From: Klebsiella phage KPN8
DNA length: 64,000 nt
Sequence record: OP079919.1
Reading direction: 5' to 3' (one strand)
The notes beneath the pieces were generated by a model, which was given only the letters and a program-made list of their open reading frames with translations, did not search any database and was not told the DNA's origin. How positions within the stretch are numbered: position 1 is the stretch's first letter; each line of letters begins with the position of its first letter. The position numbers and the translations under genes were made by a program. Below are positions 1 through 64,000 of the stretch, piece by piece.

Positions 1-233
1 GTCGCGTCTTAAAGGGCCGGCGTAAGTATATTGAAATTACTCGTGATGGAATTTTATCTCGGAAATATGACCGGTCTTTTATGCCCGAGTCGGCATTCGT
101 CAAGATGTTGGAAAAATCCTTCGGTCACACCTTCGAAGGAAAAATAAACGAACGCTGGTCTGCGAGTTTAGCCAACTATTCTTCTCTCAACAAAAAGGTT
201 GCTTTTCGCGGACATTTAAGAGATTCTATTTAA
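1..233 (+). CDS. 3' end of hypothetical protein (partial, enters from upstream)
   Basis: frame 3 open from window edge to TAA 231-233. Confidence 0.4.
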   Translation, partial: RVLKGRRKYIEITRDGILSRKYDRSFMPESAFVKMLEKSFGHTFEGKINERWSASLANYSSLNKKVAFRGHLRDSI

Positions 234-259
234 ACCTAATTACCTACGAGAAATAAAAA

Positions 260-763
260 ATGAGTAAACGAGGATTATCATCCAGCCCCTATAGGAGTAG
301 GCTCGAAAAGAAAATGCTGGATAAGAGGAGAGCCGGCCTTTTGACGGGACCTAAACTGAGAGGCCGGAAAGCCATTCAGCAGAGGATTCAAATAGATTCG
401 TTCCTGGAAAATATCATCTCTGATGCCGAATCATGGGCGGAACGACAAAAGATGGAAGAGTGGTTAAAAAATCCGCTTTATCCCTATTGGCGTAAGGATC
501 CCTTTGAAATAAGGAATTCGGGGATTGTTCCTCCCCCTGCGTTTTCCGGTAAAGACCACCGGATGCTTTCCGAAACACTTAAAAATCTTGTGTTGGCTAA
601 AACTATTCCTGGTGTTTCTGTAGAGGCGCTGAATGGATCAGCCAATCGCCAGGAAAGTATTCACGAAACATTCTCTTTTTACACCCACAAAAATATTGAC
701 CTTAGAGATTATCGCAAGGTTCATGGCCGTCCTTTAACTACTAACGGATTCCAACATGGCTAA
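260..763 (+). CDS. hypothetical protein (167 aa, basic N-terminus)
   Basis: ORF track; tight packing with next gene. Confidence 0.55.
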   Translation: MSKRGLSSSPYRSRLEKKMLDKRRAGLLTGPKLRGRKAIQQRIQIDSFLENIISDAESWAERQKMEEWLKNPLYPYWRKDPFEIRNSGIVPPPAFSGKDHRMLSETLKNLVLAKTIPGVSVEALNGSANRQESIHETFSFYTHKNIDLRDYRKVHGRPLTTNGFQHG

Positions 764-1304
764 AAGTATCTGGAAACCGGGTGTTAAGATCACCCGTAAA
801 GAAAAGAAAGCACTTCGTCGTTTAATGCCTCATCCTAATAAAGGTCGCAGACACTACCAGTGGCGGGTAGAAAACTTACGCATTAGCCACATCATGAAAA
901 ACGTATTGAATGATGACGGTACACTGAATATCGTTCAGGTTGCTAAACGCTCGGTTCGCGTTTCGGCCAAACTCACGATGAAGAGAGAATTCGCGATATC
1001 GCGTGTCCAGGGTAAAGTAAAGGGTCCGATCTTTACAGAAGTCGATAACGCCGGTCAAAATCAAGGAGAGGTCATCGAGAGACTGAGAGCCGGATACCAA
1101 TTCACCGTGACCTCCCCAGAATTAGCGAAAACGATTAGGGAACTCCCCGCTGATATCGATCCGGTCCAATTCAAAGAAACCTGCGATAAGGTTATCGAAC
1201 AATATCTCAGTGATAACATTAAGAACGGAACCGTTAATCCAGAAATAAAAGGAGTACATCTTCGTGGCCAAGCCAGTTACCTATCGTCAGTTCCTAAAGA
1301 ATAA
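756..1304 (+). CDS. hypothetical protein (182 aa)
   Basis: ORF track; 8-nt overlap with upstream gene. Confidence 0.55.
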   Translation: MAKSIWKPGVKITRKEKKALRRLMPHPNKGRRHYQWRVENLRISHIMKNVLNDDGTLNIVQVAKRSVRVSAKLTMKREFAISRVQGKVKGPIFTEVDNAGQNQGEVIERLRAGYQFTVTSPELAKTIRELPADIDPVQFKETCDKVIEQYLSDNIKNGTVNPEIKGVHLRGQASYLSSVPKE

Positions 1305-1518
1305 CGGCATTCCCAAGGATAAGAAAGAACCTCTTATTCCTACTACGGCGGTATTGCTACCGAAACCTGAGGTTCCTAAAGGGCTTAATTCTAGTCTGCG
1401 CAGTACTGATGGAACGGGAATAGATACCTTCGGTAATTTAGATGGGAGGTCCGGAAAGATCGAAATACTCAACGCTAAGTATGCTCATGGAGAATGGTTT
1501 ACTTGGCCTAACAAATAG
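1264..1518 (+). CDS. hypothetical protein (84 aa, GTG start)
   Basis: AAGGAG 9 nt upstream of GTG; overlaps preceding gene by 41 nt. Confidence 0.4.
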   Translation: MAKPVTYRQFLKNNGIPKDKKEPLIPTTAVLLPKPEVPKGLNSSLRSTDGTGIDTFGNLDGRSGKIEILNAKYAHGEWFTWPNK

Positions 1519-1536
1519 AAAGGGTGGGACGACGTA

Positions 1537-2909
<1,373 letters not shown>

Positions 2910-2910
2910 A

Positions 2911-3354
2911 ATGGGGTTCAATATTAGAATCGCAAACGCAACGGTCGTTCAAACGGAAAACGGATATTTGTCGTTCAAAGTTCCCAGGATCGACCGAGAC
3001 GATGACGTCCCGTTTTCTTTAGGGATATGGGGATCCAATGAGATAATACCGACTTATGGATTCTGGCAAGATTTTTGTGTCGATTTAGGTATAGCCGATC
3101 TCTTTTATTACGAGCTAGAATCTAAAGGGTTGGGTTGCCACCAATATCCTGGCGTGTTGGCGATAACCGAGGAAGTGATCACTAAGCTTAAAACAGCACT
3201 GGAAGATTATCAGAAACGCTACCCGGATATTGAGATCAAAGACGAGCTAACTACTGATCTCACCAGAACGTATCTCCACGGTTTACGCTGGCTTATTTAC
3301 TGGAGCGAACGAGCTTTTAAAAGCGGTCCTCTTCCTGGAATCAGTTTGTCTTAA
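2911..3354 (+). CDS. hypothetical protein (147 aa)
   Basis: ORF; AAGGAAA before ATG. Confidence 0.6.
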   Translation: MGFNIRIANATVVQTENGYLSFKVPRIDRDDDVPFSLGIWGSNEIIPTYGFWQDFCVDLGIADLFYYELESKGLGCHQYPGVLAITEEVITKLKTALEDYQKRYPDIEIKDELTTDLTRTYLHGLRWLIYWSERAFKSGPLPGISLS

Positions 3355-3367
3355 AAGGCAGGTAACT

Positions 3368-3928
3368 ATGAAACAGAAATTTCATCAAGGCGATTTGGTT
3401 TTTATAAAAGAAGACCTCGGTCCATACATGTCCCATTTCGAAAGTGGGTGTCGGGCTATCGTTCAATACAGTTACAATGATCGTTACGGCGACAAAGATA
3501 AATCAAAAGAGTTTAAAAATGAGTCTGACATCAGCTATTCTCTTTGGTTGGAAGGGAGGGGAAGCGTTGCTTGGTATCAACAGGACCAACTCATTCTCAT
3601 TGAGGCGGGGAGAGGCGATCTCTTAGAACGGTGGGAAAAGGAAGAGGAAGAGAAAAAGGTTAGGGAATCCGATCTGGATTACATCTTTTCCATTAAAGAT
3701 CCGAATCAACTGGGTTATTACAGTCTGCAGGCCTTGGCTGACGTTATGGAACTGGGCTCGCTTTGGGGTTCAAGAGGAGAGGGTGTAGATTTGGTCCGTA
3801 ATCAACACTGCATGCGTATTCTCTTTAGCCGATTCGTGTCGTGTGAAAACCCCAAGGAAGAATTCTTAAAATCAGTGGCTGAATTTAAAGAGAAAGTCCG
3901 GTCCGGTCAAATCGACACACAGATTTAA
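3368..3928 (+). CDS. hypothetical protein (186 aa, acidic C-terminal region)
   Basis: ORF track. Confidence 0.6.
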   Translation: MKQKFHQGDLVFIKEDLGPYMSHFESGCRAIVQYSYNDRYGDKDKSKEFKNESDISYSLWLEGRGSVAWYQQDQLILIEAGRGDLLERWEKEEEEKKVRESDLDYIFSIKDPNQLGYYSLQALADVMELGSLWGSRGEGVDLVRNQHCMRILFSRFVSCENPKEEFLKSVAEFKEKVRSGQIDTQI

Positions 3929-3983
3929 TCAGGTCTTTAATATCTCGTCGTAACGCTCAATAATTTTTAGGGGTATCGACATC

Positions 3984-4391
3984 ATGAAGAAAGATATTGA
4001 AAAACCAAACAGCTTCCATATTACCGAGTGCTCTTTATCATCCGCCAGTTCCCTTTCTTTTAACAAAGAAGGGTTTCTGGAGAATTATACCGGGTTTAAC
4101 GAGCACATTGTTTATACCTCTGATATTGTCGGGGGATATTTAGAAAGAGAAAATGACGAATTAGGCGAAAGCTTATTCGAAGTTCTTTTTGACAGATCCC
4201 GTAGTCCATCCATCGTCTACATTACCGTTCTTAAAAAGAACACGGACGTTCTAGAACTTAACGTGACAATAAAAGATGTGAAAGACTGTTCCGCTTTAAT
4301 AGAAGCGTACGATAAAGTGATCTTGGCTTTTGATGAAACGAGAGAACATTCCCTCGCTAAAGCCTTTGACCTCGCGCTACAATACTGCTAA
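3984..4391 (+). CDS. hypothetical protein, paralog A (ends ALQYC)
   Basis: TTTAGG..ACATC-ATG context; shares motifs EKPxxFxI, SSLSFxKEGFL, AFDExRxHSL..ALQYC with the next gene. Confidence 0.65.
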   Translation: MKKDIEKPNSFHITECSLSSASSLSFNKEGFLENYTGFNEHIVYTSDIVGGYLERENDELGESLFEVLFDRSRSPSIVYITVLKKNTDVLELNVTIKDVKDCSALIEAYDKVILAFDETREHSLAKAFDLALQYC

Positions 4392-4415
4392 TTTAATTTA
4401 TCTTTAGGAAAAATC

Positions 4416-4850
4416 ATGGAAAATCAAATCGAAAAACCGGATTGCTTTTATATTGCTAAAGGTCATTTGTCCGGATGCAGTTCTTTGTCTTTCGACAAAG
4501 AGGGGTTCTTAAGTAATAATGAAGTCGACGAATCGCTGATTGAAAACCTGGTCGGCGGTTATCTTGAAATAGAAGATCACGAAGACGGACTTAGTTATTT
4601 TGAAGCATTGGTGACCGTCTCGGAAGAACGAATTGGAAGTGGATTTAAAACCCATACGGTGAAACGCCACACACTCCATATCGAAGCCGTCAATGACGAA
4701 TCCGACACCCTGAAATTCACCATCGACAACGTTGATACGAAAGACTTCGACGCGCTAATCGAACGTTACAACGGTGTGATCTCCGCCTTTGATGAGAATC
4801 GTCAACATTCCTTGTACTCGGCCTTTGCAACGGCTTTACAATACTGCTAA
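4416..4850 (+). CDS. hypothetical protein, paralog B (ends ALQYC)
   Basis: tandem duplicate of 3984-4391; TTTAGGAAAAATC-ATG. Confidence 0.65.
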   Translation: MENQIEKPDCFYIAKGHLSGCSSLSFDKEGFLSNNEVDESLIENLVGGYLEIEDHEDGLSYFEALVTVSEERIGSGFKTHTVKRHTLHIEAVNDESDTLKFTIDNVDTKDFDALIERYNGVISAFDENRQHSLYSAFATALQYC

Positions 4851-4874
4851 TCAACACCACTTTTAGGAAAAATC

Positions 4875-5402
4875 ATGTCTGACATCAAACGTATTGCTGA
4901 CTTAATGTACCAATCGGTTATTCAGAATAACCCAGGGATTCTAAAAGCCGGATTGGTTGTCATTGCGACAGACCAAGAAAAAATGGTGAAGTCGGATGTT
5001 CGTTTCATTCCGGTCTCAGCCGCTGTTGGGCCAAATCCGGTCCATGAAAGAATAGAAGCGATTATTAAGGAGGGCGGGTTTTACCTTCACCACCTCGATA
5101 ACGTCTGGGTTGTCACCAATTTCGAAGGGCGGGCACAGGCGGCGTTGTTATACGCGCAACATTGCTTCCAACAATATGCCGTGCGTCTACCACCTGACAG
5201 CGGGTATCGTGGTTATGAAATCAATCCTGGTGTCAGAGTCGAGATCGTTGGGTTCTCCGATCCAACCGCCGAGCCTGAAGAGGCATTCTCGCTTTATGAA
5301 TCATTATGTGCTGAATGCAACCCCTCCCTTGTCAACATAAACGGCGAAGTCCATCTGAAGTCAGACGCTCGTTATCGTAACAGTCACGAGGGCGGTTACT
5401 AA
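4875..5402 (+). CDS. hypothetical protein (175 aa)
   Basis: TTTTAGGAAAAATC-ATG. Confidence 0.65.
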   Translation: MSDIKRIADLMYQSVIQNNPGILKAGLVVIATDQEKMVKSDVRFIPVSAAVGPNPVHERIEAIIKEGGFYLHHLDNVWVVTNFEGRAQAALLYAQHCFQQYAVRLPPDSGYRGYEINPGVRVEIVGFSDPTAEPEEAFSLYESLCAECNPSLVNINGEVHLKSDARYRNSHEGGY

Positions 5403-5429
5403 TAGTCTAAGTAACACAAGGAATAAAAA

Positions 5430-5795
5430 ATGATAGTGAGACTTGTGGTTAACCAACATTGTCGTCTAGGTTGGTGGTTTGAAAGAGAATATTTCTCCTA
5501 CAATAACCGCGATCTGAGAGACCTCGCCCCTAAGAATAGTGAAACTTATTATTCTGGTGGGGAGCACGGCGTTAATCTCTTCACAGAGAAAGGCGATGAA
5601 ATCAGGGCGTGGTTAGAACTCGTCAAAGAAACTTATCCGATTATTGAAGAAGAGATCGGTCTGGTTCTTAAAGAGATCGGAAACAGTAAAGGGGGATTTT
5701 ACGATGTGCGTAAAATCCTGCGAGATCGCAAACCTTCTTTACTTTGGCAGTGGTCTCCAATGAACAAAGATTTCTTGCCTCCTTCCGTTTTTTGA
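5430..5795 (+). CDS. hypothetical protein (121 aa)
   Basis: ORF; AAGGAATAAAAA-ATG. Confidence 0.55.
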   Translation: MIVRLVVNQHCRLGWWFEREYFSYNNRDLRDLAPKNSETYYSGGEHGVNLFTEKGDEIRAWLELVKETYPIIEEEIGLVLKEIGNSKGGFYDVRKILRDRKPSLLWQWSPMNKDFLPPSVF

Positions 5796-5880
5796 TCTAG
5801 AGCAATGCCCAGACAAGGATGTCGTCAACACAGCTTAGTGCTGTTTCGAGTCAACTAATTAAACTCAACGAGGAATAAAC

Positions 5881-6756
5881 ATGTTAAGAAATATTCACGA
5901 ATGCATCCGCGCTATCGATATTCATTCTGGTGTAGTGATGTCACTCAGACTCAACGCAGATGATCGAGTAGAACGTCTCACTGCGTCGATCATGATCTCA
6001 GATAGATACGATAACCGGTTCTTAATCTTACCAGATGAAATTAGAACATTCACACAAACCATCCGTGAGTTTGTGCACGGAATTATACCAGGATTTAATC
6101 CTAACGCACCTAAACTTCAATATGTCGTAGTAGAAAACCTGAAAGAAAAACGGGTTAACATTTCTTTTAAAGGAACGACGATAAAAGTGGGCGGGGATAG
6201 AGACCCAAGGATCAATCTTACCGAGATTCTTGAAACGATATCACTCTGGCACCCTTTCATTATTCAGTGGCCAATTTACGGGGTGGTTGACTACGCCGAA
6301 TTGAATAAACTAAACAGAATGCTGTTGCTTCATCGAGACTCCGGCAACTTCCTTAAAGTTCTAACTCGACAAGGAAATATGTCCAATCCGTTGACGACCA
6401 TTACCGTAAGAGATGGTCGGGGATCTCACAAGGAGCTGGTGATTTCTAACAGAACCCAATTCTCGATGATTATTTCTGGTACTGCCGGTAAAGACATCTT
6501 GGAGTTGATTATCGAAACGCTCCAATCTAAACCAATGTTAGGTGATCGGAAAGGTCACATCAAAGAGCTGGCAGGGAAGTACGTTTTTGTCTGCTCCTTG
6601 ATAAAAGCCCCTCGTAAAGAAAACTTTGATCGACACCAGCTCACGATTATGAGTGAGGTCGGACCTTATCCTCAAGCTATCCGTTTAAATTTTGAAACAG
6701 ATGAAGAAAGAAATGAAATTATTTCGGGACTGGAACACGCTTTAACAATCGTTTAA
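5881..6756 (+). CDS. hypothetical protein (291 aa)
   Basis: ORF; GAGGAATAAAC-ATG; followed by terminator. Confidence 0.65.
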   Translation: MLRNIHECIRAIDIHSGVVMSLRLNADDRVERLTASIMISDRYDNRFLILPDEIRTFTQTIREFVHGIIPGFNPNAPKLQYVVVENLKEKRVNISFKGTTIKVGGDRDPRINLTEILETISLWHPFIIQWPIYGVVDYAELNKLNRMLLLHRDSGNFLKVLTRQGNMSNPLTTITVRDGRGSHKELVISNRTQFSMIISGTAGKDILELIIETLQSKPMLGDRKGHIKELAGKYVFVCSLIKAPRKENFDRHQLTIMSEVGPYPQAIRLNFETDEERNEIISGLEHALTIV

Positions 6757-6759
6757 CTT

Positions 6760-6808
6760 ATACTCCTACTCCCTTATCGGGAGTAGGAGTATAAACCTTA
6801 TTATTTTT
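6760..6808 (+). terminator. intrinsic terminator, palindromic family member 1 (ATACTCCTACTCCC-TTATC-GGGAGTAGGAGTAT + T-run)
   Basis: 14-bp perfect stem then T-rich tract. Confidence 0.75.
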
Positions 6809-6889
6809 TACTTGTATTTATTTATAGATCTTTATTATCAAAGCGTAAACTAAAACAACCGTTAACTTTATATGGTTGGTTTTTCCTAA

Positions 6890-6919
6890 CCGAGGAAATG
6901 GAAGTCCTCGGTCTTTTTT
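6890..6919 (+). terminator. second tandem terminator hairpin (CCGAGGA-loop-TCCTCGG + TCTTTTTT)
   Basis: 7-bp stem followed by T6. Confidence 0.6.
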
Positions 6920-6951
6920 AATACGGAATACAAATTTAGGAAATCAAGATC

Positions 6952-7368
6952 ATGAAAAATATCTTTATCGCCCTCTCTCTGTTCGTTTTCTCTTTCTCCG
7001 CACTAGCTGAAGATTTTGTCTGTAAGACAGAAGCCTATGTCGCCGATCCGAAAGGAACCGATCCGGCAGTAATAACTCACGGCGTTTACAGTTTTGATTA
7101 TAATCGCGCTACCGACGTTTTAACCAAAATCGATGGTAAGAAAGATGACTTCGCAGTCCCTACCTTTGCGGTAGGTAAGGACGACAAAGGCATCACCGTC
7201 CGCGTGGGGTATAAAGGCAAAATGGTATATTGGTTTGGGTTTAACGGCCGGGCTATCGATTCCGTCATTCTGGCGGAACATAAAACCATGATAACCCGAG
7301 ATTCTTTTAAAGGGGATACCATGGCGAAAACTGTTTATTTGAAAATGTACAGCGACTGTTCTTATTAA
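6952..7368 (+). CDS. secreted protein with signal peptide (138 aa)
   Basis: N-terminal MKNIFIALSLFVFSFSALA-ED; TTTAGGAAATCAAGATC-ATG. Confidence 0.7.
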   Translation: MKNIFIALSLFVFSFSALAEDFVCKTEAYVADPKGTDPAVITHGVYSFDYNRATDVLTKIDGKKDDFAVPTFAVGKDDKGITVRVGYKGKMVYWFGFNGRAIDSVILAEHKTMITRDSFKGDTMAKTVYLKMYSDCSY

Positions 7369-7377
7369 GGGACGACG

Positions 7378-8073
7378 ATGAAAAGAAATGTGTTCGTCGA
7401 AATGCTCGACAACGGAGTGAGGATAAGAGCGCTTTCGGAAGATGCTAAATCCACACTGATCGACCACACGTTCACCACTCAATCGTTGTTGACTTCCGAA
7501 CAGTTTCGGCGCCTAGTGGACATCGCAGAAGAGAATTGGGAGATCGAAAGTCAGTTTAGAAGATCTGTCCAGCTGTGTGTCCACTGGGGTGTGGTTACCA
7601 AGGAAATCGTAGACGGGTTAACTGAATACATCGGCGATCGTAAAGTTGCTGAACTGGGTTGCGGGCACGGTTATCTTCTTTCTTGTTTAAAAGAAAAAGG
7701 AGTCGATATCCGAGGATACGACCTGGGGATCGAATCAGGAGAGGCCGAAGAATGGTTGGGGTCTAAACTCGTAACTGATAAAAAGCACCATTTGTTTGCT
7801 TCTTATACTTCGGGCAATTATAACGAACTCTCGTTCGATTATTACGATATCATTCTCATGGTCTGGCCTCGTAATGCCGATCAAGCATTACTCAAAATGA
7901 AGCCTAGACAGACGCTCATTCTTATCGGGGAATTGGACGGCTGCACCGGAGGTCCTCTTCAAGAGAGGATTTTGAATGAGCGTTTTGAAGTCATAGAAGA
8001 AAATTTCTTAGGGAAGCATTATATCCGCTGGGATGGACTCCACGACAAGATTAACATTTATCGTAAAAACTGA
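7378..8073 (+). CDS. putative SAM-dependent methyltransferase
   Basis: motif I-like VAELGCGHGYLL followed by acidic YDLG; 231 aa. Confidence 0.45.
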   Translation: MKRNVFVEMLDNGVRIRALSEDAKSTLIDHTFTTQSLLTSEQFRRLVDIAEENWEIESQFRRSVQLCVHWGVVTKEIVDGLTEYIGDRKVAELGCGHGYLLSCLKEKGVDIRGYDLGIESGEAEEWLGSKLVTDKKHHLFASYTSGNYNELSFDYYDIILMVWPRNADQALLKMKPRQTLILIGELDGCTGGPLQERILNERFEVIEENFLGKHYIRWDGLHDKINIYRKN

Positions 8074-8100
8074 CATCAACTTTATTTAGGGAAACGTATC

Positions 8101-8556
8101 ATGTCATTACTGAAAAACATCGTTATTAAATCTTCTTCTATTTCCGCCATCTGTGGGATTCCGACTTATAAGGATAAACCTTGCGCTTACACCAACGTGG
8201 GGTTCAATCGCAAACTTTACGGTACGGGCGTGGACTACGTCCTCGATAATTCGGATGGGATCCTCAAACAAACTAATCTGGATGAAACCAGTTCTGATCA
8301 GCCGACTAAGCTTAACGGTGTTTTCGTTATTAAACACATGACCGGGTTGGTTGACGGCAATTCCTGCGTAATCGGGGTTAAGGACGACGTCATCCTTTGC
8401 GTGGCGGACAACAAAGGACTTATCTGGACCCACCCCACCTGTTCCACAATGAGTATTCAGGATGAGTGTCTCAAAGAGGTGATGACTCCCGACGGATTCG
8501 AGCAGTATAAGTTGGGTCGTAAACGTCGCTTCTCTGACGATCTGGCTTTCTTTTAA
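8101..8556 (+). CDS. hypothetical protein (151 aa, Cys-rich)
   Basis: TTTAGGGAAACGTATC-ATG. Confidence 0.6.
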   Translation: MSLLKNIVIKSSSISAICGIPTYKDKPCAYTNVGFNRKLYGTGVDYVLDNSDGILKQTNLDETSSDQPTKLNGVFVIKHMTGLVDGNSCVIGVKDDVILCVADNKGLIWTHPTCSTMSIQDECLKEVMTPDGFEQYKLGRKRRFSDDLAFF

Positions 8557-8568
8557 AGGAAACGAAAA

Positions 8569-8883
8569 ATGCACTCGCAGCTCACAACCATTATTGACAC
8601 GGTGGAAAGGGTCAAAAACGATCGGTTTAATCCCGAGACCTTCATCACCAGTCGAAAAGTAAGCACCAACGATATGGTGTTTTCTTACAGTTATCTTTTG
8701 GGTAATCTTTACATCAAAGGTGCGTTCGACGACGGCGAATTCGAAATCTTCAAAGATCACGCTACCTGGCAGGTTTGGATCTGGGGTGAAAAGAAACCGG
8801 ATCGCTGTCAGTTCTCCTGTCCTGAACACGGGTACGATAAAGTAAAACACTTTATCGAAACCACTTTCCCAGAAACGAAATAA
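8569..8883 (+). CDS. hypothetical protein (104 aa)
   Basis: ORF; AAGGAAACGAAAA-ATG. Confidence 0.6.
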   Translation: MHSQLTTIIDTVERVKNDRFNPETFITSRKVSTNDMVFSYSYLLGNLYIKGAFDDGEFEIFKDHATWQVWIWGEKKPDRCQFSCPEHGYDKVKHFIETTFPETK

Positions 8884-8925
8884 CGTGGTTGGGGAGAAAC
8901 CTCCCCAGCTAATTAAGAGGCCGAT

Positions 8926-9402
8926 ATGGATACCATTTCAGTATTAACTCATCAAATTGTCGTCGTTCAAATGGATGAGGAAACACTCACTTTGAAAGAT
9001 CTTCGTCATGACGGCACGCTGGTCTTCAAGCACTTTGATGATAATTCCCCCCGAGCGACGTTGAATGATCTGAAAAGGTTATTTGAGGCGGGAGACCTCC
9101 TCCTGAGAATCAAAGGACATAATGAGATAGGTGTTTCAGAAGGGTTTGATTTTACTGGCTACGTCGAATTACACAACGTAGTCCTCACCGACCCAATTCT
9201 GGAAAACACGGATCTTCTTGACGTCAGCCTCCCTAACAACACTTTCTTATCGGTGCGCTTTGCTTCTCTAGAACGTGTCTCCACTGATGTCAAGTCAAAG
9301 AAAATCTTTTTGGCTTATGGGCTATATGCCGGGACTGATTTAACGACAGCTGGTGACATCAATCTCGTTAATGGTCAGCGGTGTAACTTGGATAGAATTT
9401 AA
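8926..9402 (+). CDS. hypothetical protein (158 aa)
   Basis: ORF; AAGAGG before ATG. Confidence 0.6.
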   Translation: MDTISVLTHQIVVVQMDEETLTLKDLRHDGTLVFKHFDDNSPRATLNDLKRLFEAGDLLLRIKGHNEIGVSEGFDFTGYVELHNVVLTDPILENTDLLDVSLPNNTFLSVRFASLERVSTDVKSKKIFLAYGLYAGTDLTTAGDINLVNGQRCNLDRI

Positions 9403-9411
9403 GAGGTAGCC

Positions 9412-9804
9412 ATGATTACTGTCGATTTAACAATGGGTTGCGTGACTCGTCTGGGTCTAATCATCAACAGAATCCAAAATTATCCGCGTCATAAGGCCCT
9501 CAAAGATTTAGCTCCGCTATTTATCTTTGATGAAACCAATTGGTTTTACCCGCGTTGCGAAATAAAGTGGAATAACCCGGAAACCTTAATCACCTGGCTG
9601 GGGTTGGTGGCTGATGAATTTCCCGAAGTCGGTGAAGAAGTCGAATTGATCGTTCGTGCAATCGAGGGTAAAACGTCCGGTCGGGTCAGTGTTTTTGATT
9701 TACTCAATACCCCCACTCACCAACACCTTCTCCTGGTTTGGGATATCCATGAGAAAAAGACAACGGTTAAACATCCAGGCGGTGACCATCCCTTCTTTAA
9801 ATAA
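9412..9804 (+). CDS. hypothetical protein (130 aa)
   Basis: ORF; AAGAGGTAGCC-ATG. Confidence 0.6.
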   Translation: MITVDLTMGCVTRLGLIINRIQNYPRHKALKDLAPLFIFDETNWFYPRCEIKWNNPETLITWLGLVADEFPEVGEEVELIVRAIEGKTSGRVSVFDLLNTPTHQHLLLVWDIHEKKTTVKHPGGDHPFFK

Positions 9805-9830
9805 TCCGTTTTTCTTTAGGAATTAACATC

Positions 9831-10208
9831 ATGTCTAAGTTATCATCTTCAGCGGTAAATGATTTATTTTGTGAGTGTTTGGCTGGATCAGAAGAAGATC
9901 CCGACGTAAAGGTCGTAGTGGGTATCGTAGGGGTCTTTATCTTCGATCCCGCTAAACTTATTGAAAACAAAGAAAGTATCGTTTCTTTTCTCATGGAGCT
10001 TCCTGAGAAATTTCAGGAAGAGAAAGGAGGCGGGTGGAGTTTCCTCGAAGCTTGTATGGATAAAGAGGGAAACCACTGGGCAGAACATCCAACCATCGAA
10101 CGGCTAATGGGTCTGGGAATCGCCATAGATAAAGTAGAATACGTTCTACCGCGCGAAATGTGGTCCGTCCTCCCAGGCGGAATGCCGTATTTTGTTATTA
10201 AGAAATAA
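9831..10208 (+). CDS. hypothetical protein (125 aa)
   Basis: TTTAGGAATTAACATC-ATG. Confidence 0.65.
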   Translation: MSKLSSSAVNDLFCECLAGSEEDPDVKVVVGIVGVFIFDPAKLIENKESIVSFLMELPEKFQEEKGGGWSFLEACMDKEGNHWAEHPTIERLMGLGIAIDKVEYVLPREMWSVLPGGMPYFVIKK

Positions 10209-10237
10209 CCAAACCTAACTTTTGAAAGGAACATCCA

Positions 10238-10696
10238 ATGAAAAGCATCGTTTTAGTTTTACTCTCTTTCTTTTCCGCTTCCGTATTTGCTGGCGCAATG
10301 GGAATGGTCGATCCTCTGGACGTTGTAGGCGATCGTTGCGCTCCAGGCGATATCGTCTTTTACGGTCAAACTGAAAAAGGACATAAAGAAGTTCTCGTCT
10401 GCCGTTGGGACAATGACGTCTTTTACTCCTACGGTAAGATCGGTCAGAAACCCGAGCTGTATCTTAAAGTCAATGTTCGCGATGTAAGGGCTCAGGTTGA
10501 AGACACCGACAACACCAGCGGCGAACAAGTCATCATCAAAAATGGTAACACGCTTTATTACGTTGGCGCGAAATCTTACTTCAACGAAGCTAAAGATGTG
10601 GGTTGGGTTAACGTTACCGATACCAATGGTAAAAAGATCGTTAACATTCCACTGGTAGGCAGCGGAACCATAAGCGACATTCGTAATCAATTTTAA
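10238..10696 (+). CDS. secreted protein with signal peptide (152 aa)
   Basis: MKSIVLVLLSFFSASVFA-GA signal peptide. Confidence 0.65.
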   Translation: MKSIVLVLLSFFSASVFAGAMGMVDPLDVVGDRCAPGDIVFYGQTEKGHKEVLVCRWDNDVFYSYGKIGQKPELYLKVNVRDVRAQVEDTDNTSGEQVIIKNGNTLYYVGAKSYFNEAKDVGWVNVTDTNGKKIVNIPLVGSGTISDIRNQF

Positions 10697-10710
10697 CTGG
10701 GTGGGTTAAG

Positions 10711-11058
10711 ATGACTTATAAAGAGCTCAACGAACTACTCTCTACCAAAACACCGACCGAACAGTTTGTTTGGTTGGAAGCGGAAGTGAAACGTCTCGGT
10801 CTCGAGATCACTGATAAGCGCCACGCTGATTGGATTACTGAAGGAAAGCAAGATCCTTTCGGAGGACGGTATGATGACGATGACCGCGCGCATCAATCTC
10901 AACATACCGACTATGATGTAGGGAACGCCGTTTACCTGGCGGATCGGCACGACCTCAGTCTCATCGCTCAACAAACCGAAGCTAAAGAACGCATCCGCTG
11001 GCTATCCCGGCAGTTGTATAAACATCGATTAATCCAGGCTATCCTTTTAGCCGAATAA
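10711..11058 (+). CDS. hypothetical protein (115 aa)
   Basis: ORF track. Confidence 0.55.
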   Translation: MTYKELNELLSTKTPTEQFVWLEAEVKRLGLEITDKRHADWITEGKQDPFGGRYDDDDRAHQSQHTDYDVGNAVYLADRHDLSLIAQQTEAKERIRWLSRQLYKHRLIQAILLAE

Positions 11059-11071
11059 CAAAGGTATCACC

Positions 11072-11425
11072 GTGAAAAACATTTTAGGTCTCATCATCCT
11101 GTTCTTCCTGGCAACAACCCCGGCACGAGCCCACTTGTTTGGACCGGTGGACCAAGTCAACATCCGTGGTTACGAAACGACTCTGATCAACATGCGGTTA
11201 AAATCGGATCGTAACGACTACTACGCGTTTAGCGTCGGAGACGTCACTAAGGTGGACAGTAAGGGGAATCCGGTTAAGATGTACGTGATGGCTGGCATGG
11301 AAGCCATTTTCCCAATGACCATTAGTAATAAGTACATTAAAAACGACCACATCAAGATCTGTTCCTGGCCTCTTGATGCCCACTCGCAATTCACCGGAAA
11401 GGTATGCTTCGATGTTCGCGTATAA
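11072..11425 (+). CDS. secreted protein with signal peptide (117 aa, GTG start)
   Basis: MKNILGLIILFFLATTPARA-H; AAAGG 7 nt before GTG. Confidence 0.6.
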   Translation: MKNILGLIILFFLATTPARAHLFGPVDQVNIRGYETTLINMRLKSDRNDYYAFSVGDVTKVDSKGNPVKMYVMAGMEAIFPMTISNKYIKNDHIKICSWPLDAHSQFTGKVCFDVRV

Positions 11426-11807
11426 AACACTCATCATCCTCATTGCAGCGTTTTTCACTAACCTGGCGTTAGCTGACGCGCCCTACATGACTAACAACAC
11501 CGCCTCGTCTTCTGAACGAGTACAGGTCGGTGATGTAAGTTGCGATTCTTCTAAACCACAGTCAACTATTAATATAGGAGCTTACGGTAATAACGGCAAT
11601 CGTTACAGTTACGAAGATTCTGATAAAGGCGGGTTCGTATCCATCTCCATCCCTATCGGGGAATCTGCCGTAAAGACGGATTGCTCGCGCCTCTATGACT
11701 TAGGCGTGAAGATGAAAGAAGTTGAATTAAAACAGCGTGAAATGGCTGTTGCTGCTGCCGAAGAAAACCTTCGGCTCCAACAGCAGCGAGCTTTAGATTT
11801 CAAATAA
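11412..11807 (+). CDS. secreted protein with signal peptide (131 aa; trimmed from 11373)
   Basis: MFAYKTLIILIAAFFTNLALA-DA; GGAAAGG upstream of ATG 11412. Confidence 0.55.
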   Translation: MFAYKTLIILIAAFFTNLALADAPYMTNNTASSSERVQVGDVSCDSSKPQSTINIGAYGNNGNRYSYEDSDKGGFVSISIPIGESAVKTDCSRLYDLGVKMKEVELKQREMAVAAAEENLRLQQQRALDFK

Positions 11808-11852
11808 CCAACCTTAACGTTATACCAACCAACCCAACAGGAAAATTCCTAA

Positions 11853-12344
11853 ATGAAAAAGATCATGATCGCTATTGCTCTTCTGTCTACCACAGCATTC
11901 GCCAACGCCGCTTCTGAGCAGGTATGGAACGCGTCTCTCACCAACAGCCAAATCACCTGCGGCATCGACTACACCGGCGGCACCCCGGTTGAAGGCGGTA
12001 TTCTTACTGCTAACGAAAGCGGGACGAATACGTCCAAAGCCATTTCCTTCACCCTGATCGCGAACACGCAAAACGTCAACTGGCAGATCACCGAAGCCAA
12101 ACTGGTTCAAAACACCGGCCGGTTTGATTTCAGCGATAACCTACTGAGCGTAAACGATAAAACCAAAACGTCGGTTTACATCAACGATCAGGAATACGCG
12201 TGGCCTGACGCCGCTCAAGCTAAAGCGTTGGCGAGCAATTCTCGCGTGATCAAACTGGCGCCGAAAATCAATCTGGAACAGTCGGTCTTCCCGGTCGGGA
12301 CAACCCGCATCCAAGGCAAGATTGTGATCAACTGCATTCAGTAA
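11853..12344 (+). CDS. secreted protein with signal peptide (163 aa), GC3-rich probable high-expression gene
   Basis: MKKIMIAIALLSTTAFANA-AS; C/G-ending codons; strong terminator after. Confidence 0.7.
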   Translation: MKKIMIAIALLSTTAFANAASEQVWNASLTNSQITCGIDYTGGTPVEGGILTANESGTNTSKAISFTLIANTQNVNWQITEAKLVQNTGRFDFSDNLLSVNDKTKTSVYINDQEYAWPDAAQAKALASNSRVIKLAPKINLEQSVFPVGTTRIQGKIVINCIQ

Positions 12345-12365
12345 TCGTCATCTACACATCTTCAA

Positions 12366-12392
12366 TAGGGGGAGATACTCCCCCTATTTTTT
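12366..12392 (+). terminator. intrinsic terminator (TAGGGGGAG-ata-CTCCCCCTA + T6)
   Basis: 9-bp GC stem followed by TTTTTT. Confidence 0.75.
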
Positions 12393-12419
12393 ACACCCCT
12401 CACTTTTAGGAAAATGCAA

Positions 12420-12818
12420 ATGTCTACTATCTCTCAAAACTCAACTACTGATATGAACGGCAAAGTGACTTTTAATAAAGGCGCTTTCCCGCAGCTGATG
12501 ACCCCAACTTTCATGATCTTCATCTGGGCCTATCAGCCGGTTATGAACGCCATCCAGGGCTGGAACCCGGCCATCGGTTTCATCTTCGCCTTTGTCGTCT
12601 TCCTGATCTGGTTTTGTCATGACCGCGCATTCTTGGCTTCACAAGGTGCGTTCGTCCCTCACTGGCTTTGGTTCCTTTTCGTTCCGGTGTATATCTATAA
12701 ACGCCAGAAACGTAACGGTAATAGCCGTTGGTGGGTCGTCTTCTGGCTGATCAGCGTAATAATGGGGTTGGTGGTTTCCGCCGCCACTATGGCAGTATTC
12801 CATCCCCAGGGTTACTGA
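12420..12818 (+). CDS. small integral membrane protein (about 132 aa, 3-4 TM helices)
   Basis: hydrophobic segments; start moved to ATG 12420 (8 nt from TAGGA). Confidence 0.6.
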   Translation: MSTISQNSTTDMNGKVTFNKGAFPQLMTPTFMIFIWAYQPVMNAIQGWNPAIGFIFAFVVFLIWFCHDRAFLASQGAFVPHWLWFLFVPVYIYKRQKRNGNSRWWVVFWLISVIMGLVVSAATMAVFHPQGY

Positions 12819-12825
12819 TTTCATT

Positions 12826-12870
12826 TGTGAGGCGGAATTCCGCCTCACAAAAACTCTCTTTTATTTTTTA
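12826..12870 (+). terminator. intrinsic terminator (TGTGAGGCGGAATTCCGCCTCACA + T-rich)
   Basis: 12-bp perfect palindrome followed by T runs. Confidence 0.75.
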
Positions 12871-12893
12871 TTTATTTCTTAGGAATAAACATC

Positions 12894-13538
12894 ATGGCAA
12901 CTCCACGTAAAAAGAAACCCGCAACAAAAAACCGCATGACTTTCGAACAAAAACGTCTGTCTGAAATCATTAAGAAAGTCTATCACGAGCTCTATTTTGT
13001 CGGGGCGTCTTTTTATAAACCGACGGCGGTCAACGCCAACAAGCTCTTCTTAGGAGCTCAGGGTAAAGAAGTTCATACCGCGCGGCGAATTCTATTAGAT
13101 CATTTGATCAGCCTTAAGACGAACTGGCCTTTATGGGTTGGGTGTTTCTTCAATACCCCTAATGGAATCTCTGTGGCTACCGCAGACTCTTTATGGGAAG
13201 CAGAGACGATGTTATCCTTCGGGGGACAGTTCAATAAAAGAATAGAGACTGTGGTAGATGGCATCATCGAAGCTGAAAATGACCCCGACTGCACTCGGGA
13301 AACATTGATAGGCTACGGATATTTCTTTAGCCACTGCGACATCTACAACATGTCCGGGACAGACGAACGTTTAGTAAAACTGATGCTCCCCTATATGGAC
13401 AAGCATTTGGCTAAAGAAGTTAAACCAGAAGACGTCGTCGTTAGCACAGACCTTTTGATCGAATCAATAGTCAAGCGTGGTGGGGTCGCTAAAGATGGCA
13501 AAATCGAAGAATACATCGAGGTGTCGGAGGAGTGGTGA
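12894..13538 (+). CDS. hypothetical protein (214 aa, basic N-terminus)
   Basis: TTTCTTAGGAATAAACATC-ATG. Confidence 0.65.
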   Translation: MATPRKKKPATKNRMTFEQKRLSEIIKKVYHELYFVGASFYKPTAVNANKLFLGAQGKEVHTARRILLDHLISLKTNWPLWVGCFFNTPNGISVATADSLWEAETMLSFGGQFNKRIETVVDGIIEAENDPDCTRETLIGYGYFFSHCDIYNMSGTDERLVKLMLPYMDKHLAKEVKPEDVVVSTDLLIESIVKRGGVAKDGKIEEYIEVSEEW

Positions 13539-14086
13539 AACGATTATACCTGTTACTCATTTTGCTCGGATTAAGTTTTAGTAGTTTGGCCAGAGTCGAT
13601 ATCGTCCTGGTCTGTAATAAAGTTGGAGAGACCAAAGGAACTGGGGTTGTTAAACCGACTCTTTACAACACCGACATCAATTATTTTATAATTTCCAAAA
13701 ATAAAATATCGTTACTTAATGGGCGTTACGGCGGGGTTCTTATGGAACTGCCTTTTTTCCTTTATCATGATAAAGGAAAAATAGAGGGTAGTGGGACTGC
13801 TGGGTACGATAAGATCGATCTCGGTTTTACTAACGGCGACCTCGTCATAAACCTCACTAGGTTCACGAAATTCATAGCGACCCCGGATAACAAAGAGAAC
13901 AAAGTAGATAAAACGATTGAGTTCTCAGAGTGCTATATTTTGGATAGGATTATCACGCCTGAAGCAGAGGATGCAGTTCCTTTCTCTAAAAGCGATAATA
14001 GTGACACCAAAAGCAGAAGAGGTCCTGGTCCAGGTCCGGCTAATCCAGGTAGTCACCCCAACGGTCCTCCGGGACCACCCCGTTAA
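13532..14086 (+). CDS. secreted protein with Pro/Gly-rich C-terminal tail (GPGPGPANPGSHPNGPPGPP)
   Basis: signal peptide LLLILLGLSFSSLA-RV; GTG start, real start may be GTG 13535. Confidence 0.5.
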   Translation: MVKRLYLLLILLGLSFSSLARVDIVLVCNKVGETKGTGVVKPTLYNTDINYFIISKNKISLLNGRYGGVLMELPFFLYHDKGKIEGSGTAGYDKIDLGFTNGDLVINLTRFTKFIATPDNKENKVDKTIEFSECYILDRIITPEAEDAVPFSKSDNSDTKSRRGPGPGPANPGSHPNGPPGPPR

Positions 14087-14104
14087 TTACTCAAAGGAAA
14101 TATC

Positions 14105-14722
14105 GTGGAAAAAACTATTTTTGACAAGATCGTCGACTGGTCTACTGAACGTAATATCATCACCGCGGGGAAGCCTTCCGGCCAAGTCCTTAAAGTCATG
14201 GAAGAAATGGGGGAGATTGCTGGCGGCGTTGCACGCAACAAACTCGATTTGATCAAAGATGCGGTGGGTGACGTATTGGTCATCATGACTAACGTTGCGA
14301 AGATGTACGGGGTTGAGCCGTCTTCTGTTATTACCTTTGACGAAGAAGAACGAGGAGGGCATTTTGAATGGAGCGCTGGTACGATTGGGTTGATCGCGGA
14401 CATGTACGCCTTTTGGGGGGAAGCTTTTAGCCTTGTAGAAGATTACGACGTCGAGCGTAAATTTACCGACCTAGAAGCCGTCTATTATCCGGTGCTCAAC
14501 ATCCTTTATGAAATCTCCCGCCGTTATAACTTTACGTTGCAAGAAGCTGTCGAAGCGTCTTACGACGAGATTAAAGATCGTAAGGGGGTTTTCTATAATG
14601 ACGTCTTTGTTAAAGAAGCCGACTTCACTCCAGCTTGGGCGGTTGAGACGTTAGCGGATAAAGGTCTGTCGATGTCGGCTCGCGGATATCTCTCCCATTG
14701 GTTGGCGAGACAAGCCGGTTAG
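14105..14722 (+). CDS. MazG-like nucleoside triphosphate pyrophosphohydrolase
   Basis: EExGEhAxxxxR...DxxGDVLVI motif block (KVMEEMGEIAGGVARNKLDLIKDAVGDVLVIMTNVAKMYG); GTG start with AAGGA. Confidence 0.65.
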   Translation: MEKTIFDKIVDWSTERNIITAGKPSGQVLKVMEEMGEIAGGVARNKLDLIKDAVGDVLVIMTNVAKMYGVEPSSVITFDEEERGGHFEWSAGTIGLIADMYAFWGEAFSLVEDYDVERKFTDLEAVYYPVLNILYEISRRYNFTLQEAVEASYDEIKDRKGVFYNDVFVKEADFTPAWAVETLADKGLSMSARGYLSHWLARQAG

Positions 14723-14732
14723 TAATCTTTGT

Positions 14733-14757
14733 GGGTGGGGTTTCCCACCCCCTATTT
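14733..14757 (+). terminator. weak terminator-like hairpin (GGGTGGG-gttt-CCCACCC)
   Basis: 7-bp GC stem; poor T-run. Confidence 0.35.
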
Positions 14758-14768
14758 AGGAGAAAATT

Positions 14769-15044
14769 ATGGCTCAGGCGCCATCCATAGTTTATTATGC
14801 TGCACGCACCACACCGACGGGAATTCTTTTGGTTGGTCAGGATCCTGACACCAAAGAGGTTCGTAAGTTCGATGTACCTAAAGATAAGCTGAACGCCAAA
14901 TTAGGCGAGAAGTTTCGTTTGAGTTTCGGGGAGTTTCTCAGGGAAGATGAACCCGACCCGATTATCTTCAGGGTTCATGATCTGAGTAAACCCAAAAAGA
15001 AACTCAATCCAAATAAGAAACATGCTAAAAGGAAAAGAAAATGA
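14769..15044 (+). CDS. hypothetical protein with Lys-rich basic tail (91 aa)
   Basis: TATTTAGGAGAAAATT-ATG. Confidence 0.6.
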   Translation: MAQAPSIVYYAARTTPTGILLVGQDPDTKEVRKFDVPKDKLNAKLGEKFRLSFGEFLREDEPDPIIFRVHDLSKPKKKLNPNKKHAKRKRK

Positions 15045-15250
15045 TCACGGAGATAGTAACTATCGTACTATGTTACTTCGCCGGAGGGTGGTTTTTACAT
15101 TTACTCTGGTGGCGTAATCAGAGAGCTCCAAAAGAAGGCTACGTCAAAACGTTATTCAAAGCCTGGCTTAGTCCTATATGGCATCTGTTTATTCTTATCG
15201 GCCATGCGTTCAAACGGGTAAGTGAATTCTTTTTGGAAATCTTTAAGTAG
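15041..15250 (+). CDS. small membrane protein (69 aa)
   Basis: ATGA overlap; 2 hydrophobic helices. Confidence 0.5.
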   Translation: MITEIVTIVLCYFAGGWFLHLLWWRNQRAPKEGYVKTLFKAWLSPIWHLFILIGHAFKRVSEFFLEIFK

Positions 15251-15252
15251 TC

Positions 15253-15477
15253 ATGTTAGAATTTAAAATTAAATGTGTCAGAGGAAGACGGATGTATAAA
15301 CTGTTTTCCTTTTTAAGGGAAGTTCTTTACGGGAGAGGAGTGATTTCTTCTACAGTGATTGACTGGGAGTTGGGAGAAATCACTTTGAGTATCTTTGCGC
15401 CGGGAGAAGAAGAAACACTGACAGAAGAAATAAAACAGTATTGCGAACAACACAGCTCATTGACTTTTCTATCCTAG
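15253..15477 (+). CDS. hypothetical protein (74 aa)
   Basis: ORF track. Confidence 0.45.
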   Translation: MLEFKIKCVRGRRMYKLFSFLREVLYGRGVISSTVIDWELGEITLSIFAPGEEETLTEEIKQYCEQHSSLTFLS

Positions 15478-15501
15478 TCTATCTTTTTAGGAATTAACAT
15501 C

Positions 15502-15750
15502 ATGATGAATAGGTTGAGGTTAAGACTAAAGAAAAACCTTTCTAAGACCTATCGACAATCCATTAGGTTTGAATCAGATTACCGTTATAGGGTTATCGAC
15601 CTCGGCAATCATTTTCGTATTGAGAAAAGGATCTCTGGATATTGGATATTTGCGCACTGGATGCGTTTACCGGTTATCTTTAACACCTACGACAGGGCTA
15701 AGAACAAGATCATTATTCTCGGTATTCATCACACGTTTAAACTCGGTTAA
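15502..15750 (+). CDS. hypothetical protein (82 aa, basic)
   Basis: TTTTTAGGAATTAACATC-ATG. Confidence 0.55.
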   Translation: MMNRLRLRLKKNLSKTYRQSIRFESDYRYRVIDLGNHFRIEKRISGYWIFAHWMRLPVIFNTYDRAKNKIIILGIHHTFKLG

Positions 15751-15780
15751 TCGATTTATTACTAATTAAGGAAACAAAAA

Positions 15781-16203
15781 ATGTACTTATGGTTATTTCG
15801 CATTTTAATGGTGATCGCTGTTGCACTCAATCTTTACGGGACGTCGGTTGGTAGCGAACAAATCGTTTCGTTCGCTGACTGGCTATTTTTACTCTTCACG
15901 TCATTCACGATAGGTTGTTTTATCGCTTTGTGTTTAGTTTACGCCACCCTGTTCGCATCGGGCCAAAAGGTCAAAGATATGGCTAAGAATATCTTAGCTA
16001 AAAATGAAGAACGTAAGAAAAAATCATGGTACGGTCTCAGGGTATGTGTCGGTCGTATCTGGCTATTTGGTTTCATGGCGTTTATGGCTTACTCAGGTTC
16101 ACCTATTTTGGCTACGCTCAGCATCGTCTTCGTATTGATGTCATATGGGCTAAGTTCTTTGATCACGACAAAGGCAAAAGACGTTGTCGCTAAGGAGATT
16201 TAA
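15781..16203 (+). CDS. integral membrane protein (140 aa)
   Basis: multiple hydrophobic helices; AAGGAAACAAAAA-ATG. Confidence 0.6.
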   Translation: MYLWLFRILMVIAVALNLYGTSVGSEQIVSFADWLFLLFTSFTIGCFIALCLVYATLFASGQKVKDMAKNILAKNEERKKKSWYGLRVCVGRIWLFGFMAFMAYSGSPILATLSIVFVLMSYGLSSLITTKAKDVVAKEI

Positions 16204-16451
16204 TGGAGAATATCTCTTTCGGCGATTACCGAAGATCATTAGGGCTAACCAGGACCAATCCTAAGACCGATAAAGAATTCGCCGTTCCGGATCACGCAGA
16301 GCGTGTTTATGAGATACCCACGGAGATTGATGTTATCGAGGGCGGGGTAAAGCTTGAGTACATTAGCGGAAAGGGTCACGTGTACGCGACATATTGCTGG
16401 ATCGGCGATATGGGTTGGTGGCGCTGGGAAAGCAGAAATAAACCAAATTAA
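16203..16451 (+). CDS. hypothetical protein (82 aa)
   Basis: TAATG overlap. Confidence 0.5.
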   Translation: MENISFGDYRRSLGLTRTNPKTDKEFAVPDHAERVYEIPTEIDVIEGGVKLEYISGKGHVYATYCWIGDMGWWRWESRNKPN

Positions 16452-16465
16452 CTTTAGGGAATATC

Positions 16466-16918
16466 ATGGCTAACGAATTCAACATTAACGGTAAAAGTAT
16501 CAATGTGCCTTCAGGCGCGTCCATCAGTTTCTCCAATGGCGAACTGTTAATTAACGGCAAACCTCCTTCAGAGATTGAGCCTGGTCAGAACATCACAGTT
16601 AATATCATTGTGCAGGGTTCTGCTACGAAAATCGATATCGGATCAGGGACCGTTACTGTCAATGGATCGGCCGGGGAAATAAAAACAGCATCCGGCGATG
16701 TTAACGTGCAAGGTAATTGTGAAGGTCAGATAACCACCGCATCGGGTGATGTGGATGTTGGCCAAGAAGCAAGAAACGGAATAAAAACTGCTTCTGGTAA
16801 CGTGACGGCAAAGACTATAAAGGGGAACGTTGAAACTTCTTCCGGAGATATTCAAGCTGATCAGATCGTCGGTAATGTTAAAACGACTTTCGGTACGATA
16901 AAACCCCCTCATGGATAA
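16466..16918 (+). CDS. bactofilin-like beta-helical repeat protein
   Basis: repeats GSGTVTVNGSAGEI / KTASGDVNVQGN / TTASGDVDVGQE / KTASGNVTAKTIKGNVETSSGDI; TTTAGGGAATATC-ATG. Confidence 0.55.
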   Translation: MANEFNINGKSINVPSGASISFSNGELLINGKPPSEIEPGQNITVNIIVQGSATKIDIGSGTVTVNGSAGEIKTASGDVNVQGNCEGQITTASGDVDVGQEARNGIKTASGNVTAKTIKGNVETSSGDIQADQIVGNVKTTFGTIKPPHG

Positions 16919-16922
16919 ACAA

Positions 16923-16976
16923 TATATACTCCTACGGCTTAATCGCCGTAGGAGTATATTTAAACGGTTATTTTTA
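16923..16976 (+). terminator. intrinsic terminator, palindromic family member 2 (TATACTCCTACGGC-ttaatc-GCCGTAGGAGTATA + T-rich)
   Basis: 14-bp stem, then TTTAAACGGTTATTTTT. Confidence 0.7.
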
Positions 16977-17011
16977 GTTATTGAACTTCTCTTCCCTTTT
17001 AAGGATTATCT

Positions 17012-17875
17012 ATGAATTTTCAATCTTTGAAGAAACTCGTCGGCCCGATTGAGTTATCTTGCATATCCTTCTGTTTGTTATTTATGATATTTAATCTACC
17101 GGCGGCTCAGGAGTCGTGGTTAGTCTCCGCAGTATGTTATTTGGCTTTATTGTTCTCTGCCAGTTGGTTATTCAAAGCGGCAGGTTGTGTTCTGTGTTAT
17201 AAAACGGAAGGCGGGTATGATGACGAACACGATCTGGAACATGCAGAGAACGTATTGCGCAGTGAGCTTAGCTCTAAGGAATGGTCTATATTAACCGCGT
17301 GGCGAGTTCTAGTCGGGTTAGTTGTTCTGCTGGGACTGGGAACGTGGTACGGGGTGGGTTATTTCACTATGCTCTTTGCATCGCTGGGATTGGGTTTGCT
17401 TGTCAAAACCTATTACGAAGATTGGAAGAAAAACAACCAACCGGCATTAGAGAATGCCCGTAAAGAATTCATCTTAGCCATTCAAGATGAAGGAGCTATT
17501 CTCAGCGGGGCTGTTTTTATTAAAGGTCGGGGATCCTTCATTCTTAAGAAAGGATATAACGCGGCCGAATTCGACGCCATGCTAGATTGGTTAGATTTTG
17601 ATTACGACCAAGAAGCATTAGAAGATGGATTCATGATGATCCAGGGCTTCTTCGAACTCCAAGGCAACTATCAAATTCAGCGTTATTGGGATGGGGAAGT
17701 TGGAGAATGCTGGGTGGTATTTAAGTACCATGATTTAAGTACCATAACCGATCCGTTAACTTTATCGGCTGCGTTATTAACCGATAATGAATTCGTAGAA
17801 GAATTCGAGGATTACCTCAAGAAACATCCAGAAGAGATAGGATTAGAAAATGAAACCGATCGAACCGGGTTGTAA
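17012..17875 (+). CDS. membrane protein (287 aa; N-terminal TM helices, C-terminal soluble domain)
   Basis: hydrophobic N-terminal third; ORF. Confidence 0.6.
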   Translation: MNFQSLKKLVGPIELSCISFCLLFMIFNLPAAQESWLVSAVCYLALLFSASWLFKAAGCVLCYKTEGGYDDEHDLEHAENVLRSELSSKEWSILTAWRVLVGLVVLLGLGTWYGVGYFTMLFASLGLGLLVKTYYEDWKKNNQPALENARKEFILAIQDEGAILSGAVFIKGRGSFILKKGYNAAEFDAMLDWLDFDYDQEALEDGFMMIQGFFELQGNYQIQRYWDGEVGECWVVFKYHDLSTITDPLTLSAALLTDNEFVEEFEDYLKKHPEEIGLENETDRTGL

Positions 17876-18290
17876 ATGTGTTATTGTGGCCGACAAATAT
17901 ACTCCTGAAAATGTCGGTAAGGTCGTTACGGTCATACATCGTTACGGTCAGGGAAGTTTCTTCTTATTTAAATACCCCGACGGAATTACCGCGGGCGGAT
18001 CGATCGACTCTCCCGCTTGGAGTGTTGTCGAGCAAATTGATATGAGACTCATACCGCACGGGTCCTCGCCTCTGGTGGTACGTCGCATCGTCGATCTTTG
18101 TGGATCCAATGGGAAAATAAATGGGTTGGTAGGGGAACACAGGCTTATGCGTATAGACGGAGGTGACTTCGACGATAATCCTTATCGGGAGAAGAAACCT
18201 GTCTCGGAAGTACTGGATTCTTTACAAGCTCATTGGATCAATTCACCAGAAGTATGGGATGAACATCAAAGGAGAGCTCAACATGGATGA
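17850..18290 (+). CDS. hypothetical protein (146 aa)
   Basis: ORF; 26-nt overlap with upstream gene. Confidence 0.5.
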   Translation: MKPIEPGCKCVIVADKYTPENVGKVVTVIHRYGQGSFFLFKYPDGITAGGSIDSPAWSVVEQIDMRLIPHGSSPLVVRRIVDLCGSNGKINGLVGEHRLMRIDGGDFDDNPYREKKPVSEVLDSLQAHWINSPEVWDEHQRRAQHG

Positions 18291-18549
18291 TCTGATGAAT
18301 TATCTTTGGGTCTTCCTAGCAATGCTGGGGGCGAAGATTATTTTTGCTATTTACAAAGATAGCAAAGAAATGGGATATAATCCCATTCCCAAAGTAGAAT
18401 GGCGCGGAGGGGCGTTCCCAGCAGGCCCGGTAGTTTATTTTCTTTTCGGGTGCGCGATAGGGAATTACCAAAACATTTATTTATGTTTGGCCGCTCTAGC
18501 GTTAATTATAGTCATTCTCAAATGCGATTTCTTTGTAAGGGAAGAGTAA
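18283..18549 (+). CDS. small membrane protein (88 aa; trimmed from 18163)
   Basis: AAGGAGAG 7 nt before ATG 18283; ATGGATGA overlap. Confidence 0.55.
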   Translation: MDDLMNYLWVFLAMLGAKIIFAIYKDSKEMGYNPIPKVEWRGGAFPAGPVVYFLFGCAIGNYQNIYLCLAALALIIVILKCDFFVREE

Positions 18550-18577
18550 TCTGAATAGACCTAGTAATAACTGGGTC

Positions 18578-18585
18578 TATATTAC
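18578..18585 (+). promoter_or_regulatory. TATATTAC box, candidate phage (phiKZ-type early) promoter
   Basis: exact 8-mer in intergenic gap 35 nt upstream of ATG 18620. Confidence 0.35.
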
Positions 18586-18619
18586 TCCTATACCACACTA
18601 AGATTTAGGAATTAAAATC

Positions 18620-19207
18620 ATGATGAATCAATTAAAGGATTGGATCGATTACTCTTCTTACTGGAATACGTATAACCGCGTTCTTCTTCGTAAAGGAGGG
18701 ATGTACACCGAACAGATCGAACTGGAGCTCACCCCAATTAACGACGAGTGGGACGAAGTTAAACTCTGTAAAATCCGTAAGCATCGTACGAGCATGGGAC
18801 CGGGGGATAAAATTAGTCATCATCTCCATCCTGACATCTTTGCATTGATGGAAGAGAAGCTAGGATATCATTTAGCTCATTTCATCTTTCACTACGATAT
18901 CTACACTAAGCTAACCAATTACGATGCAAGAAGATACTGGTACTTGCTAGATCGTTATGTCTTTAATGGCGGCGGCGGAATACCGCTGGTGTTGATAGAT
19001 CCAAACTTTGATTTGCTGAGAGAGGATTGGGCTAAAGGGACTTCCTCGGCTTACGCCGACGCTAAACAACGCATTATGGATAGATTGAACATAGGGTTGG
19101 ACCAGGTAAACAATCTGAGTTTTTTCGGGGATTTAAGACGCTTGGACATTCACGATCACACACCATTTAGAGTGGGCGTGGCAACTTGGGTGGGGGATAA
19201 ACGATGA
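18620..19207 (+). CDS. hypothetical protein (195 aa)
   Basis: TTTAGGAATTAAAATC-ATG. Confidence 0.65.
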   Translation: MMNQLKDWIDYSSYWNTYNRVLLRKGGMYTEQIELELTPINDEWDEVKLCKIRKHRTSMGPGDKISHHLHPDIFALMEEKLGYHLAHFIFHYDIYTKLTNYDARRYWYLLDRYVFNGGGGIPLVLIDPNFDLLREDWAKGTSSAYADAKQRIMDRLNIGLDQVNNLSFFGDLRRLDIHDHTPFRVGVATWVGDKR

Positions 19208-19623
19208 AACTCATTCATGGTAGAACTAGGTCGGTTATCCTCATAGGGAAATACGCCATAAAGCTCCCCTATTTGAAATCCTGGCCGTATTTCGTTAGGG
19301 GGCTATTGGATAACATGTTCGAGAAAAGCTATAACCGATTCCCTAGTGAGTCATTAGCCCCTTTATTATTTTCTCTTCCTGGGGGTTTCTTAAACGTATA
19401 CCCGCGTTGTAGTGTAATAACTGATCCCAAAGACCCGCAACTCTGGAAACTATTCAAAAATCTTTACGAAGAGGATAACGAGTACATTTTAAATATCATA
19501 GAAGTCGCCGAGCCTTCCAACTTCGGTTATTATCAAGGTCGAATAGTAGCGATTGACTATGGTCATGGTCAACAGTACTTTTTGAACAAACGTATCGTCG
19601 AAGATGAATTGGAGTTATTTTGA
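19204..19623 (+). CDS. hypothetical protein (139 aa; weak Gly-loop/Lys and IDYG motifs)
   Basis: ATGA overlap. Confidence 0.55.
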   Translation: MKLIHGRTRSVILIGKYAIKLPYLKSWPYFVRGLLDNMFEKSYNRFPSESLAPLLFSLPGGFLNVYPRCSVITDPKDPQLWKLFKNLYEEDNEYILNIIEVAEPSNFGYYQGRIVAIDYGHGQQYFLNKRIVEDELELF

Positions 19624-19673
19624 ATCTTTATTTAGTCAAGCATGGTTTGGGCGGCTAAACCATAAGGAACGGT

Positions 19674-19919
19674 ATGAGAGATAATTTGGTAATATTGGGT
19701 AAGGGGTTCTATTTAGTAAGAACCCAGGCCGGTTTCAGAAAAGCGATTAAACATAGATTCTCTAATTCTCCGGATATCGCTGAAGAACGACCGTCCAATT
19801 ATCCACGTTCGTACCCGGCCATTGTGTCCATATCGACAGAATACAGGGGGTATTGGTATCCTAGTGTAAACTGGATCCCTTTAAACGACTTACTTGGTCA
19901 GATAAAGGAAAGTGAATGA
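19674..19919 (+). CDS. hypothetical protein (81 aa)
   Basis: AAGGAACGGT-ATG. Confidence 0.5.
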   Translation: MRDNLVILGKGFYLVRTQAGFRKAIKHRFSNSPDIAEERPSNYPRSYPAIVSISTEYRGYWYPSVNWIPLNDLLGQIKESE

Positions 19920-20185
19920 AATCGGAAATCATCGTTACCAGAACGTTCGCTCAGTTAAAAGAACTTCGGATAATGATCAGCCGTAAATTGGTTAAGTCGG
20001 CTTCTTTGGTTGAAACCACAGAGGGGTGGTCGGTAGAGTTCAAAACTGAATACGGAGATAGAGTATTCTCTTCGTCAAAGAATGCGTACTATCCAAAGAC
20101 CTTTAAAGGTTTTGCAGCACCCATCAAAATGTTGAGAAAGATGGGATTTGACGAAGTAAAGATGGTATTTCTAAAGGCCAAATGA
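19916..20185 (+). CDS. hypothetical protein (89 aa)
   Basis: ATGA overlap. Confidence 0.5.
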   Translation: MKSEIIVTRTFAQLKELRIMISRKLVKSASLVETTEGWSVEFKTEYGDRVFSSSKNAYYPKTFKGFAAPIKMLRKMGFDEVKMVFLKAK

Positions 20186-20206
20186 TATTAATTTAGGGGA
20201 AATCAA

Positions 20207-20518
20207 ATGAAATTATTTCTGGTCCGTTCGCCCGATAATGCGGGGGAATATGAAAGATGGCGAGAGCTGGTTGTTGTTGCTAGAGATGAAAAGGAAGCAA
20301 AAGACATAACGTTCCCGCATCCCGATTTCGTTTCTGGGACTTCAGTATTTGGACAGGTTCCTACCGGTGATAACCATGGTTCGCTATCAGGGCTTCCTTA
20401 TGGAGAAAAAGGCCGTGGGTATTGGTACCCTAACCGTGATAACCTCCAGGTTATCTGTTTGGGGGAAACGTCTCTTACAGAACCTGGAGCTATATCAGGG
20501 TTTTTCTACCACGCGTAA
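20207..20518 (+). CDS. hypothetical protein (103 aa)
   Basis: TTTAGGGGAAATCAA-ATG. Confidence 0.55.
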   Translation: MKLFLVRSPDNAGEYERWRELVVVARDEKEAKDITFPHPDFVSGTSVFGQVPTGDNHGSLSGLPYGEKGRGYWYPNRDNLQVICLGETSLTEPGAISGFFYHA

Positions 20519-20541
20519 TAAACATCTTTAGGGGAAATATC

Positions 20542-20763
20542 GTGAGACCAATACTTTTAGTCGAAAGAGATCTTACGCCAATCAAAAATGCGGGGGTTGA
20601 GATCGTCATGCCCAAGTTTAGAGTGGTTGGGATTGAGGAGTTAGGCGTCGTCCGATTGGATTCTCCTCAGGGGAAGAAAACGGATATGGATGAGATGTTT
20701 ATCCCGGTCTCTCTAGACATAAATGGGATTTGTGCTTCTTTTGTGATGGCTTTGGGAAATTGA
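20542..20763 (+). CDS. hypothetical protein (73 aa, GTG start), paralog family with 20800
   Basis: TTTAGGGGAAATATC-GTG; N-terminus LLVERDLTP..VVGIEELG similar to next gene. Confidence 0.5.
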   Translation: MRPILLVERDLTPIKNAGVEIVMPKFRVVGIEELGVVRLDSPQGKKTDMDEMFIPVSLDINGICASFVMALGN

Positions 20764-20799
20764 TACAACATGTCTGATGCCGTGATTTGAGGTGGTCTC

Positions 20800-21132
20800 A
20801 TGAAAATAATGGTTTTAGTTGAAAAAGATCTTACCCCGAATGAAATTATGGAATCCAATATTCCGGGACTAAGATTTGAGATAGTAGGGCCAAATCGATT
20901 AGGCGACAGTCTATTTGATTTCCCCCAGAGAAAAGCTCTGGGTGGGGATAAGGATGTCGTTTTGGTATCTCAGGAAATACCCGAGATTATAACAACCAGA
21001 CTTTTCTTTATTGAATGTGGTGAATTTGCTAAGATAATAGGACGCACCCCATTTCGCCTAATAGAGGCGAAAATAAAGAAATACATCGTCGATAACTTAC
21101 ATCGCGCCATTTTAATTACCGAGGGTCAATGA
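20800..21132 (+). CDS. hypothetical protein (110 aa), paralog of 20542
   Basis: MVLVEKDLTP...FEIVGPNRLG. Confidence 0.55.
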   Translation: MKIMVLVEKDLTPNEIMESNIPGLRFEIVGPNRLGDSLFDFPQRKALGGDKDVVLVSQEIPEIITTRLFFIECGEFAKIIGRTPFRLIEAKIKKYIVDNLHRAILITEGQ

Positions 21133-21133
21133 A

Positions 21134-21460
21134 ATGAAAGTAACGATTCAAGTACTCGAAGACAGAGAAGTCGATATCATCGAGGCTCTAGAAAAGTGTT
21201 TGTTCATCCCCCATTTCTATTTCGTACATCGGGGGCGCGATAAACGAGAATTCTTAGGGGAGGACGACGATTCCATTTTGATCATCTCACAGGAGTTGGT
21301 TGATTGTTGTCCTGAACTGGTCGTATTGGAATGCGGGGATTTGGAAAAACTGTGTTTCTCCCAACGACGCGCCAAAACCGAAAAAGAGGTTATTATCGAA
21401 TACCTCAAAGCCAATCGAGAAAAGATTATCAAAGTCACTGACTTGCCGGGGTACTATTAA
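21134..21460 (+). CDS. hypothetical protein (108 aa, acidic)
   Basis: GAGGG 8 nt before ATG. Confidence 0.55.
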   Translation: MKVTIQVLEDREVDIIEALEKCLFIPHFYFVHRGRDKREFLGEDDDSILIISQELVDCCPELVVLECGDLEKLCFSQRRAKTEKEVIIEYLKANREKIIKVTDLPGYY

Positions 21461-21993
21461 TGACCGCTCGTTATTTTGCCGGTGATTTCCATTTAGGAGA
21501 CCCCTCTATTATCAAATACCGTAAGCAGTTTAAAACGGTAAAGGAGCACGATGAATTTATCGCTGATACGATTTTGGTTAAACCTCGTGATCACGACATA
21601 CTAACGATCGTGGGTGACGGATTCATTAAACCAGAATCGTTGTTCATTCTGAAGAAGTTCCCGTATAAGAAACATCTTATCCCAGGGAATCACTGTATGG
21701 AGAAAGGCGTTAAAGTTACTGATCTCGCTGCTTTCTTCGACGTTGTTACCGGATCGTTTAAATGGAAGAGTGGGTTCTTCGTATCCCATGAACCTCAACA
21801 TCCTGATCATCTCCGAGGTCGCATCAATATTCATGCTCATTTGCATGATAAAGTGATTGAAGACGAACGTTATATCGGGGTGTCGTTAGAACAAACCGGT
21901 TATCGTTTAATCCATCACGATGAGATCTTATCTGGTTCTTATCGTACTTATCGAGCGCCAAGATTAGAAGATCATCTTCACGTAGGAAAATAA
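21460..21993 (+). CDS. calcineurin-like metallophosphoesterase, paralog 1
   Basis: GDFHLG...GDGF...GNHC...HAHLH motifs; TAATG coupling. Confidence 0.7.
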   Translation: MTARYFAGDFHLGDPSIIKYRKQFKTVKEHDEFIADTILVKPRDHDILTIVGDGFIKPESLFILKKFPYKKHLIPGNHCMEKGVKVTDLAAFFDVVTGSFKWKSGFFVSHEPQHPDHLRGRINIHAHLHDKVIEDERYIGVSLEQTGYRLIHHDEILSGSYRTYRAPRLEDHLHVGK

Positions 21994-21995
21994 TT

Positions 21996-22256
21996 ATGGA
22001 TCTAGATAACGATATTGTTAGTAAAGAGCATCCCAAACCGATGAGTATAAGCACAGTGTATGGTGATGAGAAAGAAATAGCCTCTCGTGTGTGCGTCATC
22101 GACGCCTGCGTTAATTTCAGCAGGGCTATTGAAGAAGCATGGTTGAAATTACAAAAACCAGAAAAGGTAACAAAAGTCGATTTGAGCTTCGTTATGGAAG
22201 ATGGAAATACATGTGACATAACCGTGGTTAAAAAGATAGAAGATGAAGTATTGTAA
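21996..22256 (+). CDS. hypothetical protein (86 aa)
   Basis: AGGAAAATAATT-ATG. Confidence 0.5.
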   Translation: MDLDNDIVSKEHPKPMSISTVYGDEKEIASRVCVIDACVNFSRAIEEAWLKLQKPEKVTKVDLSFVMEDGNTCDITVVKKIEDEVL

Positions 22257-22332
22257 ATCTTTACGAAGCTAAGCGAGATAAAGAACTTAAGGCAACGTTG
22301 AAGAAAATTGTTCCCATTAGTAAGGTGTAAAG

Positions 22333-22677
22333 ATGAATCCATTTAACATTTATTTTTCTGCTTCTCCCCTGGGGTCCGCTATAGGGTTAGCGATCTTGCT
22401 AGTCCTTGGGTGGTTTTTTATTTACCGCAGCCCTACGGTGATTAACCAAGTTATCGGTAAACAGAAACGCGTCTACGTTGTTTTGTTCGTCCTGGTATTT
22501 TTTATCGGGAGTTGTTTTAATATAGGTACTCGGCAAGCTGAGCTTAATCGTTCTCAGTTCGACACCCAGATGAACACTGAGATCATCAAGAAATCACCTA
22601 CCTCCACGGAAGTCTTCGATGCCCGTGGTAACTTTAATCAAGCGTTAGATAAAGCAAAAAAGGAAAATGAACAATGA
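22333..22677 (+). CDS. membrane protein (114 aa, 2 TM), possible partner of SPFH protein
   Basis: two hydrophobic helices; ATGA overlap with SPFH gene. Confidence 0.55.
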   Translation: MNPFNIYFSASPLGSAIGLAILLVLGWFFIYRSPTVINQVIGKQKRVYVVLFVLVFFIGSCFNIGTRQAELNRSQFDTQMNTEIIKKSPTSTEVFDARGNFNQALDKAKKENEQ

Positions 22678-23540
22678 AGAAACTTTTCTCAATTGTGGGA
22701 TTAGTGATGATTGCAACTTTACTCTCTGGATGCGGTCAGATTGTAGAACCTGGTTTTAAAGCCAAGTTCCTTTCTTCCAGCGGTTACAGTAACGAGATCA
22801 AGGAGCCGGGTAAATATCAAGTTTGGTGGGGCGAGAAGTTGATTAAACTTGATACCTCGACCAAAGCGATATCCATTCCTCTCACTGTTAAGATGGCGGA
22901 TGAAATGGATTTATCCTTTAGCGTTAACTTCCGTACCCGAGTCGGGGGTAACGATAAAGTCCTGAACGCCATGTTTAACGACATTCGACCTCAGGATACC
23001 GATAAGGGTCTGATCATCTCCTTAGATCAGGTATTCTCGGTTTACGGTAATGACGTAGTGAGTAACGTTGCTCGTTCCGTAGTGGGGAAATACAAAGTCA
23101 GTGAGGTCTCTAAAAACTACGACACGATCAACGAGCAACTTCAGGCTAAGTTAATCGAAGCGATGAAGAACAACCCGCTGGAAGTGTCCAACGTGACCGT
23201 CGCTAACATTACCTGGCCTAAAGTCATTACTGACGCCATCGAAAAGCAACAAGAACGTGAACTGGCAATCAAGACAGAAGAAAACCAGCAAGCGATAGAA
23301 ATGGTTAAACGCACTAACCAGCTCAAACTCGCCGAAGCTGACCGAGAGATCGAACTCACTCGAGCGAGAACCCTGCGAGATCAGAATGCCATTACCGCCG
23401 ATGGCTTAAGCGATAAACTCATCGCTTATAAAGCGTTAGAGGTTCAACAATCCATGACAGATAACAAGTCGGCGGTGTTTGTCCCTTATGAAGCGTTCAA
23501 TGCACCCGGATTGTCCAACCGCATCTTTAGTGCCAAATAA
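22674..23540 (+). CDS. SPFH/band-7 (HflC/prohibitin-like) lipoprotein
   Basis: lipobox LLSGC; band-7 core plus EQQERELAIKTEENQQAIEM coiled-coil; 288 aa. Confidence 0.65.
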   Translation: MKKLFSIVGLVMIATLLSGCGQIVEPGFKAKFLSSSGYSNEIKEPGKYQVWWGEKLIKLDTSTKAISIPLTVKMADEMDLSFSVNFRTRVGGNDKVLNAMFNDIRPQDTDKGLIISLDQVFSVYGNDVVSNVARSVVGKYKVSEVSKNYDTINEQLQAKLIEAMKNNPLEVSNVTVANITWPKVITDAIEKQQERELAIKTEENQQAIEMVKRTNQLKLAEADREIELTRARTLRDQNAITADGLSDKLIAYKALEVQQSMTDNKSAVFVPYEAFNAPGLSNRIFSAK

Positions 23541-23550
23541 TTAACAATTA

Positions 23551-23590
23551 ATCTGGTTGGGCTCATCCAACCAGATTACCTTTACTTTAG
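23551..23590 (+). terminator. intrinsic terminator-like hairpin (ATCTGGTTGG-gctcat-CCAACCAGAT)
   Basis: 10-bp stem; moderate T content after. Confidence 0.5.
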
Positions 23591-23603
23591 GAAAAAAAAT
23601 ATC

Positions 23604-24167
23604 ATGATCAATTGCTTGAGTGCCAATGAGTCAGAATTGTTTAAAAAGCAATGGAACGAATACGTAGAGGAAGGGCTTCCCGGACTCGATGAAAGAATGA
23701 AGGGCCCGATGCTGATCCTGAACGCAATACCTGGGGTAACGACCCGATTTTGTTGTTCCGGTCATACCTTTGAAGAAAGGCTATCATCTCACCCGACCAA
23801 AGTTTATTCTCGAGTACAGAAAAGGAATTTCATTTTTGTTGTTGAGGTGGCGCACCCAACCATTTTTTCAGTATTTGATAAGTTCTTTAAATCTTTAGAT
23901 GAGGACGAGTTTATTTTCTGCCGACCTTCTCTAGAGACCACTCTGCTTAAGAAAAACTTTGGTGGTCGTGAAGTATATCCGGTTTGGGTATTCGAAATGA
24001 ACTGGGTTTACGAACTTACCGAGGAGGAAAAAACAAAAGGGAGAGACGAGGTTCAAAAAGAACTGTGGGAGAGACTCCTCAGAGAACTTTTCCTTATTAC
24101 CTCCCCTGAAATTCGCAACGAATATTATTCCAGGTCGGTTTTTACTCATCCCCATCAACCTAGCTAA
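23604..24167 (+). CDS. hypothetical protein (187 aa), upstream of nadR
   Basis: TTTACTTTAGGAAAAAAAATATC-ATG. Confidence 0.65.
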   Translation: MINCLSANESELFKKQWNEYVEEGLPGLDERMKGPMLILNAIPGVTTRFCCSGHTFEERLSSHPTKVYSRVQKRNFIFVVEVAHPTIFSVFDKFFKSLDEDEFIFCRPSLETTLLKKNFGGREVYPVWVFEMNWVYELTEEEKTKGRDEVQKELWERLLRELFLITSPEIRNEYYSRSVFTHPHQPS

Positions 24168-24181
24168 CTAGGGACTTTATC

Positions 24182-25291
24182 ATGTTTGATATCGGCATCG
24201 TCGTTGGTAAATTCGCCCCGCTCACTCAGGGTCATATCAACCTTATCACCCAAGCCTCCCTCCAGGCTAAGAAAGTTATCGTTGTGTTAAGTCACGACAG
24301 TCGCTGGTTAGCGCAACAATGTCCTCGTGATCAGAAGGCGTTGACGTTCACCAACCGTCTTCGTTGGTTACAGCAGCATTACGCCGATTCTGACCATATT
24401 GATATTAAATATATCATCGAAGATGACATCCCGGAATTCCCCAACGGATGGAGCGCTTACTGTAACCTCCTCAGGAAGATCTACACTGAGGAACAGCACA
24501 AGAAATATAAAGGAATCGGATCAGTCGACAACACTCGTCGGATTGCTCAGACCGTAGCCATTTTCAGTAGCGAAATCGATTACGATAAAGGCTACGAGGA
24601 GCATCTTCCTGAAGTCAGTCACGTCGTCGTTGACGCGCATCGTACGGCGGTTCCAATTAGCGCGACTAAAATTCGTGAGAATCTTTACGCCAACTGGGAA
24701 TACCTCCCTTCTATTGTTCGTAAGGACTACACCAAACGGATTGTCATCCTCGGTCAGGAATCTTGCGGTAAAAGTGTCATGGTCAAGAATCTGGCTAAGA
24801 TGTTTAATACGTCCTGGGTAGAGGAGTACGGTCGGACGTATTGTGAAACAGAGCTCTGTGGTTCAGAATCGACACTCCGTAGCGATGATTATCCTATTAT
24901 CGCTTATCGCCATAAGGAGCTGGAAATCCAGGCCATGCGCTCAGCCAATCGTATCTGCATCGTGGATACGAACGCGTTCATTACTGAATACTACCATCGG
25001 TTGTATGAAGGAAAACCTAACCGGATCGTTTCCGCAATTGCTGCTGAGGAAAACTACGATTTAGTTATCGTACTCAAGCCTACAGTGCCGTGGGTCGACG
25101 ACGGCCTTCGTAGTAATCCCGAAAGACAACGCACGACTGAACTATTTAATCTCATGTGTCTGGAGTTCCCTAATCAGCTCCCGGGAGGAAGAACGTTCTA
25201 TATTTCTTCCCCTGATTACAAAGTTAGGTTCGATCAGGCTTACGAGATTATCAAAACCTTTACCCAGCGTGTTAACTCAGGTGAATTTTAA
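24182..25291 (+). CDS. nadR: bifunctional NMN adenylyltransferase / ribosylnicotinamide kinase (NadR-like, no HTH domain)
   Basis: N-terminal GIVVGKFAPLTQGHINLI (GxFxPxHxGH NMNAT motif); C-terminal ILGQESCGKSVMVKNLA Walker A of RNK domain; 369 aa. Confidence 0.85.
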   Translation: MFDIGIVVGKFAPLTQGHINLITQASLQAKKVIVVLSHDSRWLAQQCPRDQKALTFTNRLRWLQQHYADSDHIDIKYIIEDDIPEFPNGWSAYCNLLRKIYTEEQHKKYKGIGSVDNTRRIAQTVAIFSSEIDYDKGYEEHLPEVSHVVVDAHRTAVPISATKIRENLYANWEYLPSIVRKDYTKRIVILGQESCGKSVMVKNLAKMFNTSWVEEYGRTYCETELCGSESTLRSDDYPIIAYRHKELEIQAMRSANRICIVDTNAFITEYYHRLYEGKPNRIVSAIAAEENYDLVIVLKPTVPWVDDGLRSNPERQRTTELFNLMCLEFPNQLPGGRTFYISSPDYKVRFDQAYEIIKTFTQRVNSGEF

Positions 25292-25987
25292 ATGAAAGAA
25301 CTTTTTAGCGTAATCTATACTGATTTCCAGAGCGGATGGAGTCGTAAGGAATGGCTGTGGTTAGTCGTAGCCGTCTCGGCTGTTGTAGTTGGGAGTATCT
25401 CCGCTTCGCCACTGGAATTCTGGGCGGGTATATTCAACGTCGTCTGCGTTATTCTTGTTGCTAAAGGTCGACTCTCCAATTACTATTGGGGACTATTAGG
25501 GGTGGTTCTCTACGCGATCGTTTCCTACAAGCAACAACTCTACGGCAACATGGCGCTTAACGTCATTTACTTTGGATTCCAATTCTGGGGTATTTACGAA
25601 TGGCGTAAAACATTGCTGAATAAGACTGATGCTGGCGTTGACGTATCCGTTAAAAGACTGTCACTTCTCCAGTTCCTTCAGATGACGTTCGTTGTTTTGG
25701 CGGGGACCTTTGCAGTCAGTTTGTTCCTTCGTCATATCGGGGATAGCTCACCTGTATTAGATGCGTTTACGATGGTAGCGAGCTTAATCGCTATGGGCTT
25801 GATGGTTAAACAGTATTCCGAACAATGGTTACTCTGGATACTGGTCGATATCGCTTCTATTTACATGTGGGTCATTCCTGCTTTAGACCAACCTGGTTCT
25901 TGGTCCATGGTAGCGATGTGGACGGTCATCACCGGTAACGCGCTGTACGGCGCTTACATGTGGTTTATTGTTAAGATAAATAAATAA
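25292..25987 (+). CDS. pnuC: nicotinamide riboside transporter PnuC
   Basis: 231-aa polytopic membrane protein; EQWLLWILVDIASIYMW matches PnuC ENWLLWVIINVISV; adjacent to nadR. Confidence 0.85.
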   Translation: MKELFSVIYTDFQSGWSRKEWLWLVVAVSAVVVGSISASPLEFWAGIFNVVCVILVAKGRLSNYYWGLLGVVLYAIVSYKQQLYGNMALNVIYFGFQFWGIYEWRKTLLNKTDAGVDVSVKRLSLLQFLQMTFVVLAGTFAVSLFLRHIGDSSPVLDAFTMVASLIAMGLMVKQYSEQWLLWILVDIASIYMWVIPALDQPGSWSMVAMWTVITGNALYGAYMWFIVKINK

Positions 25988-26012
25988 TTCCGATAATAGA
26001 GGATAAAATATC

Positions 26013-26714
26013 ATGCGTGAGAACTATGACATTAATGCCACTTCAGACGACGTCTTCTTTAATCACTCTAAATCATTTAAGCTGGTGAGCAAAGCGATTA
26101 AGAAGATCAGTTCAGCAAAATGGGAGGGGGTTTTTAGTGACCCTACCCAGAATGCTGCCCGTGGGTATGATGAAGGCCGGTTCGATAACATCCTCCGCGC
26201 AATGTATTCTGAAGATTTGGCGAGGGCCTTGGACTTTGCTATTCATCGCAACGAGATTGCCCGAATAGATATCGCCATCATGATGATGAAACCTGAAACC
26301 AAAATCGATTACCATTTTAGGCACGATATCCCCTATCGTCAATGGGGATATCTTAGTTTCCGATCTGATTTAACAATTGCCAGCGCGGATCAGCTCGACA
26401 GCAATCCCTTTTTCTTCACTACGCTCTTGCGGGAGCTCAAAAGAGCGGGGATTTACGATTACAACGTAAACGCGATCAGCGAGCTTTATCAACTTGTACA
26501 TCTGGCCTCTATCGCGCTGTCGTACACTGGTTTGAGTGGATTGGGGGAATCGGATTCCTACCAGAACGCAATCGGTGTCGCCATGCAGGTAATTCGTCGT
26601 TGGGGCGCGGGAGAGAGTTCTGAAGTTATGAGTGATCTTGATCGAGCCACTCAGATTTGGTCGCCTTCGGAATCGGACTATGTTAAGTTTTACGAAGAAT
26701 TGGTCATCGGATAA
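26013..26714 (+). CDS. hypothetical protein (233 aa), downstream of pnuC
   Basis: AGAGGATAAAATATC-ATG. Confidence 0.65.
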   Translation: MRENYDINATSDDVFFNHSKSFKLVSKAIKKISSAKWEGVFSDPTQNAARGYDEGRFDNILRAMYSEDLARALDFAIHRNEIARIDIAIMMMKPETKIDYHFRHDIPYRQWGYLSFRSDLTIASADQLDSNPFFFTTLLRELKRAGIYDYNVNAISELYQLVHLASIALSYTGLSGLGESDSYQNAIGVAMQVIRRWGAGESSEVMSDLDRATQIWSPSESDYVKFYEELVIG

Positions 26715-26813
26715 CGAAGCGTAATTAAATTTAATAGTATGGTCAGTCGACCTAGGTGAGAGTGATCTTGTAGGTTACTCTCATTCCTTTCGTAAATATC
26801 GGAGAAATAAAAA

Positions 26814-27329
26814 ATGGCTAAAGAAAACGTTGTTCGTATTCCACTGTATAATTTAGGTAATCTTTCTTGTGTAGGGTATCGAGAAGGGTGTGGGTATAAC
26901 GTTAAGGTTTATTGGGGTGATTATCTGCTGGCCTCTAAACCTAATCTCACCCAAGCACTCGACTTCGCTTATATCGGAGTTCGACTCTTCTCCCCGATTC
27001 ATAGTGAATGGTTAACCAACGATCTGCGCTTAACTATTTGTGAATCTTTGATAAAAGCCCGTTTATTAATTGATGGCAATCATAGCGTAGAGCGTTCTTC
27101 TGTTCTTTCAGAGGGATTCCTTAAACATTGGAAAACAGGTGAGTCTGGAGTAGACTATTATCTGGAAGTACGTCTTGCTAGAGACCCGGGTAAAATAGAA
27201 GACGACATCGTTCAAGTCACCTTAAAGTATGACAACGACGGGTGCAGCTTCACTCATAGCTTCAAGAAATACGCTTCCGTTTTCAACTATAAAGAACATT
27301 TAGGCCTTTTCAAACAAGTTACCCGCTGA
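26814..27329 (+). CDS. hypothetical protein (171 aa)
   Basis: GGAGAAATAAAAA-ATG; terminator after. Confidence 0.65.
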   Translation: MAKENVVRIPLYNLGNLSCVGYREGCGYNVKVYWGDYLLASKPNLTQALDFAYIGVRLFSPIHSEWLTNDLRLTICESLIKARLLIDGNHSVERSSVLSEGFLKHWKTGESGVDYYLEVRLARDPGKIEDDIVQVTLKYDNDGCSFTHSFKKYASVFNYKEHLGLFKQVTR

Positions 27330-27336
27330 GTCATTC

Positions 27337-27372
27337 TAACTCCTACTCCCGATAAGGGAGTAGGAGTTATTA
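27337..27372 (+). terminator. intrinsic terminator, palindromic family member 3 (TAACTCCTACTCCC-GATAA-GGGAGTAGGAGTTA)
   Basis: 14-bp perfect stem; identical to element at 56851. Confidence 0.7.
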
Positions 27373-27416
27373 CACATGTAAATAAAAACAGACCTTTATT
27401 ATCTCTATGTGGAATA

Positions 27417-27436
27417 AACCATAATCTTTTTAGGAG
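27417..27436 (+). promoter_or_regulatory. 20-nt exact repeat AACCATAATCTTTTTAGGAG (copy 1), candidate promoter/-10 CATAAT plus SD
   Basis: identical 20-mer also at 50404-50423, each just upstream of a GTG-AAC start. Confidence 0.45.
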
Positions 27437-27444
27437 CATGTAAC

Positions 27445-27747
27445 GTGAACATCTATTTAGTTAAACCAATGGAATTTACTGGCGACGAAGATATCAACGG
27501 TATGGTCGTTGTAGCACCTGACACCAACACCGCCTTGCTGACCCACCCTCATATCGACGCAGACGGCAATACCTTCGAATGGGAAGTCGAAACCAATTCT
27601 GAAGCTGGTAACTGGGTGGATGATGAGGGCCGAACTGACATCTTCCACGGCTGCGCTTGGCCGGCTCCTGATCGTTTACACTGTGTTCTGTTGGGCGTAG
27701 CCGCCGACGGGATGGAAGAAGGTATCGTGTTGGTCGATCGTGATTAA
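27445..27747 (+). CDS. small highly acidic protein (100 aa, net charge about -17), GTG start
   Basis: 21 D/E vs 4 K/R; TTTTTAGGAGCATGTAAC-GTG. Confidence 0.6.
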   Translation: MNIYLVKPMEFTGDEDINGMVVVAPDTNTALLTHPHIDADGNTFEWEVETNSEAGNWVDDEGRTDIFHGCAWPAPDRLHCVLLGVAADGMEEGIVLVDRD

Positions 27748-27757
27748 GGGGTAACGC

Positions 27758-28276
27758 ATGAAAGTCGTTAGATTTGGGAACCTGACCGTTAATAAAGATA
27801 ACAAGCTGGAGATAACACAGTTTAATTTTTCCAGTGAGTCCAACGGCGAACCCGTCACACCGGCTGGTATGGTGAAAGCTATTGTCAAATGGCTAAACAG
27901 TCATGTCGGGAACACCGATGGGATGTTCAATCCCATCAAAGACTTAAACGGAGTCCCGCTTATCGCAGGAGTAAATATCCCAATTGATCAATCCAAGTTG
28001 GTTATGCCTAAAAGTGTGGCTTTAGCCGAACTGGATCCTCCTGTTTTTAGCACCAACGAATATACGTTCCTGGAAGTAGAGGAACGCGTTTATCAGCTCA
28101 TAGCGATGCAAATAGGTATAACGCTCACTACCGAAATGGGTGTCATTCCTGGCTCGGTTGAACTGATTGATGTGGATGACTCTCGTCCACATCCCGACAA
28201 TGTCGTAGGTTACTGCCTGACATTAGAAAATCCACCGCGGTATTTCTTGAAAGTTAAGAATAAAGGAGTTCGGTAA
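27758..28276 (+). CDS. hypothetical protein (172 aa)
   Basis: AAGGGGTAACGC-ATG. Confidence 0.6.
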   Translation: MKVVRFGNLTVNKDNKLEITQFNFSSESNGEPVTPAGMVKAIVKWLNSHVGNTDGMFNPIKDLNGVPLIAGVNIPIDQSKLVMPKSVALAELDPPVFSTNEYTFLEVEERVYQLIAMQIGITLTTEMGVIPGSVELIDVDDSRPHPDNVVGYCLTLENPPRYFLKVKNKGVR

Positions 28277-29061
28277 TGTTAGAGACCCAGCTTAAAGATC
28301 GCCTGACCATCCTGAATACTTTCGAATGGTTTACCTACTTCTGGAATAAATTCGAGGAAGGCATGTATGATGTAAGGCGAACCATGCATAGCGCGTCGGT
28401 TGCGATTAATAACGGCGATTGTGCGGTAGCCGCCTTGGCAGTAGGTTCTGTTTTGAATCGTCGACTGGATGTTAACGTTGGAATGGCTCGCAACACTCTT
28501 CACGCCTGGGTCACTATCGGTAGCGATATCTTCGATACCGAATACCCCACAGGACACGATATATCAAGTTTTAAATCTAAATGGGGCGATCGTATCAGTG
28601 AGGTGGTTTTAACACCTGAGACCCTCGTAGAAGAGTTTATGCCGTGCGATCTGGTAGGCGCTTATCTCGTAAAAGAATTCTGCGGGATAATGTGTGAACC
28701 GCATCCTAAAGAAATCGATTTTCTCCTGAATAATCCTACCGAATACGAATCACGGGAGGGTGTTCACAAAATCGAAAAGGCTATTGCGTTCGCAGTAGAG
28801 GAAACTCTGAAAGCTCGCCGGGTAGTAACCACCATCAAACACGAGTCTTACTTCACTGCTAAAGAAGCCACGATGGATCATGAACTCAAAGATCACGTCA
28901 GGGATATCTATTCCGGTATTCTGATCTGCGTACTGGTGGATAAGAACGATTACAAAGTGATCGGAGAGTCTTATCGCAAAGGACCAGAAACAGAACGCAC
29001 ACTCCTGGCGAGATCAAGAGCCAAGTTTATCGCTCTGGATAAACTTAAAGACGTAGCGTGA
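28276..29061 (+). CDS. transglutaminase-like cysteine protease fold protein (putative)
   Basis: Cys-His-Asp arrangement GDCAVAALAVG...HAWVTIG...DTEY; TAATG coupling. Confidence 0.45.
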   Translation: MLETQLKDRLTILNTFEWFTYFWNKFEEGMYDVRRTMHSASVAINNGDCAVAALAVGSVLNRRLDVNVGMARNTLHAWVTIGSDIFDTEYPTGHDISSFKSKWGDRISEVVLTPETLVEEFMPCDLVGAYLVKEFCGIMCEPHPKEIDFLLNNPTEYESREGVHKIEKAIAFAVEETLKARRVVTTIKHESYFTAKEATMDHELKDHVRDIYSGILICVLVDKNDYKVIGESYRKGPETERTLLARSRAKFIALDKLKDVA

Positions 29062-29086
29062 TCATTCAATTTTAGGAAATAAAATC

Positions 29087-30799
29087 ATGAACGAAGAAAA
29101 TAAAATCGCGATCGTTTCTCATGGGGAGGTTGTTGAGTTTGATCCTAACAACGCTGAGCATCGAAAGATTCTTGAGTCGGCAAATAGGAAACTTATAACG
29201 AACGAACTCTACCAGCGGGATTTAAAACGCTTTAAAGATCTGGTTTTGTTTTATCAAAGTGCGGTTAGCAAAGAAACCATCGATGATAAAATTGAGGAGT
29301 TCTTAAGGGCTACCGGGATAAGGTTGGACTATTCCGATCTGGCCATTTTTAACTACGGGTACCCGGACATAGATGGATACTTCGGTACTCTCTATAACCG
29401 CGCAATGGGGATTGAACCTCCTTCTGTGTCAGCTGATGAAAATCCGATTGTTGGACTGAAGGAGAAGAGCTTGGACCCTCAACATTCATCAACCAACACT
29501 GGCGGTGGGTTATTATACGGCATTCTGCTCCGTAAATTTAACCGTTTTATGCAGAACGTAACAGCCGACCTTTTATTATTAGTGGACGTAAAATCGTTAA
29601 CGGCACAATGCCGGATTGAGACAAACATCCTCAGAAAAATAGAGGGGTTTAATAAAGAAACAAATCTGGAACTGGATCGCGTCGGTATAGGTCGGTCAAT
29701 CGATGAAAATACGCAACCCGAGTATTTTAATGTTCTTTTCGCAGACCTAATTAAACGATCAGAAGAATTCAGAATACAGACGATCCCTCTTTCTGAGAAA
29801 ATTCGGTTTTATCAATCAGACTGTGGTGAAATCAGGATTGGCGGAATTGACAAATCTTCAGCGGATATACCGCTGGTGCTGGTTACCGATAAAGAAGGAC
29901 GGGTTCGTTGCCGTCAGGTCGGGGAACTATTGCGTGGCGACAAACCATTCCCATGTTTTATCTGTAACGGCTCGCCGGATAAAAAGGAATCAAGAAATGA
30001 ACAACCTACTGGAAGATTAAGGACAGCCTCGCGTTATTGGTACGATCGTTTCGGTCACCCTCATCTTTTAGAGTCTGGCGGGCCAATGCACGTAAACTCT
30101 ATTAAATGCGAACCGGCGCGTGGTAAAATTTTGGAGGTATCGGTCAACAAGGACCCGATTCCTTCTCCTGATCCCCGCGATGAAAGTGTAAGGAGTAAAG
30201 ATACCGTTATTCAAAACAGTATTTCGATTACCACCGGGAAAGTTAACATGCATGCGCTTGAGGCGGCATGTCGGACAATGGCCGAAAGTATGAAAGTCAT
30301 GCACCGCAAGCCCGTCTCTGATGAATTTCGCAATAAACTTTACGAGGCGCTGGCCGCCTTTTATCATCGACATCACTCTCTAGGAAATGTTTCAAGAGAG
30401 TTCCTATACGGGGATGTTATTTGCATCGAACGGTTTAAGCGGGAGTTTGGAATTGTTTTCTCCGCTAGGGACGTGGACGCTTTTCTTAATGGAGTTATGA
30501 CTATCCCTGTGTTACTCGGCAAATACGTTAGAGAACGCCATCCCGGTGAAAAGAAAATCACAACTTACTCACAATACGCTTTAGCTCTAAACACATTAAC
30601 CTCGTTATTGTGTTTGTTTCCCTCAAACGTAAGGACGAGAGAAGATATTGAACGTGCTAAAGCATTACACGTTCAATTCAATATTCGTTTTGACATTGAT
30701 ATGTCCGAAGAGGATTTCTTAGCGATTATCTATCGTCATGGCACCCCCCGCCATTTTCTCAAAAAACACGCTACCACTGAAGCCACTAAAGGTGAATAA
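29087..30799 (+). CDS. large hypothetical protein (570 aa; Cys cluster CRQ..CFICNG)
   Basis: AATTTTAGGAAATAAAATC-ATG. Confidence 0.7.
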   Translation: MNEENKIAIVSHGEVVEFDPNNAEHRKILESANRKLITNELYQRDLKRFKDLVLFYQSAVSKETIDDKIEEFLRATGIRLDYSDLAIFNYGYPDIDGYFGTLYNRAMGIEPPSVSADENPIVGLKEKSLDPQHSSTNTGGGLLYGILLRKFNRFMQNVTADLLLLVDVKSLTAQCRIETNILRKIEGFNKETNLELDRVGIGRSIDENTQPEYFNVLFADLIKRSEEFRIQTIPLSEKIRFYQSDCGEIRIGGIDKSSADIPLVLVTDKEGRVRCRQVGELLRGDKPFPCFICNGSPDKKESRNEQPTGRLRTASRYWYDRFGHPHLLESGGPMHVNSIKCEPARGKILEVSVNKDPIPSPDPRDESVRSKDTVIQNSISITTGKVNMHALEAACRTMAESMKVMHRKPVSDEFRNKLYEALAAFYHRHHSLGNVSREFLYGDVICIERFKREFGIVFSARDVDAFLNGVMTIPVLLGKYVRERHPGEKKITTYSQYALALNTLTSLLCLFPSNVRTREDIERAKALHVQFNIRFDIDMSEEDFLAIIYRHGTPRHFLKKHATTEATKGE

Positions 30800-30976
30800 A
30801 TGCAACCACTGATCAGTCTTAAAGAGTTAGCCAAACTTCTGGGTATTTCCGTTAAAACCCTGAAAATTCGTATTAGCAAAGGTACTGTTCCCCAGCCTTT
30901 CGTTAGCGAGGGGAAAAATATGCGTTGGATGCGTTCTGACGTTGAGCATCTCTTCTCTAAAGAAGAAGTCGTTTAA
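30800..30976 (+). CDS. AlpA/Xis-like HTH DNA-binding protein (58 aa; not in ORF track)
   Basis: MQPLISLKELAKLLGISVKTLKIRISKGTVPQPFVSEGKNMRWMRSDVEHLF resembles AlpA family (LxxKEVAxLLGVSxSTIYRxIKxGxFPxP..G...RW); TAAATG coupling. Confidence 0.55.
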   Translation: MQPLISLKELAKLLGISVKTLKIRISKGTVPQPFVSEGKNMRWMRSDVEHLFSKEEVV

Positions 30977-30978
30977 GT

Positions 30979-30992
30979 TGTAAATATTTACA
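30979..30992 (+). promoter_or_regulatory. perfect 14-nt palindrome TGTAAATATTTACA (candidate operator/promoter element)
   Basis: immediately after AlpA-like gene, upstream of GC3-rich gene 31051. Confidence 0.35.
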
Positions 30993-31050
30993 GCCCTGTA
31001 CTATTGTAATGGTTAACCGACCGTAAACTTTAATTAAAGGAAAAGAAGTT

Positions 31051-31332
31051 ATGTCTAAAATCAAACTGACCGAAGAACAACTCGCCGCCCTGAATGGTTC
31101 GGAATCCTTCGTCGTCTCCGGCCTGGCTGCCGGCAAAGTCTCCCTGGCAACCGACGTGTCGGTCATCACCCTCGATCTCGATCCGGGTCAGCTGACCATC
31201 GGCCAAACCCTGAAGATTAAAGACGGCGTCCTCGTCACGGACAAAGCCCAAGAACAAAAGGCCGAAAAAGCCAAAGGTAAAAACAACCCGTCTCCGGAAA
31301 TGGCGGCCAAACTTGCCGGCAGCGCCTGCTAA
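31051..31332 (+). CDS. small abundant-type protein (93 aa), GC3-rich host-like codon usage
   Basis: AAGGAAAAGAAGTT-ATG; strong bias to C/G-ending codons; strong terminator. Confidence 0.7.
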   Translation: MSKIKLTEEQLAALNGSESFVVSGLAAGKVSLATDVSVITLDLDPGQLTIGQTLKIKDGVLVTDKAQEQKAEKAKGKNNPSPEMAAKLAGSAC

Positions 31333-31342
31333 GTTAAGGTAA

Positions 31343-31388
31343 AGTAGGAGGGGGGTTTCCTCCTCCTACTCCCTCGTGTTTATTTTTT
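31343..31388 (+). terminator. intrinsic terminator, palindromic family member 4 (AGTAGGAGG...CCTCCTACT + TTTATTTTTT)
   Basis: GC stem then T-run. Confidence 0.75.
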
Positions 31389-31401
31389 GGGAATTTCGTT
31401 A

Positions 31402-31965
31402 ATGACCATAAAGACTCTTTCCGGGAGATTATTTCTTAACCGAGATAAATCTAATCTCAACAGCGTAAGTTGGTCGGCTAAAGTCACCATTGTCGATTAT
31501 GAAACGAAAAAGAAAGAAAAAATCCATAACGAGATTTTTGACGCTAATCTTACCATTCGTAAAGGGAATTCAAGCATAGTCCTCCATACCAATAATGACG
31601 GGGTAGACAAAAATTTTGAATCTTTTTTGTCTAAGCTTCGGCTCATCAGCACTCACGTTCGTGATTTCGTTGAGCAATGCGAGATTAAGCGCAGTAAACC
31701 AACCCAGGTTAAAACCGAGCGCTACTGGTTAAATGACCCTGAAGGAATCGATAAATCATTTACTGGGTCACTGGTAAAGATATACGATACTTATAGCGAC
31801 ACCATAGAAATAAGTTCCTGTGAGCGATCAGCGCGTTGGTATATCAATAGTTACCTTAATCGAGGGAAGTCCGAGATTGGCGAACTTATTGTTTTACAGC
31901 GCGCCATAGATCGGCTCATTAGAGATATTGGTATTGTTTTAAAAGAGGTTAAAAATGGGGCGTAA
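31402..31965 (+). CDS. hypothetical protein (187 aa; ATG start chosen over TTG 31387)
   Basis: ORF. Confidence 0.55.
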   Translation: MTIKTLSGRLFLNRDKSNLNSVSWSAKVTIVDYETKKKEKIHNEIFDANLTIRKGNSSIVLHTNNDGVDKNFESFLSKLRLISTHVRDFVEQCEIKRSKPTQVKTERYWLNDPEGIDKSFTGSLVKIYDTYSDTIEISSCERSARWYINSYLNRGKSEIGELIVLQRAIDRLIRDIGIVLKEVKNGA

Positions 31966-32374
31966 GAGTCACGGGGAAGATTATTCCGACGCAGAGCTTG
32001 ATTTTATCGCAAGCGTGGCGCACAGCGTGCAGTGTGGGATAGACTATGCCTTTGGTCTGCCGGAATTGCATCAATGGGGGTTAATGGGTGACGGGTATAA
32101 AGCCCAAATGAAAGCATCCGTCAGAGCCGTTCTGGTTCATGACAAATCACCAAAATCTCTCCATGGCAGTTGGCTTAGTCGACTAACCCAAGAAGGTTGG
32201 GTTCATGGAGAAGTAAAGGATGCGGAAAAGAAAACTCATCCGTTATTAGTTCCATTCGACGAACTTCCTATCGAATGGAAACTTCGTCTTCGTCAATTCA
32301 GAGCAGCGGTCATTCCTTTTAGAAAAACCAAAAATACAGTGAGATCTAATCTCATTACCTTTTCAACAAAATAA
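31955..32374 (+). CDS. hypothetical protein (139 aa)
   Basis: AGAGGTTAAAA-ATG; 11-nt overlap. Confidence 0.55.
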   Translation: MGRKSHGEDYSDAELDFIASVAHSVQCGIDYAFGLPELHQWGLMGDGYKAQMKASVRAVLVHDKSPKSLHGSWLSRLTQEGWVHGEVKDAEKKTHPLLVPFDELPIEWKLRLRQFRAAVIPFRKTKNTVRSNLITFSTK

Positions 32375-32398
32375 CCTCACTAATTTAGGGCTACGATT

Positions 32399-33142
32399 AT
32401 GAGCGAAAACATTCCTTACGTTTACCTTCCTTCCGACATTAAAAATGATCCGGGTGTTGTTTTGAATCGCACTAAGATCAATCGTTCGAAAACCATCATT
32501 AAAATGTTGGGGGTCAAAATAAAAGACCATAACAACACCGTAAAGATGTTTGATAAAGCGATGTCCGGCGAGATTTATCAAACCAAGGAGGGGAGAAAAT
32601 ATCGTTCGGTAACTTTCAAGTTACACGCCAAGCGAAAGAAGGAACTTTTGGAAGCGCTTAAAGCGGAAGAGAAAGTATTACAAGCAATGAAAGAATTTGG
32701 TGTAATTCTTCAACAGAACATCTACGACGCTCAGTCGATGAGTTTCTCTCCTTTCTCTTTAAAAGGTTTTCTCGACTCTAAAGCACTCGGGAGCATTCCG
32801 GGTAAATCCGAATTACGGGATCTTCGTCAGTCACTGGGTGCATTAATTGAAGCGGATCCTAATGCCGTTATCTGGATTGCAAAAAGAAATCTGGACGGGG
32901 TTCCGGTTGCTTTTATCGCCGGGCGAGACAAAGGCGATGACGCCTTCGACATGTCTATTTTCTATTCACACACTGAGGATGCAGAACGGCATAATGAGGT
33001 AATGAAATATCTCATTAAGCGTCTAAAATCGATAGGGGTGACCCCTATCAGTCTGATCTCGATTTCTCCTGATTTTAGTGCAGCGGGTCACGCAATGGAG
33101 AAAATGGGCGGGCGCATGACTTCAGCACAGTTTGACTTTTAA
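32399..33142 (+). CDS. hypothetical protein (247 aa)
   Basis: TTTAGGGCTACGATT-ATG. Confidence 0.65.
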   Translation: MSENIPYVYLPSDIKNDPGVVLNRTKINRSKTIIKMLGVKIKDHNNTVKMFDKAMSGEIYQTKEGRKYRSVTFKLHAKRKKELLEALKAEEKVLQAMKEFGVILQQNIYDAQSMSFSPFSLKGFLDSKALGSIPGKSELRDLRQSLGALIEADPNAVIWIAKRNLDGVPVAFIAGRDKGDDAFDMSIFYSHTEDAERHNEVMKYLIKRLKSIGVTPISLISISPDFSAAGHAMEKMGGRMTSAQFDF

Positions 33143-33154
33143 GGGTGATTAAAC

Positions 33155-33829
33155 ATGGGTGTAAATTCTAGAACGATCCCGCTTTCTTACTACAAGACAA
33201 AAACGACAGATGAAAAAGACGAGTTTCCTATTGACTCCGATATCAATACTGTCATCTTTGATTTCGAAACCGCTTCGCTTGGCATTAATCCAGCGATCCT
33301 CAGTATGGGTGCGTTTGCATTCAACCGGTTTAGTTTAGAGACCACACAACGTCGAATGAAGAATCCTCAGGATAAGGATACGTTTTATCGTAATCTTAAT
33401 CTAAAGGAATCGTTCTTCTTGGGTTTCGACATCGCCAAAGAAACCGGGGAATGGCATTACAAAAAGAACGGAACGAACCTCGGCAAGATGTTAGAGAACG
33501 AGGTTTCTCCATACGCGGCCTTACGGGAATTCAAACGCTTCATCATGTCTTATCGTCGTAAGACCGAGGACATGGTTATTCTGATTCGTCGCACTCACGC
33601 AGATTACATTTGGTTAGAGAATCTGTGTAAGCGATTGGATACAGAGATGTTCCTCAGACACAACGACGTGATTGACATCCCAAGCATCGTGTTTGCTAAA
33701 ACAGGCGACGTTAAAGGGCATTACACCCTGGAAGAAAGTTTGTTTGAAGGTCTTGTAAGTCATCATGCGCTGACCGATTGTTATTTAGACGCGCTTCGCA
33801 TTTGTTCGCTGTACCAAGAAACGAAGTAA
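33155..33829 (+). CDS. DEDDh 3'-5' exonuclease (DnaQ/DexA-like)
   Basis: Exo I VIFDFETASLG (DxE); Exo III HHALTDCYLDAL; 224 aa. Confidence 0.7.
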   Translation: MGVNSRTIPLSYYKTKTTDEKDEFPIDSDINTVIFDFETASLGINPAILSMGAFAFNRFSLETTQRRMKNPQDKDTFYRNLNLKESFFLGFDIAKETGEWHYKKNGTNLGKMLENEVSPYAALREFKRFIMSYRRKTEDMVILIRRTHADYIWLENLCKRLDTEMFLRHNDVIDIPSIVFAKTGDVKGHYTLEESLFEGLVSHHALTDCYLDALRICSLYQETK

Positions 33830-33835
33830 AAACGT

Positions 33836-33872
33836 AGAGGGGTTAACGCCCCTCTCTTATTTTGTCTTTTTT
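33836..33872 (+). terminator. intrinsic terminator (AGAGGGG-ttaacg-CCCCTCT + TTATTTTGTCTTTTTT)
   Basis: GC stem then T-run. Confidence 0.75.
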
Positions 33873-33885
33873 AGGAATTAACATC

Positions 33886-34182
33886 ATGAGCTTAGAATCT
33901 TTCTTTCGTCAATTACTAGATTGGCCGGAATACGAAACACCATCGTACTTTATTAAAAACGGGGTATGCACGATTATAGACGGCGAAGACCAAATCAGTT
34001 TTCGCATAAGAGATATCGCCCGAATACGTTTGGTTAACCGTACTGTTAACCTCTACAGCCGCACGGGAATAGAGATCGCGTTCTACGGAAAGAAACCTCG
34101 CATCCACGTAGAGAGCTCTTCTGACTTTAAAGAATATTTCGTTAAAATGATGTCCGATATCTTCGCTGGAAGGGAATGCTGA
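33886..34182 (+). CDS. hypothetical protein (98 aa; ATG 33886 after TTTTTAGGAATTAACATC)
   Basis: conserved initiation motif; ORF-track TTG start rejected. Confidence 0.6.
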   Translation: MSLESFFRQLLDWPEYETPSYFIKNGVCTIIDGEDQISFRIRDIARIRLVNRTVNLYSRTGIEIAFYGKKPRIHVESSSDFKEYFVKMMSDIFAGREC

Positions 34183-34745
34183 TGAAAAGTATCAAACGTA
34201 AGTACGTAACAGCTAACGAACTTAAGAATAGTAAGTTCATTATCTTCGGGGAAATGCATACATCAGAAGATCGCGATGAAGTCGAATTTTTGATTCGACG
34301 GGCTCACACGCTAAAGCCGTTTAAAGTCCTCTTTAGTGAGGAATGCGGAAGTGAAGTGTTCCTCACACCTAATGCCATTAAACGAGGACTGGAATTAGAG
34401 AAATGGTCAATTAGCGATCGTTCCTTTAAATTAGCGTTAGAGCTCGGGTTACAAGTCGTAGGGTGCGATCTTTGGGATAAATCCGTTTACGCCTGGGATA
34501 AGAAAGACGAGAACGGAATCTACACAGATTGTCGACGTAGCTTCGCATTAAGAGAGCAGTTTATGATCGATCAGATCATGGGGCTGTGCAACCCTAACAA
34601 TCCACATGTGCGTGGCTGTATGATCGTAGGAGACAGTCACCTAAGGATGACAAAAAATCCCGTTATGGGAGATGCTAGTGCGCTCGGTAAGCTTGTTTAT
34701 AATCGGGGTTTAATTCTTCGCAGTGACATTGGGGAAGTGACATGA
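34176..34745 (+). CDS. hypothetical protein (189 aa)
   Basis: ORF; overlaps neighbours. Confidence 0.6.
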   Translation: MLMKSIKRKYVTANELKNSKFIIFGEMHTSEDRDEVEFLIRRAHTLKPFKVLFSEECGSEVFLTPNAIKRGLELEKWSISDRSFKLALELGLQVVGCDLWDKSVYAWDKKDENGIYTDCRRSFALREQFMIDQIMGLCNPNNPHVRGCMIVGDSHLRMTKNPVMGDASALGKLVYNRGLILRSDIGEVT

Positions 34746-35170
34746 GAATATTCTTAATTCAGGAAAATTTTTGTAGTCGTGAGTTCTTTTCTCTTTTAAA
34801 GGATTACGGAGTTCCTAAGGGGAATCTGGATACGAATAAGGATGGATATATCTACGTTCGTACCGGGATAGAACCAAAAGAAATTATCCGGCGTATTAAG
34901 CTGGCTGATAGTCGCAAAATGAAAGTCGTTTTCATTATTCCGCATTATCTCAACCAGAGTAAAGAGCTGTACGCAGCTCTCAAGGACGATGGTCACAATT
35001 GGGAGAATCACCTAAGCATAGTCGGAAATCATTTGGAAGAAGCCGATTATGTTGATTTTGTCAGAGACGACAACCTCACAGATATTGTAAAGATCATTCA
35101 GCGTGTTAAAACTGAGTGGGGTCGGGTCACCCATCCCGCTTATTCGTCTATTTTTGGTTCAGTTAACTGA
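34742..35170 (+). CDS. hypothetical protein (142 aa)
   Basis: ATGA overlap. Confidence 0.6.
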   Translation: MRIFLIQENFCSREFFSLLKDYGVPKGNLDTNKDGYIYVRTGIEPKEIIRRIKLADSRKMKVVFIIPHYLNQSKELYAALKDDGHNWENHLSIVGNHLEEADYVDFVRDDNLTDIVKIIQRVKTEWGRVTHPAYSSIFGSVN

Positions 35171-35236
35171 AAACCCAATACTCGCCACCTTTATGTTTAA
35201 AGGTGGAGTGAGTAGAATAATTGGTCGGAGATGATC

Positions 35237-35659
35237 ATGAGACTATCCCAGTATAAAGATCTATTACAAAGTGTTTCGGCTGAGCCGATTCGGTTTAACT
35301 CTGAGTTCTACGAAAAAGTTATCCCTTTCCCTATTACAGGGAAAGACTCTACTAAGGCGCATTGGAGTTTGGTATTAAATCGCCCAGTTTCGGTAGAAGC
35401 GGCTTTCCTCAAATACGCGACTGGGGTCTTCGTTGATTTCGGGGAATACTTTACGATAAAGGAGCCGTTATCCTTAGCGGACTTCGTATTCCAATATAGC
35501 CGTAACGGCGGGTTTCAGTTAACGGAGTATTTCACTCACTTTATTCCCGCCCCCGATATCACCAGCCCATACGGCTGGGCTACGGTATCACGTAACCCCT
35601 TAAATATTAAAGCGCACTACGATCTGTTCGTGGGGAACCCCAAGTTCATTAAAAAATAA
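35237..35659 (+). CDS. hypothetical protein (140 aa)
   Basis: GGAG 6 nt before ATG 35237. Confidence 0.6.
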   Translation: MRLSQYKDLLQSVSAEPIRFNSEFYEKVIPFPITGKDSTKAHWSLVLNRPVSVEAAFLKYATGVFVDFGEYFTIKEPLSLADFVFQYSRNGGFQLTEYFTHFIPAPDITSPYGWATVSRNPLNIKAHYDLFVGNPKFIKK

Positions 35660-35682
35660 TCACATATTTAATTGGAGGGATT

Positions 35683-36090
35683 ATGGCTAGATTTAAAAGA
35701 CGCGGCGGTTACCGTTCCGATCATGGGCCGGAAGCCGAGTCCCTGAAGATAGAATTAATTCTCAATACGGGGTTGATTAACGAGCTTACAGAAGCGATAA
35801 AAGAGAGAAAATATTCAAGATTGCAACTCCAAATAGCTTACCACAATTACCGTCGGAGTCATTTAAATAAAACACAGCCATTGACCGAATTGGAAAAGAA
35901 CGCCCACATCGCAAAAATAGATCGGGTGAACCGGATCCTCGCGGGGCTTTGCCTGCAGCATAAAGCCGCCGTCGCCAGACAAATCACACTCAAAAATAAA
36001 TACCGAGAGGCATACACTGAGTATTATCGGGCTAACGGAATCAACGCACATTTAATAATAGGGAGTTGGGGTTACATCCCGGCCTCCTAA
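35683..36090 (+). CDS. hypothetical basic protein (135 aa)
   Basis: TTGGAGGGATT-ATG. Confidence 0.6.
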   Translation: MARFKRRGGYRSDHGPEAESLKIELILNTGLINELTEAIKERKYSRLQLQIAYHNYRRSHLNKTQPLTELEKNAHIAKIDRVNRILAGLCLQHKAAVARQITLKNKYREAYTEYYRANGINAHLIIGSWGYIPAS

Positions 36091-36114
36091 GAAAACCTTT
36101 TAGGAACTAACATC

Positions 36115-36912
36115 ATGACAGACCAATGTGAGTGGAAAGACGTTTATGTGACTGGCTGCAATCATGTAAACGATAAGATCATGTTAAAATATCGCCCTCA
36201 GTTTCGTACGATGGAAGAACATGATAACGAAACCTGGGGCCTTCTCGACCAAGTGCCAGAAGATAAAATCGTTATCTTCTTAGGTGACAACTTCCTCAGT
36301 CCAGAAAGTCTAATAAGACTAAAACAGTATAAGTTTTACAAAGTCCACGTACTCGGTAACCACGATCTCCAAAACGGGGTGAATATAAAAATGATTACCG
36401 ACGTGATGGATGAAGTCCATGGTAGCATTAAAATGGACGGGATATGGTTCTCGCACATCCCGATGCATAAACACGCTTTAGGACATGGTTATATTAACAT
36501 CCACGCTCACATGCACACCGACACGTTATACGACGATCGTTACGTTAACGTAAGTATGGATGCGACCAATTATCGTTTAATCTCTGTCGATGAAATACTG
36601 AACGGCAAGTACGTTCCTTTTTCCTTCCTCCCTAAAGGAAAAACAGAATCCTTAGATTTAACTGTCCCGATAAACGTTACTCGGTTTATTCTCGACGAAG
36701 AGATCTTTGATCAGGAAGGTAACTTAGTCGCAGAAATTAAATCAGTTGACGCCAGCCGCCCAATGAAGATAGACGTGAATATAAAAATGTTGCTCAGTGA
36801 GTTTAAAGCACATTTTAAATCACCTACCCAGTTCAAATTCGTCGCAGGTAGGGGCCAGGTTCACTCTAAAATTGTTTTCAACAAAATATCAACTCAGGAG
36901 TTACCATCGTGA
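36115..36912 (+). CDS. calcineurin-like metallophosphoesterase, paralog 2 (with about 90-aa C-terminal extension)
   Basis: GDNF...GNHD...HIPMH...HAHMH; parallel to 21460 protein. Confidence 0.7.
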   Translation: MTDQCEWKDVYVTGCNHVNDKIMLKYRPQFRTMEEHDNETWGLLDQVPEDKIVIFLGDNFLSPESLIRLKQYKFYKVHVLGNHDLQNGVNIKMITDVMDEVHGSIKMDGIWFSHIPMHKHALGHGYINIHAHMHTDTLYDDRYVNVSMDATNYRLISVDEILNGKYVPFSFLPKGKTESLDLTVPINVTRFILDEEIFDQEGNLVAEIKSVDASRPMKIDVNIKMLLSEFKAHFKSPTQFKFVAGRGQVHSKIVFNKISTQELPS

Positions 36913-37265
36913 AAGAGGAAAGATTACTGCAGCTCATCGCTTCTTCTAAAGTTCTTGAAGTCGTCACAATCACCCATAAAGAACTCCTGGAAATTGCAGA
37001 GTGTCGGATTCAGGTAAAAACCTTTTATCCCGACATTGTTGATCGTTACCTCGGTTACCTCAAAAACTCTCCTGAACTGGGTACGGGTAAAACAAAAACG
37101 TCGCATCTCATCTGGATGCTGGAGAGTATAAGGGATAATTCTGAAATGTCCCTTACCAAGAAACATCGCTGGTTGGGGTATATTCAGGGCATCATGGTCA
37201 CTCACGGCATTCTTGATGTAGATGAGGAACGTGATAATACTAGAGAAATTTTCAGGGGATTATGA
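36909..37265 (+). CDS. hypothetical protein (118 aa, GTG start)
   Basis: AGGAG 9 nt before GTG; overlap coupling. Confidence 0.5.
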   Translation: MKEERLLQLIASSKVLEVVTITHKELLEIAECRIQVKTFYPDIVDRYLGYLKNSPELGTGKTKTSHLIWMLESIRDNSEMSLTKKHRWLGYIQGIMVTHGILDVDEERDNTREIFRGL

Positions 37266-37636
37266 TGGACGAAAATAACGTAATAGGTCAGACTTACGAA
37301 AGTATTATGTCAGATCGTTTCAAGATGTACGAGTTTAGAACCAAATTGGGTTATGCTCGGTATAACGACCTTTCAGCTAAAATATTTTTTACTATTAAGA
37401 AGATAAGGGCGTTAAAAAAAGAAATCAAAAAATGTCAACGATTAGGCGCCGAGTTGGGTATTTCGGGTAAAACGGTTTATCGGTTAGGGACTCGCAGTTT
37501 TATTGCCGAGCTTAACATGGAACTTGCGTCCCTGCGAATGCTAATCGGTAAAAGAAAAGAAAAAATGGAAGAGTTAAGAAGATTAATTGGCGAGCGCAAC
37601 GACGCTTACAATAAACTTAATAACCTGGAGAAATAA
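37262..37636 (+). CDS. coiled-coil protein (124 aa)
   Basis: ATGA overlap; K/E/R/L-rich heptads. Confidence 0.55.
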   Translation: MMDENNVIGQTYESIMSDRFKMYEFRTKLGYARYNDLSAKIFFTIKKIRALKKEIKKCQRLGAELGISGKTVYRLGTRSFIAELNMELASLRMLIGKRKEKMEELRRLIGERNDAYNKLNNLEK

Positions 37637-37637
37637 A

Positions 37638-38231
37638 ATGGCAAATATTGAATTAATAAAGCAAACCAACGAAGAAGCTTTCAATGACCCACACCCTGGC
37701 GATCTCTGGCACGAGATGTTTAACGAGCAACTCCGGGTTATTAAGGTTAATGACGACGGGTCCTTATTTATCAGATACTCCCCATCTGGAATAAACCAGA
37801 TCTTGAAGATTAATCGCTCGCAGTTCGCCCTTATGTTAAAGTACAAGCATAATGATAATTTTTGTCTTGACGTGATAAGGGGCAAGAGTGTTTTCGATCT
37901 CCCAAGAAAGATCAGTAACGGTTTATTCGTTAAATTTGAAGACAGCGGTTTAAGCTGCCGGGTGGTGGAAGTCTTTAAAGACGTTTACGTTGTTGCAGAC
38001 GCTAGCGCGCTGACTAACCTTTGCCTGGAAGTTGGGATGAAGAAGCCGTTAGTTCCCGATAATTTGCGTTATCCTTTAATTGTTCATCTTGGCGGGGTAG
38101 GTCAAGCCGATGAGTTACTAAAAGAAACCTCTCTAGCAAAAATTAATCGCATCTTTGACTCGGTCAATTACAATAACTCGGTCAAAACGATTTACAGCTA
38201 TAATCACTGGTTGCTGTTCCGTAATTTTTAA
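37638..38231 (+). CDS. hypothetical protein (197 aa; trimmed from 37587)
   Basis: GGAGAAATAAA-ATG immediately after upstream stop. Confidence 0.6.
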   Translation: MANIELIKQTNEEAFNDPHPGDLWHEMFNEQLRVIKVNDDGSLFIRYSPSGINQILKINRSQFALMLKYKHNDNFCLDVIRGKSVFDLPRKISNGLFVKFEDSGLSCRVVEVFKDVYVVADASALTNLCLEVGMKKPLVPDNLRYPLIVHLGGVGQADELLKETSLAKINRIFDSVNYNNSVKTIYSYNHWLLFRNF

Positions 38232-38240
38232 GGATTCGAT

Positions 38241-38678
38241 ATGAGTTTACGTGCTTTGTATTGCGGTGGTGTTGTTAAAAATGGAATAGTGGCTTGGGGG
38301 AACCATATCCCAGTTACTCATCGAGAAACTTTCCTTCAATTTAAATTTCAACTCAAAGGATGTAAATCGGCTGGGTTCTTAGGGGACGAAGAAGGGTATT
38401 TGAAAATTTATGGTAAGAGTATTAGTCTCGGTATCGAGGCTAATGATTTTACTAATAAACGAATCAGGGCGGGTCAAGACAACTACCGGTTCTTCCGTTG
38501 CATGGTGACCGTAGGTAACTACGAATTCCCGTTATTATTTTGCGGAACTTACGAACCTGAGTTCTTTGAGTTACGTAAGGAAATCACCAGAGACGAGCTT
38601 GGCGATGCGTTAAGTCAGCTCGAACAACTGGGTTGCAATTATGTCAGCAACGATCGCAGAACCGTTAACTGGCTTTAG
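38241..38678 (+). CDS. hypothetical protein (145 aa)
   Basis: TAAGGATTCGAT-ATG. Confidence 0.6.
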   Translation: MSLRALYCGGVVKNGIVAWGNHIPVTHRETFLQFKFQLKGCKSAGFLGDEEGYLKIYGKSISLGIEANDFTNKRIRAGQDNYRFFRCMVTVGNYEFPLLFCGTYEPEFFELRKEITRDELGDALSQLEQLGCNYVSNDRRTVNWL

Positions 38679-38687
38679 GAAAATGAA

Positions 38688-39911
38688 ATGTTCGAATATC
38701 TCATTCAGATAAATCAGGTTCTCTCTTCTGTCCCTATTATCGGTGGGAGTTTAGCGGTAGCCTTAGGCGGCGGGATCATTGCCGCCTTCTGGAAAGGTCC
38801 AGCGTTACTCTCGAGGATTTTTAACTCCACTGTTGTGGTTTCCTTCACTCTTAATAACTCAGGGTGGGGCAATAATACCAAGCACTACATTGCGTTTATT
38901 AAATGGTTTAACCGTTCAGATATTCTTAAGATAACGCGATCTACTGGTTACGAGGCCGTTTACGACAGCTCTGGTAAAGGGCCTAGTGTCGGCAGTCATT
39001 TATTTCGATTTAAGAATAAATGGTACTATCTCAAAATCAAAGAACTCCCTTCTACGGGAAGCGAGCGTGAGAAGAAAGAGATATGTATAAAGACGTTAGG
39101 GTGTTCTGTCAGCATTTTCGACGATCTCTTCGAGGCCTTTAAGGATAAGACGGATGACGACGGAGAACTCAAAGTAAAACGGTTCAGGGACAATTACTGG
39201 TACGACGCCTGTCTTCTCAGCAGAAGGTCGTGGGATACCGTCATCTTAAACAAAGAAAAGAAGGTGGAAATAGTCGAACTCATCGAAGAGTTTTACGCGT
39301 CGAGGGAGTGGTACCGAGAAAGAGGAATACCGTATAAACTCGTTATTGTTTTGTACGGCCCGGCCGGGACGGGTAAGAGTACTGTTATCAAAGCGTTAGC
39401 ACGCTTGTTTAACAAAAACCTTAACCTCATTTATCTTCACCAAATGACGGATAACACCTTCCCGGCCAGCATAGAGACGGTAGAGCAAGATTCTTTTATT
39501 GCCATAGAGGATTTTGATACGGTTTCTTCTATAGGGTCGAGGACCAAACCTAAGGAGGAAAAAGATCCGTTCCAAATAGACCTTTCAGACGGAGGATTAA
39601 ACCTGACCACTGTTTTAAATACATTGGATGGGATCGCCGAATTGAATGGTCAGGTCATCTTTATGTCAACCAACCATCTTGAAAAGATCGACAGTGCGCT
39701 GATCAGAACGGGTAGGGTGGATGCAAAAATCCACATCGGGTTTTTAGGTAAAGAAGAGGTCGGAGACTTTATTCAAATGATGTATCCCGGAACAGAAACT
39801 GATTTGGATTTTGTTACAGAAATCTCTGGGTCGGATCTTCAGTCGTATGCGTTAGCCAACAAAAGAAATTCGGAAGGTTTCTTAAAAGAGCTTAAGGACC
39901 ATTTTAAATAA
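38688..39911 (+). CDS. Bcs1-like AAA+ ATPase with N-terminal transmembrane segment
   Basis: TM PIIGGSLAVALGGGIIAAFW; Walker A YGPAGTGKST; IEDFD Walker B; LNTLDG...IFMSTNHLEKIDSALIRTGRVDAKIHIG matches BCS1 second region of homology. Confidence 0.8.
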   Translation: MFEYLIQINQVLSSVPIIGGSLAVALGGGIIAAFWKGPALLSRIFNSTVVVSFTLNNSGWGNNTKHYIAFIKWFNRSDILKITRSTGYEAVYDSSGKGPSVGSHLFRFKNKWYYLKIKELPSTGSEREKKEICIKTLGCSVSIFDDLFEAFKDKTDDDGELKVKRFRDNYWYDACLLSRRSWDTVILNKEKKVEIVELIEEFYASREWYRERGIPYKLVIVLYGPAGTGKSTVIKALARLFNKNLNLIYLHQMTDNTFPASIETVEQDSFIAIEDFDTVSSIGSRTKPKEEKDPFQIDLSDGGLNLTTVLNTLDGIAELNGQVIFMSTNHLEKIDSALIRTGRVDAKIHIGFLGKEEVGDFIQMMYPGTETDLDFVTEISGSDLQSYALANKRNSEGFLKELKDHFK

Positions 39912-39935
39912 CCTTTTATTTTAGGACAAACATCG

Positions 39936-40490
39936 ATGATTTTACAAGCAGTTAGCGTCGGTGGTAAGAAAACCACCATAGAAATAGAAGAAGGGCTTGT
40001 TAATGTTTGGCTGTTAGCTAAGCACGACGTCTTCTTACAAAACTTACCTCCTCTGGTTTGTCATGCATTGATTAAAGAGCATATCGAACGCAATATTACC
40101 CGTCGACCTGACATTCCTTTAACAGCCCAAGTACGCGAGCTGATGTACCGCGATATTACCATTAAGCTCAACGGTAAACCAAACTCGGTCATTCCCGTAA
40201 TTAAAGTAAGGCCGAGTAAAACCAGAAACCAGCTGAACCGAATCGTCAAAGAGTACTTCACGGTAAACAGCATGGAGTTCGATAAGAAACTCACTGTTGG
40301 TGAAATGCGTAAATTGGAGAAATACCTCCTTTCCTTTTACAAAGAACCCGTGCAGATTCACAAGAAAGAATTCCCTAATGGGGTTTATAAACTCATCGGC
40401 GTGGAATACGAAAATGAGCGGTTTGAAATAACCTTCTCTGACGATTTCTTCTTCGCTTTATATAAGGGCCCAGAATACCATGTTCAATAA
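39936..40490 (+). CDS. hypothetical protein (184 aa)
   Basis: TTATTTTAGGACAAACATCG-ATG. Confidence 0.65.
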   Translation: MILQAVSVGGKKTTIEIEEGLVNVWLLAKHDVFLQNLPPLVCHALIKEHIERNITRRPDIPLTAQVRELMYRDITIKLNGKPNSVIPVIKVRPSKTRNQLNRIVKEYFTVNSMEFDKKLTVGEMRKLEKYLLSFYKEPVQIHKKEFPNGVYKLIGVEYENERFEITFSDDFFFALYKGPEYHVQ

Positions 40491-40899
40491 TGTCATTTTA
40501 TTTGTCTATGACGATAGTGAGCTCGCTACCCAGTACACCGTGGCTAATAAAGGTGGAACAAGAAGATTAACAACCCCAGGTCACAGTGTTCTCTTATCTG
40601 ACGTCAAAGATAGAGTGGGGAAAAGCAGTTTCCATAACAGCATTGTGGTATTTGTACGAGGAGGGGCTTTCTTTGTTTTCATGTGCGGGTCCGTTCTATA
40701 CGGATTGGTGGGTGATCTCGATCACCTTCTGGATCACTTGTTGAAGATCAGGGACGAACTCAATACTCGGGCAGACATACGCAATCGGACAATACTGCAT
40801 ATCTCCGAGGCAGGATTCGGGCGGTACGACATCATTCCGACCATCGATCCCGTCGCGCACAAGGCATTGGCTGATTACCAAAATAATAAATTATTCTAA
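40480..40899 (+). CDS. hypothetical protein (139 aa)
   Basis: ORF; strong terminator follows. Confidence 0.55.
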   Translation: MFNNVILFVYDDSELATQYTVANKGGTRRLTTPGHSVLLSDVKDRVGKSSFHNSIVVFVRGGAFFVFMCGSVLYGLVGDLDHLLDHLLKIRDELNTRADIRNRTILHISEAGFGRYDIIPTIDPVAHKALADYQNNKLF

Positions 40900-40902
40900 C
40901 AG

Positions 40903-40948
40903 TTACTGGAGTGGGGATGACCCCACTCCAGTAAGTTATTTTTTTTTT
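40903..40948 (+). terminator. strong intrinsic terminator (TTACTGGAGTGGGG-atga-CCCCACTCCAGTAA + T10)
   Basis: 14-bp perfect stem, T-run. Confidence 0.85.
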
Positions 40949-40964
40949 CATATTATTTTAAAAC

Positions 40965-40972
40965 TATATTAC
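40965..40972 (+). promoter_or_regulatory. TATATTAC box, candidate phage promoter
   Basis: exact 8-mer 43 nt upstream of ATG 41016, directly after terminator. Confidence 0.35.
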
Positions 40973-41015
40973 CTAAACGTATAGACAACTTCTTTTATTT
41001 AACTGGAGTAGTAAA

Positions 41016-41264
41016 ATGATTTATTTCGATTTAGATTTTTTACTCGGGTCTAAGATCACGAAAGAAGAATTTAAGGAACTATTTCCGGATGCGGATCCCG
41101 ACCACCTATCCTGTTCTTCTACCGAGGAGGAAATCGATTTCGAAAATGCTTTTTGTGCGGAAGATCCTTATGATTCGGAAATCCTTCACCGATCTGTACC
41201 CATAATCGAAGGATCAAAATCAGATTTAATTTCGTCATACAAATTAGCGGAGGATGAGATATGA
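41016..41264 (+). CDS. small acidic protein (82 aa)
   Basis: GGAGTAGTAAA-ATG; ATGA coupling to NTase. Confidence 0.55.
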   Translation: MIYFDLDFLLGSKITKEEFKELFPDADPDHLSCSSTEEEIDFENAFCAEDPYDSEILHRSVPIIEGSKSDLISSYKLAEDEI

Positions 41265-42253
41265 TTATTGCTTTAAAAACGTTTGTTGGTAGTAAACTGT
41301 TTGGATTAGAAACAGAGAATTCGGATACGGATATAAAGGGAATTTATATTCCTTCTGCTAAGGATATTCTTCTGCATCGTTATCACCCTGTGATCGATAA
41401 ATCTTTTAATAAGGGGACTTATCGAGCCAACAAGCCGGAAGATACAGATGAAGTCTATTTCTCTTTGGACAAGTTTATCGAGCTTCTCATAAAAGCCGAT
41501 ACAACGGCTTTCGATATGCTGCACGCACCAGAAAGTAAAATCCTCATCTCCACTGACATTCATCACGAGCTTTGGAGAAACCGGTCCAAGTTTTATACTA
41601 GCCGATTGGATGGTCTGTTCGGCCAGGTTATTACCGAAGCGAATACTTACGGTGTTCGGAGTATGCGAGCTGCCGTTTTAAAAGAGGTCGTTGAAATCGT
41701 TTCTTCGTGGGATGATTTTAAATTGTCGGGATGCAGATTGGGCGGACTGATTTCTCAGCTCCCAGTCGATAACGTGTACACGCGTATAACGCGGGATGAG
41801 ACACAGAGGGCTGGCTGTCAGGATTTCTATGAAATTCTAGATCGTAAATTTCAGTACACCATCTCGGCTTTGAAATTCAAAACTGCTATTCTGGAATTAT
41901 GGTCTTCCTACGGAGAAAGGGTTAAGAAGGTGGAGTTATCTGGGGGTAATGATTGGAAGGCGTTAAGTCATGCTTTCAGAATCGGATATCAGCTGTTAGA
42001 TATCTACCGAGAAGGCGATTACACTTTTCCTTTAAAGCAAAGCTCTACGATTATGAAAATTAAACTCGGGGAGGTTTCAGAAGAAGAATCAAGAGAAATG
42101 CTGAATCAACTCATTTCCGATGTTAAAACTGCAGCAGGTAAATCCGGACTTCCCACTGAGGTTGACCCAGAACCCTGGTACGATTGGGTCGCGGACGTTT
42201 ACGCTGGAGTAGTTAAGAAAGCTTACTTACCTAAGGGGTTTAGATTGTCATGA
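41261..42253 (+). CDS. Pol-beta superfamily nucleotidyltransferase (PF10127-like)
   Basis: GS-x9-DTD motif (VGSKLFGLETENSDTDIKGIYIP) plus downstream AFDMLH acidic; 330 aa. Confidence 0.6.
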   Translation: MIIALKTFVGSKLFGLETENSDTDIKGIYIPSAKDILLHRYHPVIDKSFNKGTYRANKPEDTDEVYFSLDKFIELLIKADTTAFDMLHAPESKILISTDIHHELWRNRSKFYTSRLDGLFGQVITEANTYGVRSMRAAVLKEVVEIVSSWDDFKLSGCRLGGLISQLPVDNVYTRITRDETQRAGCQDFYEILDRKFQYTISALKFKTAILELWSSYGERVKKVELSGGNDWKALSHAFRIGYQLLDIYREGDYTFPLKQSSTIMKIKLGEVSEEESREMLNQLISDVKTAAGKSGLPTEVDPEPWYDWVADVYAGVVKKAYLPKGFRLS

Positions 42254-42438
42254 CGCCGACGATGATTTTAGGAAGTTGTTTTGTGGTAGGGGGTTTTATC
42301 TTCCTTTACGTCTTAATCAGAATCTTAATTAAGAACAGCTTAGATGGCTTCGACCGAATGTTTATTGCGGGGGCTGGGTTAACAGCCGTCGGCTTTATTA
42401 TTTTCTCAGCAGGGTTGATACAGGGGGTTGCGCCGTGA
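42250..42438 (+). CDS. small 2-TM membrane protein (62 aa)
   Basis: ATGA overlap with NTase; two hydrophobic helices. Confidence 0.5.
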   Translation: MTPTMILGSCFVVGGFIFLYVLIRILIKNSLDGFDRMFIAGAGLTAVGFIIFSAGLIQGVAP

Positions 42439-42722
42439 ACGAAGAAACCATTGCGATTATTTTGACAAAAGATAAAGTTATTAACGATCTTCCATGTGAG
42501 CTTCGAGAATGGGTGACTTGCTGGAACCACGAAGGTTTCTTTGTATTAGGTCGATCAGGTCAGTTTCCCTGGGGTACCATTTGCTGCATTGGGGAGGGTA
42601 TTCCCGAGTTTATTACTTCGGAAGAAGCTGAGAAAATATTAATCAAAGCAAAGGCGGTCGCCAAGGTATTAGAAGAGGCATATCACGATTTTGCCAAGAC
42701 GTCTTTCCTTACCCCTGAGTAA
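42435..42722 (+). CDS. hypothetical protein (95 aa, GTG start, Cys-rich)
   Basis: GTGA overlap coupling. Confidence 0.45.
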   Translation: MNEETIAIILTKDKVINDLPCELREWVTCWNHEGFFVLGRSGQFPWGTICCIGEGIPEFITSEEAEKILIKAKAVAKVLEEAYHDFAKTSFLTPE

Positions 42723-42814
42723 AGATTCGGCATTCAACACATCAGGTGGTTACGAACACTACACCGCCAAACGTAGTTTAAAGCCCAGTGGGCTAAGATT
42801 AAGGAATCATTGAA

Positions 42815-43081
42815 ATGAAATATTTCTTAGGGTTGTTAGTTTTGTGTTGCAGTCTGTCCTATGCGAAAAACTCCACATTAAACGGGAGTTGTGTCGCAAT
42901 GGATCATTACGAAAAGACGGTTTATCAGTGCAGTGATGGAACGGTAACCGTCATGGACCAAGACAATGCGACCATTTGTCGTCCTAATGATTCAGCTGTT
43001 ACCGGGGGTGCTCAGCGCTGTTACCGGGTGGATTTAAAAACTGGTGAGTCGCATGAAGTAGAAAAAGGAGTTAACAAATGA
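42815..43081 (+). CDS. small secreted Cys-containing protein (88 aa)
   Basis: signal peptide MKYFLGLLVLCCSLSYA. Confidence 0.55.
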   Translation: MKYFLGLLVLCCSLSYAKNSTLNGSCVAMDHYEKTVYQCSDGTVTVMDQDNATICRPNDSAVTGGAQRCYRVDLKTGESHEVEKGVNK

Positions 43082-43290
43082 TTGATTTCTTTTTCGCTCC
43101 GGTTTCTAAGGGATGGTTTATCGTTCAGGTCATGTGTACGGTTTACATTTTACTAAAATGCGTAACGTCCTATATCGAATACTGCAAGAACCCGAATAAA
43201 ACCGATCTGATCATTTATTGGATTCAGGCGGGACTCGGGATAATCGTAACAACAAAAACGATTTGTTTCTTGGCGGCTGGAAGTTTCTAA
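43078..43290 (+). CDS. small membrane protein (70 aa)
   Basis: ATGA overlap; 2 TM. Confidence 0.5.
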   Translation: MIDFFFAPVSKGWFIVQVMCTVYILLKCVTSYIEYCKNPNKTDLIIYWIQAGLGIIVTTKTICFLAAGSF

Positions 43291-43366
43291 ATGAAAAGCG
43301 TTCCCAGTCAACCAGGGATAAACTCAGACGCTTGAAAATCCACAGCACCCTGGAGGTTCCTTTGGT

Positions 43367-43705
43367 ATGGAACATGAATTAAAAATAGCTTTAGCGAGTT
43401 ACGGAAGATTAACTATATTAAACCCACTCAGGGGGATCATAGGACATTTTGTCCCAAGATTAATAGTAGAGTGGTCAGTAGAAGAGAGAACGCTCAGATT
43501 CCGTCCTAGCGGCACTGAGGGGAATAAGTATTATAAAGGGTTTATTAAGTTAAGTCCTACCGCATGCGTCCATTTAATAGCACCTATTCTTAGAAAAGCA
43601 GAATACGGTAAAAAGATGGATAATCCAGATATCGTTGAAGTTCTCGGACACACTGTTACAATCAAAGTCAAAGAACAAGACGGCTGGTATTGCGCACAAT
43701 TTTAA
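43367..43705 (+). CDS. hypothetical protein (112 aa)
   Basis: GGAGGTTCCTTTGGT-ATG. Confidence 0.6.
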   Translation: MEHELKIALASYGRLTILNPLRGIIGHFVPRLIVEWSVEERTLRFRPSGTEGNKYYKGFIKLSPTACVHLIAPILRKAEYGKKMDNPDIVEVLGHTVTIKVKEQDGWYCAQF

Positions 43706-43732
43706 CTCGAGTATCAATTTAGGAAAAATATC

Positions 43733-44182
43733 ATGCAATTAGATAACATTTGGTTTTTCGGTATAGACGCAGAAGATCTAGAAAATTTTAAAGCGATCTT
43801 TACCGTAGAAGGGTTAAAGGAACCCTTTGATTTTAATTTCATTCCCTTCACCATTTCGCCTCAGTCGATGGTCGCTCACACTAAAGAACTGACGATCACG
43901 CTTTACCCCGTTAAAGAGAAAATTTTATTAAATGGTAAAGTAGAACAAACGATCTTTAAAGGTTCCGACGGAAGGTTGTATTTTAACCTGGGTTCGATTA
44001 TCCAGGTGATGAATAGCCAAATAGCCGCCTTTGTAGCCAAATCCTTTTCTGGGTTTAATAAACTAGGCTGGTTTATTAAAGAGATCGACGGAAGTTTTAT
44101 CCTATTCAACGTCCAGAGCTTCAGTGACGAGGGGTTGATTAAACTGTATCGATCCTCTAGCGTAACCGATAGCTCCAATTAA
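43733..44182 (+). CDS. hypothetical protein (149 aa)
   Basis: CAATTTAGGAAAAATATC-ATG. Confidence 0.65.
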   Translation: MQLDNIWFFGIDAEDLENFKAIFTVEGLKEPFDFNFIPFTISPQSMVAHTKELTITLYPVKEKILLNGKVEQTIFKGSDGRLYFNLGSIIQVMNSQIAAFVAKSFSGFNKLGWFIKEIDGSFILFNVQSFSDEGLIKLYRSSSVTDSSN

Positions 44183-44191
44183 GGAAACTTT

Positions 44192-44599
44192 ATGTTCGTT
44201 CCAATAAACTCCGTGGTGGATGATCGCCCCAAAATAACAGATGACGTTATCAGTATTTCTAAGACCGGACTATGTCGGTTTTACGAGGCCTTTGGTAAAA
44301 AGATCACGGCCGACGGTAATAGTTTGGTGGTAGAGTACGATCCCCTTCTCCGAACTATTCGATTCAAATCTTCGGCTACGGGAAACCGAAAAATAAAAAA
44401 CATGGCGTTTACTATTAAGGGTCGGATCGCTAAAGAGATAGTGGGGTCTATCCTTACTTCTTTCTTACACGGGGCGTATTTCGAGAAGTGTAAACGAACT
44501 GGTTTCAATACCGTGGCTTTTATACCCACTCTAAAAAGCGATGGTTGGTATTATATCGAACCAGGTAAAAGGGTAGGAAAAGGAGAATCATCGTGGTAA
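44192..44599 (+). CDS. hypothetical protein (135 aa)
   Basis: AAGGAAACTTT-ATG. Confidence 0.6.
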   Translation: MFVPINSVVDDRPKITDDVISISKTGLCRFYEAFGKKITADGNSLVVEYDPLLRTIRFKSSATGNRKIKNMAFTIKGRIAKEIVGSILTSFLHGAYFEKCKRTGFNTVAFIPTLKSDGWYYIEPGKRVGKGESSW

Positions 44600-44784
44600 T
44601 CTCAAATGCCGTTATTGTTTTAGTAGTTTGGCTCACCGTTATCCCTCTCCTAATCTGGGAGACACGTAACGACGGTTACAAGCCGTTGAAGCGCTATATC
44701 TTCATCGTCATATGGCCTATCTCTGCGGTAGGGATATTCGTACATATCGTCTGGCAACTCCTGAAATATAAAGGATGGAAATAA
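44593..44784 (+). CDS. small membrane protein (63 aa, GTG start)
   Basis: AGGAG 7 nt before GTG; 2 TM. Confidence 0.5.
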   Translation: MVISNAVIVLVVWLTVIPLLIWETRNDGYKPLKRYIFIVIWPISAVGIFVHIVWQLLKYKGWK

Positions 44785-45131
44785 TGGGAATATTCTACGC
44801 CGGATTAATCCTTATTACCGGCCTTTTATTCGGGGTGGGATACTTTCTCTTTAAAAAGAGAAAAGACCCGCAGCTGGTATACTGGGACGACTGGATAAAA
44901 CTTCATTGGAAGAAGTTTTTAATCGTCTTAACAATCACGCTGGGTGTTTATACTCTAATTTGTATCAAGCCCCTTTATCACACAACCAAATGTTATTTCT
45001 ACGGTAAAACGTATAAGACGTATACTGAATACAGTTGGATTCTTGGTGAGTGTTTGTATAAAGGTAAGACGGGGGCGATGTTGCCTTTGCAGATCACTCG
45101 GGATAATCCAGACGGAGACGTCGAGGAGTAG
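44775..45131 (+). CDS. membrane protein (118 aa)
   Basis: 2 TM; overlap coupling. Confidence 0.55.
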   Translation: MEIMGIFYAGLILITGLLFGVGYFLFKKRKDPQLVYWDDWIKLHWKKFLIVLTITLGVYTLICIKPLYHTTKCYFYGKTYKTYTEYSWILGECLYKGKTGAMLPLQITRDNPDGDVEE

Positions 45132-45134
45132 AAC

Positions 45135-45572
45135 ATGATTTGGGTAAAACAAGCCTGTTCGTTATGGTACGAAAAAAGAACATTGAAGGACTGGGGAGAA
45201 ATCCTTACTTTTATTAGTATGTTCTGTTTGATTGTAACACTATGTGCGAGTTTTGCAACTAGTTCAGTTCTTTGGCTAACATTGTGTGCGATCAATATAG
45301 TACTGATGATTTCTTTAGGGCCTTTGTTCGACTGGTTACACAAAAACAAATCCACGATCGTAATGAGGGTAGAGCGCGAAAGGATGTTAAAAGATCCTTT
45401 CGATAGCATGATCCATGCTTATCTGGAAACAGACGGCGCTGATATTGAAGAACTGTTGGACGTACTGCGAATGGATTCGTTTACGTTACACAATCAAATT
45501 AAAAACACGGAGCTTAAAAGTAGGGTGTCTGACGCTATCGCCAAGATGCAGCGAAAACAAAGCTCAAATTAA
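45135..45572 (+). CDS. membrane protein (145 aa)
   Basis: GAGGAGTAGAAC-ATG; 2 TM. Confidence 0.55.
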   Translation: MIWVKQACSLWYEKRTLKDWGEILTFISMFCLIVTLCASFATSSVLWLTLCAINIVLMISLGPLFDWLHKNKSTIVMRVERERMLKDPFDSMIHAYLETDGADIEELLDVLRMDSFTLHNQIKNTELKSRVSDAIAKMQRKQSSN

Positions 45573-45584
45573 TTAGGAAAACAA

Positions 45585-46448
45585 ATGAAAACAGCAGAAC
45601 AACAGTATTTGGATTTAGGGTCTCGCATTGTCGAAGAAGGTGTGTGGGTAGAAAACAAACGAACCGGTGTGCGGTGCTTAACCGTGGCTAATGAGACCCT
45701 TCATTACGACGTGGAAAACGGGTTGACTCCTGTTCTCTCCACTCGCCCCGTCCCTTATAAAGGAGGGTTAGGCGAATTCATCGCTTACCTGCAAGGGAAA
45801 GGGAACGCTGCTGAATTCCGCGAACTGGGTTCCAACACCTGGAACTCCAATGCCAATGAGAACGAAGCCTGGTTGAAAAATCCTAACCGTAAGGGCGAGG
45901 ATGACATGGGTCGGGTCTATGGCGTTCAAGGTCGAGATTGGACCAACCAATTCGGTGCTAAGTTAGACCAGCTGAAGAAAATCATCGACAACCTTAATCG
46001 AGGAATCGATGATCGCGGAGAGATTCTGACTTTCTGGAATCCCGGAGAATTTGATTATGGGTGTTTGCGTCCTTGTATGCACACGCACCAGTTTACCCTA
46101 CTCGGCAATAAACTCCACCTCACCTCGGTGCAAAGAAGCTTCGATTGGGCGTTAGGTGGACCGGCAAATATGCTTCAATGTTATTTCTTCTTACAGCTGA
46201 TGGCTCAGGTCACGGGACATATCGCCGGTCAGGTCACTCATCACGTGGTCAACGCGCATATCTACGAGAACCAGCTGGAGTTGGCTAAAGAGCAACTCAA
46301 AAGAACTCCTCACCGAACAGATACTCAGTTCTGGGTTAATCCAAATATCCGCACCCTGGAAGATATCGATAAGATGACTAAGAACGACGTCAAACTTATC
46401 GGTTACTTCAGTGACTACGACCCGATCAAATATCCGTTTACGGTGTAA
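45585..46448 (+). CDS. thyA: thymidylate synthase-family enzyme (ThyA-like; TS or dUMP hydroxymethylase)
   Basis: QYLDLGSRIVEEG..NKRTG; catalytic LRPCMHTHQF (PCH Cys); VQRSFDWALGGPAN (Asn at uracil-specificity position); NAHIY; 287 aa. Confidence 0.8.
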   Translation: MKTAEQQYLDLGSRIVEEGVWVENKRTGVRCLTVANETLHYDVENGLTPVLSTRPVPYKGGLGEFIAYLQGKGNAAEFRELGSNTWNSNANENEAWLKNPNRKGEDDMGRVYGVQGRDWTNQFGAKLDQLKKIIDNLNRGIDDRGEILTFWNPGEFDYGCLRPCMHTHQFTLLGNKLHLTSVQRSFDWALGGPANMLQCYFFLQLMAQVTGHIAGQVTHHVVNAHIYENQLELAKEQLKRTPHRTDTQFWVNPNIRTLEDIDKMTKNDVKLIGYFSDYDPIKYPFTV

Positions 46449-46462
46449 CTTGCAATAAAACA

Positions 46463-46518
46463 AAAACTTTATCCTACCTGGGAATCCCAGGTAGGATAAA
46501 TAAAGTTTATCTTTTTTG
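46463..46518. terminator. bidirectional terminator between convergent genes (ATCCTACCTGGG-aat-CCCAGGTAGGAT, T-rich both sides)
   Basis: 12-bp perfect stem with extended imperfect arms. Confidence 0.8.
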
Positions 46519-46887
46519 GATGACGTTGCCCTCAGCTTTACGTTTGGTAAAATGAGAGGATCCGCAGAGTCGGACGAATACCCACATTACAAGCCAGTAG
46601 CGCCAGCTGAGTTTTAAACGATAACGCATATTGTCTCGGAAGAGATTGTCACACTCTTTCCTTTCGTATAACCCGGAACCGTACATGTAATCGTGCACAG
46701 CTGCAGCCGGGAAATATTTATAGTAAGCTGGGTATAAACCCTGTAGCCAACGAGGAACACTCGCCCCGTCCGTTACCAAGCCTTTAGGGACGGTGACCTC
46801 TGGGGTCGGGTAATCTTCTCTGAACCGAAATTTATCCTCGGTTATAACGTAGTCAAGCGGGATGTCGGTAAAACTAAATTCTTCCAT
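46507..46887 (-). CDS. DUF1353-like protein
   Basis: GLVTDGASVPRW...AAAVHDYMYG motif typical of DUF1353; only short minus-strand gene in region. Confidence 0.55.
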   Translation of the reverse strand: MEEFSFTDIPLDYVITEDKFRFREDYPTPEVTVPKGLVTDGASVPRWLQGLYPAYYKYFPAAAVHDYMYGSGLYERKECDNLFRDNMRYRLKLSWRYWLVMWVFVRLCGSSHFTKRKAEGNVIQKR

Positions 46888-46963
46888 TTCGCTATTCTCT
46901 GAATTAGTTAGTAATAAACGATCATAGCATTTTAGACTTTCGACACATAGAAGTTTTCAGTTC

Positions 46964-46971
46964 TATATTAC
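46964..46971 (+). promoter_or_regulatory. TATATTAC box, candidate phage promoter
   Basis: exact 8-mer 39 nt upstream of ATG 47010 in divergent intergenic region. Confidence 0.35.
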
Positions 46972-47009
46972 CGTTATGTAAACACAACCTATCATTTAGG
47001 AAAGCCATC

Positions 47010-47492
47010 ATGGAACTCGTTAATCAAAAAGTTTATATTGTTAAGCCAGGCGATACTCTGTCAGAGATAGCAAACCATTTTTGTGGGAATCCTGCTATCG
47101 GATACGATATAGCTGAGGACAACGGCATTATCAACGCCGGACTCATCTATCAAGGGCAAAGAATCTGGATAAGGGAGGGATTCCTAAAGGAAGAATTTAA
47201 GGGCGCTCCTAATACCCAACCCAAAGAAGAACCTTTCAGAGAAGGGCAGCATGTTCAAATCACCCCATCTGGTAAATTAACAAGACTGGATCTTCATGAC
47301 TTGTGTTGGAATACCGAACCATTAGCTAAGGGTTTCTTCGTGATTGTCGAAATACATCCAAATCAGACAGAGCTTTTAGTGCAAGATAATAAGAACCGCC
47401 ATTATTACTTCAATCTAAATGAATTGAAGGAACTTATTCGGGTTCGTGGGGCGATAGAAATTTCCCCTAATCGTTTTATGCCGTTTAGCTAA
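47010..47492 (+). CDS. LysM domain protein
   Basis: YIVKPGDTLSEIANHF...GLIYQGQRIWI LysM consensus at N-terminus. Confidence 0.7.
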   Translation: MELVNQKVYIVKPGDTLSEIANHFCGNPAIGYDIAEDNGIINAGLIYQGQRIWIREGFLKEEFKGAPNTQPKEEPFREGQHVQITPSGKLTRLDLHDLCWNTEPLAKGFFVIVEIHPNQTELLVQDNKNRHYYFNLNELKELIRVRGAIEISPNRFMPFS

Positions 47493-47507
47493 ATCCCCGA
47501 GGTTCGC

Positions 47508-47924
47508 ATGAAAAAGATTGTCTTATATTTATTCCCTCGATCTTCGCTCATCCCACCCATGAGTGTTCCACCTACTCGCAAGGCAGACCTCCTAAAAGAG
47601 TTGGAGGATGTTGACGGGTGGATCTCGGATATACAAGAGATCACGGAACTCGGTATTGAAGTTCGACAACACGAATTCCTGATTACCGATGACGGGTTTA
47701 ACGTTATCGCCAAAGAGTGGGAAGTTCACTTTAATGATCCCGACATTTATTGCATGCTCGAAGTATACGGGCTTCCAAAAAATATACGGGATAAAATTAT
47801 TGTCGGACTGAAAGGAATTAAGGAATTATTTACGTCGAGGGTTTGTTCGTTCCTCTCGGTGATTCCTGAAGAAACGATGGTTTTAATCGAAGCTCAACCC
47901 GTCGAAGAAGACGAACAACTTTAG
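47508..47924 (+). CDS. acidic hypothetical protein, paralog A (138 aa)
   Basis: DGWISDIQEITELG motif shared with next gene. Confidence 0.55.
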   Translation: MKKIVLYLFPRSSLIPPMSVPPTRKADLLKELEDVDGWISDIQEITELGIEVRQHEFLITDDGFNVIAKEWEVHFNDPDIYCMLEVYGLPKNIRDKIIVGLKGIKELFTSRVCSFLSVIPEETMVLIEAQPVEEDEQL

Positions 47925-47935
47925 GATTTAACATC

Positions 47936-48313
47936 ATGTATGAGGTTACTGTTTACCATTGCTCCAGACAAGAACTGGAAAAGAAAGATCAGGATTTCTT
48001 CGAAGACCTGACCAAGAACGAAGGTTGGGTAGAAGACATCGAAGATATTGAAATGGCGCTGGGTTCCAGGGAGGATTGCATTGAAGGTCAAGAATTCAGA
48101 TTACCCGTCTCTGCTTTAGATATCCTGGAAATGAAATGGGAGGGGCGTTTTGACTCTGGCATTTGCATGTGTTCCGCCATTTACTATTTCTCGCCTGAAT
48201 GCATTGAATCCGTATGTCGTGATCTTTCCGATCATGGTACTCGGGAGGCCGCTCTCTTAGCAGAGTACCTGCGGGACATCCCCGATACCGAAATTGTCGT
48301 TATCGAAATCTAA
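47936..48313 (+). CDS. acidic hypothetical protein, paralog B (125 aa)
   Basis: ACTTTAGGATTTAACATC-ATG; EGWVEDIEDIEMALG. Confidence 0.6.
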   Translation: MYEVTVYHCSRQELEKKDQDFFEDLTKNEGWVEDIEDIEMALGSREDCIEGQEFRLPVSALDILEMKWEGRFDSGICMCSAIYYFSPECIESVCRDLSDHGTREAALLAEYLRDIPDTEIVVIEI

Positions 48314-48340
48314 TTGCTGTGTAGTTGTGGTAGTTCTTTT

Positions 48341-48366
48341 GGGGGCCTTCGGGCCCTCCTTTTTTA
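48341..48366 (+). terminator. terminator-like hairpin (GGGCC-ttcg-GGCCC + TCCTTTTTT)
   Basis: GC stem then T6. Confidence 0.5.
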
Positions 48367-48377
48367 AGGAAAGTAAA

Positions 48378-48818
48378 ATGCGGGAAGACAGAAATATTTA
48401 TCGTAACACAGCTTATATCAACGATCGATATGAGAGGATGGGTGATGCAATAGAAGTAACACTATTTTCTTTTTCGACGTTTGAAATGGATCAGGAAATT
48501 GTGTTTGAATGGGTTAAGAAAAATCCCGCCATCAAACTCGAACTTTATCGAGGTCTGAGTGATAAAGATTCTCCAGTAAATATCTGCGGGTCCGTTACTA
48601 ATATAAGGATCAACCCCCTAGATTTCAAAGTCACCGGTACGCTTCGACCAGAAGGAAGAATGCGCAAAATACTGGAAGATACCATCAATCGGCATCAGCC
48701 CGTCACCATTAACATGCGAGGGATATTTGATTTTAGACATTCCGTTTATCGTTGTACCGAAATCAAAGGCCTGGTGCTAATGTCTGACTTTAGTGCCTTT
48801 CGTAAAAGGAGTATTTAA
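48378..48818 (+). CDS. hypothetical protein (146 aa; trimmed from 48294)
   Basis: TTAAGGAAAGTAAA-ATG after terminator. Confidence 0.6.
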   Translation: MREDRNIYRNTAYINDRYERMGDAIEVTLFSFSTFEMDQEIVFEWVKKNPAIKLELYRGLSDKDSPVNICGSVTNIRINPLDFKVTGTLRPEGRMRKILEDTINRHQPVTINMRGIFDFRHSVYRCTEIKGLVLMSDFSAFRKRSI

Positions 48819-48838
48819 CTTCCATAATTTTTTAAATC

Positions 48839-48846
48839 GATATTAC
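48839..48846 (+). promoter_or_regulatory. GATATTAC (7/8 match to TATATTAC box)
   Basis: 62 nt upstream of ATG 48908. Confidence 0.2.
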
Positions 48847-48907
48847 CACAGTGTCTCAAACATAAAACTTTTAGGTCTTCATCAACATCACCAAGGAGTA
48901 CGCCCGT

Positions 48908-49282
48908 ATGCGTTATCAACATTTTTCTATCGTCTCTTCCAAAGAAGCATTTTCCATTCGTCTTTCTTACATCCTGCAACATCTGAACAAAACAGAAACT
49001 CAGCGCTCCATCGCGGAGTATTGTGGGGTGAGTACGAGCACCATCTCCGCCATCTGCAACGAGCACGTCCAGTACGTATCCCTCAATACGCTGATGAAAA
49101 TCGCGGATAAACTGAAACTTAACTACGAGGTTGTCTTTAAAGGCAATCGCGGTAAAGTGAGTAACTTTGTTACTGTTGAATCCGCCGTGGATTACATGAA
49201 GCTCGGCAAGTTGAACCCCGTTCGTAAAAATGTGATGAAGGGTAACTCCCCTGCATTTAAAGGACGGGTGGCGACGCATTAA
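48908..49282 (+). CDS. XRE-family helix-turn-helix transcriptional regulator
   Basis: QRSIAEYCGVSTSTISAICN HTH; AAGGAG 9 nt upstream. Confidence 0.6.
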   Translation: MRYQHFSIVSSKEAFSIRLSYILQHLNKTETQRSIAEYCGVSTSTISAICNEHVQYVSLNTLMKIADKLKLNYEVVFKGNRGKVSNFVTVESAVDYMKLGKLNPVRKNVMKGNSPAFKGRVATH

Positions 49283-49287
49283 TCATG

Positions 49288-49332
49288 GTGGGAGTCCGCA
49301 AGGGCTCCCACGCTATTTATTAATTTATTTTT
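49288..49332 (+). terminator. intrinsic terminator (TGGGAGTCC-gcaa-GGGCTCCCA + T-rich)
   Basis: 9-bp stem (1 mismatch), TTTATTAATTTATTTTTT. Confidence 0.6.
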
Positions 49333-49343
49333 TAGGATAAAAC

Positions 49344-49901
49344 ATGACCATTATCGTAGGGGTTGTAAAAGAAAAATCGTTAAGTGCGGACCGTTATATA
49401 CTGGATTACAAGCAGATCAACAAAACAGTATCTTCGGTTTCACGCTACACCGAGAGTAAATTAAAAATATCTCCGGACAATCATTTCTGTTATGTCTTCT
49501 GTGGCGAACAAAAAGAAGAGATCGTTCCATTGGTTCTTAACTATTTACTCAGATTCGAAAAAGGTCTGGTGAAGGAAGACGAATTTATTCATTGCGGACT
49601 TAAATCCTGCGACTCCCTCATTGTGATGTCCGCGAGACATTTTTACTCAATTCAGTTAAATGAAAAACAGGGTGTTTTAGAAGTTCAAATTCGTTTAGAT
49701 GGCGCAGTCACCTATCCTTTTTTAAACAACCATATGGTCGCCGGTCTCGATCTCCCAGGGGAAGTAATTCGTCAAGCACTGATGGAAGCCAATCTCATTC
49801 TCCACACCGATGAAAATGAAGTTGACGTGGTCCATCAAAAAGACCTCACTCTTATTAAGAAAGCCACCAAAAAGGAAATTAAAAATGCTCTTTTATCTTA
49901 A
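49344..49901 (+). CDS. hypothetical protein (185 aa)
   Basis: TTTTTTAGGATAAAAC-ATG. Confidence 0.65.
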   Translation: MTIIVGVVKEKSLSADRYILDYKQINKTVSSVSRYTESKLKISPDNHFCYVFCGEQKEEIVPLVLNYLLRFEKGLVKEDEFIHCGLKSCDSLIVMSARHFYSIQLNEKQGVLEVQIRLDGAVTYPFLNNHMVAGLDLPGEVIRQALMEANLILHTDENEVDVVHQKDLTLIKKATKKEIKNALLS

Positions 49902-50343
49902 CAAGCGGGTTATCGTTGACAGCGTAGCAAACATCTTTATGTTAGCGGACGATACTCCTCACGTCGAGTTCTTATTGGATGGTGACAAACGATGGGCTTT
50001 CATTCCCTATCATGAAAATAACGGCAATACGTTATCCGCAGCCATCTCGGTGAATGAACACGGTGTTTGTTATAATGCGTATTTCAACTATAAAACGTTA
50101 AGTCTCGATCGTCGTATTCCGTTACCCTCTAATTTGTTAAAAGCCTTTCAAACAGGGGGAGACTCCGACTACTGTAACAACATGCACGTCGCTAAGGCCG
50201 CTTTCTATTACCATAACTGCACCTTTGACGAATTCCAAGCGCTGCTAAACAAATCAGGTCGGGGGTACAAAATGTTTGATTTATTAACAGTCTCTAAAAG
50301 ACTTAAGGCGATGCAACCGGAACAATTTAACTGGGTTATTTAA
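49885..50343 (+). CDS. hypothetical protein (152 aa; trimmed from 49810)
   Basis: AAGGAAATTAAAA-ATG; 17-nt overlap. Confidence 0.55.
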   Translation: MLFYLNKRVIVDSVANIFMLADDTPHVEFLLDGDKRWAFIPYHENNGNTLSAAISVNEHGVCYNAYFNYKTLSLDRRIPLPSNLLKAFQTGGDSDYCNNMHVAKAAFYYHNCTFDEFQALLNKSGRGYKMFDLLTVSKRLKAMQPEQFNWVI

Positions 50344-50403
50344 AACCAAGATTCCTATTATACGTTAAAGAATTTTGGATCTATATCACCGTCTTGATGC
50401 ACT

Positions 50404-50423
50404 AACCATAATCTTTTTAGGAG
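50404..50423 (+). promoter_or_regulatory. 20-nt exact repeat AACCATAATCTTTTTAGGAG (copy 2) upstream of GroEL-like gene
   Basis: identical to 27417-27436. Confidence 0.45.
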
Positions 50424-50433
50424 TATTAACATC

Positions 50434-52011
50434 GTGAACGTTCGTGGCGTAAAAGTAAAAGCAGAAACCCGTCAAATTATTGATAACACCGTAGAGCTCG
50501 TTGCAACCGCGGTAACCTCGACCATGGGCCCTAACGGCAAGCTGGTTGTTATTGACGAAACGGGTAATCCTAAAATGACCAAGGATGGGGTGACTGTAGC
50601 GCGCTCTATCCGTTTGGATGATCGGGCAATGGACATCATCGCCAAGATGATCACCGAAGCCTCGATCAAAACGGATGCCGAATGTGGCGATGGGACCACC
50701 ACCACCGTATTCTTAACAAGAGCGTTTTATAACGCCTTTAAAGATAAACTGGATTTCATGACCAAACGCCGGGTGGAAGAGTTAACGAAAGAAACGATCG
50801 AAATGCTCAAAGGAATGACGAAGGTTATTTCTCTTGATAGCCCAGTCCTTCACAATCTGGCGTTAACAACCAGTAATAACGATCTGGATATCGTGAATAA
50901 GCTCTACGATATCTTTAAGACCATACCCGATCCCATGATTGATTATCGTCGGGGTGTAACAGGTATTGACGAGATCGAATACAGTAAGGGCAAGGAATTC
51001 ACAGGCGGGTACGCGCACCCTACTTTCACTAAAGATGGAAGTGGAAGCCCGATTACGATCGAATCGGGTTATGCGTGCATCTTTGAAGGGAAGTTCAGTA
51101 TTCCAGATGACGAGTCGGAATTCCTGAGGCTCTTCGATGAGATCACTAAAAGGGGATATCGTCAGACTATCGTTATCGCACGTGAATTCGACGAACACAC
51201 CCTGATGGTGATGAACAAAATGAATCACGTTATGCTGAAGCAGAAACTGGCGGAGGAACCCGTTTTCATTCCTGTGCGGGTTCAGGCTATCGGAACAGCG
51301 GGAGTGGGGATCATTGGAGATATTGCAACCGTACTGGGGTTAAGTCCTGATGTGGACTATTTAGGTTGGAAGTCTCGTGACTATGAGGTACACTGTATTG
51401 AAAACATTACGGTAAAGGGCGCGGCATTCTTCGTGGGTAGTGTATCTGATGAAGTCTCGGAACGCACAGTAAAGCGCATCGGGCAAATTAAAGATCAAAT
51501 CGATAACTTGCCAGCTGCTCAGAAACACACGCCTTTGGCGAAGATCCTGAGACACCGTATCTCTACTCTGATGGGTAACCGAGTGACTGTAACCGTTGGA
51601 GGAGAAACCGCTTCCGACATCAAAGAACGACTGGATCGATTTGAAGACGTCGGTCGGGCTATCGCATCAGCGTTAACTAACGGCGTCCTTCCGGGCATTG
51701 GTTATTCATTGGCTTATGTTGGTAGTGAGCTGGTGAAGAAATATCCTGACGATTCTATAGTGAAACTGTACGCCGATGTATTGGGCGAGCAGCTTCACAT
51801 GTTGATGGGTCGGGAATTCAATGATCCTGAATTAGTCTATGTCAATCTGGCTACTGGGGAAACCGGTAAGCATCCTCAAGACATCAACGTCTGGGATGCG
51901 CAGTTAGCCACAGTCACTGCGTTAAGGGCTGGTGTCAGCACTGCTATCTCTTTGGCGAGCACCGATACGTTAATTATCGGTAGTCGTGCAGGTGGTGCGG
52001 ATATTCCCTGA
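50434..52011 (+). CDS. GroEL-like chaperonin (Cpn60/TCP-1 family), GTG start
   Basis: MGPNGKLVVIDETGNPKMTKDGVTVARSI...AECGDGTTTTVFL matches GroEL GPKGRNVVL..TKDGVSVAREI..AGDGTTTATVL; 525 aa; no adjacent GroES. Confidence 0.85.
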   Translation: MNVRGVKVKAETRQIIDNTVELVATAVTSTMGPNGKLVVIDETGNPKMTKDGVTVARSIRLDDRAMDIIAKMITEASIKTDAECGDGTTTTVFLTRAFYNAFKDKLDFMTKRRVEELTKETIEMLKGMTKVISLDSPVLHNLALTTSNNDLDIVNKLYDIFKTIPDPMIDYRRGVTGIDEIEYSKGKEFTGGYAHPTFTKDGSGSPITIESGYACIFEGKFSIPDDESEFLRLFDEITKRGYRQTIVIAREFDEHTLMVMNKMNHVMLKQKLAEEPVFIPVRVQAIGTAGVGIIGDIATVLGLSPDVDYLGWKSRDYEVHCIENITVKGAAFFVGSVSDEVSERTVKRIGQIKDQIDNLPAAQKHTPLAKILRHRISTLMGNRVTVTVGGETASDIKERLDRFEDVGRAIASALTNGVLPGIGYSLAYVGSELVKKYPDDSIVKLYADVLGEQLHMLMGREFNDPELVYVNLATGETGKHPQDINVWDAQLATVTALRAGVSTAISLASTDTLIIGSRAGGADIP

Positions 52012-52053
52012 TGCGTTTTAGGGGAAGGAAACTTCCCCATTGGGAGAATTTTT

Positions 52054-52311
52054 ATGGACGTTAACACTTCGTCAATTAAAAATTCTAATAATAGACAACA
52101 TAATAATTACAGCGATTCATCCTCCGCTCCGATTCAGTTGGATCGTTCGGGGGAAATTGTCGACGCCAGAACTAAGCTAACAGTTACTGGTGAAATTCCT
52201 CTTCGAAAGTTACCCACTTTCTCAAACCCACCGCAAAGAACAATAAGAGACGATAAAAAACCTTCATCACTCTGGGGGATGGTTAGAGCTCTGTTCTTTG
52301 TATTCATGTGA
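52054..52311 (+). CDS. small polar Asn/Ser-rich protein (85 aa), uncertain
   Basis: ORF between two hairpins; low complexity. Confidence 0.3.
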   Translation: MDVNTSSIKNSNNRQHNNYSDSSSAPIQLDRSGEIVDARTKLTVTGEIPLRKLPTFSNPPQRTIRDDKKPSSLWGMVRALFFVFM

Positions 52312-52318
52312 TACTATT

Positions 52319-52365
52319 CCTCTACCCACGTGGGTAGAGGAATAATAACGCTTTTTTATTTTTTA
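52319..52365 (+). terminator. terminator hairpin (CCTCTACCCAC-GTGGGTAGAGG) with downstream T-run
   Basis: 11-bp perfect stem; T6/T6 runs 11 nt downstream. Confidence 0.55.
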
Positions 52366-52443
52366 AGGTTATCTCACTCATGGCTAAAATCTATTTCTAT
52401 TACTCCTCTATTGTATAGTAGAAACTCTTATGGGGAAATAGAA

Positions 52444-53412
52444 ATGTCGAAAATTAGTGGTTACAAAGAACATCCGGTAATAAAAAACCTTTTCATCCAT
52501 CCTACGGAAGATAATCACGTCCTGTATGTTAGGAAGAAAAAAGTATCTCGGATAAAGACCCATGTCGGTAAACGCGGATACGTTATTTTTACCATGTGGT
52601 TAAATGGGAAATCCAAGGGTTTTCGCTTCCACAAATTGAAAGCCGAAACGTATCTCAAGAAACCCAGTTCAGACCGCACCCTAGTCGTAAATCATAAGGA
52701 CCATGTTAAGATCAATAACGATCTCGATAACCTAGAATGGGGGACTCAGAAAGAGAATGTCGATCATTCATTAAATATCCGTCAAAAGCTTTGTCCTCTC
52801 TATCGGATAATGGATTTAACTACGGGGAGATGGTGTACAGCCGGTAGTCGTAAAGGGGTAATCGAAATGCTAGCTTGTACCCAACGACAACTCTCTAACC
52901 ATATTAAAGACCCTCGCTATCCATTGCTATTCAAGTGGGAAGTAACAAGGGGTTTTACTTGGAATCTTTCAAAAGATGACGTGGGTAAATATAACCCACG
53001 AGAGCTTCTTCCTTATGTGGTAGAAAAGAATGGCGTCGTTTTTTACCTGGCGACATTAGCTGAAGTTGGTGAATTGACAAAGATCACTAAATACAATATT
53101 ACAGTTGCTTTGAAAAATCAACCAATTCTGCATGCCAAGGGATTCAGCATTCGGTTTATTAATTCTTATGAAGAGTGGATGAAGACTGTTATTGGGAAGT
53201 CCTATATCGATACCATGTTAAATAAAAGTAATAGAAATAAAAAACGGATCGAGGTAATAAACACTCTTACGGAGGAGAAAACCACGTTAAACGGAATTAT
53301 GGAATTAATGGAACTGACTAATTATTCACGACCTACCATCGACAGGGCAATGAAAAATATGTGTGAAGATGGGTGGGTGACTTTCAAAAATCTAAAGATA
53401 AGGTTTATTTAA
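52444..53412 (+). CDS. HNH homing endonuclease (HNH_3 type with NUMOD-like N-terminus)
   Basis: VVNHKDHVKINNDLDNLEWGTQKENVDH; start moved to ATG 52444 (MSKISGYKEHPVI). Confidence 0.8.
   Translation: MSKISGYKEHPVIKNLFIHPTEDNHVLYVRKKKVSRIKTHVGKRGYVIFTMWLNGKSKGFRFHKLKAETYLKKPSSDRTLVVNHKDHVKINNDLDNLEWGTQKENVDHSLNIRQKLCPLYRIMDLTTGRWCTAGSRKGVIEMLACTQRQLSNHIKDPRYPLLFKWEVTRGFTWNLSKDDVGKYNPRELLPYVVEKNGVVFYLATLAEVGELTKITKYNITVALKNQPILHAKGFSIRFINSYEEWMKTVIGKSYIDTMLNKSNRNKKRIEVINTLTEEKTTLNGIMELMELTNYSRPTIDRAMKNMCEDGWVTFKNLKIRFI
52444..53412 (+). mobile_element. free-standing homing endonuclease gene inserted immediately upstream of tdk
   Basis: HNH HEG abutting tdk with TAATG overlap. Confidence 0.55.
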
Positions 53413-53999
53413 TGGCTAAGGTATTTTTCAATTACGCTGCGATGAATTCGGGAAAGACTACTGGTTTGCTGCAATCAGCCTATAATTACGTTGAAAGAGG
53501 AATGTCAGTCTTACTTCTTAAACCTAAACTCGATAATAGAGAAGGAACCGATCCACTAATTAAATCAAGAATAGGATTAGAAAGCGAGTGCGTTTTTATT
53601 CCTGATGATGGGGATGAATTAGTCGACCTCATTCATAATAACAAAGGTGTTTCGGCGATATTCATCGACGAGGTTCAGTTCGTTCCAGTGCGGGTGCTTA
53701 GTGCCATCATGGTGATGTGTGACACCATGGATATTCCTCTTCTTTGCTACGGTCTCCGTAACGCTTATGACGGTAAGGGATTCCCGGGATCTGATTTCTT
53801 ATTACGTCACGCTGATAAACTGGTCGAATGCAAATCCATTTGTTGGTGCGGTAAAAAGGCCACTCACAACATGATGGTTGTCGATGGGAAAGTGGTAAGG
53901 GAAACCACATCAGGGGGAAATATGGTTGTCGGCGGTAATGAACTGTATCACGCCGTATGTCGTCAGCATTTCTTCGAAGGTAAATACAAAGACGATTAA
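53412..53999 (+). CDS. tdk: thymidine kinase
   Basis: MAKVFFNYAAMNSGKTTGLLQSAYNY..IDEVQF...LCYGLRN...CWCGKKATHNM...GGNELYHAVCRQHF matches E. coli Tdk nearly motif for motif. Confidence 0.9.
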   Translation: MAKVFFNYAAMNSGKTTGLLQSAYNYVERGMSVLLLKPKLDNREGTDPLIKSRIGLESECVFIPDDGDELVDLIHNNKGVSAIFIDEVQFVPVRVLSAIMVMCDTMDIPLLCYGLRNAYDGKGFPGSDFLLRHADKLVECKSICWCGKKATHNMMVVDGKVVRETTSGGNMVVGGNELYHAVCRQHFFEGKYKDD

Positions 54000-54077
54000 C
54001 TTATATTTATTTTGAGGTCTACATTATCATGGTGTAAGCATAGTACGTTTTTATTTTCCTTTTTAGGAGTTAACATC

Positions 54078-54572
54078 ATGATGAGCCAACTTGTAAATAT
54101 TCTGAGTGAACACAGATCGGCGTTTATTTGGCCTTCCAACATCCTTCAGTTAGAAGATGAATACTTCTATCTCTCGGTCAAGATTACGGAGAGTGGTGTG
54201 GTCAAATGTATCTTCCGGAACAAGCTCACCAAAGACGTCCGTAAGTTCGACTTCTCTGATAGCATTTTTGATAAAGAGGGGTTATGGGATTACTTCAATG
54301 CGATCGGCAAAGAAGTCTACGCCATTGGGATTGACTACGGTAAAGGGTTCCAGCTGAAGATGTTGTTTGAGCCGATTAAGGCGATGATCACCGATAAGGC
54401 GCATAAGCCTTATAATGGGCATCTTCCAAGAGACGTAAGAGCACCACTGTTTTCCCCGGTTAACGCCCGCAGTATTTATCTCGACGAAAACGGCGAAGTC
54501 ACACTCGATGGCTTCGAATGGGCTTCTCGTGGATTGCAATTAAAAATCATCGAAGAGCTCTTAATTAACTAA
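54078..54572 (+). CDS. hypothetical protein (164 aa; trimmed from 54012)
   Basis: TTTTTAGGAGTTAACATC-ATG. Confidence 0.65.
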   Translation: MMSQLVNILSEHRSAFIWPSNILQLEDEYFYLSVKITESGVVKCIFRNKLTKDVRKFDFSDSIFDKEGLWDYFNAIGKEVYAIGIDYGKGFQLKMLFEPIKAMITDKAHKPYNGHLPRDVRAPLFSPVNARSIYLDENGEVTLDGFEWASRGLQLKIIEELLIN

Positions 54573-54615
54573 TTAATGTTATGCTAATTAGCTCATCACT
54601 GTAAAGAGGATTAAG

Positions 54616-55092
54616 ATGAAAAACCTGCTCGATTTAGTGCTCAAATTTTTCATTGGGCTTAACCCAGGCCTGGCCGTACTGATGGAAGGTGGTTCGATCG
54701 TCAATGTGGTTGAAAAACCAGAAATCGATCGTTACGCCGGTGATATCATGCGTCCGGACGGCACAACCAAGCTTCTGTCGGTAACCTGGAAACCGGGTAC
54801 ATTTAAAGGCGTGTTCGGCCTCGATCCAGCCTTTGCTCCCGTCACGCAGGATGAAGCAGGCACCACTGAAGGTATCTTCCTGAAGACCGACGGCACGCCT
54901 TACTTTGCGTTGACGGCTGAAAATGCTACCGAAGCCAAAATCGAAGAAATCCTCGGATATGCTTTCGAAGAAGGCACGGTCGCAGTAGACACCGAAACCA
55001 AAAAGGTCAGCTTCGCAACGTCTACTATCGTTGCTGAAGTCGATCTGGTCGTTATCGAAGCGGCTCCGGTGGCCGACGGCCAACTGCCGTAA
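54616..55092 (+). CDS. hypothetical protein (158 aa), GC3-rich probable abundant protein
   Basis: AAGAGGATTAAG-ATG; host-like codon bias; strong terminator. Confidence 0.7.
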   Translation: MKNLLDLVLKFFIGLNPGLAVLMEGGSIVNVVEKPEIDRYAGDIMRPDGTTKLLSVTWKPGTFKGVFGLDPAFAPVTQDEAGTTEGIFLKTDGTPYFALTAENATEAKIEEILGYAFEEGTVAVDTETKKVSFATSTIVAEVDLVVIEAAPVADGQLP

Positions 55093-55098
55093 TAAGTA

Positions 55099-55150
55099 AC
55101 CTACTCCTACGTCCTTAACGGGGCGTAGGAGTAGTTCGTTAATTATAACT
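55099..55150 (+). terminator. intrinsic terminator, palindromic family member 5 (CTACTCCTACG...CGTAGGAGTAG)
   Basis: 11-bp stem, T-rich tail. Confidence 0.65.
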
Positions 55151-55197
55151 GACTTTTTTAATATATAACCACCAACGTTCATTTAGGACATAACACC

Positions 55198-55404
55198 ATG
55201 TTGTATGACGCAATTGAAGTTTGTTTTATCGTAATCTCCATTCTTTCCTTTATCTGGGTAATGAAGAAGAAAGGAACCGGGGCGATGTTAATTATTGCGT
55301 TTTCTATTGTTGTCGTGGCAGGATGTCGTTATCAAGATAACGCCGATACCGAACAAGCTTTAGAACATCCAAAATATACCAAATCTAACTGCGGCTGCTT
55401 ATAA
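55198..55404 (+). CDS. small membrane protein (68 aa)
   Basis: CATTTAGGACATAACACC-ATG; 2 TM. Confidence 0.55.
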   Translation: MLYDAIEVCFIVISILSFIWVMKKKGTGAMLIIAFSIVVVAGCRYQDNADTEQALEHPKYTKSNCGCL

Positions 55405-55416
55405 GAGGAACTGATT

Positions 55417-55710
55417 ATGTTTTATGATTTAGTCAAGGTTTGCAAGGAACTCGTATTCTCCCACACTTTCAACGAAAGCAATCCTGACAAGGGTTACTTC
55501 GATACCTGGAAGTGGCGTAAGTTACTCATTAACGTGGTAAGCGTAACGTATCACACCCCTAAGCTTGCCGCGCTCAGTCCGCACTTAAAGGCCATTTCCA
55601 GTAAAGTAGACGGACTGACGATTTCCCCGCAAACTGACAGCCAAGGACGGGTCACGCGAATCACTGTGACACACAATAATAAATCGGTAGGTTTCAGATT
55701 CAAACGTTAA
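55417..55710 (+). CDS. hypothetical protein (97 aa)
   Basis: AAGAGGAACTGATT-ATG. Confidence 0.55.
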   Translation: MFYDLVKVCKELVFSHTFNESNPDKGYFDTWKWRKLLINVVSVTYHTPKLAALSPHLKAISSKVDGLTISPQTDSQGRVTRITVTHNNKSVGFRFKR

Positions 55711-55723
55711 AGGAATAAAGACC

Positions 55724-56296
55724 ATGGGATACATCGAGCTTAAACACGGAACTGATAAAGACTACGTTCCCTATCGCACCAACGACATCTACGAGTTAGA
55801 TGAAGATATCACCGTCTTAACCGACGACACTCGGGTTATTGACGAAAATAAAGAAACCTACTTTTTTGTGCCAGGGGTGGACGCAGAAAACATCAAGGTT
55901 AAGGTCGGTGACGTGAACCAGTTTTTACTATTCTGGTCTGTAAAGGAAGGTGTCGAGGTCAGACTCGTTTCGTTTGGAACTGGGAGAAAAACCACAAAAG
56001 TGGTTGGGTTCCTCATGACCGAGTTTCATCACCATTCCATTTACGCCAGCGTGTTCTCGTCCCTGCTGCATCGAGAATCGAAAATGAATCTCCGTAGCAA
56101 TAAGTTAGCGACGGGGATCATGTGTAAATTACTTCATCGTTGTCTCAAAAGTTTTAAGCTCCAGCATCCTTCGCTTGGACGGATCTGTCTCGATATCGTA
56201 TCTGATAATGGCGTTATCAAGTACGTTAACCAACACGGTAATTTCAGTGGATTGTATTATCGATTCAATCCAGGGTTTAAACCAGAATTACGCTAG
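55724..56296 (+). CDS. hypothetical protein (190 aa)
   Basis: AAAGGAATAAAGACC-ATG. Confidence 0.6.
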   Translation: MGYIELKHGTDKDYVPYRTNDIYELDEDITVLTDDTRVIDENKETYFFVPGVDAENIKVKVGDVNQFLLFWSVKEGVEVRLVSFGTGRKTTKVVGFLMTEFHHHSIYASVFSSLLHRESKMNLRSNKLATGIMCKLLHRCLKSFKLQHPSLGRICLDIVSDNGVIKYVNQHGNFSGLYYRFNPGFKPELR

Positions 56297-56304
56297 GAAA
56301 AAAC

Positions 56305-56847
56305 ATGTCGGAAATCATCAGTTACAATAAAGCGCAGCTGGTTAATGGGTTCGAACTCGTTTGCCATCATCGCACCATTCACCTGTTCGAAGATGTTTTC
56401 GAAAAGGGCAGGTACAATAAAGAGTTCGTTGCTAAATTTGACGAACTGGAAGTATTTTTGGATGTTCGTTACGCGATCATCTTAGGGAGAAAAGATAAAG
56501 ATCTCACACTGCATCTAATTCGCAGTAATGCAGCTCGTGAGATCGTCAGCTGGGATTATCATTACAAGTCCAATGATAACCGATCTGACAATTGGAAGAT
56601 GGAGGCCATCGGGCAGTTTATCGTCAGTGACATGGAGCAGGGATATTTCTCCCTCTCCCCTGGTTATCGAAGTGATATCAACGACCTACTGACTTATATC
56701 GGTGGTCAAGAGAAAGAGGTCAATATTCGCAATACAGAAATCAGCGTCAGTGAAGGTAAATTTAACTTCGTGGGCCGTAACGGACAACTCGGCCCGGGTT
56801 TGTTGTCAGAGACCAAACCCGTTAACCTCATTAAGCTGTGGGCATAA
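56305..56847 (+). CDS. hypothetical protein (180 aa)
   Basis: CTAGGAAAAAAC-ATG. Confidence 0.6.
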   Translation: MSEIISYNKAQLVNGFELVCHHRTIHLFEDVFEKGRYNKEFVAKFDELEVFLDVRYAIILGRKDKDLTLHLIRSNAAREIVSWDYHYKSNDNRSDNWKMEAIGQFIVSDMEQGYFSLSPGYRSDINDLLTYIGGQEKEVNIRNTEISVSEGKFNFVGRNGQLGPGLLSETKPVNLIKLWA

Positions 56848-56850
56848 TAA

Positions 56851-56895
56851 TAACTCCTACTCCCGATAAGGGAGTAGGAGTTATTAACTTTTTTG
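56851..56895. terminator. bidirectional terminator, palindromic family member 6 (TAACTCCTACTCCC-GATAA-GGGAGTAGGAGTTA)
   Basis: identical to 27337 element; between convergent genes. Confidence 0.75.
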
Positions 56896-56898
56896 TTT

Positions 56899-58947
56899 TT
56901 AGAACAAATCTAAAACTGAAGATGTGGATTTAGGAAGCGGCATAGTAGGTAATTCGAAATCCATTAACTCCAATGCCTCTTCCCCACCGATAGCCCTCAA
57001 TGAAGGATTATTCAGTGTACTCTGAGATAACAGCTCTTCAACGTTGTCCCTCGACCACTGTAGAATATCGATGGACCGGGTCATGATGTTAAGTTCTTTA
57101 CCGGTATCCAGCTCGATCATCCAGAAGAAGCAAGGTTTATCCTGACCTTGTCTGAAGATACGCGCCTTGGTTTGTTTCAGCTCGTAATCCCTCCAAGGGG
57201 CATCCATGAGGATCTCCTGGTTAGCTACGACCATGTGCGCCGATTCCCTCAAAGATCTGAAGGTGGTGACTGCTGGGTTCAAATCAGGTTCCGTATCAAA
57301 CCGTTTGATTAGAATGTCTTTAGACTGATCGGCATCACCGTAAATCAATAGCGGTTTAAACCCTTCCTTGTTAAGCACACTATAGACTTCATTCAGCACA
57401 TCCACATAAGACGTAAAGATCAGTGTTTTCTTCTCTACGTTGTTTATCATGGATGGAAGTCCTGCATGCGCAACAACTGCCCTTACGGCTTCTATACGGG
57501 CCTTACCCAACACATTACCTAAAGCCTCCCCTCTTATCTTCAAGCCAACGTACTTAACGGCCGATTTGATATTGCGGAACTGTTTCAGCTGCTCTCCACG
57601 TAATCGAGCTTCAATGTCGATTTCGACGTTCTTAGCGTACTGGGAATCAGCTGAGTCAGTAAAGTTGTTATAACCGTGAGTTCTGAACCGATTCACGATC
57701 TGTTTGTATTTAACCAGTTCACCCAGCTTACCGTTGTCATCTTTAACGTAGCTTTCGTAATCGTCTAAAACGTGATTAAAGAAAGCCAAAAAAATCGGCA
57801 TGTTTTGTTCGTAGAACTTGACTCGGTTCTGTATGTAAGAAAGCATTTCGAGTCTAATGGCTTTCAACGTGAATCGTTCGCCATTAGGAACGGTAACCGG
57901 AACCATTTCTACCGGTGGCTCCTCACCCATATCAAAGAGAGAATCAATGACGTAACGTGTTCTACCCAACCGATGGGCCAGAAGGGTGTTAAGTTTATCC
58001 CTGGATAGCCCGTAAGACTTCATGAAACGCTCTCTGGCGTTTCCTTTAAAGAAAGGATCTATCAGTGCAAAGATTGAATACGCTTCCCTTGCCATGGCTT
58101 TTAGAGGGGTTCCTGACATAGGAAGAGAATCATTGAAGGGATAATGGTCAGCGGCTTTAATGATATTCTGGGTTTGTTTAGAACTCAGCTCGTTAAAGTT
58201 GTGGGACTCATCAACAACGAGTGACACTCCGCCTTTACCAGCCGCCTCGAAAACCTGATCGAGAATCTTAAAGAAATCAGGGTTTCTTGTATAATCAATG
58301 TGAATAAGGAAGTATTCGCAAGAAGGATCAAACGGTTTATTTTGACGGGTACTCCAATACTTAGGAGGGTCAACAAAAACCTTTTCCTCCATGTGCAACT
58401 TCCAGACGGTATTGATTCCTGCGTCTGGGCAAATGATGATATGTTTTTTATTACCCGTTAATCTTGTCCACATCAAGCTAGTGTAGGTTTTTCCACTACC
58501 TGCCTTGGCGTCCAGCAAAAGCCCTTTAAGGTGGTGTGATTTCTTAACCATCTTGTAAGTGGATATAAAACCCCATTGAGTATCATAAGGTTTTATTTTA
58601 AACTGTTTTAAAAAAGAAGCTTTGTCTATCGGATAAGCTGTAGGGGTAACGGTATCCTTTATCCAGGTATCCGTTCTGAGTTTTATTTGGAGTTCGTTAA
58701 GGCTCTTGCGACTACTCCAAGTATTTCTTGACTGGAGGATCTTTGTTATTAGATGATCCAACTCCAATAAGAAAAAGTTATCCGTAACGAACTTATTGGA
58801 CCCAACACGTCTGAACATATAACGACCTGGCGTGCTTGTACCATACGCGGTCTGTATGTCGTCATTAAAGTTACGGAAGTTAACATGATTGATTTCCGTA
58901 ATAGTCGGTCCTTGTTTAACATCAGGCCCAAAGATATAGTTTAACAT
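56899..58947 (-). CDS. SF2 (SNF2/DExH-like) helicase
   Basis: motif I AKAGSGKT, II VVDESHNF, III LPMSGTP, VI QTKARIFRQGQ; ATG 58947 preferred over TTG 58953. Confidence 0.8.
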   Translation of the reverse strand: MLNYIFGPDVKQGPTITEINHVNFRNFNDDIQTAYGTSTPGRYMFRRVGSNKFVTDNFFLLELDHLITKILQSRNTWSSRKSLNELQIKLRTDTWIKDTVTPTAYPIDKASFLKQFKIKPYDTQWGFISTYKMVKKSHHLKGLLLDAKAGSGKTYTSLMWTRLTGNKKHIIICPDAGINTVWKLHMEEKVFVDPPKYWSTRQNKPFDPSCEYFLIHIDYTRNPDFFKILDQVFEAAGKGGVSLVVDESHNFNELSSKQTQNIIKAADHYPFNDSLPMSGTPLKAMAREAYSIFALIDPFFKGNARERFMKSYGLSRDKLNTLLAHRLGRTRYVIDSLFDMGEEPPVEMVPVTVPNGERFTLKAIRLEMLSYIQNRVKFYEQNMPIFLAFFNHVLDDYESYVKDDNGKLGELVKYKQIVNRFRTHGYNNFTDSADSQYAKNVEIDIEARLRGEQLKQFRNIKSAVKYVGLKIRGEALGNVLGKARIEAVRAVVAHAGLPSMINNVEKKTLIFTSYVDVLNEVYSVLNKEGFKPLLIYGDADQSKDILIKRFDTEPDLNPAVTTFRSLRESAHMVVANQEILMDAPWRDYELKQTKARIFRQGQDKPCFFWMIELDTGKELNIMTRSIDILQWSRDNVEELLSQSTLNNPSLRAIGGEEALELMDFELPTMPLPKSTSSVLDLF

Positions 58948-58977
58948 CACCAATCACCCGTTATTAGGAGTAGTAAA

Positions 58978-60255
58978 ATGAATTCTGTCGACATCAACAC
59001 CTATAAGAAGTTCTTCTCTGCTGTTGCCGCTGAACTGTTCAGTAATCTGGAAGATCTCAAAATCGTTTCCCATCGTCACGCGCTGTTAAATATTCTGTTT
59101 ATCGACGGGATCAAAATCAGTACGGGTGAACGTCGCCGCTATGCCTTCCACGAAAAGCATCTGAAGGCGGTCAAAGAACGCATTAACCTGGGCGACTTCT
59201 CTTTCCTCGATGAGCAGGTTCGGGATAAAGATTTCCAGCCGCGACAGTATAAAGGCGTCGAAATCGATCACGCTTACGGCTATGTGGTCAGCGCGGTCCC
59301 GGTCTTCACTTCCATGGAACAGCGCGGCACCGGCGATAAGGAATTCGACAACATGACCACCGGCCAACTGGCACGTGTTGATCAGTGGTTCACCGACTAC
59401 GCTAAGAAAGAAACCGACCAGCTGAAAACCATCGCCGATCTTACCGAAGCCTGGGGTAAATTCACCACGACGGTCAAGGATCACGATCTCTACTTCGGAT
59501 TCGACATCGAAGATCATAAAATCAGTCTGACCCTGGATAAAGCGCCTCCTATCGCTGATGAGATCAAGATCCTTCGTCAGCCGGTTACCCTGGAACAGCT
59601 CGCTGAGTTCTCTGAAGATGACCAGAAACACATCGCCGGTGTTCAGGCTGCCATCGACAAGATGAACGAACTCACTTCAGGGTTCTTCGGCATCGAGCTG
59701 GGTAACAAATACCTCACCCAATTCCGTGAGCGTATTTGGGAGCAGAACTTCTCCATGCCGCTTCAATATCAGACCAACATCGTCTATGAGTTCACCGATA
59801 ACACGCCTGAAACTCGTGCCCTCGTAGAGGAACAAGTCGAAAAGGTTATCAGTCTGCTGAAAGATAAAGAAGCCGAGCTGGGTAATCGTGTCTATCTCGA
59901 CACTAACTCGCTGGCGACCTTCGTTGTTAACGAAGAAGGTGCTAACGAATACTACGACTACCCTGTGGTCCGTGAGATGTGGTCGAAGTTCGTTCGCTCG
60001 TTCGGTAAAGCGATCCTCAACCTGATGAACCAGACCGAATCGGTTTACTTCAAACCCTACATCTCTAAGGTAACCAAAGTGGAAACCGAAGAAACTCCTG
60101 CTGTTCGTAAACGTGGTGAAAACCCGCACCTGGTCGCAGTTGATGAATCGCCTTTTGTAGATGGCGATGCAGAAGTGGTAGTTGAAGACGATTCCGCCCA
60201 GGATGAAACCTATGCGCTCGAAGGCGACGCTCAGGCTCCTAGTCAAAACGTTTAA
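58978..60255 (+). CDS. hypothetical protein (425 aa, acidic C-terminus), GC3-rich probable abundant protein
   Basis: GGAGTAGTAAA-ATG; host-like codons; terminator after. Confidence 0.7.
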   Translation: MNSVDINTYKKFFSAVAAELFSNLEDLKIVSHRHALLNILFIDGIKISTGERRRYAFHEKHLKAVKERINLGDFSFLDEQVRDKDFQPRQYKGVEIDHAYGYVVSAVPVFTSMEQRGTGDKEFDNMTTGQLARVDQWFTDYAKKETDQLKTIADLTEAWGKFTTTVKDHDLYFGFDIEDHKISLTLDKAPPIADEIKILRQPVTLEQLAEFSEDDQKHIAGVQAAIDKMNELTSGFFGIELGNKYLTQFRERIWEQNFSMPLQYQTNIVYEFTDNTPETRALVEEQVEKVISLLKDKEAELGNRVYLDTNSLATFVVNEEGANEYYDYPVVREMWSKFVRSFGKAILNLMNQTESVYFKPYISKVTKVETEETPAVRKRGENPHLVAVDESPFVDGDAEVVVEDDSAQDETYALEGDAQAPSQNV

Positions 60256-60274
60256 TCGATAACGCAAAGAAACT

Positions 60275-60320
60275 ATTCCTCCTACCCGTAAGGGTAGGAG
60301 GAATATATTTCTGTTATTTT
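60275..60320. terminator. bidirectional terminator, palindromic family member 7 (ATTCCTCCTACCC-gtaa-GGGTAGGAGGAAT + T10)
   Basis: 13-bp stem; convergent genes. Confidence 0.8.
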
Positions 60321-60324
60321 TTTT

Positions 60325-60984
60325 TTACGGCGTTTGTTCATTCTTAGCGGCTATTAACGCAGCCTCTAATTCCTGAATGTACAATTGTTGTTTGGTTATA
60401 GTTTCGGCCTGCTTAGCGAGTTTGATTTGATCCGTCTCTGCATTAGCGATAGCGTTAAGCCGAGTAGATTCAAATATTTCCGCGTCTTCTTTCGACACAT
60501 AAGCCCTGGTAGGAATACTACCGATGTAGCTCTTCGCGTTAGCAAGTCCGAAATTAGTTTTAGCGTAATCTTGGAAGTGATCGATCAACGTGTTAATTTT
60601 ATCCGCCATCTGAGGAGGGCATGCCCCCAGGTCGGTGTAAACAACAAATCTTTCAAAGATCACCCCGTCAATTAGGGGAAATGATTTGATATAGGTGCTG
60701 GGAATATAAACCGGAGATCCGTTTTTAGAGGTCAGGGTGATGATCGCCCCGTTATTCTCTTCTACCAGATCTAAGATACTTTCATAAGCATCTTCTGATA
60801 TCCCCACTGGTTCGAACATCAATCCCCAAACATCAATATTCCTGTTTCGGAACTGTGCCGCCGTACAGACGTCTTCCACTTTATAAAAGATGGACTCGTC
60901 GACCACTGTTGTAAAAGGTGTGATCGCGGTAAATTGTCCCGCGGCATAGAGTGAAGGAATGACGTTTTTATCAGTGTCTGCCAT
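60325..60984 (-). CDS. hypothetical protein (219 aa)
   Basis: ORF on minus strand in a 3-gene reverse block; AGAGG before ATG. Confidence 0.6.
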   Translation of the reverse strand: MADTDKNVIPSLYAAGQFTAITPFTTVVDESIFYKVEDVCTAAQFRNRNIDVWGLMFEPVGISEDAYESILDLVEENNGAIITLTSKNGSPVYIPSTYIKSFPLIDGVIFERFVVYTDLGACPPQMADKINTLIDHFQDYAKTNFGLANAKSYIGSIPTRAYVSKEDAEIFESTRLNAIANAETDQIKLAKQAETITKQQLYIQELEAALIAAKNEQTP

Positions 60985-60994
60985 GGACTAACCT

Positions 60995-62332
60995 CTATTC
61001 GGTAATAATCCCGTCTTTAATAAACTGGGCCTTGGTCACCATTTGGAATCGGGTGGATCCCACTTGAATGGTTGCGAAGAGAATATTGTCCTTGACCAGA
61101 CGTTTGATCCCTGCCGGGACCAGACCGTCTTCAGTTAACACTTCTGCTCCGCTGATCAGTGTTTGCATGGCGGTGATGAAGTCGGTTGTGGCTGTAGACA
61201 TCCATGCGAACTGGGAATCGGTAGAAGGGATGAGCTGATAATCAGGGTAGAGTTCTTTGATTTTAGTCACGCCGTTAAAGTTCGTCGGTTTACCGGCGAA
61301 ACAGACTTTAGCGGATTTATAAAGGAAAGGAACGATCTGCGCTGATTTTATGATATTATCGGACGTATAACCTATAAGGTATTTCGTCGGATTTGTTAAA
61401 AGTGTTTCGTAGCTGGCAATCGGAGAGTACAGCGAACTTCCATCTGTTTTATTCTCCAAACCTAACTCATCCCAATAAGGGATCGCAACAAACTGCGTCG
61501 GGTTAAAAAGATCAGGGATGGCGTTCTCCCAATCCTCTTCACTTTCAGACGTTAATGCCAAAATGGCATTTGCTATCTCAGTGTAGATCTGATCTTCCTG
61601 ATCGTCGGCGTTACCGTAAACCAACACAGTGAAATAAACGGTGTTGTAATTCGCGGTATTTACCAGATCGTAGACTTTGAACGGATAGACGAAACGAGAG
61701 CTGTATCGGTATTCGCCGTCATTGGTTGCTGCTAAGACGCGTTGCTCGATCACGCTAGGGGTTTCTTGAGCAAGTCTAGTAGCGAGCTGCTGATAATTCA
61801 GTGTGACGAGTTTATCGATTTCGTCATCTGGAAGCACCAGGATAGGGACGATTTCGCAATAAGGATATTCCGCTTCAAAGTAAGCATTAGCGAACCAGAT
61901 TTTAAAATAAACGGTATCCCCGTTAGTCAGCGTCTGGGTACCCTCAATATGAGAAGGAAGATAAATGACACTATTCGTGACCATCGTTCCTACACCGCTG
62001 AATACTACCCCGGCGGTAAATTGTGCTTGCACTAACTGCAAACATGCTGTACTATCGTTAGTTAATACTCCGGCCACCGCCTGTTGATAAAGCCACTGAG
62101 CGATGTCCAGCTGTTTATTTTTTGTTTCATCCGGCATGATTTCGGCAACATCATCCTTCACACCATAAAAATTAATTAAGGTGGGGATGTGATCATCGCT
62201 GCGATAGAAACCCGGATCTTTCGAATACGCTCTCGTTTTGCTAGACAGCTCCCCTAACGGGGAAACCACTTTCTCGTGGTTATCACTTAGCGCCGCAATA
62301 GCACTAAATGAAAGGTATGAATATTTGCTCAT
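60995..62332 (-). CDS. hypothetical protein (445 aa), possibly structural
   Basis: long minus-strand ORF with no competing plus-strand gene. Confidence 0.65.
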   Translation of the reverse strand: MSKYSYLSFSAIAALSDNHEKVVSPLGELSSKTRAYSKDPGFYRSDDHIPTLINFYGVKDDVAEIMPDETKNKQLDIAQWLYQQAVAGVLTNDSTACLQLVQAQFTAGVVFSGVGTMVTNSVIYLPSHIEGTQTLTNGDTVYFKIWFANAYFEAEYPYCEIVPILVLPDDEIDKLVTLNYQQLATRLAQETPSVIEQRVLAATNDGEYRYSSRFVYPFKVYDLVNTANYNTVYFTVLVYGNADDQEDQIYTEIANAILALTSESEEDWENAIPDLFNPTQFVAIPYWDELGLENKTDGSSLYSPIASYETLLTNPTKYLIGYTSDNIIKSAQIVPFLYKSAKVCFAGKPTNFNGVTKIKELYPDYQLIPSTDSQFAWMSTATTDFITAMQTLISGAEVLTEDGLVPAGIKRLVKDNILFATIQVGSTRFQMVTKAQFIKDGIITE

Positions 62333-62358
62333 AATGTCGTCCGTTAAGGAAAGTGAAA

Positions 62359-62766
62359 ATGTTTCCCATAGCCAAAGAACTGGTGGATAGGTTCATAGAA
62401 TGGCTCCTCAGGCGCGCGTCTGGAGAGACTTTAGAAGAAAAACAGAACTCGGCTATTCGGTATATTTCCTACGTTGCCGGGGGATTATTGTGGGCGGTTT
62501 TGACCCTCGTCGTCATCGATATTAATTTATCTTTACGTATACACGCAACTGAAGGCGCTGCAGCAGCGGTTAACAAAATGTTCTCTACGGATAGGAACCC
62601 TATAGATGAACTGATTAAAATCAACCGCACGTTAAGCGACAGGGTAGAATCGCTCAGGGAAGAAAATATTCTTTTAATCAAGGATAACTTGCGTCTATTG
62701 GATCAAACTAAAGTCATGGAAGATGTTGTAAAAACCTGCAAAAGACCGTCAACCAAAAAACAGTAA
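62359..62766 (+). CDS. membrane-anchored coiled-coil protein (135 aa)
   Basis: AAGGA 8 nt before ATG 62359; TM helix plus heptad region. Confidence 0.55.
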   Translation: MFPIAKELVDRFIEWLLRRASGETLEEKQNSAIRYISYVAGGLLWAVLTLVVIDINLSLRIHATEGAAAAVNKMFSTDRNPIDELIKINRTLSDRVESLREENILLIKDNLRLLDQTKVMEDVVKTCKRPSTKKQ

Positions 62767-62774
62767 TATTTTTA

Positions 62775-62806
62775 TACTAGGGATCCCAAATATGGGATCC
62801 CTAGTA
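62775..62806. other. perfect 14-bp palindrome TACTAGGGATCCCA-aata-TGGGATCCCTAGTA (hairpin without T-run)
   Basis: contains two BamHI GGATCC sites; after gene stop. Confidence 0.4.
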
Positions 62807-62832
62807 TTACACAATGACAAAGGCCTTGAACT

Positions 62833-64000
62833 ATGTCTGAGATTAATCTCGTTTATTATTTAGTGAGTCGAAAAGTAGAAGGTAAGAAAACAGAAAGGGC
62901 TTGCGCAGGCGCTTTCGGTTATTCTTACGACGTATCCGTGGTGGGTAAGAAAAAGTTACAGAAAGATGTCCCTACTACCGTAGGGTTTTATGTCGGAAAT
63001 ACGACGAGCAATGGAACTGTAGTAGAACCTATCGATTCCCTTTCTGTGGTTGTTTCGGATAGGGCTCTGGAAATAGAAGCTCAACTGGACTTACTCAAAG
63101 TTATTCTGGAGGATGCCGTAGAGCATGAGGATGTTAAGAACATCGGGTTAATTGGGAAATACCCGTTACTCGAGAAACTTCTTACGGTCGACCCTTCCAA
63201 AATCGTAGAAAAGGAATATAAGTTAGGTAAAACGGAATTTAATAAAGAAGCGGTTAAATCTCTTACAGATATCCAAGCCCTTATGGATAAACTAAAGGGA
63301 AGAAGCAAACTCATCTTTAACTTCACACTAAGTGTTGAAGGTGGGATGGGTCCTAAGATGGCATGGCAGTCGGCTGGCATCGCCGAGGTTGAAACGGTTT
63401 GGGGAATGGAACCCATTGCGGCTTTATACCGTCAACCGATGAAAACTTTCCTTAATCCGGAGAGTGACTTTAACCGTATCATTTGTGGTAGCCGGTGGTA
63501 TTTTAACACAGGCGAAGGCAACGACTTCTATGAACTAAAGGAAGGTTACCGCCGCTACGGCTTCGGTAAAGTCGAGAAAGATAAGAAGTATTACGGTAAG
63601 CTCACCCCAGACGTGACTTATTCCTCTTTCTACACAAAGACACCTATAGCGCTGTTGGATAAGCTTTATGATTATACCGAGAAAAGGACGCATAACCCTA
63701 AAGGTTTGATGCTCGCTGGGAACATGCAATTCGTCAAATCTAAGGAAATAGCCAGGCTTATCGATAACTGCCCTGGGGTAGTGAGAGAAAAGGATTTGAT
63801 CGTTCCGTTTAGAATGGGTTCTCAGGATGAGCCCACTTTGGTGGAGCTGATTGACCCACCTGGACTCACTTACCGGATTTCTGATGTCATGGAAGAACAT
63901 GACATTATCTTACACAGCTTCTTAAACAAAGATGAGTTCAATAAATTCGGGCAATATCAAAAGTTCTACGATATAACGAATGTCATTTTTGAGAAGATCC
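62833..64000 (+). CDS. hypothetical protein, 5' portion (389+ aa, continues past window end)
   Basis: hand translation: no stop in frame 1 from ATG 62833 to 64000; absent from ORF track because it has no stop. Confidence 0.65.
   Translation, partial: MSEINLVYYLVSRKVEGKKTERACAGAFGYSYDVSVVGKKKLQKDVPTTVGFYVGNTTSNGTVVEPIDSLSVVVSDRALEIEAQLDLLKVILEDAVEHEDVKNIGLIGKYPLLEKLLTVDPSKIVEKEYKLGKTEFNKEAVKSLTDIQALMDKLKGRSKLIFNFTLSVEGGMGPKMAWQSAGIAEVETVWGMEPIAALYRQPMKTFLNPESDFNRIICGSRWYFNTGEGNDFYELKEGYRRYGFGKVEKDKKYYGKLTPDVTYSSFYTKTPIALLDKLYDYTEKRTHNPKGLMLAGNMQFVKSKEIARLIDNCPGVVREKDLIVPFRMGSQDEPTLVELIDPPGLTYRISDVMEEHDIILHSFLNKDEFNKFGQYQKFYDITNVIFEKI

Follow-up and report, generated by a model that had tools for sequence, protein, structure and literature searches.

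AU-rich enhancers situated 5' of Shine-Dalgarno sites are targets of ribosomal protein S1, a strong phage example being the leader of T7 gene 10 (TTTAAGAAGGAGATATACAT-ATG). For the T7 epsilon enhancer, complementarity to 16S rRNA has been proposed. In T4, GGAG is the cleavage target of RegB, and RegA recognises AU-rich sites; these targets lie inside the ribosome-binding region of a subset of mainly early genes. Short intergenic repeats, such as the promoter-early stem-loops (PeSLs) of T4-like phages and the lambdoid boundary sequences, are located between accessory genes and act as recombination junctions. In phiKZ, whose early promoters serve the virion RNA polymerase, 5'UTRs measure 31-40 nt and no leaderless mRNAs occur (PMC8244752).

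Examination of a 64,000-nt stretch of Klebsiella phage KPN8 (OP079919.1), hereafter the window, revealed a motif, TTTAGGA followed by ATC, that recurs directly before start codons. Its sites resemble Shine-Dalgarno sites with AU-rich 5' enhancers in having, at a standard distance before the start codon, a purine core with complementarity to the 3' end of 16S rRNA, together with U-rich sequence directly 5' of the core, an A-rich, G-poor spacer and weak structure. They differ by their short core (AGGA/AGGG), by the almost invariant TTT and ATC, and by forming a discrete class of only about one quarter of the genes. Unlike the T7 epsilon enhancer, the spacer is not complementary to 16S rRNA above chance. 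As for phiKZ-type early promoters, the motif recurs upstream of many genes of a phage encoding its own multisubunit RNA polymerases and is enriched at early operon heads; it nevertheless touches the start codon, lies 3' of the promoter element and mostly occurs without it, the true counterpart here being a T-rich tract followed by CTATATTAC. The position of the signature recalls the RegB/RegA targets, but its sequence differs, and we know of no cognate nuclease or repressor for the Miami-type motif. Finally, as with PeSLs and boundary sequences, the endpoints of a few indels coincide with the motif, but synteny breaks are not enriched there over other gene starts.

A composite motif at start codons

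The strict pattern TTTAGGR-N3-8-ATC-RTG has 19 matches in the window, all on the + strand and each leading directly into a real ORF, against 0.07 +/- 0.26 expected from 100 dinucleotide-preserving shuffles. The claim of a uniform pattern extending beyond a bare AGGA is thus borne out. The loose pattern TTTAGG-N6-12-RTG gives 35 matches (7.1 +/- 2.7 expected); 32 of them are on the + strand and real ORFs follow 28 of these 32. Approximately 28-29 of the ~110 genes in the window are marked by this looser form (Table 1). Perfect TTTAGG combined with perfect ATC is found at 17 of the 1015 ATG triplets of the + strand. ATC occupies positions -3 to -1 in 18/27 genes with TTTAGG and in 6/83 without it (Fisher p=1.7e-9), and the cross-tabulation is bimodal, 18 genes having 6/6 positions of TTTAGG with 3/3 of ATC and one having 5/6 with 3/3. 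TTTAGG and ATC together make up one composite motif that is discrete, not a continuum.

All 26 starts listed in the original prediction carry (T)TTAGG 7-12 nt before ATG or GTG. The proposed spacer of two or three nucleotides plus AACATC does not hold: TTTAGG lies 7-12 nt (mode 10) from the start codon, ATC keeps a fixed position directly before it and exact AACATC is present at only ~8 starts. The invariant start-adjacent part consists of A(-3) T(-2) C(-1) and mostly follows AA, the frequency of A in motif genes reaching 85%, 81% and 85% at -6, -5 and -3. Seven of the listed starts deviate: ATC is missing from -3 to -1 behind TTTAGG at 12420, 20207, 27445, 49344 and 55198 and shifted by one base at 39936, while CTTAGGA replaces TTTAGGA at 12894. 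Three motif genes use a GTG start. The 15-mer GGAGTAGTAAAATGA is indeed common to 41005 and 58967, but belongs to a different ribosome-binding-site variant.

Table 1. Motif sites and early-promoter-like elements, in window coordinates; scores are position-weight-matrix scores
Feature	Position	Strand	Gene	Remarks
Early-promoter-like CTTTAATAT	3935..3943	+	3984	5' of gene; score 14.1
Ribosome-binding site TTTAGGGGTATCGACATC-ATG	3966..3986	+	3984-4391	Strict; early-promoter-like site upstream at 3935-3943
TTTAGGAAAAATC-ATG	4403..4418	+	4416-4850	Strict; 24 nt past upstream stop codon
TTTAGGAAAAATC-ATG	4862..4877	+	4875-5402	Strict; 24-nt gap to upstream stop codon
TTTAGGAAATCAAGATC-ATG	6935..6954	+	6952-7368	Strict; terminator 6758-6794 and promoter-like site 6830-6838 upstream
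TTTAGGGAAACGTATC-ATG	8085..8103	+	8101-8556	Strict; Miami orthologue annotated at 116397
TTTAGGAATTAACATC-ATG	9815..9833	+	9831-10208	Strict; Miami alignment restarts exactly at 9815
TTTAGGAAAATGCAA-ATG	12405..12422	+	12420-12818	Loose; without ATC
CTTAGGAATAAACATC-ATG	12878..12896	+	12894-13538	TTAGGA variant; directly 3' of terminator 12824-12851
TTTAGGAGAAAATT-ATG	14755..14771	+	14769-15044	Loose; abutted by hairpin 14733-14750
TTTAGGAATTAACATC-ATG	15486..15504	+	15502-15750	Strict; 24-nt gap to upstream stop codon
TTTAGGGAATATC-ATG	16453..16468	+	16466-16918	Strict
Early-promoter-like CTATATTAC	18577..18585	+		18 nt 5' of TTTAGG at 18604
TTTAGGAATTAAAATC-ATG	18604..18622	+	18620-19207	Strict
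TTTAGGGGAAATCAA-ATG	20192..20209	+	20207-20518	Loose
TTTAGGGGAAATATC-GTG	20527..20544	+	20542-20763	Strict; 588-nt two-gene insertion relative to Miami starts right after
TTTAGGAAAAAAAATATC-ATG	23586..23606	+	23604-24167	Strict
Early-promoter-like CTTTATTAT	27394..27402	+	27445	5' of gene; score 16.5
TTTAGGAGCATGTAAC-GTG	27429..27447	+	27445-27747	Loose; leader homologous to leader of 50434
TTTAGGAAATAAAATC-ATG	29071..29089	+	29087-30799	Strict
TTTAGGGCTACGATT-ATG	32384..32401	+	32399-33142	Loose
TTTAGGAATTAACATC-ATG	33870..33888	+	33886-34182	Strict
TTTAGGAACTAACATC-ATG	36099..36117	+	36115-36912	Strict; in VB_ZK_P1, gene behind 33886-type upstream sequence
TTTAGGAAAATGAA-ATG	38674..38690	+	38688-39911	Loose
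TTTAGGACAAACATCG-ATG	39920..39938	+	39936-40490	Loose
Early-promoter-like CTATATTAC	40964..40972	+	41016	Heads non-motif gene with ribosome-binding site GGAGTAGTAAA-ATG; score 28.3
TTTAGGAAAAATATC-ATG	43718..43735	+	43733-44182	Strict
Early-promoter-like ttttcagttCTATATTAC	46963..46971	+		23 nt 5' of TTTAGG; score 26.1
TTTAGGAAAGCCATC-ATG	46995..47012	+	47010-47492	Strict; orthologue is endolysin in Miami annotation
TTTAGGATTTAACATC-ATG	47920..47938	+	47936-48313	Strict
TTTAGGATAAAAC-ATG	49331..49346	+	49344-49901	Loose
Early-promoter-like ttttggatCTATATCAC	50381..50389	+		26 nt 5' of TTTAGG; score 25.0
TTTAGGAGTATTAACATC-GTG	50416..50436	+	50434-52011	Strict; GroEL-like gene
Early-promoter-like CTACATTAT	54019..54027	+	54078	5' of gene; score 18.5
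TTTAGGAGTTAACATC-ATG	54062..54080	+	54078-54572	Strict
TTTAGGACATAACACC-ATG	55182..55200	+	55198-55404	Loose

Relation to ribosome-binding sites and promoters

In the motif, G peaks at -12/-11, which matches the Shine-Dalgarno G peak (-12 to -8) of the 88 non-motif genes. At least 18 nt of non-coding DNA lie upstream of 24/27 motif genes versus 32/83 others (p=4e-6). Initiation regions fold more weakly in motif genes (-7.0 versus -9.6 kcal/mol, p=0.002), a difference that is not significant (p=0.13) when the non-motif genes are restricted to those that likewise have 18 nt or more of non-coding DNA upstream. Ten motif sites follow the preceding stop codon by 21-27 nt, too closely for a promoter to fit in between.

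A separate element, the T-rich tract and CTATATTAC, fits the published early promoters of jumbo phages (PMC7598289). It heads about eight motif genes or operons, at 12-26 nt 5' of TTTAGG; the start codon is 28-50 nt away from it (mostly 34-50), in keeping with the 31-40 nt 5'UTRs of phiKZ (PMC8244752), and the motif is preferred at promoter-headed genes (6/27 versus 2/77, p=0.0036). Promoter-like sequence is missing from about 20 motif sites, where position-weight-matrix scores are at background, and sigma-70-like sites are not enriched (34 found versus 36 expected). Several motif genes are directly 3' of strong hairpin terminators with no recognisable promoter between; such genes would depend either on read-through or on an unrecognised promoter overlapping the region.

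Distribution and conservation

Sequence identity is ~97% between the window and Miami, a Klebsiella jumbo phage that forms a nucleus and has RNA polymerases of its own. In Miami, the same early-promoter-like element precedes the genes for chimallin and for RNA polymerase subunits. Among the 43 motif genes of Miami, 36 are found at 70-170 kb, in arrays of accessory and nucleotide-metabolism genes, and 7 elsewhere (p=1e-5). Structural genes are almost devoid of the motif, their blocks lacking it even given intergenic space. It is absent from related phages of other genera on similar hosts, such as Kosakonia Kc263 and Erwinia RisingSun, so it is not a requirement of the host ribosome, and it is specific to the genus Miamivirus.

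TTAAGGAAAG(G/A)CATC replaces the motif sequence in orthologues of 47010, and TTAAAGGAAGTCTATC does so in the VB_ZK_P1 orthologue of 47936; at both genes TTTAGGA becomes TTAAGGA or TAAAGGA, AGGA and ATC being kept. The 16-nt motif at 18620 is the same in three phages, Miami and VB_ZK_P1 among them, while its flanks have diverged, and overall orthologue identity is 86% at -16 to -1 versus 64% at -30 to -17. Motif initiation regions are only slightly more conserved across orthologues than ordinary ones.

A probable translation signal and its alternatives

The most plausible reading of the motif is that of a translation signal situated in the mRNA leader, rather than a promoter. The comparisons above indicate that it is probably an RNA-level translation-initiation region, or extended ribosome-binding site. 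Nucleus-forming jumbo phages of the Miami type (Miamivirus) would employ it for the free-standing genes of their early and accessory arrays, genes whose translation is not coupled to that of the gene before them. In this model, AGGA (or AGGG) would be the Shine-Dalgarno core pairing with the 16S rRNA 3' end (…CCUCCUUA-3'), the UUU 5' of it and an A-rich, G-poor spacer of 6-9 nt would keep the site unstructured, and A-U-C would fill -3 to -1 beside AUG or GUG. Transcripts would be polycistronic and made by the phage's own RNA polymerases. At operon heads, the separate phiKZ-type early promoter (T-rich tract and CTATATTAC) would start a leader of ~30-45 nt holding the motif; within operons, the motif would restart translation 21-27 nt or more past the previous stop codon. 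Counting against this model are the related phages on similar hosts that do without the motif, the folding difference that loses significance in the restricted comparison, the motif genes behind terminators with no recognisable promoter, and the fixed UUU and AUC.

The original prediction had proposed a combined promoter/leader element or a specific initiation mechanism, such as a phage-modified ribosome or very short leaders. Its discrete extended initiation context stands, but the promoter part is not supported, given the separate upstream element at about eight genes, the ~20 sites devoid of promoter-like sequence, the ten sites close to a stop codon and the lack of enrichment in sigma-70-like sites. 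Very short leaders are not supported either, given the Shine-Dalgarno register of AGGA, the GTG starts, the exchange of TTTAGGA for TTAAGGA or TAAAGGA, and the lack of leaderless mRNAs in phiKZ (PMC8244752). Register, orthologue exchange, stop-codon proximity and separate promoter together leave the promoter and short-leader readings unsupported.

It is unlikely that UUUAGGA…AUC-AUG is the operator of a Miamivirus-encoded RNA-binding protein or endoribonuclease switching translation of the gene class in the manner of T4 RegA/RegB. No candidate protein was found and the two halves are variably spaced, over a range of 5 nt, although the discreteness of the class, the co-occurrence of two elements beyond the Shine-Dalgarno core, the enrichment at early-promoter-headed genes and the restriction to one genus despite similar hosts would all suit an operator. 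ChmC, from the same phage family, crosslinks near the start codons of phage mRNAs, internal cistrons included, but its peaks lie 25-30 nt downstream of them and no motif was found for it (bioRxiv 10.1101/2023.09.22.559000). The modest excess in orthologue conservation also argues against an operator, as does the Miami genome, which encodes no RNA complementary to the motif elsewhere.

Somewhat less probable still, TTTAGG would be a promoter element used by the non-virion RNA polymerase for middle genes, transcription starting near ATC/ATG to give (nearly) leaderless mRNAs. Middle and late promoters of such phages are unpredictable from sequence (PMC7598289), and the motif density, ~1 per 2.3 kb, resembles that of the 149 phiKZ transcription start sites (PMC10914365). 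The class and genus specificity of the motif and the genes behind terminators without another visible promoter also fit. Against this, AGGA is in normal Shine-Dalgarno register and is what orthologues keep, rather than TTTAGG; the GTG starts are ill-suited to leaderless translation, which phiKZ lacks; about eight sites already have an early promoter at the distances given above; and the phiKZ middle and late signals (AT-rich/TACT at ~-22; T-3ATG+1) are unlike the motif (PMC7598289, PMC8244752).

Least probable of all is a uniformity without function beyond the Shine-Dalgarno core, a cassette having spread by duplication and gene-junction recombination with TTT and ATC as hitch-hikers: the window contains three exact copies of the 19-mer TTTAGGAATTAACATCATG, 27445 and 50434 have duplicated leaders and gene content breaks exactly at the motif at 9815, 20545 and the VB_ZK_P1 join of 33886-type upstream sequence to gene 36115, but synteny breaks are not commoner at motif starts (26/76 versus 68/185 other gene starts), motif genes are mostly unrelated, a single paralogous pair having the motif on both members, only 4 pairs are similar upstream of TTTAGG, and the motif outlasts its flanks at 18620 and in orthologues overall.

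Conclusions

As an extended ribosome-binding site, the motif would be used by ribosomes as an initiation site. To our knowledge, the fixed AUC at -3 to -1 and the fixed UUU before the Shine-Dalgarno core are not explained by what is known of E. coli translation. TTT and ATC may raise efficiency or help something phage-specific to recognise the site, and the uniformity of the motif suggests selection for one standard early-gene initiation site.

Extended initiation motif and its gene class

The window shares ~97% identity with Miami, a Klebsiella jumbo phage of the genus Miamivirus (NC_070950.1, 253 kb), its counterpart there lying at roughly 108.5-171 kb. Also closely related are phiKp_32, YC1, BUCTxx100 and, with ~89% identity, Raoultella phage VB_ZK_P1. 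The gene products of Miami include chimallin (the nuclear-shell protein), the tubulin PhuZ and several beta-like subunits of RNA polymerase, and a study of nucleus-forming phages regards Miami as distantly related to Erwinia phage RAY. Nearly all genes of the window are small, located on the + strand and without known function. A search of IMG/VR with the GroEL-like protein found no close relatives.

The original prediction held that an extended TTT(T)AGGA with a conserved spacer ending in AACATC precedes at least 25 start codons. The extended motif is real: (T)TTAGG stands 7-12 nt before ATG or GTG at 26/26 of the starts listed for it. Relative to dinucleotide-preserving shuffles, the strict form TTTAGGR-N3-8-ATC-RTG is strongly enriched (19 matches, all on the + strand, against 0.07 expected), and each of the 19 ends on the start codon of a real ORF; the loose form TTTAGG-N6-12-RTG gives 35 matches against 7.1. 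Our own ORF tiling placed TTTAGG within 22 nt of the start of 27 genes, to which gene 8101, overlooked by the tiling, adds a twenty-eighth; gene 12894 carries the variant CTTAGGA. The proposed spacer and AACATC proved too narrow, as TTTAGG and the start codon are 7-12 nt apart (mode 10) and AACATC is exact at only ~8 sites. The core is AGGA in 81% of motif sites and AGGG in 19%, and the start-anchored part reads A(-6) 85%, A(-5) 81%, any base, A(-3) 85%, T(-2) 74% and C(-1) 78%.

ATC occupies -3 to -1 in 18 of the 27 TTTAGG genes, against 6/83 others (Fisher p=1.7e-9). Cross-tabulation is bimodal, with perfect TTTAGG and perfect ATC combined in 18 genes and a 5/6 match to TTTAGG combined with perfect ATC in one. 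The two halves form one discrete class. Paralogy was rejected as the source of the repeats, g3984 and g4416 being the sole homologous pair with the motif in both, and similarity upstream of TTTAGG is restricted to four pairs of motif genes. Three unrelated motif genes (15502, 18620 and 54078) each start with a tandem ATG ATG (ATGATGAAT twice, ATGATGAGC once), so that for two of them identity reaches 9 nt into the ORF.

Predicted role in translation initiation

The AGGA/AGGG core is complementary to the 3' end of E. coli 16S rRNA (…CCUCCUUA) and has sequence features of a Shine-Dalgarno: it is purine-rich, stands in the standard register on the coding strand of real genes and exchanges with variants. 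Its GG coincides with the G peak of ordinary sites (-12 to -8). An upstream gap of at least 18 nt is found at 24/27 motif genes against 32/83 others (p=4e-6), ten motif sites lying only 21-27 nt past the preceding stop codon. Where the motif is lacking, genes mostly overlap their upstream neighbour or directly adjoin it, and their sites are ordinary TAAGGA, AAAGGA or GAGG, often with the upstream stop shared. Orthologues sometimes swap the motif for an ordinary Shine-Dalgarno (TTAAGGA or TAAAGGA) while retaining AGGA and ATC; TTTAGGAAAGCCATC at gene 47010 is replaced by TTAAGGAAAGGCATC in Miami and TTAAGGAAAGACATC in VB_ZK_P1, and TTTAGGATTTAACATC at gene 47936 by TTAAAGGAAGTCTATC in VB_ZK_P1. 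Gap pattern, shared register and orthologue exchange together indicate that AGGA takes the role of the Shine-Dalgarno core. Initiation regions with the motif fold at -7.0 kcal/mol against an average of -9.6 (p=0.002), a difference that is not significant relative to other free-standing genes.

We consider it likely that the motif is an extended ribosome-binding site acting on the RNA, the role in translation being predicted from sequence. Such a site would combine AGGA as Shine-Dalgarno core with a U-rich flank on the 5' side, a spacer rich in A and poor in G, and AUC ahead of the start codon, and would serve free-standing genes of early and accessory arrays. It could act in two settings, either within a leader that a separate early promoter produces or inside a polycistronic mRNA, as a signal to restart translation. 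Promoters of leaderless mRNAs are characterised by the lack of a Shine-Dalgarno, a short and constant distance to AUG, and AUG as start codon. The very short leaders also suggested originally do not agree with an AGGA in Shine-Dalgarno register, a variable spacing and three GTG starts.

The sequence that had been noted as common to 41005 and 58967 is indeed present, as GGAGTAGTAAA-ATGA, at both sites (41005-41019 and 58967-58981), and represents a second ribosome-binding-site variant in two genes. Miami sites resembling it are found at the chimallin gene (TTAGGAGTTAAGA-ATG) and at gene 243970 (GGGAGTAATAAC-GTG).

Distribution of the motif and possible trans-acting factors

Across the whole Miami genome, 36 of the 43 motif genes lie at 70-170 kb and 7 elsewhere (p=1e-5), the former region consisting of arrays of small accessory and nucleotide-metabolism genes. 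The bias persists when only genes with 18 nt or more of space upstream are counted (36/76 at 70-170 kb against 7/74 elsewhere, p=2e-7), and Miami structural genes with ample upstream space, such as that of the major head protein, are without the motif. In VB_ZK_P1, 12 strict sites occur in 49 kb, with 0 on the opposite strand. Nucleus-forming phages at a greater distance are without the motif, namely Vibrio VP4B, Kosakonia Kc263 and Erwinia RisingSun, the last of the closest genus by shared proteins (PMC7844079) and with 0 loose matches in 29.6 kb. Kosakonia and Erwinia are close to Klebsiella, and absence of the motif from phages of these hosts argues that it is not imposed by the host ribosome. 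The exact 19-mer TTTAGGAATTAACATCATG has three copies in the window and only two matches in all of IMG/VR, both in unrelated contigs without systematic use. An unrelated 4-kb uncultivated viral contig (IMGVR_UViG_3300032321_000917), with no match in the phage collection, carries three motif-like sites within 700 nt, at 2368, 2811 and 3078 (TTAAGGATCAACACC-ATG, TTTAGGAATTAACATC-ATG and TTAAGGATTAACACATC-ATG). A literature search returned no description of the motif and, for Miami-like phages, no transcriptome.

The near-invariance of TTT and ATC and the restriction to one genus are not accounted for by a ribosome-binding site. An operator for a phage RNA-binding factor is an unlikely alternative, yet the best placed among those considered. 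UUUAGGA…AUC-AUG might, at a similarly low probability, be a tag read by a Miamivirus-specific factor that would coordinate ~40 early and accessory genes post-transcriptionally, candidate readers being a translational regulator, an endoribonuclease or an mRNA chaperone/export component of the phage nucleus. In PhiPA3, the conserved protein ChmC crosslinks close to start codons, and no motif was found for it (bioRxiv 10.1101/2023.09.22.559000). The Miami annotation gave no candidate for a cognate phage-encoded RNA-binding protein or nuclease, and a Pfam scan of ten window proteins returned nothing relevant. A RegA/RegB-like operator would be confined to one temporal class of genes; the motif is enriched at genes headed by an early promoter-like element and in the 70-170 kb arrays, and some presumed early genes, chimallin in Miami among them, are without it.

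Several related ideas were rejected. For an epsilon-like enhancer, AAUUAACAUCAUG pairs with E. coli 16S rRNA at -5.8 kcal/mol at best and 97% of shuffles pair at least as well; the complementarity of spacer and ATC to 16S rRNA is likewise not above chance relative to shuffled controls. Sequences complementary to the motif in Miami are only the opposite strands of the sites themselves, which disposes of a trans-acting antisense RNA. MazF-type cleavage would need ACA, found in only about a third of sites, and the TAG within TTTAGG shifts frame relative to ATG with the spacing, which excludes it as a stop codon.

A separate early promoter-like element

The long intergenic regions of Miami share another motif, distinct from TTTAGGA, in which a T-rich tract is followed by (C)TATATTAC. 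The element can be written as a T-rich tract followed by CTATATTAC, with the variants CTTTATTAT, CTACATTAT and TATATAAC and often GTAA ~6 nt later. Early promoters of RNA-polymerase-encoding jumbo phages have been described as an AT-rich block of ~10 nt around -10, preceded in phiKZ by a T-rich tract (PMC7598289, PMC8244752), and the Miami element matches this description. In Miami it is found ahead of the genes for chimallin and an RNA polymerase subunit (231841, 249251). It is probably the early promoter of the Miami lineage, not previously described for Miami. The element, which resembles the phiKZ early (virion RNA polymerase) promoter, is also visible in VP4B and RisingSun.

Early promoter-like elements in the window, from a position weight matrix built on 15 Miami sites
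Feature	Class	Position (nt)	Basis
Early promoter-like	strong	3935-3943	position weight matrix
Early promoter-like	strong	18577-18585	position weight matrix
Early promoter-like	strong	27394-27402	position weight matrix
Early promoter-like	strong	30996-31004	position weight matrix
Early promoter-like	strong	40964-40972	position weight matrix
Early promoter-like	strong	46963-46971	position weight matrix
Early promoter-like	strong	50381-50389	position weight matrix
Early promoter-like	strong	54019-54027	position weight matrix
Early promoter-like	weaker or more distant	6830-6838	position weight matrix
Early promoter-like	weaker or more distant	48838-48846	position weight matrix
Early promoter-like	weaker or more distant	55160-55168	position weight matrix

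The 9-mers of the eight strong matches end 34-50 nt ahead of the start codon and, where the motif is present, 12-26 nt ahead of TTTAGG. This distance to the start agrees with the phiKZ leaders, mapped at 31-40 nt, among which no leaderless mRNA was found (PMC8244752), and places TTTAGGA inside the 5'UTR at operon heads. Promoter-headed genes carry the motif preferentially (6/27 against 2/77, p=0.0036; 8/28 against 3/78, p=0.0009, when 6952, 55198 and 48908 are added). The suggestion that the motif itself is part of a combined promoter was not borne out, since the promoter-like element is separate and ~20 motif sites score only at background as promoters. An overlapping promoter for the non-virion RNA polymerase is improbable, slightly more so than an RNA-binding operator.

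Other promoter types were discarded. With its GG and its position directly against the start codon, the motif differs from the AT-rich element with its T tract (tttt…CTATATTAC), located 12-26 nt upstream, which speaks against a phiKZ-type early promoter; an early promoter with a 30-40 nt 5'UTR does not fit a motif that ends at -1, with ten sites so close behind a stop codon. AR9-type late AACA-N6-TW and phiKZ late TATG promoters would, in the register required, either initiate transcription within the ORF or disrupt the start codon, and are inconsistent across sites. Sites resembling host sigma-70 promoters number 34 against 36.1 +/- 5.5 in shuffles (3001-23000), none consistently placed at the motif.

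Two leaders, 27394-27447 (gene 27445) and 50381-50436 (GroEL-like gene 50434), are duplicates, both with AACCATAATCTTTTTAGGAG and a GTG AAC start; the spacer of 27445 holds a minimal ATG-TAA start-stop pair immediately before GTG. Long perfect terminator-like hairpins lie at 6758-6794, 16924-16959, 27337-27369, 52315-52344, 56848-56886 and 60274-60305. They form a family with a common stem sequence and not just a common shape, (A)TACTCCTACTCCC-GATAA-GGGAGTAGGAGTA with the variant TATTCCTC(C)TACCC…, present in more than 20 copies across Miami, several of which are followed by the early promoter-like element.

Conservation and gene-content breaks

Between the window and VB_ZK_P1, positions -16 to -1 of motif genes are 86% identical and positions -30 to -17 are 64% identical, with almost the same pattern in ordinary initiation regions. 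The latter are nearly as conserved (79-85% against 84-89%), which excludes exceptional purifying selection. In three cases a difference in gene content has its break exactly at the motif: at 9815; at 20545, directly behind motif and GTG, with an insertion of two genes; and at a join in VB_ZK_P1, where 33886-type upstream sequence is fused to gene 36115. Breaks occur at 26/76 motif starts and 68/185 other starts, an absence of enrichment indicating that recombination at gene boundaries is general and not driven by the motif, and cassette recombination through the motif or PeSL-like junctions was rejected on these counts. Neutral spread of a single cassette is the least probable of the readings that we retain, and a poor one.

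Where close relatives differ in gene content, the breakpoints coincide with start codons or miss them by a few bases (20545-21134, 3953-4426, 9793-9815 and ~32252 of VB_ZK_P1). The two-gene insertion in the window took over the ribosome-binding site that had served the orthologue of Miami gp153, and translation of this orthologue is now coupled to that of the inserted genes. A 360-aa ORF at 52330-53412 (+), just upstream of the thymidine kinase gene, combines an HNH_3 endonuclease domain with a helix-turn-helix at the C-terminus. Miami lacks this ORF, phiKp_32 has one in the corresponding place, and it is probably a homing endonuclease insertion.

Significance

For annotation, the motif is a reliable marker of true starts and confirms the downstream starts 12420, 33886 and 54078 where ORF calls had been longer. 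Motif and CTATATTAC element combined would allow the early transcription units of Miami-like Klebsiella phages, themselves candidates for phage therapy, to be mapped for the first time. For Klebsiella engineering, the 19-mer is a candidate for a strong and compact ribosome-binding site. Nucleus-forming phages keep transcription physically apart from translation. Few sequence handles exist for asking whether such phages control translation or mRNA handling by gene class, and a signature of one gene class within the ribosome-binding region is among them; an effect of TTT and ATC in infected cells only, if true, would point to a new phage factor.

Follow-up and report, generated by a model that had tools for sequence, protein, structure and literature searches.

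Hairpins past stop codons in the window

The window, i.e., the whole stretch of 64,000 nucleotides analyzed here, was about 95% identical to Miami, a Klebsiella jumbo phage that is related to phiKZ and encodes its own RNA polymerases. Miami codes for a tubulin-like protein, for an internal head protein of the phiKZ type, and for RNA polymerase beta subunits in split form; in pTD1, a relative of Miami, a nuclear shell protein is annotated.

We found six perfect hairpins of the form CTCCTAC-N(3-25)-GTAGGAG in the window (exact coordinates 6763-6789, 16929-16954, 27340-27366, 55104-55131, 56854-56880, and 60279-60300), compared to 0.00 expected from 100 dinucleotide shuffles. The sequence GGGAGTAGGAG, with at most one mismatch allowed, occurred eight times in the window against 0.66 expected. 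The motif scan proposed in the original prediction detected copies beyond chance, and more copies were present genome-wide in Miami. All copies started 1-19 nt past a stop codon. As RNA, all the hairpins had folding energies between -25 and -29 kcal/mol; for the six exact hairpins the z-scores were -5.6 to -7.7.

Copies 1, 2, 3, and 5 are on the + strand between co-directional genes. Copy 1 (6758-6794, TTATACTCCTACTCCC-ttatc-GGGAGTAGGAGTATAA, stem of 16 bp, -27.5 kcal/mol, z -7.7) is located 2 nt past the stop of the + strand gene 5881-6756, and copy 2 (16924-16959, ATATACTCCTACGGC-ttaatc-GCCGTAGGAGTATAT, 15 bp, -25.5 kcal/mol, z -6.3) 6 nt past the stop of the gene 16466-16918. Copy 3 (27337-27369, TAACTCCTACTCCC-gataa-GGGAGTAGGAGTTA, 14 bp) follows the stop of the gene 26814-27329 by 8 nt, while copy 5 (55099-55136, ACCTACTCCTACGTCC-ttaac-GGGGCGTAGGAGTAGTT, -28.4 kcal/mol, z -5.6) comes after the double stop TAATAA of a + strand gene ending at about 55096. 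Copy 1 was indeed the reverse complement of copy 3 over 29 nt, with the loop alone flipped. Copies 3 and 6 were identical, though over 36 nt rather than the 33 nt given originally.

Three sites are between convergent genes, the number stated in the original prediction; its list, however, contained only two of them (56848 and 60274). Copy 6 (56848-56886, TAATAACTCCTACTCCC-gataa-GGGAGTAGGAGTTATTA, 17 bp, about -28 to -29 kcal/mol on both strands) separates a + strand gene ending at 56847 from a RapA-like helicase gene (56899-58953, - strand) ending at 56899, and has T-rich tails on both strands. Copy 7 (60274-60305, TATTCCTCCTACCC-gtaa-GGGTAGGAGGAATA, 14 bp, about -29 kcal/mol on both strands) is between the genes 58978-60255 (+) and 60325-60984 (-). 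The third convergent site is an unlisted family member at 46468-46500 (ATCCTACCTGGG-AAT-CCCAGGTAGGAT at its core; TTTATCCTACCTGGG-aat-CCCAGGTAGGATAAA in full, 15 bp), positioned between a + strand gene ending at 46448 and the - strand gene 46507-46887 ending at 46507; it folds on both strands, with z-scores of -7.2 and -7.7.

Another relative missed in the list of seven was a near-variant at 52315-52344 on the + strand (TTCCTCTACCC-ACGT-GGGTAGAGGAA at its core; TATTCCTCTACCC-acgt-GGGTAGAGGAATA in full) with CTCTAC in place of CTCCTAC, 4 nt past the stop of the gene 52054-52311. The start of an HNH endonuclease gene (52330-53412) falls within its 3' arm. The description of seven near-identical copies holds for the six perfect hairpins, but not for the element at 31344-31373 on the + strand. 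There the purine arm comes first (GTAGGAGGGGG-gttt-CCTCCTCCTAC, -25.2 kcal/mol, z -3.1) and CTCCTACTCCC is unpaired on the 3' side. This inside-out relative, copy 4, shares 7-mers with the family but differs in architecture, and is a separate element; it is located 12 nt past the stop of the gene 31051-31332 and is followed by TCCC and a T-run.

T-runs were said to follow the copies as a rule. A T-rich tract was present within about 20 nt downstream at six of the seven sites (none was near copy 3), but it mostly did not adjoin the stem and was often 5-20 nt away. In co-directional contexts the asymmetry of the flanks, T downstream versus A upstream, was small.

Orthologous sites and genome-wide placement

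In the GenBank record of Miami, the orthologous hairpins are already labeled 'terminator', and CCTAC..GTAGG was present in 19 of the 48 annotated terminators. Among the 50 perfect hairpins of Miami with a stem of at least 11 bp, the 5' arm contained TAC in 34, CCTAC in 21, and CTCCTAC in 16. About half of the strong hairpins were without the motif, and some of these were canonical purine-first terminators with T-runs. The polarity of the arms was biased: the pyrimidine-first CCTAC..GTAGG was observed 31 times compared to 3.9 expected, and the purine-first order 6 times compared to 3.8 expected. A family hairpin was found at about 12 of 28 convergent junctions versus 8 of 227 co-directional ones (odds ratio 20.5, p = 2e-8).

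For the comparison of orthologous sites we used four genomes, the window, Miami, ZKP1, and phiKp_32. No junction with both flanks conserved was without a hairpin in these genomes. At six of the eight family sites the loop was inverted between orthologs, in genomes that are 87-95% identical. For example, the loop of copy 1 was inverted in Miami (GATAA), as was that of copy 2 (GATTAA), which was window-like in phiKp_32. The loop of copy 3 was inverted in ZKP1 and phiKp_32, that of copy 6 in ZKP1, that of copy 7 in Miami and phiKp_32 (TTAC), and that of the 46468 site in Miami, together with a 1-nt indel. Judging from these alignments, loop orientation is clearly unconstrained.

The hairpin at 52315-52344 was identical in all four genomes. 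The ortholog of copy 1 in ZKP1 differed in the upper stem but kept ACTCCTAC/GTAGGAGT, in flanks only 74-78% identical, and copy 6 of Miami showed a compensatory change, the symmetric loss of one base pair across the two arms. Miami, ZKP1, and phiKp_32 all had copy 4 in the same place, and the G.U pair of the window's + strand was A-U in ZKP1. At one position of copy 5 the transcribed + strand pairs U.G in three genomes (the window, ZKP1, and phiKp_32), and Miami has a perfect G-C pair there. All three G.U wobbles fell on the transcribed strand; A.C mismatches were not encountered in the hairpins of the compared genomes. Three cases picked via flanking homology and not via the hairpin itself, namely copy 1 in ZKP1, the symmetric loss of 1 bp in copy 6 of Miami, and an orthologous junction compared between phiKT1019 and Miami, support the view that selection acts on pairing.

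Beyond these close relatives, BLAST searches with a 34-mer and with a 38-mer of copy 7 against 50,697 phage records returned essentially only jumbo phages of 197-320 kb of the same lineage. The stem base recurs in jumbo phages of Erwinia, Vibrio, Pseudomonas, Ralstonia, and E. coli, and in almost no other phage. The Vibrio phage phiKT1019 has a 34/34-nt identity to copy 3, at a site that is orthologous to none of the copies of that sequence in Miami. Copy 7 matched the Erwinia phage RisingSun over 36 nt at 92%, with shorter matches in Goslar, RSL2/RSF1, and others. Copy number in related phages was likewise elevated: in unselected 50-kb pieces CCTAC..GTAGG was found 7 times in pTD1 (0.74 expected), 4 times in RisingSun (0.99), and 3 times in OBP (0.72), and it was absent from 40 kb of phiKZ. 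Among IMG/VR loci with ACTCCTAC..GTAGGAGT, 44 of 101 had homologs of Miami proteins in the flanks. Orthologous flanking proteins across the genera were only 23-52% identical, while the stem base remained enriched. This supports the earlier suggestion of conservation beyond the needs of independent terminators, and does so more strongly than was visible from the window; on such comparisons the constraint on the stem base extends to its sequence, beyond pairing alone.

Probable terminators of a jumbo phage lineage and competing explanations

The position after stop codons, the strong hairpins, the enrichment between convergent genes, the Miami annotation, and the phiKZ-like design all lend indirect support to the reading as terminators already offered in the original prediction. 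Most likely, the hairpins serve a lineage of phiKZ-related jumbo phages as the standard means of factor-independent transcription termination; this lineage spans the Miami-like Klebsiella phages, Erwinia RisingSun, Vibrio pTD1/phiKT1019, Pseudomonas OBP, Ralstonia RSF1, and E. coli Goslar. The element is a perfect palindrome: an A/T-rich clamp (TAA or TATA) comes before the 5' arm (A)CTCCTAC, which is rich in pyrimidines, and then follow a G+C-rich top, a loop of 3-6 nt, a purine-rich 3' arm GTAGGAG(T), and a T(T)AT or T-rich end. Because the palindrome is identical on both strands, the nascent RNA is predicted to form the same hairpin of -25 to -29 kcal/mol from either polymerase direction, and therefore a single element could end transcription from both sides. 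Such two-way termination would explain the preference for convergent genes as well as the closing of co-directional transcription units. The stem base would most likely be the sequence best suited to the transcription or RNA machinery of the lineage itself. We infer that RNA 3' ends are made at the hairpin sites and that a polymerase or a factor reads the sequence. Several copies would be weak terminators by E. coli rules, and hairpins for 3'-end stability or processing would have the same look in sequence. The anatomy, the placement, the compensatory changes, the distribution within the genome and across genera, and the absence of mobility signatures are direct observations.

It is possible, though a good deal less probable, that the stem base ACUCCUAC/GUAGGAGU is, in line with the protein- or RNase-recognized site of the original prediction, the recognition site of a conserved phage-encoded factor, with the hairpin doubling as a terminator or depending on the factor to be one. 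Candidates would be the multisubunit RNA polymerase of the phage, a cofactor for termination or anti-termination, a protein or RNase protecting or processing 3' ends, or an mRNA-handling protein of nucleus-forming phages. Sequence kept across genera with different hosts, the 34-nt element in phiKT1019, and the polarity bias are consistent with such a factor, and the distance between the conserved half-sites, varying by 6 nt from 8 to 14 nt, fits recognition of a folded stem base and not a double-stranded DNA operator of fixed spacing. However, a candidate binding protein was not found, the motif is missing from about half of the strong hairpins of the genome, and loop orientation is free. Moreover, terminators with the 201phi2-1 consensus work in the uninfected host (PMC11512511), so the related design needs no phage factor.

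That the copies are recombination cassettes of the kind known from T4-type phages, repeated terminators or promoter-terminators serving as short homologies by which gene modules are shuffled, inserted, or deleted, with their similarity upheld by recombination or gene conversion, is unlikely. The region is rich in small genes and extremely mosaic, with synteny breakpoints at 55 of 109 gene junctions in comparison with three relatives, some exactly at hairpins (6801, 16925, 46448, and 56904). Nevertheless, hairpin junctions were not enriched in breakpoints, with 8 of 14 versus 47 of 95 others (Fisher p = 0.78). In phiKp_32 a 1.4-kb gene is inserted beside copy 6, but its far end bears a different hairpin and no second copy. 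Up to 36 nt are identical between copies from different sites; gene conversion within one genome, however, cannot alone account for a sequence shared by distant genera. After copies 1 and 3 comes a promoter-like motif of the phage type, yet no sigma-70-type promoter adjoins the hairpins, promoter-like matches in the window were at or below the shuffle expectation, and the phage is not T4-type.

A role of the palindromes as DNA, in which cruciforms or operators bound by proteins would serve replication, recombination, or packaging and the gene-end position would be secondary, is very unlikely. The copies are perfect DNA palindromes, the lineage encodes SbcC/SbcD-like palindrome nucleases, and the frequent loop inversions show that the DNA arms interact, via template switching or inter-arm recombination. 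Against this stand the variable half-site spacing, wobbles confined to the transcribed strand, the strictly post-stop placement with its 20-fold enrichment at convergent junctions, and the phiKZ counterparts that coincide with mapped RNA 3' ends (PMC10914365).

The least probable explanation, small mobile palindromes (REP- or MITE-like) or targets or ends of transposases or homing endonucleases (IS200/IS605-type TnpA/TnpB, HNH), could draw on near-identical copies at non-orthologous sites in different genera, a TnpB gene in phiKp_32, a 'putative transposase' in Miami, and the HNH gene, absent from Miami, that abuts the 52315-52344 hairpin, but the hairpin is present in every compared genome at every flank-conserved junction and therefore no filled versus empty sites were seen among them, the position is confined to just after stop codons, the length is only 27-39 nt with no target-site duplications seen, the hairpins near the Miami transposase gene have another sequence, and no exact copy in either loop orientation was found in 185,579 bacterial and archaeal species, one representative genome each. 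Neither a cassette nor the dispersed mobile element suggested originally is supported.

Comparison with known systems

Hairpin-associated minute inversions in chloroplast non-coding DNA were reportedly described by Kelchner and Wendel in 1996. Here too the loop flips between close genomes while short perfect inverted-repeat arms stay intact, but the genetic system is another one and the phage hairpins are read as functional terminators. Bacterial bidirectional rho-independent terminators are symmetric hairpins between convergent genes, A-rich on one side and T-rich on the other, and act on both strands. They have a structure in common but are not known to have a common stem sequence, unlike the present hairpins, which have one stem base at many sites in several phage genera and an often non-adjacent T tract.

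The promoter-early stem-loops (PeSLs) of T4-type phages are repeated near-identical stem-loop terminators between small genes (PMC2839356, PMC4122927), with stems GN-loop-CN, A3-4G3-loop-C3T3-4, and AGNA-loop-TCNT (PMC4122927). The present hairpins resemble them in the near-identical repeats, the plastic genome regions, and the promoter-like motif after some copies. They differ in the stems, in the non-T4-type phage, and in having neither a sigma-70-like promoter in the unit nor breakpoint enrichment.

The closest design is that of phiKZ, with 61 terminators mapped by ONT-cappable-seq and the consensus BCCYCCCCHWWDGGGRRGGBYTTATKYYGT (PMC10914365), and of 201phi2-1, where a similar motif was found at 59 terminators by the same technique and eight tested terminators stopped transcription in vivo (PMC11512511). 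In both, ATAA is followed by a pyrimidine-rich arm, a loop, a purine-rich arm, and TTAT (PMC10914365, PMC11512511); we saw the same layout in the 40 kb of phiKZ that we scanned, e.g., cataaGCCCTCCC-loop-GGGAGGGCattatg. Both these phages and the present ones belong to the phiKZ-related jumbo phages that encode their own RNA polymerases, and in each case a single hairpin sequence dominates at many gene ends. In all of them the 5' arm is pyrimidine-rich and the 3' arm purine-rich (…CTCCC / GGGAG…), the ATAA/TTAT flanks are palindromic, and some of the sites at convergent genes are bidirectional. Conversely, the stem sequence is ACTCCTAC(Y)CC here and GCCCTCCC in phiKZ, the stems are 11-17 bp here, in perfect palindromes including the flanks, compared to 8-10 bp in the known motif, and the 3' ends are mapped there and predicted here. 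Since the phiKZ consensus is not matched, the link to the mapped motif is one of design and not of identity. The present motif, unlike that of phiKZ and 201phi2-1, spans several genera with different hosts. Given the same stem sequence in giant phages of other bacteria, the element is of an ordinary kind, most likely a known type in a stem variant that we did not find described in the literature searched.

Hairpins at gene ends in the window

A gapped pattern search found six perfect CTCCTAC-N-GTAGGAG hairpins in the window (6763-6789, 16929-16954, 27340-27366, 55104-55131, 56854-56880 and 60279-60300) compared to none in 100 dinucleotide-preserving shuffles. The repeated palindrome family proposed in the original prediction is, therefore, real. 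The longer arm GGGAGTAGGAG, with at most one mismatch, occurred eight times in the window against 0.66 expected. Six of the seven listed copies (c1-c3 and c5-c7) are thus alike as stated; the seventh, c4 (31344-31373), is a different kind of hairpin, with the 7-mers in reversed order (GTAGGAGGGGG-GTTT-CCTCCTCCTAC). Positions 31363-31373, directly behind c4, match CTCCTACTCCC, the main family's 5' arm, exactly but have no partner 3' arm downstream; this may be a leftover of a former family hairpin. The list also missed two relatives, ATCCTACCTGGG… (46468-46500) and TTCCTCTACCC… (52315-52344), which were added from a census of perfect hairpins; in this census stems of at least 9 bp numbered 21 in the window and 0-2 in shuffled sequence.

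Copies c3 (27337-27369) and c6 (56848-56886), described earlier as identical over 33 nt, are identical over 36 nt. The inverted loop reported for c1 (6758-6794) was also borne out, as c1 is the exact reverse complement of c3 over 29 nt. Since both are palindromes, this identity means that only the loop is flipped, and the loop flips between orthologues described below account for it.

The RNA folds of the six exact copies and of 46468-46500 had energies of -25 to -29 kcal/mol (z from -5.6 to -7.7), and the copies at convergent sites folded equally strongly on either strand. Every copy starts 1-19 nt past a stop codon, in agreement with the predicted placement. Convergent genes meet at 56848, 60274 and 46468, while the remaining copies lie between co-directional genes of the + strand; of the three convergent pairs claimed, two are served by listed copies and the third by the unlisted 46468.

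Pyrimidines make up 60-86% of the 5' arm in the family copies. Downstream of the 3' arm we observed GGAGTTATTA in c3 and c6, GGAGTATA in c1 and c2, GGAGTAGTT in c5 (55099-55136) and GGAGGAATATAT in c7 (60274-60305). A scan with the canonical rho-independent consensus picked up only c1, c2 (16924-16959), c6 and 46468; the copies outside its list have T-rich sequence 5-20 nt away, except c3, which has none. The asymmetry of T-tracts was too weak a signal to tell direction. A search of the whole window, both strands, against Rfam 15 gave no matches at the gathering score, and a tRNA scan of the window found none.

The window also holds a second terminator-like class (12364-12388, 33836-33855, 40903-40934, 48341-48358 and 49288-49311), in which a purine-rich or G-rich arm leads and a T-run mostly follows directly or 1-3 nt past the stem, as in the classical design. 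The CCTAC motif is absent from all five.

A separate candidate is a phage-specific promoter motif, CTWTATTAYC-N5-GTAAAC, with four copies in the window (6830-6839, 27394-27403, 40964-40973 and 46963-46972), where 0.78 were expected; a count of four was reached in 2 of 100 shuffles. Further copies were seen at window position 18577 (a looser one) and at 38451, 73749, 213026 and 243918 in Klebsiella phage Miami. The copies are all intergenic and on the + strand, with a start codon 46-52 nt downstream, and at three of the four window copies a terminator hairpin precedes the motif by 30-60 nt. The motif presumably resembles the AT-rich early promoter of phiKZ.

The family in Miami and other jumbo phages

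Over window positions 20000-32000 the identity is about 95% to Miami, a 253-kb phage of the genus Miamivirus, and 87-95% to BUCTxx100, YC1, phiKp_32 and Raoultella phage VB_ZK_P1. Among the products of Miami are several RNA polymerase beta subunits in split form, together with a tubulin-like protein and an internal head protein resembling that of phiKZ; the polymerase genes sit outside the window. The best protein matches of Miami are in EL, OBP, RisingSun/Joad, pTD1/VP4B and PCH45, and a nuclear shell protein is annotated in pTD1. Together with the GroEL-like chaperonin and RapA-like helicase genes of the window, typical of the phiKZ-related group, this gene content identifies KPN8 as a phiKZ-related jumbo phage. 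Such phages use their own polymerases for transcription (PMC10914365, PMC11512511).

The window also encodes NadR-like and PnuC-like NAD salvage genes as well as the GroEL-like chaperonin (24182-25987 and 50434-52011), in agreement with the Miami annotation. A KVP40-like phage with stem-loops of the T4 type, suggested by the NadR/PnuC genes and a Vibrio phage match, was rejected, as the Miami annotation points to the phiKZ-related group.

The Miami GenBank record already labels family hairpins as terminators: 19 of its 48 'terminator' features contain CCTAC…GTAGG, orthologues of the window copies among them. For genome-wide counts the Miami genome was joined from seven sequence pieces. A census independent of annotation found 50 perfect hairpins whose stem was 11 bp or longer; the 5' arm contained TAC in 34, CTAC in 28, CCTAC in 21, CTCCTAC in 16 and ACTCCTAC in 11. 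Alignment on CCTAC gave the consensus (T/A)A-C-T-CCTAC-(C/T)CC, the top and loop being variable, and TTAT(T/G) lies within about 12 nt downstream at most Miami copies. The arms showed a strong bias in polarity, with 31 pyrimidine-first hairpins against 3.9 expected and 6 purine-first against 3.8 expected. A smaller second class has the purine arm first and a T-run right behind the stem, again the classical design. A family hairpin was present at about 12 of 28 convergent junctions compared to 8 of 227 co-directional ones (odds ratio about 20, p = 2e-8).

The Miami labels and the enrichment at convergent junctions speak for the terminator reading of the original prediction, and the family hairpins are, in our analysis, quite probably factor-independent transcription terminators. 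A perfect palindrome with symmetric A/T-rich flanks would terminate transcription in both directions, and RNA 3' ends would form at these hairpins. We propose that the elements concentrate at convergent junctions because they work in both directions. As terminators, they could be used as marks of transcription units in annotation and as compact bidirectional terminator parts.

A BLAST search of 50,697 phage records with a 34-nt element matched 42 records, all from jumbo phages in the size range 197-285 kb. They include Miami-like phages, Vibrio phages phiKT1019 (a 34/34 match), pTD1 and PDCC-1, Aeromonas phages, Erwinia phages RisingSun, Joad, ChrisDB and phiEaH2, as well as OBP, RSF1 and others. 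A 38-mer of the c7 type matched 35 records, 34 of which are jumbo phages of 222-320 kb, including Goslar, RSL2/RSF1 and Burkholderia phage FLC6; the RisingSun match covers 36 nt at 92%. The comparison of copy number across related phages gave CCTAC…GTAGG above expectation in arbitrarily chosen 50-kb pieces of pTD1 (7 against 0.74 expected), RisingSun (4 against 0.99) and OBP (3 against 0.72), and no copies in the 40 kb of phiKZ scanned (0.29 expected).

In IMG/VR, homologues of Miami proteins flank 44 of 101 ACTCCTAC…GTAGGAGT loci among the matches listed, many of these loci being on contigs of 190-350 kb; with 14-16 specified bases we estimate that many chance matches are expected in so large a collection, and the patterns are informative only after the flank protein test. 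We found no description of the ACTCCTAC hairpin form in the literature on the motif or on jumbo-phage terminators; a published GTAGGAG match in phage JG004 was irrelevant.

Orthologous junctions and competing explanations

Orthologous junctions in Miami, VB_ZK_P1 and phiKp_32 were chosen by flanking homology, ignoring the hairpin. We found no empty sites: the junctions with both flanks conserved carry a hairpin in all three phages. Pairing survives sequence change in three cases. At c1, VB_ZK_P1 retains ACTCCTAC/GTAGGAGT with a changed upper stem, the flanks being only 74-78% identical, while at c6 Miami lacks one base pair by symmetric loss in both arms. The third case is a junction shared by Miami and Vibrio phage phiKT1019, with flanking proteins 23% and 52% identical, where the hairpin is ATAACTCCTACTCCC-gataa-GGGAGTAGGAGTTAT in the Vibrio phage and ATAACTACCGTCTCCC-aaa-GGGAGACGGTAGTTAT in Miami. 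Although the sample is small, it points to pairing at the RNA level: each of the three G.U wobbles (c4, c5 and 18555) is on the transcribed strand, and A.C mismatches were not seen.

The base of the stem is kept across genera, despite flanking proteins of 23-52% identity, and at non-orthologous sites as well; hence some sequence-specific constraint on it is likely. This conservation cannot be explained by selection for pairing alone or by gene conversion within a single genome, and it upholds the earlier remark that the copies are more alike than independent terminators need to be. That a dedicated factor recognises the putative stem-base signal, as the original prediction suggested with a protein or RNase, seems to us rather doubtful; candidate readers would be the polymerase of the phage, a cofactor, or a protein that binds or processes RNA.

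Loops were flipped between orthologues at six of the eight family sites (c1, c2, c3, c6, c7 and 46468) with arms intact, among genomes 87-95% identical (window, Miami, VB_ZK_P1 and phiKp_32). The flipped pairs include TTATC/GATAA, TTAATC/GATTAA and GTAA/TTAC. Loop orientation is, therefore, without constraint, and the flips suggest that template switching, or recombination between the arms, is frequent. SbcC/SbcD-like palindrome nucleases are encoded in the lineage.

The flips do show that the DNA arms interact, as would suit a DNA operator or cruciform function. That reading is weakened by the strand-specific wobbles, by the placement strictly at gene ends and by a half-site spacing that varies within the family; at 8 to 14 nt, it rules out an operator of fixed spacing.

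A recombination cassette like the promoter-early stem-loops (PeSLs) of T4-type phages is similarly weakened. Breakpoints, crudely taken as the ends of BLAST segments, showed no enrichment at hairpins: 8 of the 14 junctions with a hairpin had one, as did 47 of the 95 others (p = 0.78). No sigma-70-like promoter hits adjoin the hairpins downstream; in the window, 30, 36 and 25 promoter-like hits compare with means of 36.0, 37.3 and 36.8 in shuffled sequence. Furthermore, the gene inserted next to c6 in phiKp_32 ends in another hairpin. This gene of about 1.25 kb, in an insert of about 1.4 kb (751-2134 of phiKp_32 sequence L232), sits between the c6 orthologue and a helicase gene, and its own 3' hairpin is ATAACTACCGGGA-gatt-TCCCGGTAGTTAT. 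Mosaicism between the window and Miami, VB_ZK_P1 and phiKp_32 is extreme: 55 of 109 junctions end alignment blocks in at least one relative, and it takes the form of many small genes replaced, inserted or deleted.

The dispersed repeated element suggested originally, that is, a mobile palindrome (REP/MITE-like) or a target of IS200/IS605 elements or homing endonucleases, loses ground to the lack of presence/absence polymorphism at the orthologous sites in Miami, VB_ZK_P1 and phiKp_32. Besides, the exact 29-mer, in both loop orientations, had no matches in 185,579 bacterial and archaeal species, with one representative genome each. An IS200/IS605-family TnpB gene is present in phiKp_32 (sequence L231, 4644-5780) and a 'putative transposase' gene in Miami (238508-239644); the hairpins close to them are outside the CCTAC family. 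An HNH endonuclease gene (52330-53412) starts within the 3' arm of hairpin 52315-52344. It is missing from Miami there, which leaves a gap of 1 kb in the alignment, and in VB_ZK_P1 and phiKp_32 a gene of about 970 nt comes after this hairpin. These differences probably reflect an insertion polymorphism of a homing endonuclease.

Finally, Shine-Dalgarno sequestration was rejected, since, although the 3' arm has AGGAG, the distance to the next start codon is 13-158 nt.

Relation to the terminators of phiKZ and 201phi2-1

The stopping of transcription by the multisubunit RNA polymerases of phiKZ-like phages has barely been studied. To our knowledge, mapped terminators in these phages come so far only from phiKZ and 201phi2-1, and share one consensus. 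In phiKZ, 133 termination regions were mapped by ONT-cappable-seq (PMC10914365). A similar motif was reported at 59 of 132 terminators of 201phi2-1, where eight tested terminators stopped transcription in the host (PMC11512511).

Like the phiKZ-type terminators, the window family has a pyrimidine-rich 5' arm, a purine-rich 3' arm and one consensus at many gene ends. The form found in our phiKZ scan, cataaGCCCTCCC-loop-GGGAGGGCattatg, shares with it the order of a pyrimidine arm and then a purine arm and, apparently, the palindromic ATAA/TTAT flanks around them. On the other hand, the phiKZ stem is shorter and of other sequence: the scanned phiKZ hairpins are GCCCTCCC/GGGAGGGC, without CCTAC, whereas the window stems are longer and contain TAC/GTA. 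The family did not match the published phiKZ consensus, BCCYCCCCHWWDGGGRRGGBYTTATKYYGT. Judged by its sequence, it is a variant of the known kind of element that the conserved phiKZ and 201phi2-1 terminators represent.

Should the stem sequence prove to be nothing more than a stable stem that is preferred, the finding would be ordinary. A bolder idea, to which we give a low probability, is that ACUCCUAC/GUAGGAGU might be a lineage-wide sequence-specific signal of the nucleus-forming jumbo phages in the EL/OBP/RisingSun/pTD1/Miami/Goslar branch, read by conserved phage machinery. The reader would be either the non-canonical RNA polymerases, with a termination code unlike the GCCCUCCC of phiKZ, or a hairpin-binding protein deciding termination, 3'-end stability or mRNA export from the phage nucleus. 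Compared to phiKZ, a second large branch of jumbo phages (with Klebsiella, Erwinia, Vibrio, Pseudomonas, Ralstonia and E. coli hosts) has a different, equally stereotyped hairpin, and the two 'terminator dialects' make a concrete pair for testing sequence-specific termination by phiKZ-like polymerases.

Follow-up and report, generated by a model that had tools for sequence, protein, structure and literature searches.

Genes and signals at the locus

The window, by which we mean the whole 64,000-nucleotide stretch of Klebsiella phage KPN8 (OP079919.1) that was analysed, derives from a Miami-like Klebsiella jumbo phage (nucleotide identity of 95% to phage YC1 and 92% to Miami). Four ORFs lie side by side in the region of interest, all of them on the + strand and all found at the coordinates given for them, with a hairpin to either side:

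23549..23578, + strand: hairpin (13-bp stem) that lies between the SPFH gene and ORF187 and is followed by a T-rich tail; Miami has a terminator annotated at the equivalent position

23604..24167, + strand: ORF187, part of the gene backbone of Miami-like jumbo phages; it has an invariant CCSGH motif, and homologs occur in phages that have no module

24182..25291, + strand: nadR, HTH-less NadR-like bifunctional enzyme of 369 aa (family matches, Bas30_86 homology, motifs)

25292..25987, + strand: pnuC, predicted PnuC-type nicotinamide riboside (NR) transporter of 231 aa (PF04973, TIGR01528, Bas30_87 homology)

26013..26714, + strand: ORF233, an orphan gene 25 nt 3' of pnuC, with homologs confined to Miami-like phages

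27337..27369, no strand assigned: perfect palindrome, a terminator-like hairpin after ORF171 (self-complementary blastn match; a terminator is annotated at the Miami equivalent)

The two central genes are already annotated as nadR and pnuC in the records of phages Miami, YC1 and BUCTxx100. They abut as TAAATG, just as originally described, the nadR stop codon (TAA, 25289-25291) being followed without a gap by the pnuC start (ATG, 25292-25294). The first hairpin is likely the terminator of the upstream unit and would therefore set the 5' limit of the unit that bears the module, and the co-directional block ORF187-nadR-pnuC-ORF233-ORF171 ends, on its 3' side, at the palindrome. Because a sigma-70 promoter scan of the module region gave 11 matches, no better than the 9.8 obtained in shuffles, we claim no promoter. 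Enzymes of the NARP1 or NARP2 type (Nampt, Nudix, Adps/Namat) were not found among the 20 larger ORFs of the window that were scanned, nor are any such enzymes annotated in the parts of Miami and YC1 that correspond to the window.

The NadR-like enzyme

The product of nadR had been predicted to be a NadR lacking the helix-turn-helix (HTH) domain and combining an NMN adenylyltransferase (NMNAT) domain with an NR kinase domain, and every part of that prediction was borne out by family models and motifs. Pfam matches were to AAA_28 (1.5e-28) and CTP_transf_like (7e-5), the protein matched phrog_3462 at 7e-126, and the NCBIfam NadR model PRK08099 was matched with 253 bits, above its cutoff of 201, over model positions 65-405 only. 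As positions 1-64 of that model are unmatched, we conclude that the N-terminal HTH is absent and that this is a NadR-family enzyme rather than the NadR regulator; in addition, no HTH family of Pfam matched the protein and there is no in-frame start upstream of nadR, the protein beginning directly at its GKFAPLTxGH motif. The quoted adenylyltransferase motif, GKFAPLTQGHINLI, occupies residues 9-22 and includes the TxGH of the N-terminal domain (T15-H18), whose ISATxxR motif lies at residues 159-165, while the Walker A sequence GQESCGKS is found at residues 191-198 (G191-S198) in the C-terminal ribosylnicotinamide kinase domain.

The closest experimentally studied relative is Bas30_86 of the T5-like Escherichia phage TrudiRoth, to which the KPN8 enzyme aligns end to end (57% identity, 369 aa, E = 1e-159). 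The best PDB match, 9x6f/9x6h (6e-138), has a chain of 357 residues and bears the deposited name nicotinamide-nucleotide adenylyltransferase; it is very probably the Bas30_86 crystal structure because the aligned sequence reads identical to that of TrudiRoth Bas30_86. The match to Haemophilus influenzae NadR (1lw7) was 1.6e-52. In a MAFFT alignment, all the Bas30_86 residues named in the mutant set of PMC13464706 were identical in the KPN8 protein (K10, F11, S37, E80, P84, G89, F110, S112, D115, V139, I141, E230 and D275). The modelled NR-pocket residue K163 was also kept, as were TxGH, ISATxxR and Walker A, and with them the catalytic His and Walker A residues whose absence would have counted against the original prediction. 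Compared with Bas30_86, the kinase domain shows conservative swaps at two modelled NR-pocket positions (R167K and K168R) and the NMNAT domain has an 18-aa insertion at about residues 104-121.

The PnuC transporter

The claim that the second gene encodes a bona fide PnuC was likewise upheld, albeit with a different Pfam family than the one first named: it is PF04973 (NMN_transporter), not PF02592, that matches, at 4e-43 and 147.8 bits (cutoff 27.3) over model positions 1-173 of 175. The protein also passed the equivalog model TIGR01528 (129.4 bits; cutoff 42.45), so that both members of the pair exceeded curated cutoffs, and it matched phrog_1880 at 7e-53. Its residues 14-225 match the structure of Neisseria mucosa PnuC (4QTN; E = 1.3e-33), and it is 44% identical to Bas30_87. 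Two of the three NR-binding residues of Bas30_87 are kept in the MAFFT alignment (N45 as N49 and Q94 as Q97). The third, N180, is an aspartate (D186) in KPN8, and an aspartate is found here in all four Miami-like PnuCs. Since NR binding was abolished in the alanine mutant of N180 (PMC13464706), substrate affinity or specificity could differ in the KPN8 transporter. The NR-binding residues of Bas30_87 are not strictly family-defining, as most members of the pnuC family have Gly or Ser at the N45 position.

Distribution, selection and loss of the pair

The pairing of these genes extends well beyond the Miami-like phages. Of the pnuC loci sampled, 24 of 25 viral and 48 of 57 cellular ones had nadR within a few kb, each gene is carried by some 800 phage records (nadR by 792, pnuC by 815), and pnuC-nadR adjacency is common in Bacillaceae and archaeal genomes too. 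A search of IMG/VR for related loci with the single NadR protein as query returned none, and the search succeeded with a PnuC alignment as query. Both KPN8 genes are under strong purifying selection, with dN/dS values of 0.03-0.06 for nadR relative to its relatives and 0.03-0.05 for pnuC. Even so, the cassette is accessory and dispensable, being present in some relatives and absent from others: it is missing from phiKp_32, and in the relatives L008 and L009 nadR and most of pnuC have been deleted, leaving a pnuC scar.

The flanking genes

It had also been suggested that the genes on either side, ORF187 and ORF233, might belong to the module, for example as an NR-releasing hydrolase or a regulator. 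No hydrolase or regulator signature was found in either gene by Pfam, NCBIfam, PHROGs, homolog, profile or fold searches, and the two were also compared by tblastn with 50,697 phage records. ORF187 has no Pfam or NCBIfam match and gave three matches in a word-index homolog search; its AlphaFold2 model (pLDDT 53, from a 4-row alignment) retrieved nothing from the PDB with Foldseek at E ≤ 0.001, the best value of 0.014 being meaningless. Its homologs in phiKp_32 and VB_ZK_P1 (76-78% aa identity) have no adjoining nadR-pnuC, and others occur in the jumbo phages SA002 and pEa_SNUABM_37/48; at the SA002 locus, tblastn with the four module proteins detected neither nadR nor pnuC within ~4 kb. Given its occurrence in phiKp_32, where nadR-pnuC is lacking, we take ORF187 most probably not to belong to the module.

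ORF233 has its own ribosome binding site and a dN/dS of 0.17-0.26, had no match among Pfam, NCBIfam or PHROGs families, and gave an AlphaFold2 model with a pLDDT of 45. A word-index search of 5.8 billion proteins yielded only eight homologs, all on Miami-like phage contigs, and a HMMER profile search of 1.84 billion representatives returned only its own family. The gene adjoins pnuC in Miami (tblastn) and in two metagenomic relatives and holds syntenic positions in YC1 and BUCTxx100. It is absent from phiKp_32 along with nadR-pnuC. The comparative context argues against ORF233 as a module part as well, since a divergent homolog (35% identity) has been kept in L008 and L009 despite the deletion there of nadR-pnuC.

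A probable further copy of a known NAD+ reconstitution system

A NadR-PnuC operon was proposed as a third phage NAD+ reconstitution route by Osterman et al. (2024), a Microbiome study of the same year read pnuC/nadR in jumbo phages as a means of independent NAD+ synthesis, and the system, NARP3, has since been demonstrated for Bas30_86/87 of TrudiRoth (Yan et al., Sci Adv 2026; PMC13464706). In that work the two proteins imported NR and converted it to NAD+, restored NAD+ depleted by Sir2-HerA and DSR1, and, when NR was available, rescued T7, lambda and Klebsiella phages, the two-gene pair being sufficient alone. The NARP3 survey in the same paper produced 124 hits, a single Klebsiella phage among them. 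Thus the novelty implied for an NR-based route does not hold. The two-gene system was proposed in 2024 and experimentally shown in 2026, and we consider it highly probable that nadR-pnuC of KPN8 is a further copy of it, that is, a NARP3-type NAD+ reconstitution module; the module is real and functional-looking but already known in kind.

The resemblance to the TrudiRoth system is close. Both are two-gene phage cassettes in which an HTH-less NadR (NMNAT plus kinase) directly precedes PnuC in the same order and orientation, both have an enterobacterial host, the proteins are 57% and 44% identical, all the named Bas30_86 residues are kept, and so are the equivalents of N45 and Q94. The differences are that the carrier of the KPN8 copy is a Miami-like jumbo myophage of ~250 kb rather than a T5-like siphophage, that the KPN8 PnuC has Asp for N180, that its NadR has the 18-aa insertion and the R167K/K168R swaps, that the orphan ORF233 follows pnuC, and that it was on Bas30_86/87 that the experiments were done. 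Bacterial salvage by NadR (Salmonella, Escherichia coli, H. influenzae) and PnuC (N. mucosa) relies on proteins of these two families and proceeds likewise by facilitated NR diffusion, trapping by phosphorylation and adenylation to NAD+. However, enterobacterial NadR has a DNA-binding HTH, which the KPN8 enzyme lacks and hence it has no repressor function, and the KPN8 module is phage-borne and accessory. NARP1 (Adps/Namat) and NARP2 (Nampt/Nmnat) (Osterman et al., 2024) share with it the format of a small phage operon and the purpose of rebuilding NAD+ against NAD+-depleting immunity, yet what they recycle are breakdown products inside the cell (ADPR with nicotinamide, or only nicotinamide). 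The KPN8 module, by contrast, depends on NR from outside and on a transporter in the membrane, and its enzymes are unrelated to those of NARP1.

How might the module work? Our analysis of the sequence covers gene identities, domain architecture, catalytic and binding residues, tight pairing, purifying selection and accessory nature; for NR transport, both enzymatic steps and defence evasion we reason from the experimentally tested homolog. The phage-made PnuC channel would let NR diffuse from the medium into the infected cell, where the C-terminal kinase domain of NadR would convert NR and ATP to NMN, trapping it intracellularly, and the N-terminal adenylyltransferase domain would convert NMN and ATP to NAD+. 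With no repressor domain in its NadR, and with that enzyme expressed from the phage's own genome, the route should be independent of host regulation. It could then replenish NAD+ lost to hydrolysis by Sir2-, TIR- or DSR-type defences, or simply meet the greater demand of a large phage. The close homology to the experimentally tested NARP3 proteins supports this core reading, and together with the conserved catalytic residues it favours the original proposal that a route from NR through NMN to NAD+ may counter NAD+-depleting defence.

Alternative readings of the module

What would such a phage gain from making its own NAD+? It may be that the pair is a general auxiliary metabolic module that boosts NAD+ for phage replication regardless of host defence (for redox cofactors in nucleotide synthesis or for NAD+-consuming phage enzymes), with evasion a side benefit. 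The position of the cassette in a long co-directional block with genes for DHFR, a MazG-like pyrophosphohydrolase, thymidylate synthase and thymidine kinase is in keeping with this, as are the interpretation given in the Microbiome study and the presence of the pair in ~800 phage records from very different lineages. Loss of the cassette in close relatives, however, is less typical of core metabolism than of a counter-defence gene that pays off under some conditions only, and we give a primarily metabolic role appreciable weight but well short of an even chance, while recognizing that the two roles draw on one biochemistry and could coexist. As a Klebsiella host should have pnuC and nadR of its own, any benefit of the phage cassette would depend on conditions.

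Two further departures from a plain NARP3 assignment concern the features peculiar to the Miami-like phages. If D186, which replaces the residue whose alanine mutant no longer binds NR and is fixed across all four Miami-like sequences, caused PnuC to import another pyridine or vitamin nucleoside or a related cation, then the pair would not serve NR salvage. We regard this as most unlikely: the column also holds Asp in 12 of 82 other pnuC homologs (7 of 25 viral, 5 of 57 cellular), 11 of the 12 directly linked to nadR; Asp should retain hydrogen-bonding capacity, and NR is cationic; the partner enzyme keeps every NR, NMN and NAD+ contact tested in Bas30_86; and the PnuC equivalog model was passed by a wide score (129 bits against 42). 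It also seems very improbable that ORF233, and possibly ORF187, supplies a third component, be it a regulator, an NR-releasing enzyme or a partner of PnuC. Such a role could be argued from the start of ORF233 just 25 nt past pnuC with its own ribosome binding site, from its confinement to Miami-like phages beside pnuC or in synteny, from its joint absence with nadR-pnuC in phiKp_32, and from the hairpins on either side of ORF187 to ORF171, genes that may form a single transcription unit. Against it are the ORF233 homolog retained in L008/L009 and the ORF187 genes found without the module, the lack of any homolog of either gene beside nadR-pnuC in T5-like phages, KpLz_1_41 and the 82 other loci, the sufficiency of the Bas30 pair, and the failure to find a domain, signal peptide or fold match. 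We see little chance that the Miami-clade cassette is a three-gene NARP3 variant, modulated or extended by ORF233, and/or one in which D186 shifts substrate affinity or specificity; if it were, the system might in that way be suited to a low supply of NR, or to a different pyridine nucleoside, in the surroundings of a Klebsiella jumbo phage.

Returning to nadR-pnuC as a NARP3-type module, the main value of our finding is one of annotation, in that Miami-like Klebsiella jumbo phages join the NARP3 carriers, and for their enzyme a 57%-identical homolog, Bas30_86, already provides data on mechanism, structure and defence evasion. This bears on which Klebsiella phages to select for therapy, or how to engineer them, when the target strains carry Sir2-HerA, Thoeris or DSR-type defences. 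Furthermore, the gain and loss of the cassette among very close relatives fits a counter-defence gene whose usefulness varies with conditions.

Genes of the cassette and their carrier

The four ORFs of the original prediction are all present on the + strand, with exactly the coordinates it gave.

23549-23578, strong hairpin, the 5′ bracket of ORF187 to ORF171; Klebsiella phage Miami has an annotated terminator at this site
23604-24167, + strand, ORF187 (187 aa)
24182-25291, + strand, nadR, HTH-less (369 aa)
25292-25987, + strand, pnuC (231 aa)
26013-26714, + strand, ORF233 (233 aa)
26814-27329, ORF171
27337-27369, strong hairpin, a perfect palindrome, the 3′ bracket of ORF187 to ORF171; also an annotated terminator site in Miami

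Both motifs that had been read in NadR, GKFAPLTQGHINLI and GQESCGKS, were found within the 369-aa product, and the predicted abutment is there, with the TAA stop codon (25289-25291) directly followed by the ATG of pnuC at 25292. Pfam, NCBIfam and PHROGs agreed with both family assignments. The 369-aa protein matches CTP_transf_like (residues 6-166), AAA_28 (residues 186-329, 1.5e-28) and phrog_3462, “nicotinamide-nucleotide adenylyltransferase” (7e-126), and exceeds the cutoff of the NCBIfam NadR equivalog PRK08099 (253 bits vs. 201); because that model is matched only at positions 65-405, the DNA-binding HTH is missing. The 231-aa protein matches TIGR01528 PnuC (129 bits, cutoff 42), phrog_1880 and PF04973 NMN_transporter (4e-43), the last in place of PF02592, which had been proposed as the PnuC accession and is not matched. 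Neither ORF187 nor ORF233 had a match in Pfam or NCBIfam.

DNA identity is 95.1% to Klebsiella phage YC1 and 92% to both Klebsiella phage Miami (Miamivirus, 253 kb) and Stenotrophomonas phage BUCTxx100, so the window is evidently part of a Miami-like jumbo phage. The records of these three phages already label the genes as NadR-like, ribosylnicotinamide kinase or NMN adenylyltransferase, and as PnuC-like NR (nicotinamide riboside) transporter. By tblastn, 792 of 50,697 phage records have NadR homologs and 815 have PnuC homologs, the carriers including T5-like Salmonella and Escherichia phages, ICP1 and other vibriophages, and many jumbo phages. nadR lies ≤4 kb from pnuC in 24 of 25 IMG/VR loci (found by a PnuC profile) and ≤3 kb from it in 48 of 57 cellular loci, mostly of Bacillaceae with some archaea.

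Comparison with NARP3

The original prediction presented an NR-based route as a different solution to NAD+ depletion; that same hypothesis had already been tested. Osterman et al. (2024 preprint) reported that phage NadR genes are usually in an operon with PnuC, which could be a further NAD+ reconstitution pathway, and a Microbiome 2024 paper found pnuC in 68 of 174 “NAD-jumbo phages”, with nadR clustered with it in at least one. Yan et al. (Sci Adv, 12 Aug 2026, PMC13464706) named the pair NARP3, from Bas30_86/87 of T5-like phage TrudiRoth. Bas30_87 is a trimeric NR transporter (Kd ~0.66 µM) whose NR binding is abolished by N45A, Q94A or N180A, each singly, and Bas30_86, for which crystal structures were solved, is an HTH-less NadR that takes NR to NMN and then NAD+; together they replenish the NAD+ that Sir2-HerA and DSR1 deplete and bring about an NR-dependent rescue (EC50 3.6-5.6 µM) of T7, lambda and six Klebsiella phages (PMC13464706).

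Window NadR aligns with Bas30_86 from end to end at 57% identity (E 1e-159). Its best PDB match is 9x6f/9x6h (6e-138), a chain whose aligned sequence reads as Bas30_86 does; the match to H. influenzae NadR (1lw7) is at 1.6e-52. In a MAFFT alignment every residue of the Bas30_86 mutant set is identical in window NadR: K10, F11, S37, E80, P84, G89 and, with window numbering in brackets, F110 (F128), S112 (S130), D115 (D133), V139 (V157), I141 (I159), E230 (E248) and D275 (D293). K163 (K181), modelled as an NR-pocket residue, is also kept, R167 and K168 are conservatively swapped (K185, R186), and the TxGH, ISATxxR and Walker A motifs are all intact. Window NadR differs in an 18-residue insertion at ~residues 104-121.

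For window PnuC, identity to Bas30_87 is 44%, and the match to 4QTN, the PnuC of N. mucosa, is at 1.3e-33. N45 and Q94 of Bas30_87 correspond to N49 and Q97, whereas N180 is replaced by D186, an Asp fixed in 4/4 Miami-like sequences. Among 82 other pnuC homologs, Gly or Ser predominates in the N45 column, Q97 is almost invariant, and Asp occupies the D186 column in 7/25 viral and 5/57 cellular genes, 11 of these 12 adjoining nadR. Because Asp recurs in nadR-linked homologs, we read D186 as a natural variant probably compatible with NR transport. In comparisons with Miami and two metagenomic relatives, nadR and pnuC both have dN/dS of 0.03-0.06, values indicating that purifying selection maintains them.

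The Serratia/Klebsiella phage KpLz_1_41 (305 kb; L005:5001-7046) has a NadR homolog of 64% identity with a Gly/Pro-rich C-terminal extension of 40 residues, a nadR-pnuC gap of ~145 nt, vs. abutting genes in the window, and a PnuC with Asn retained at the D186 column.

The flanking genes

Do the two flanking genes belong to the module, as had been suggested? ORF187 occurs without it. Jumbo phages phiKp_32 and VB_ZK_P1, which are related, carry homologs (76-78% aa), and more remote homologs are present in phages SA002 (Salmonella) and pEa_SNUABM_37/48 (Erwinia). The homolog in phiKp_32 is directly followed by that of ORF171, and DNA homology between phiKp_32 and the window ends at about 24109 and restarts at 26729. 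Because phiKp_32 keeps this gene without nadR, pnuC or ORF233, ORF187 is evidently a backbone gene, independent of the module.

Among 5.8 billion proteins, just eight are homologs of ORF233, and when 1.84 billion representatives were searched with a profile, nothing beyond its own family was returned. Two metagenomic relatives (L006, L007) have it 3′ of nadR-pnuC, as in the window. Two other, independent metagenomic contigs (L008, L009) have the order ORF187 homolog, pnuC remnant, ORF233 homolog (35% identical), ORF171 (98%). The remnant (504-584 in each) is 27 codons of the 3′ end, with 89% aa identity to residues 205-231 (window 25907-25987), and is a deletion scar: ~24102-25906, nadR and most of pnuC, was lost in a close relative and the ORF233-family gene kept. 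The left breakpoint is the same in phiKp_32 (about 24105). Because the ORF233-family gene survived this loss, ORF233 is, by its genomic distribution, not obligatorily coupled to the module. It is under weaker constraint than nadR and pnuC (dN/dS 0.17-0.26).

Further evidence agrees: neither ORF adjoins nadR-pnuC in T5-like phages, KpLz_1_41 or 82 other loci, and AF2 models of both are of low confidence (pLDDT 45 for ORF233, 53 for ORF187). The sole argument linking them to the module is position, that is, the spacers of 14 nt (ORF187-nadR) and 25 nt (pnuC-ORF233) and the bracketing hairpins, between which ORF187 to ORF171 may form one transcription unit. Neighboring phage genes are commonly co-transcribed, with no shared function implied. 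The Bas30 pair alone suffices (PMC13464706). We consider a three-gene or altered-specificity variant of NARP3 improbable.

Other variable sites

ORF187 (23604-24167) is a mosaic allele, with dS >1 against Miami, L006, L007 and phiKp_32; YC1 carries the same allele (96% aa). The protein of the adjoining SPFH gene is 100% identical (dS 0.07-0.10). The CCSGH motif of ORF187 does not vary, not even in the phage SA002 homologs of 30% identity, and a Foldseek search with its low-confidence model gave nothing significant. Just upstream, 22333-23540 holds genes for a small membrane protein (114 aa) and an SPFH/Band-7 lipoprotein-like protein (288 aa, Pfam 3e-17, phrog_200). Both are absent in phiKp_32, where a HigA-like gene lies directly 5′ of the ORF187 homolog, and the pair is evidently a second accessory insertion beside the NAD+ cassette.

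A 1.2-kb segment absent in YC1 (38678-39906) contains an ORF (38688-39911, +) for a 407-aa AAA+ ATPase (Pfam AAA 1e-11, weak BCS1_N); its two flanks adjoin at a single base in YC1, which marks it as a clean insertion or deletion of an accessory gene. YC1 also lacks the 1-kb segment 52412-53411, with ~32 nt shared at the junction; this looks like a homing-endonuclease insertion, the HNH_3 ORF (52330-53412, +, 360 aa) lying immediately upstream of and overlapping the thymidine kinase gene (53373-53999). ORF570 (29087-30799), without a Pfam match, varies in length: it has 566 aa in phiKp_32, 514 aa in Miami and ~297 aa in YC1, which lacks segment 29077-29975. The perfect 33-36-nt palindromic terminator-like hairpins at 27337-27372 and 56851-56885 have inverted matches elsewhere in the YC1 segment, which suggests a repeated family of intergenic hairpins in this phage group.

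Function of the pair

The kind of system, its mechanism, structure and anti-defence role are already published, and the nearest relatives in GenBank have these genes annotated, so the novelty of the original prediction was not borne out. The gene identity, architecture, conserved residues, pairing and selection that we observed fit its reading of the pathway, NR to NMN to NAD+. Particular to this copy, and modest, are its jumbo-phage carrier, PnuC D186, the 18-aa NadR insertion, the orphan neighbor gene and the deletion scar in relatives.

The main rival is a general auxiliary metabolic module for the NAD+ demand of a large phage, and the pair does lie within a block holding DHFR, MazG-like, thymidylate synthase and thymidine kinase genes. 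The cassette is gained and lost among near-identical phages, which fits a conditional, counter-defence-like usefulness, and the two readings are compatible. A NARP3-type module is very probably the best explanation of nadR-pnuC. By analogy with the tested homolog, the pair would transport NR, catalyze its conversion and evade defence: PnuC would let extracellular NR enter the cell, the ribosylnicotinamide kinase domain of the HTH-less NadR would phosphorylate it to NMN and the NMN adenylyltransferase domain would adenylate NMN to NAD+, a route that would be free of host NadR regulation and may sustain NAD+ under depletion by Sir2-HerA, DSR or Thoeris defences.
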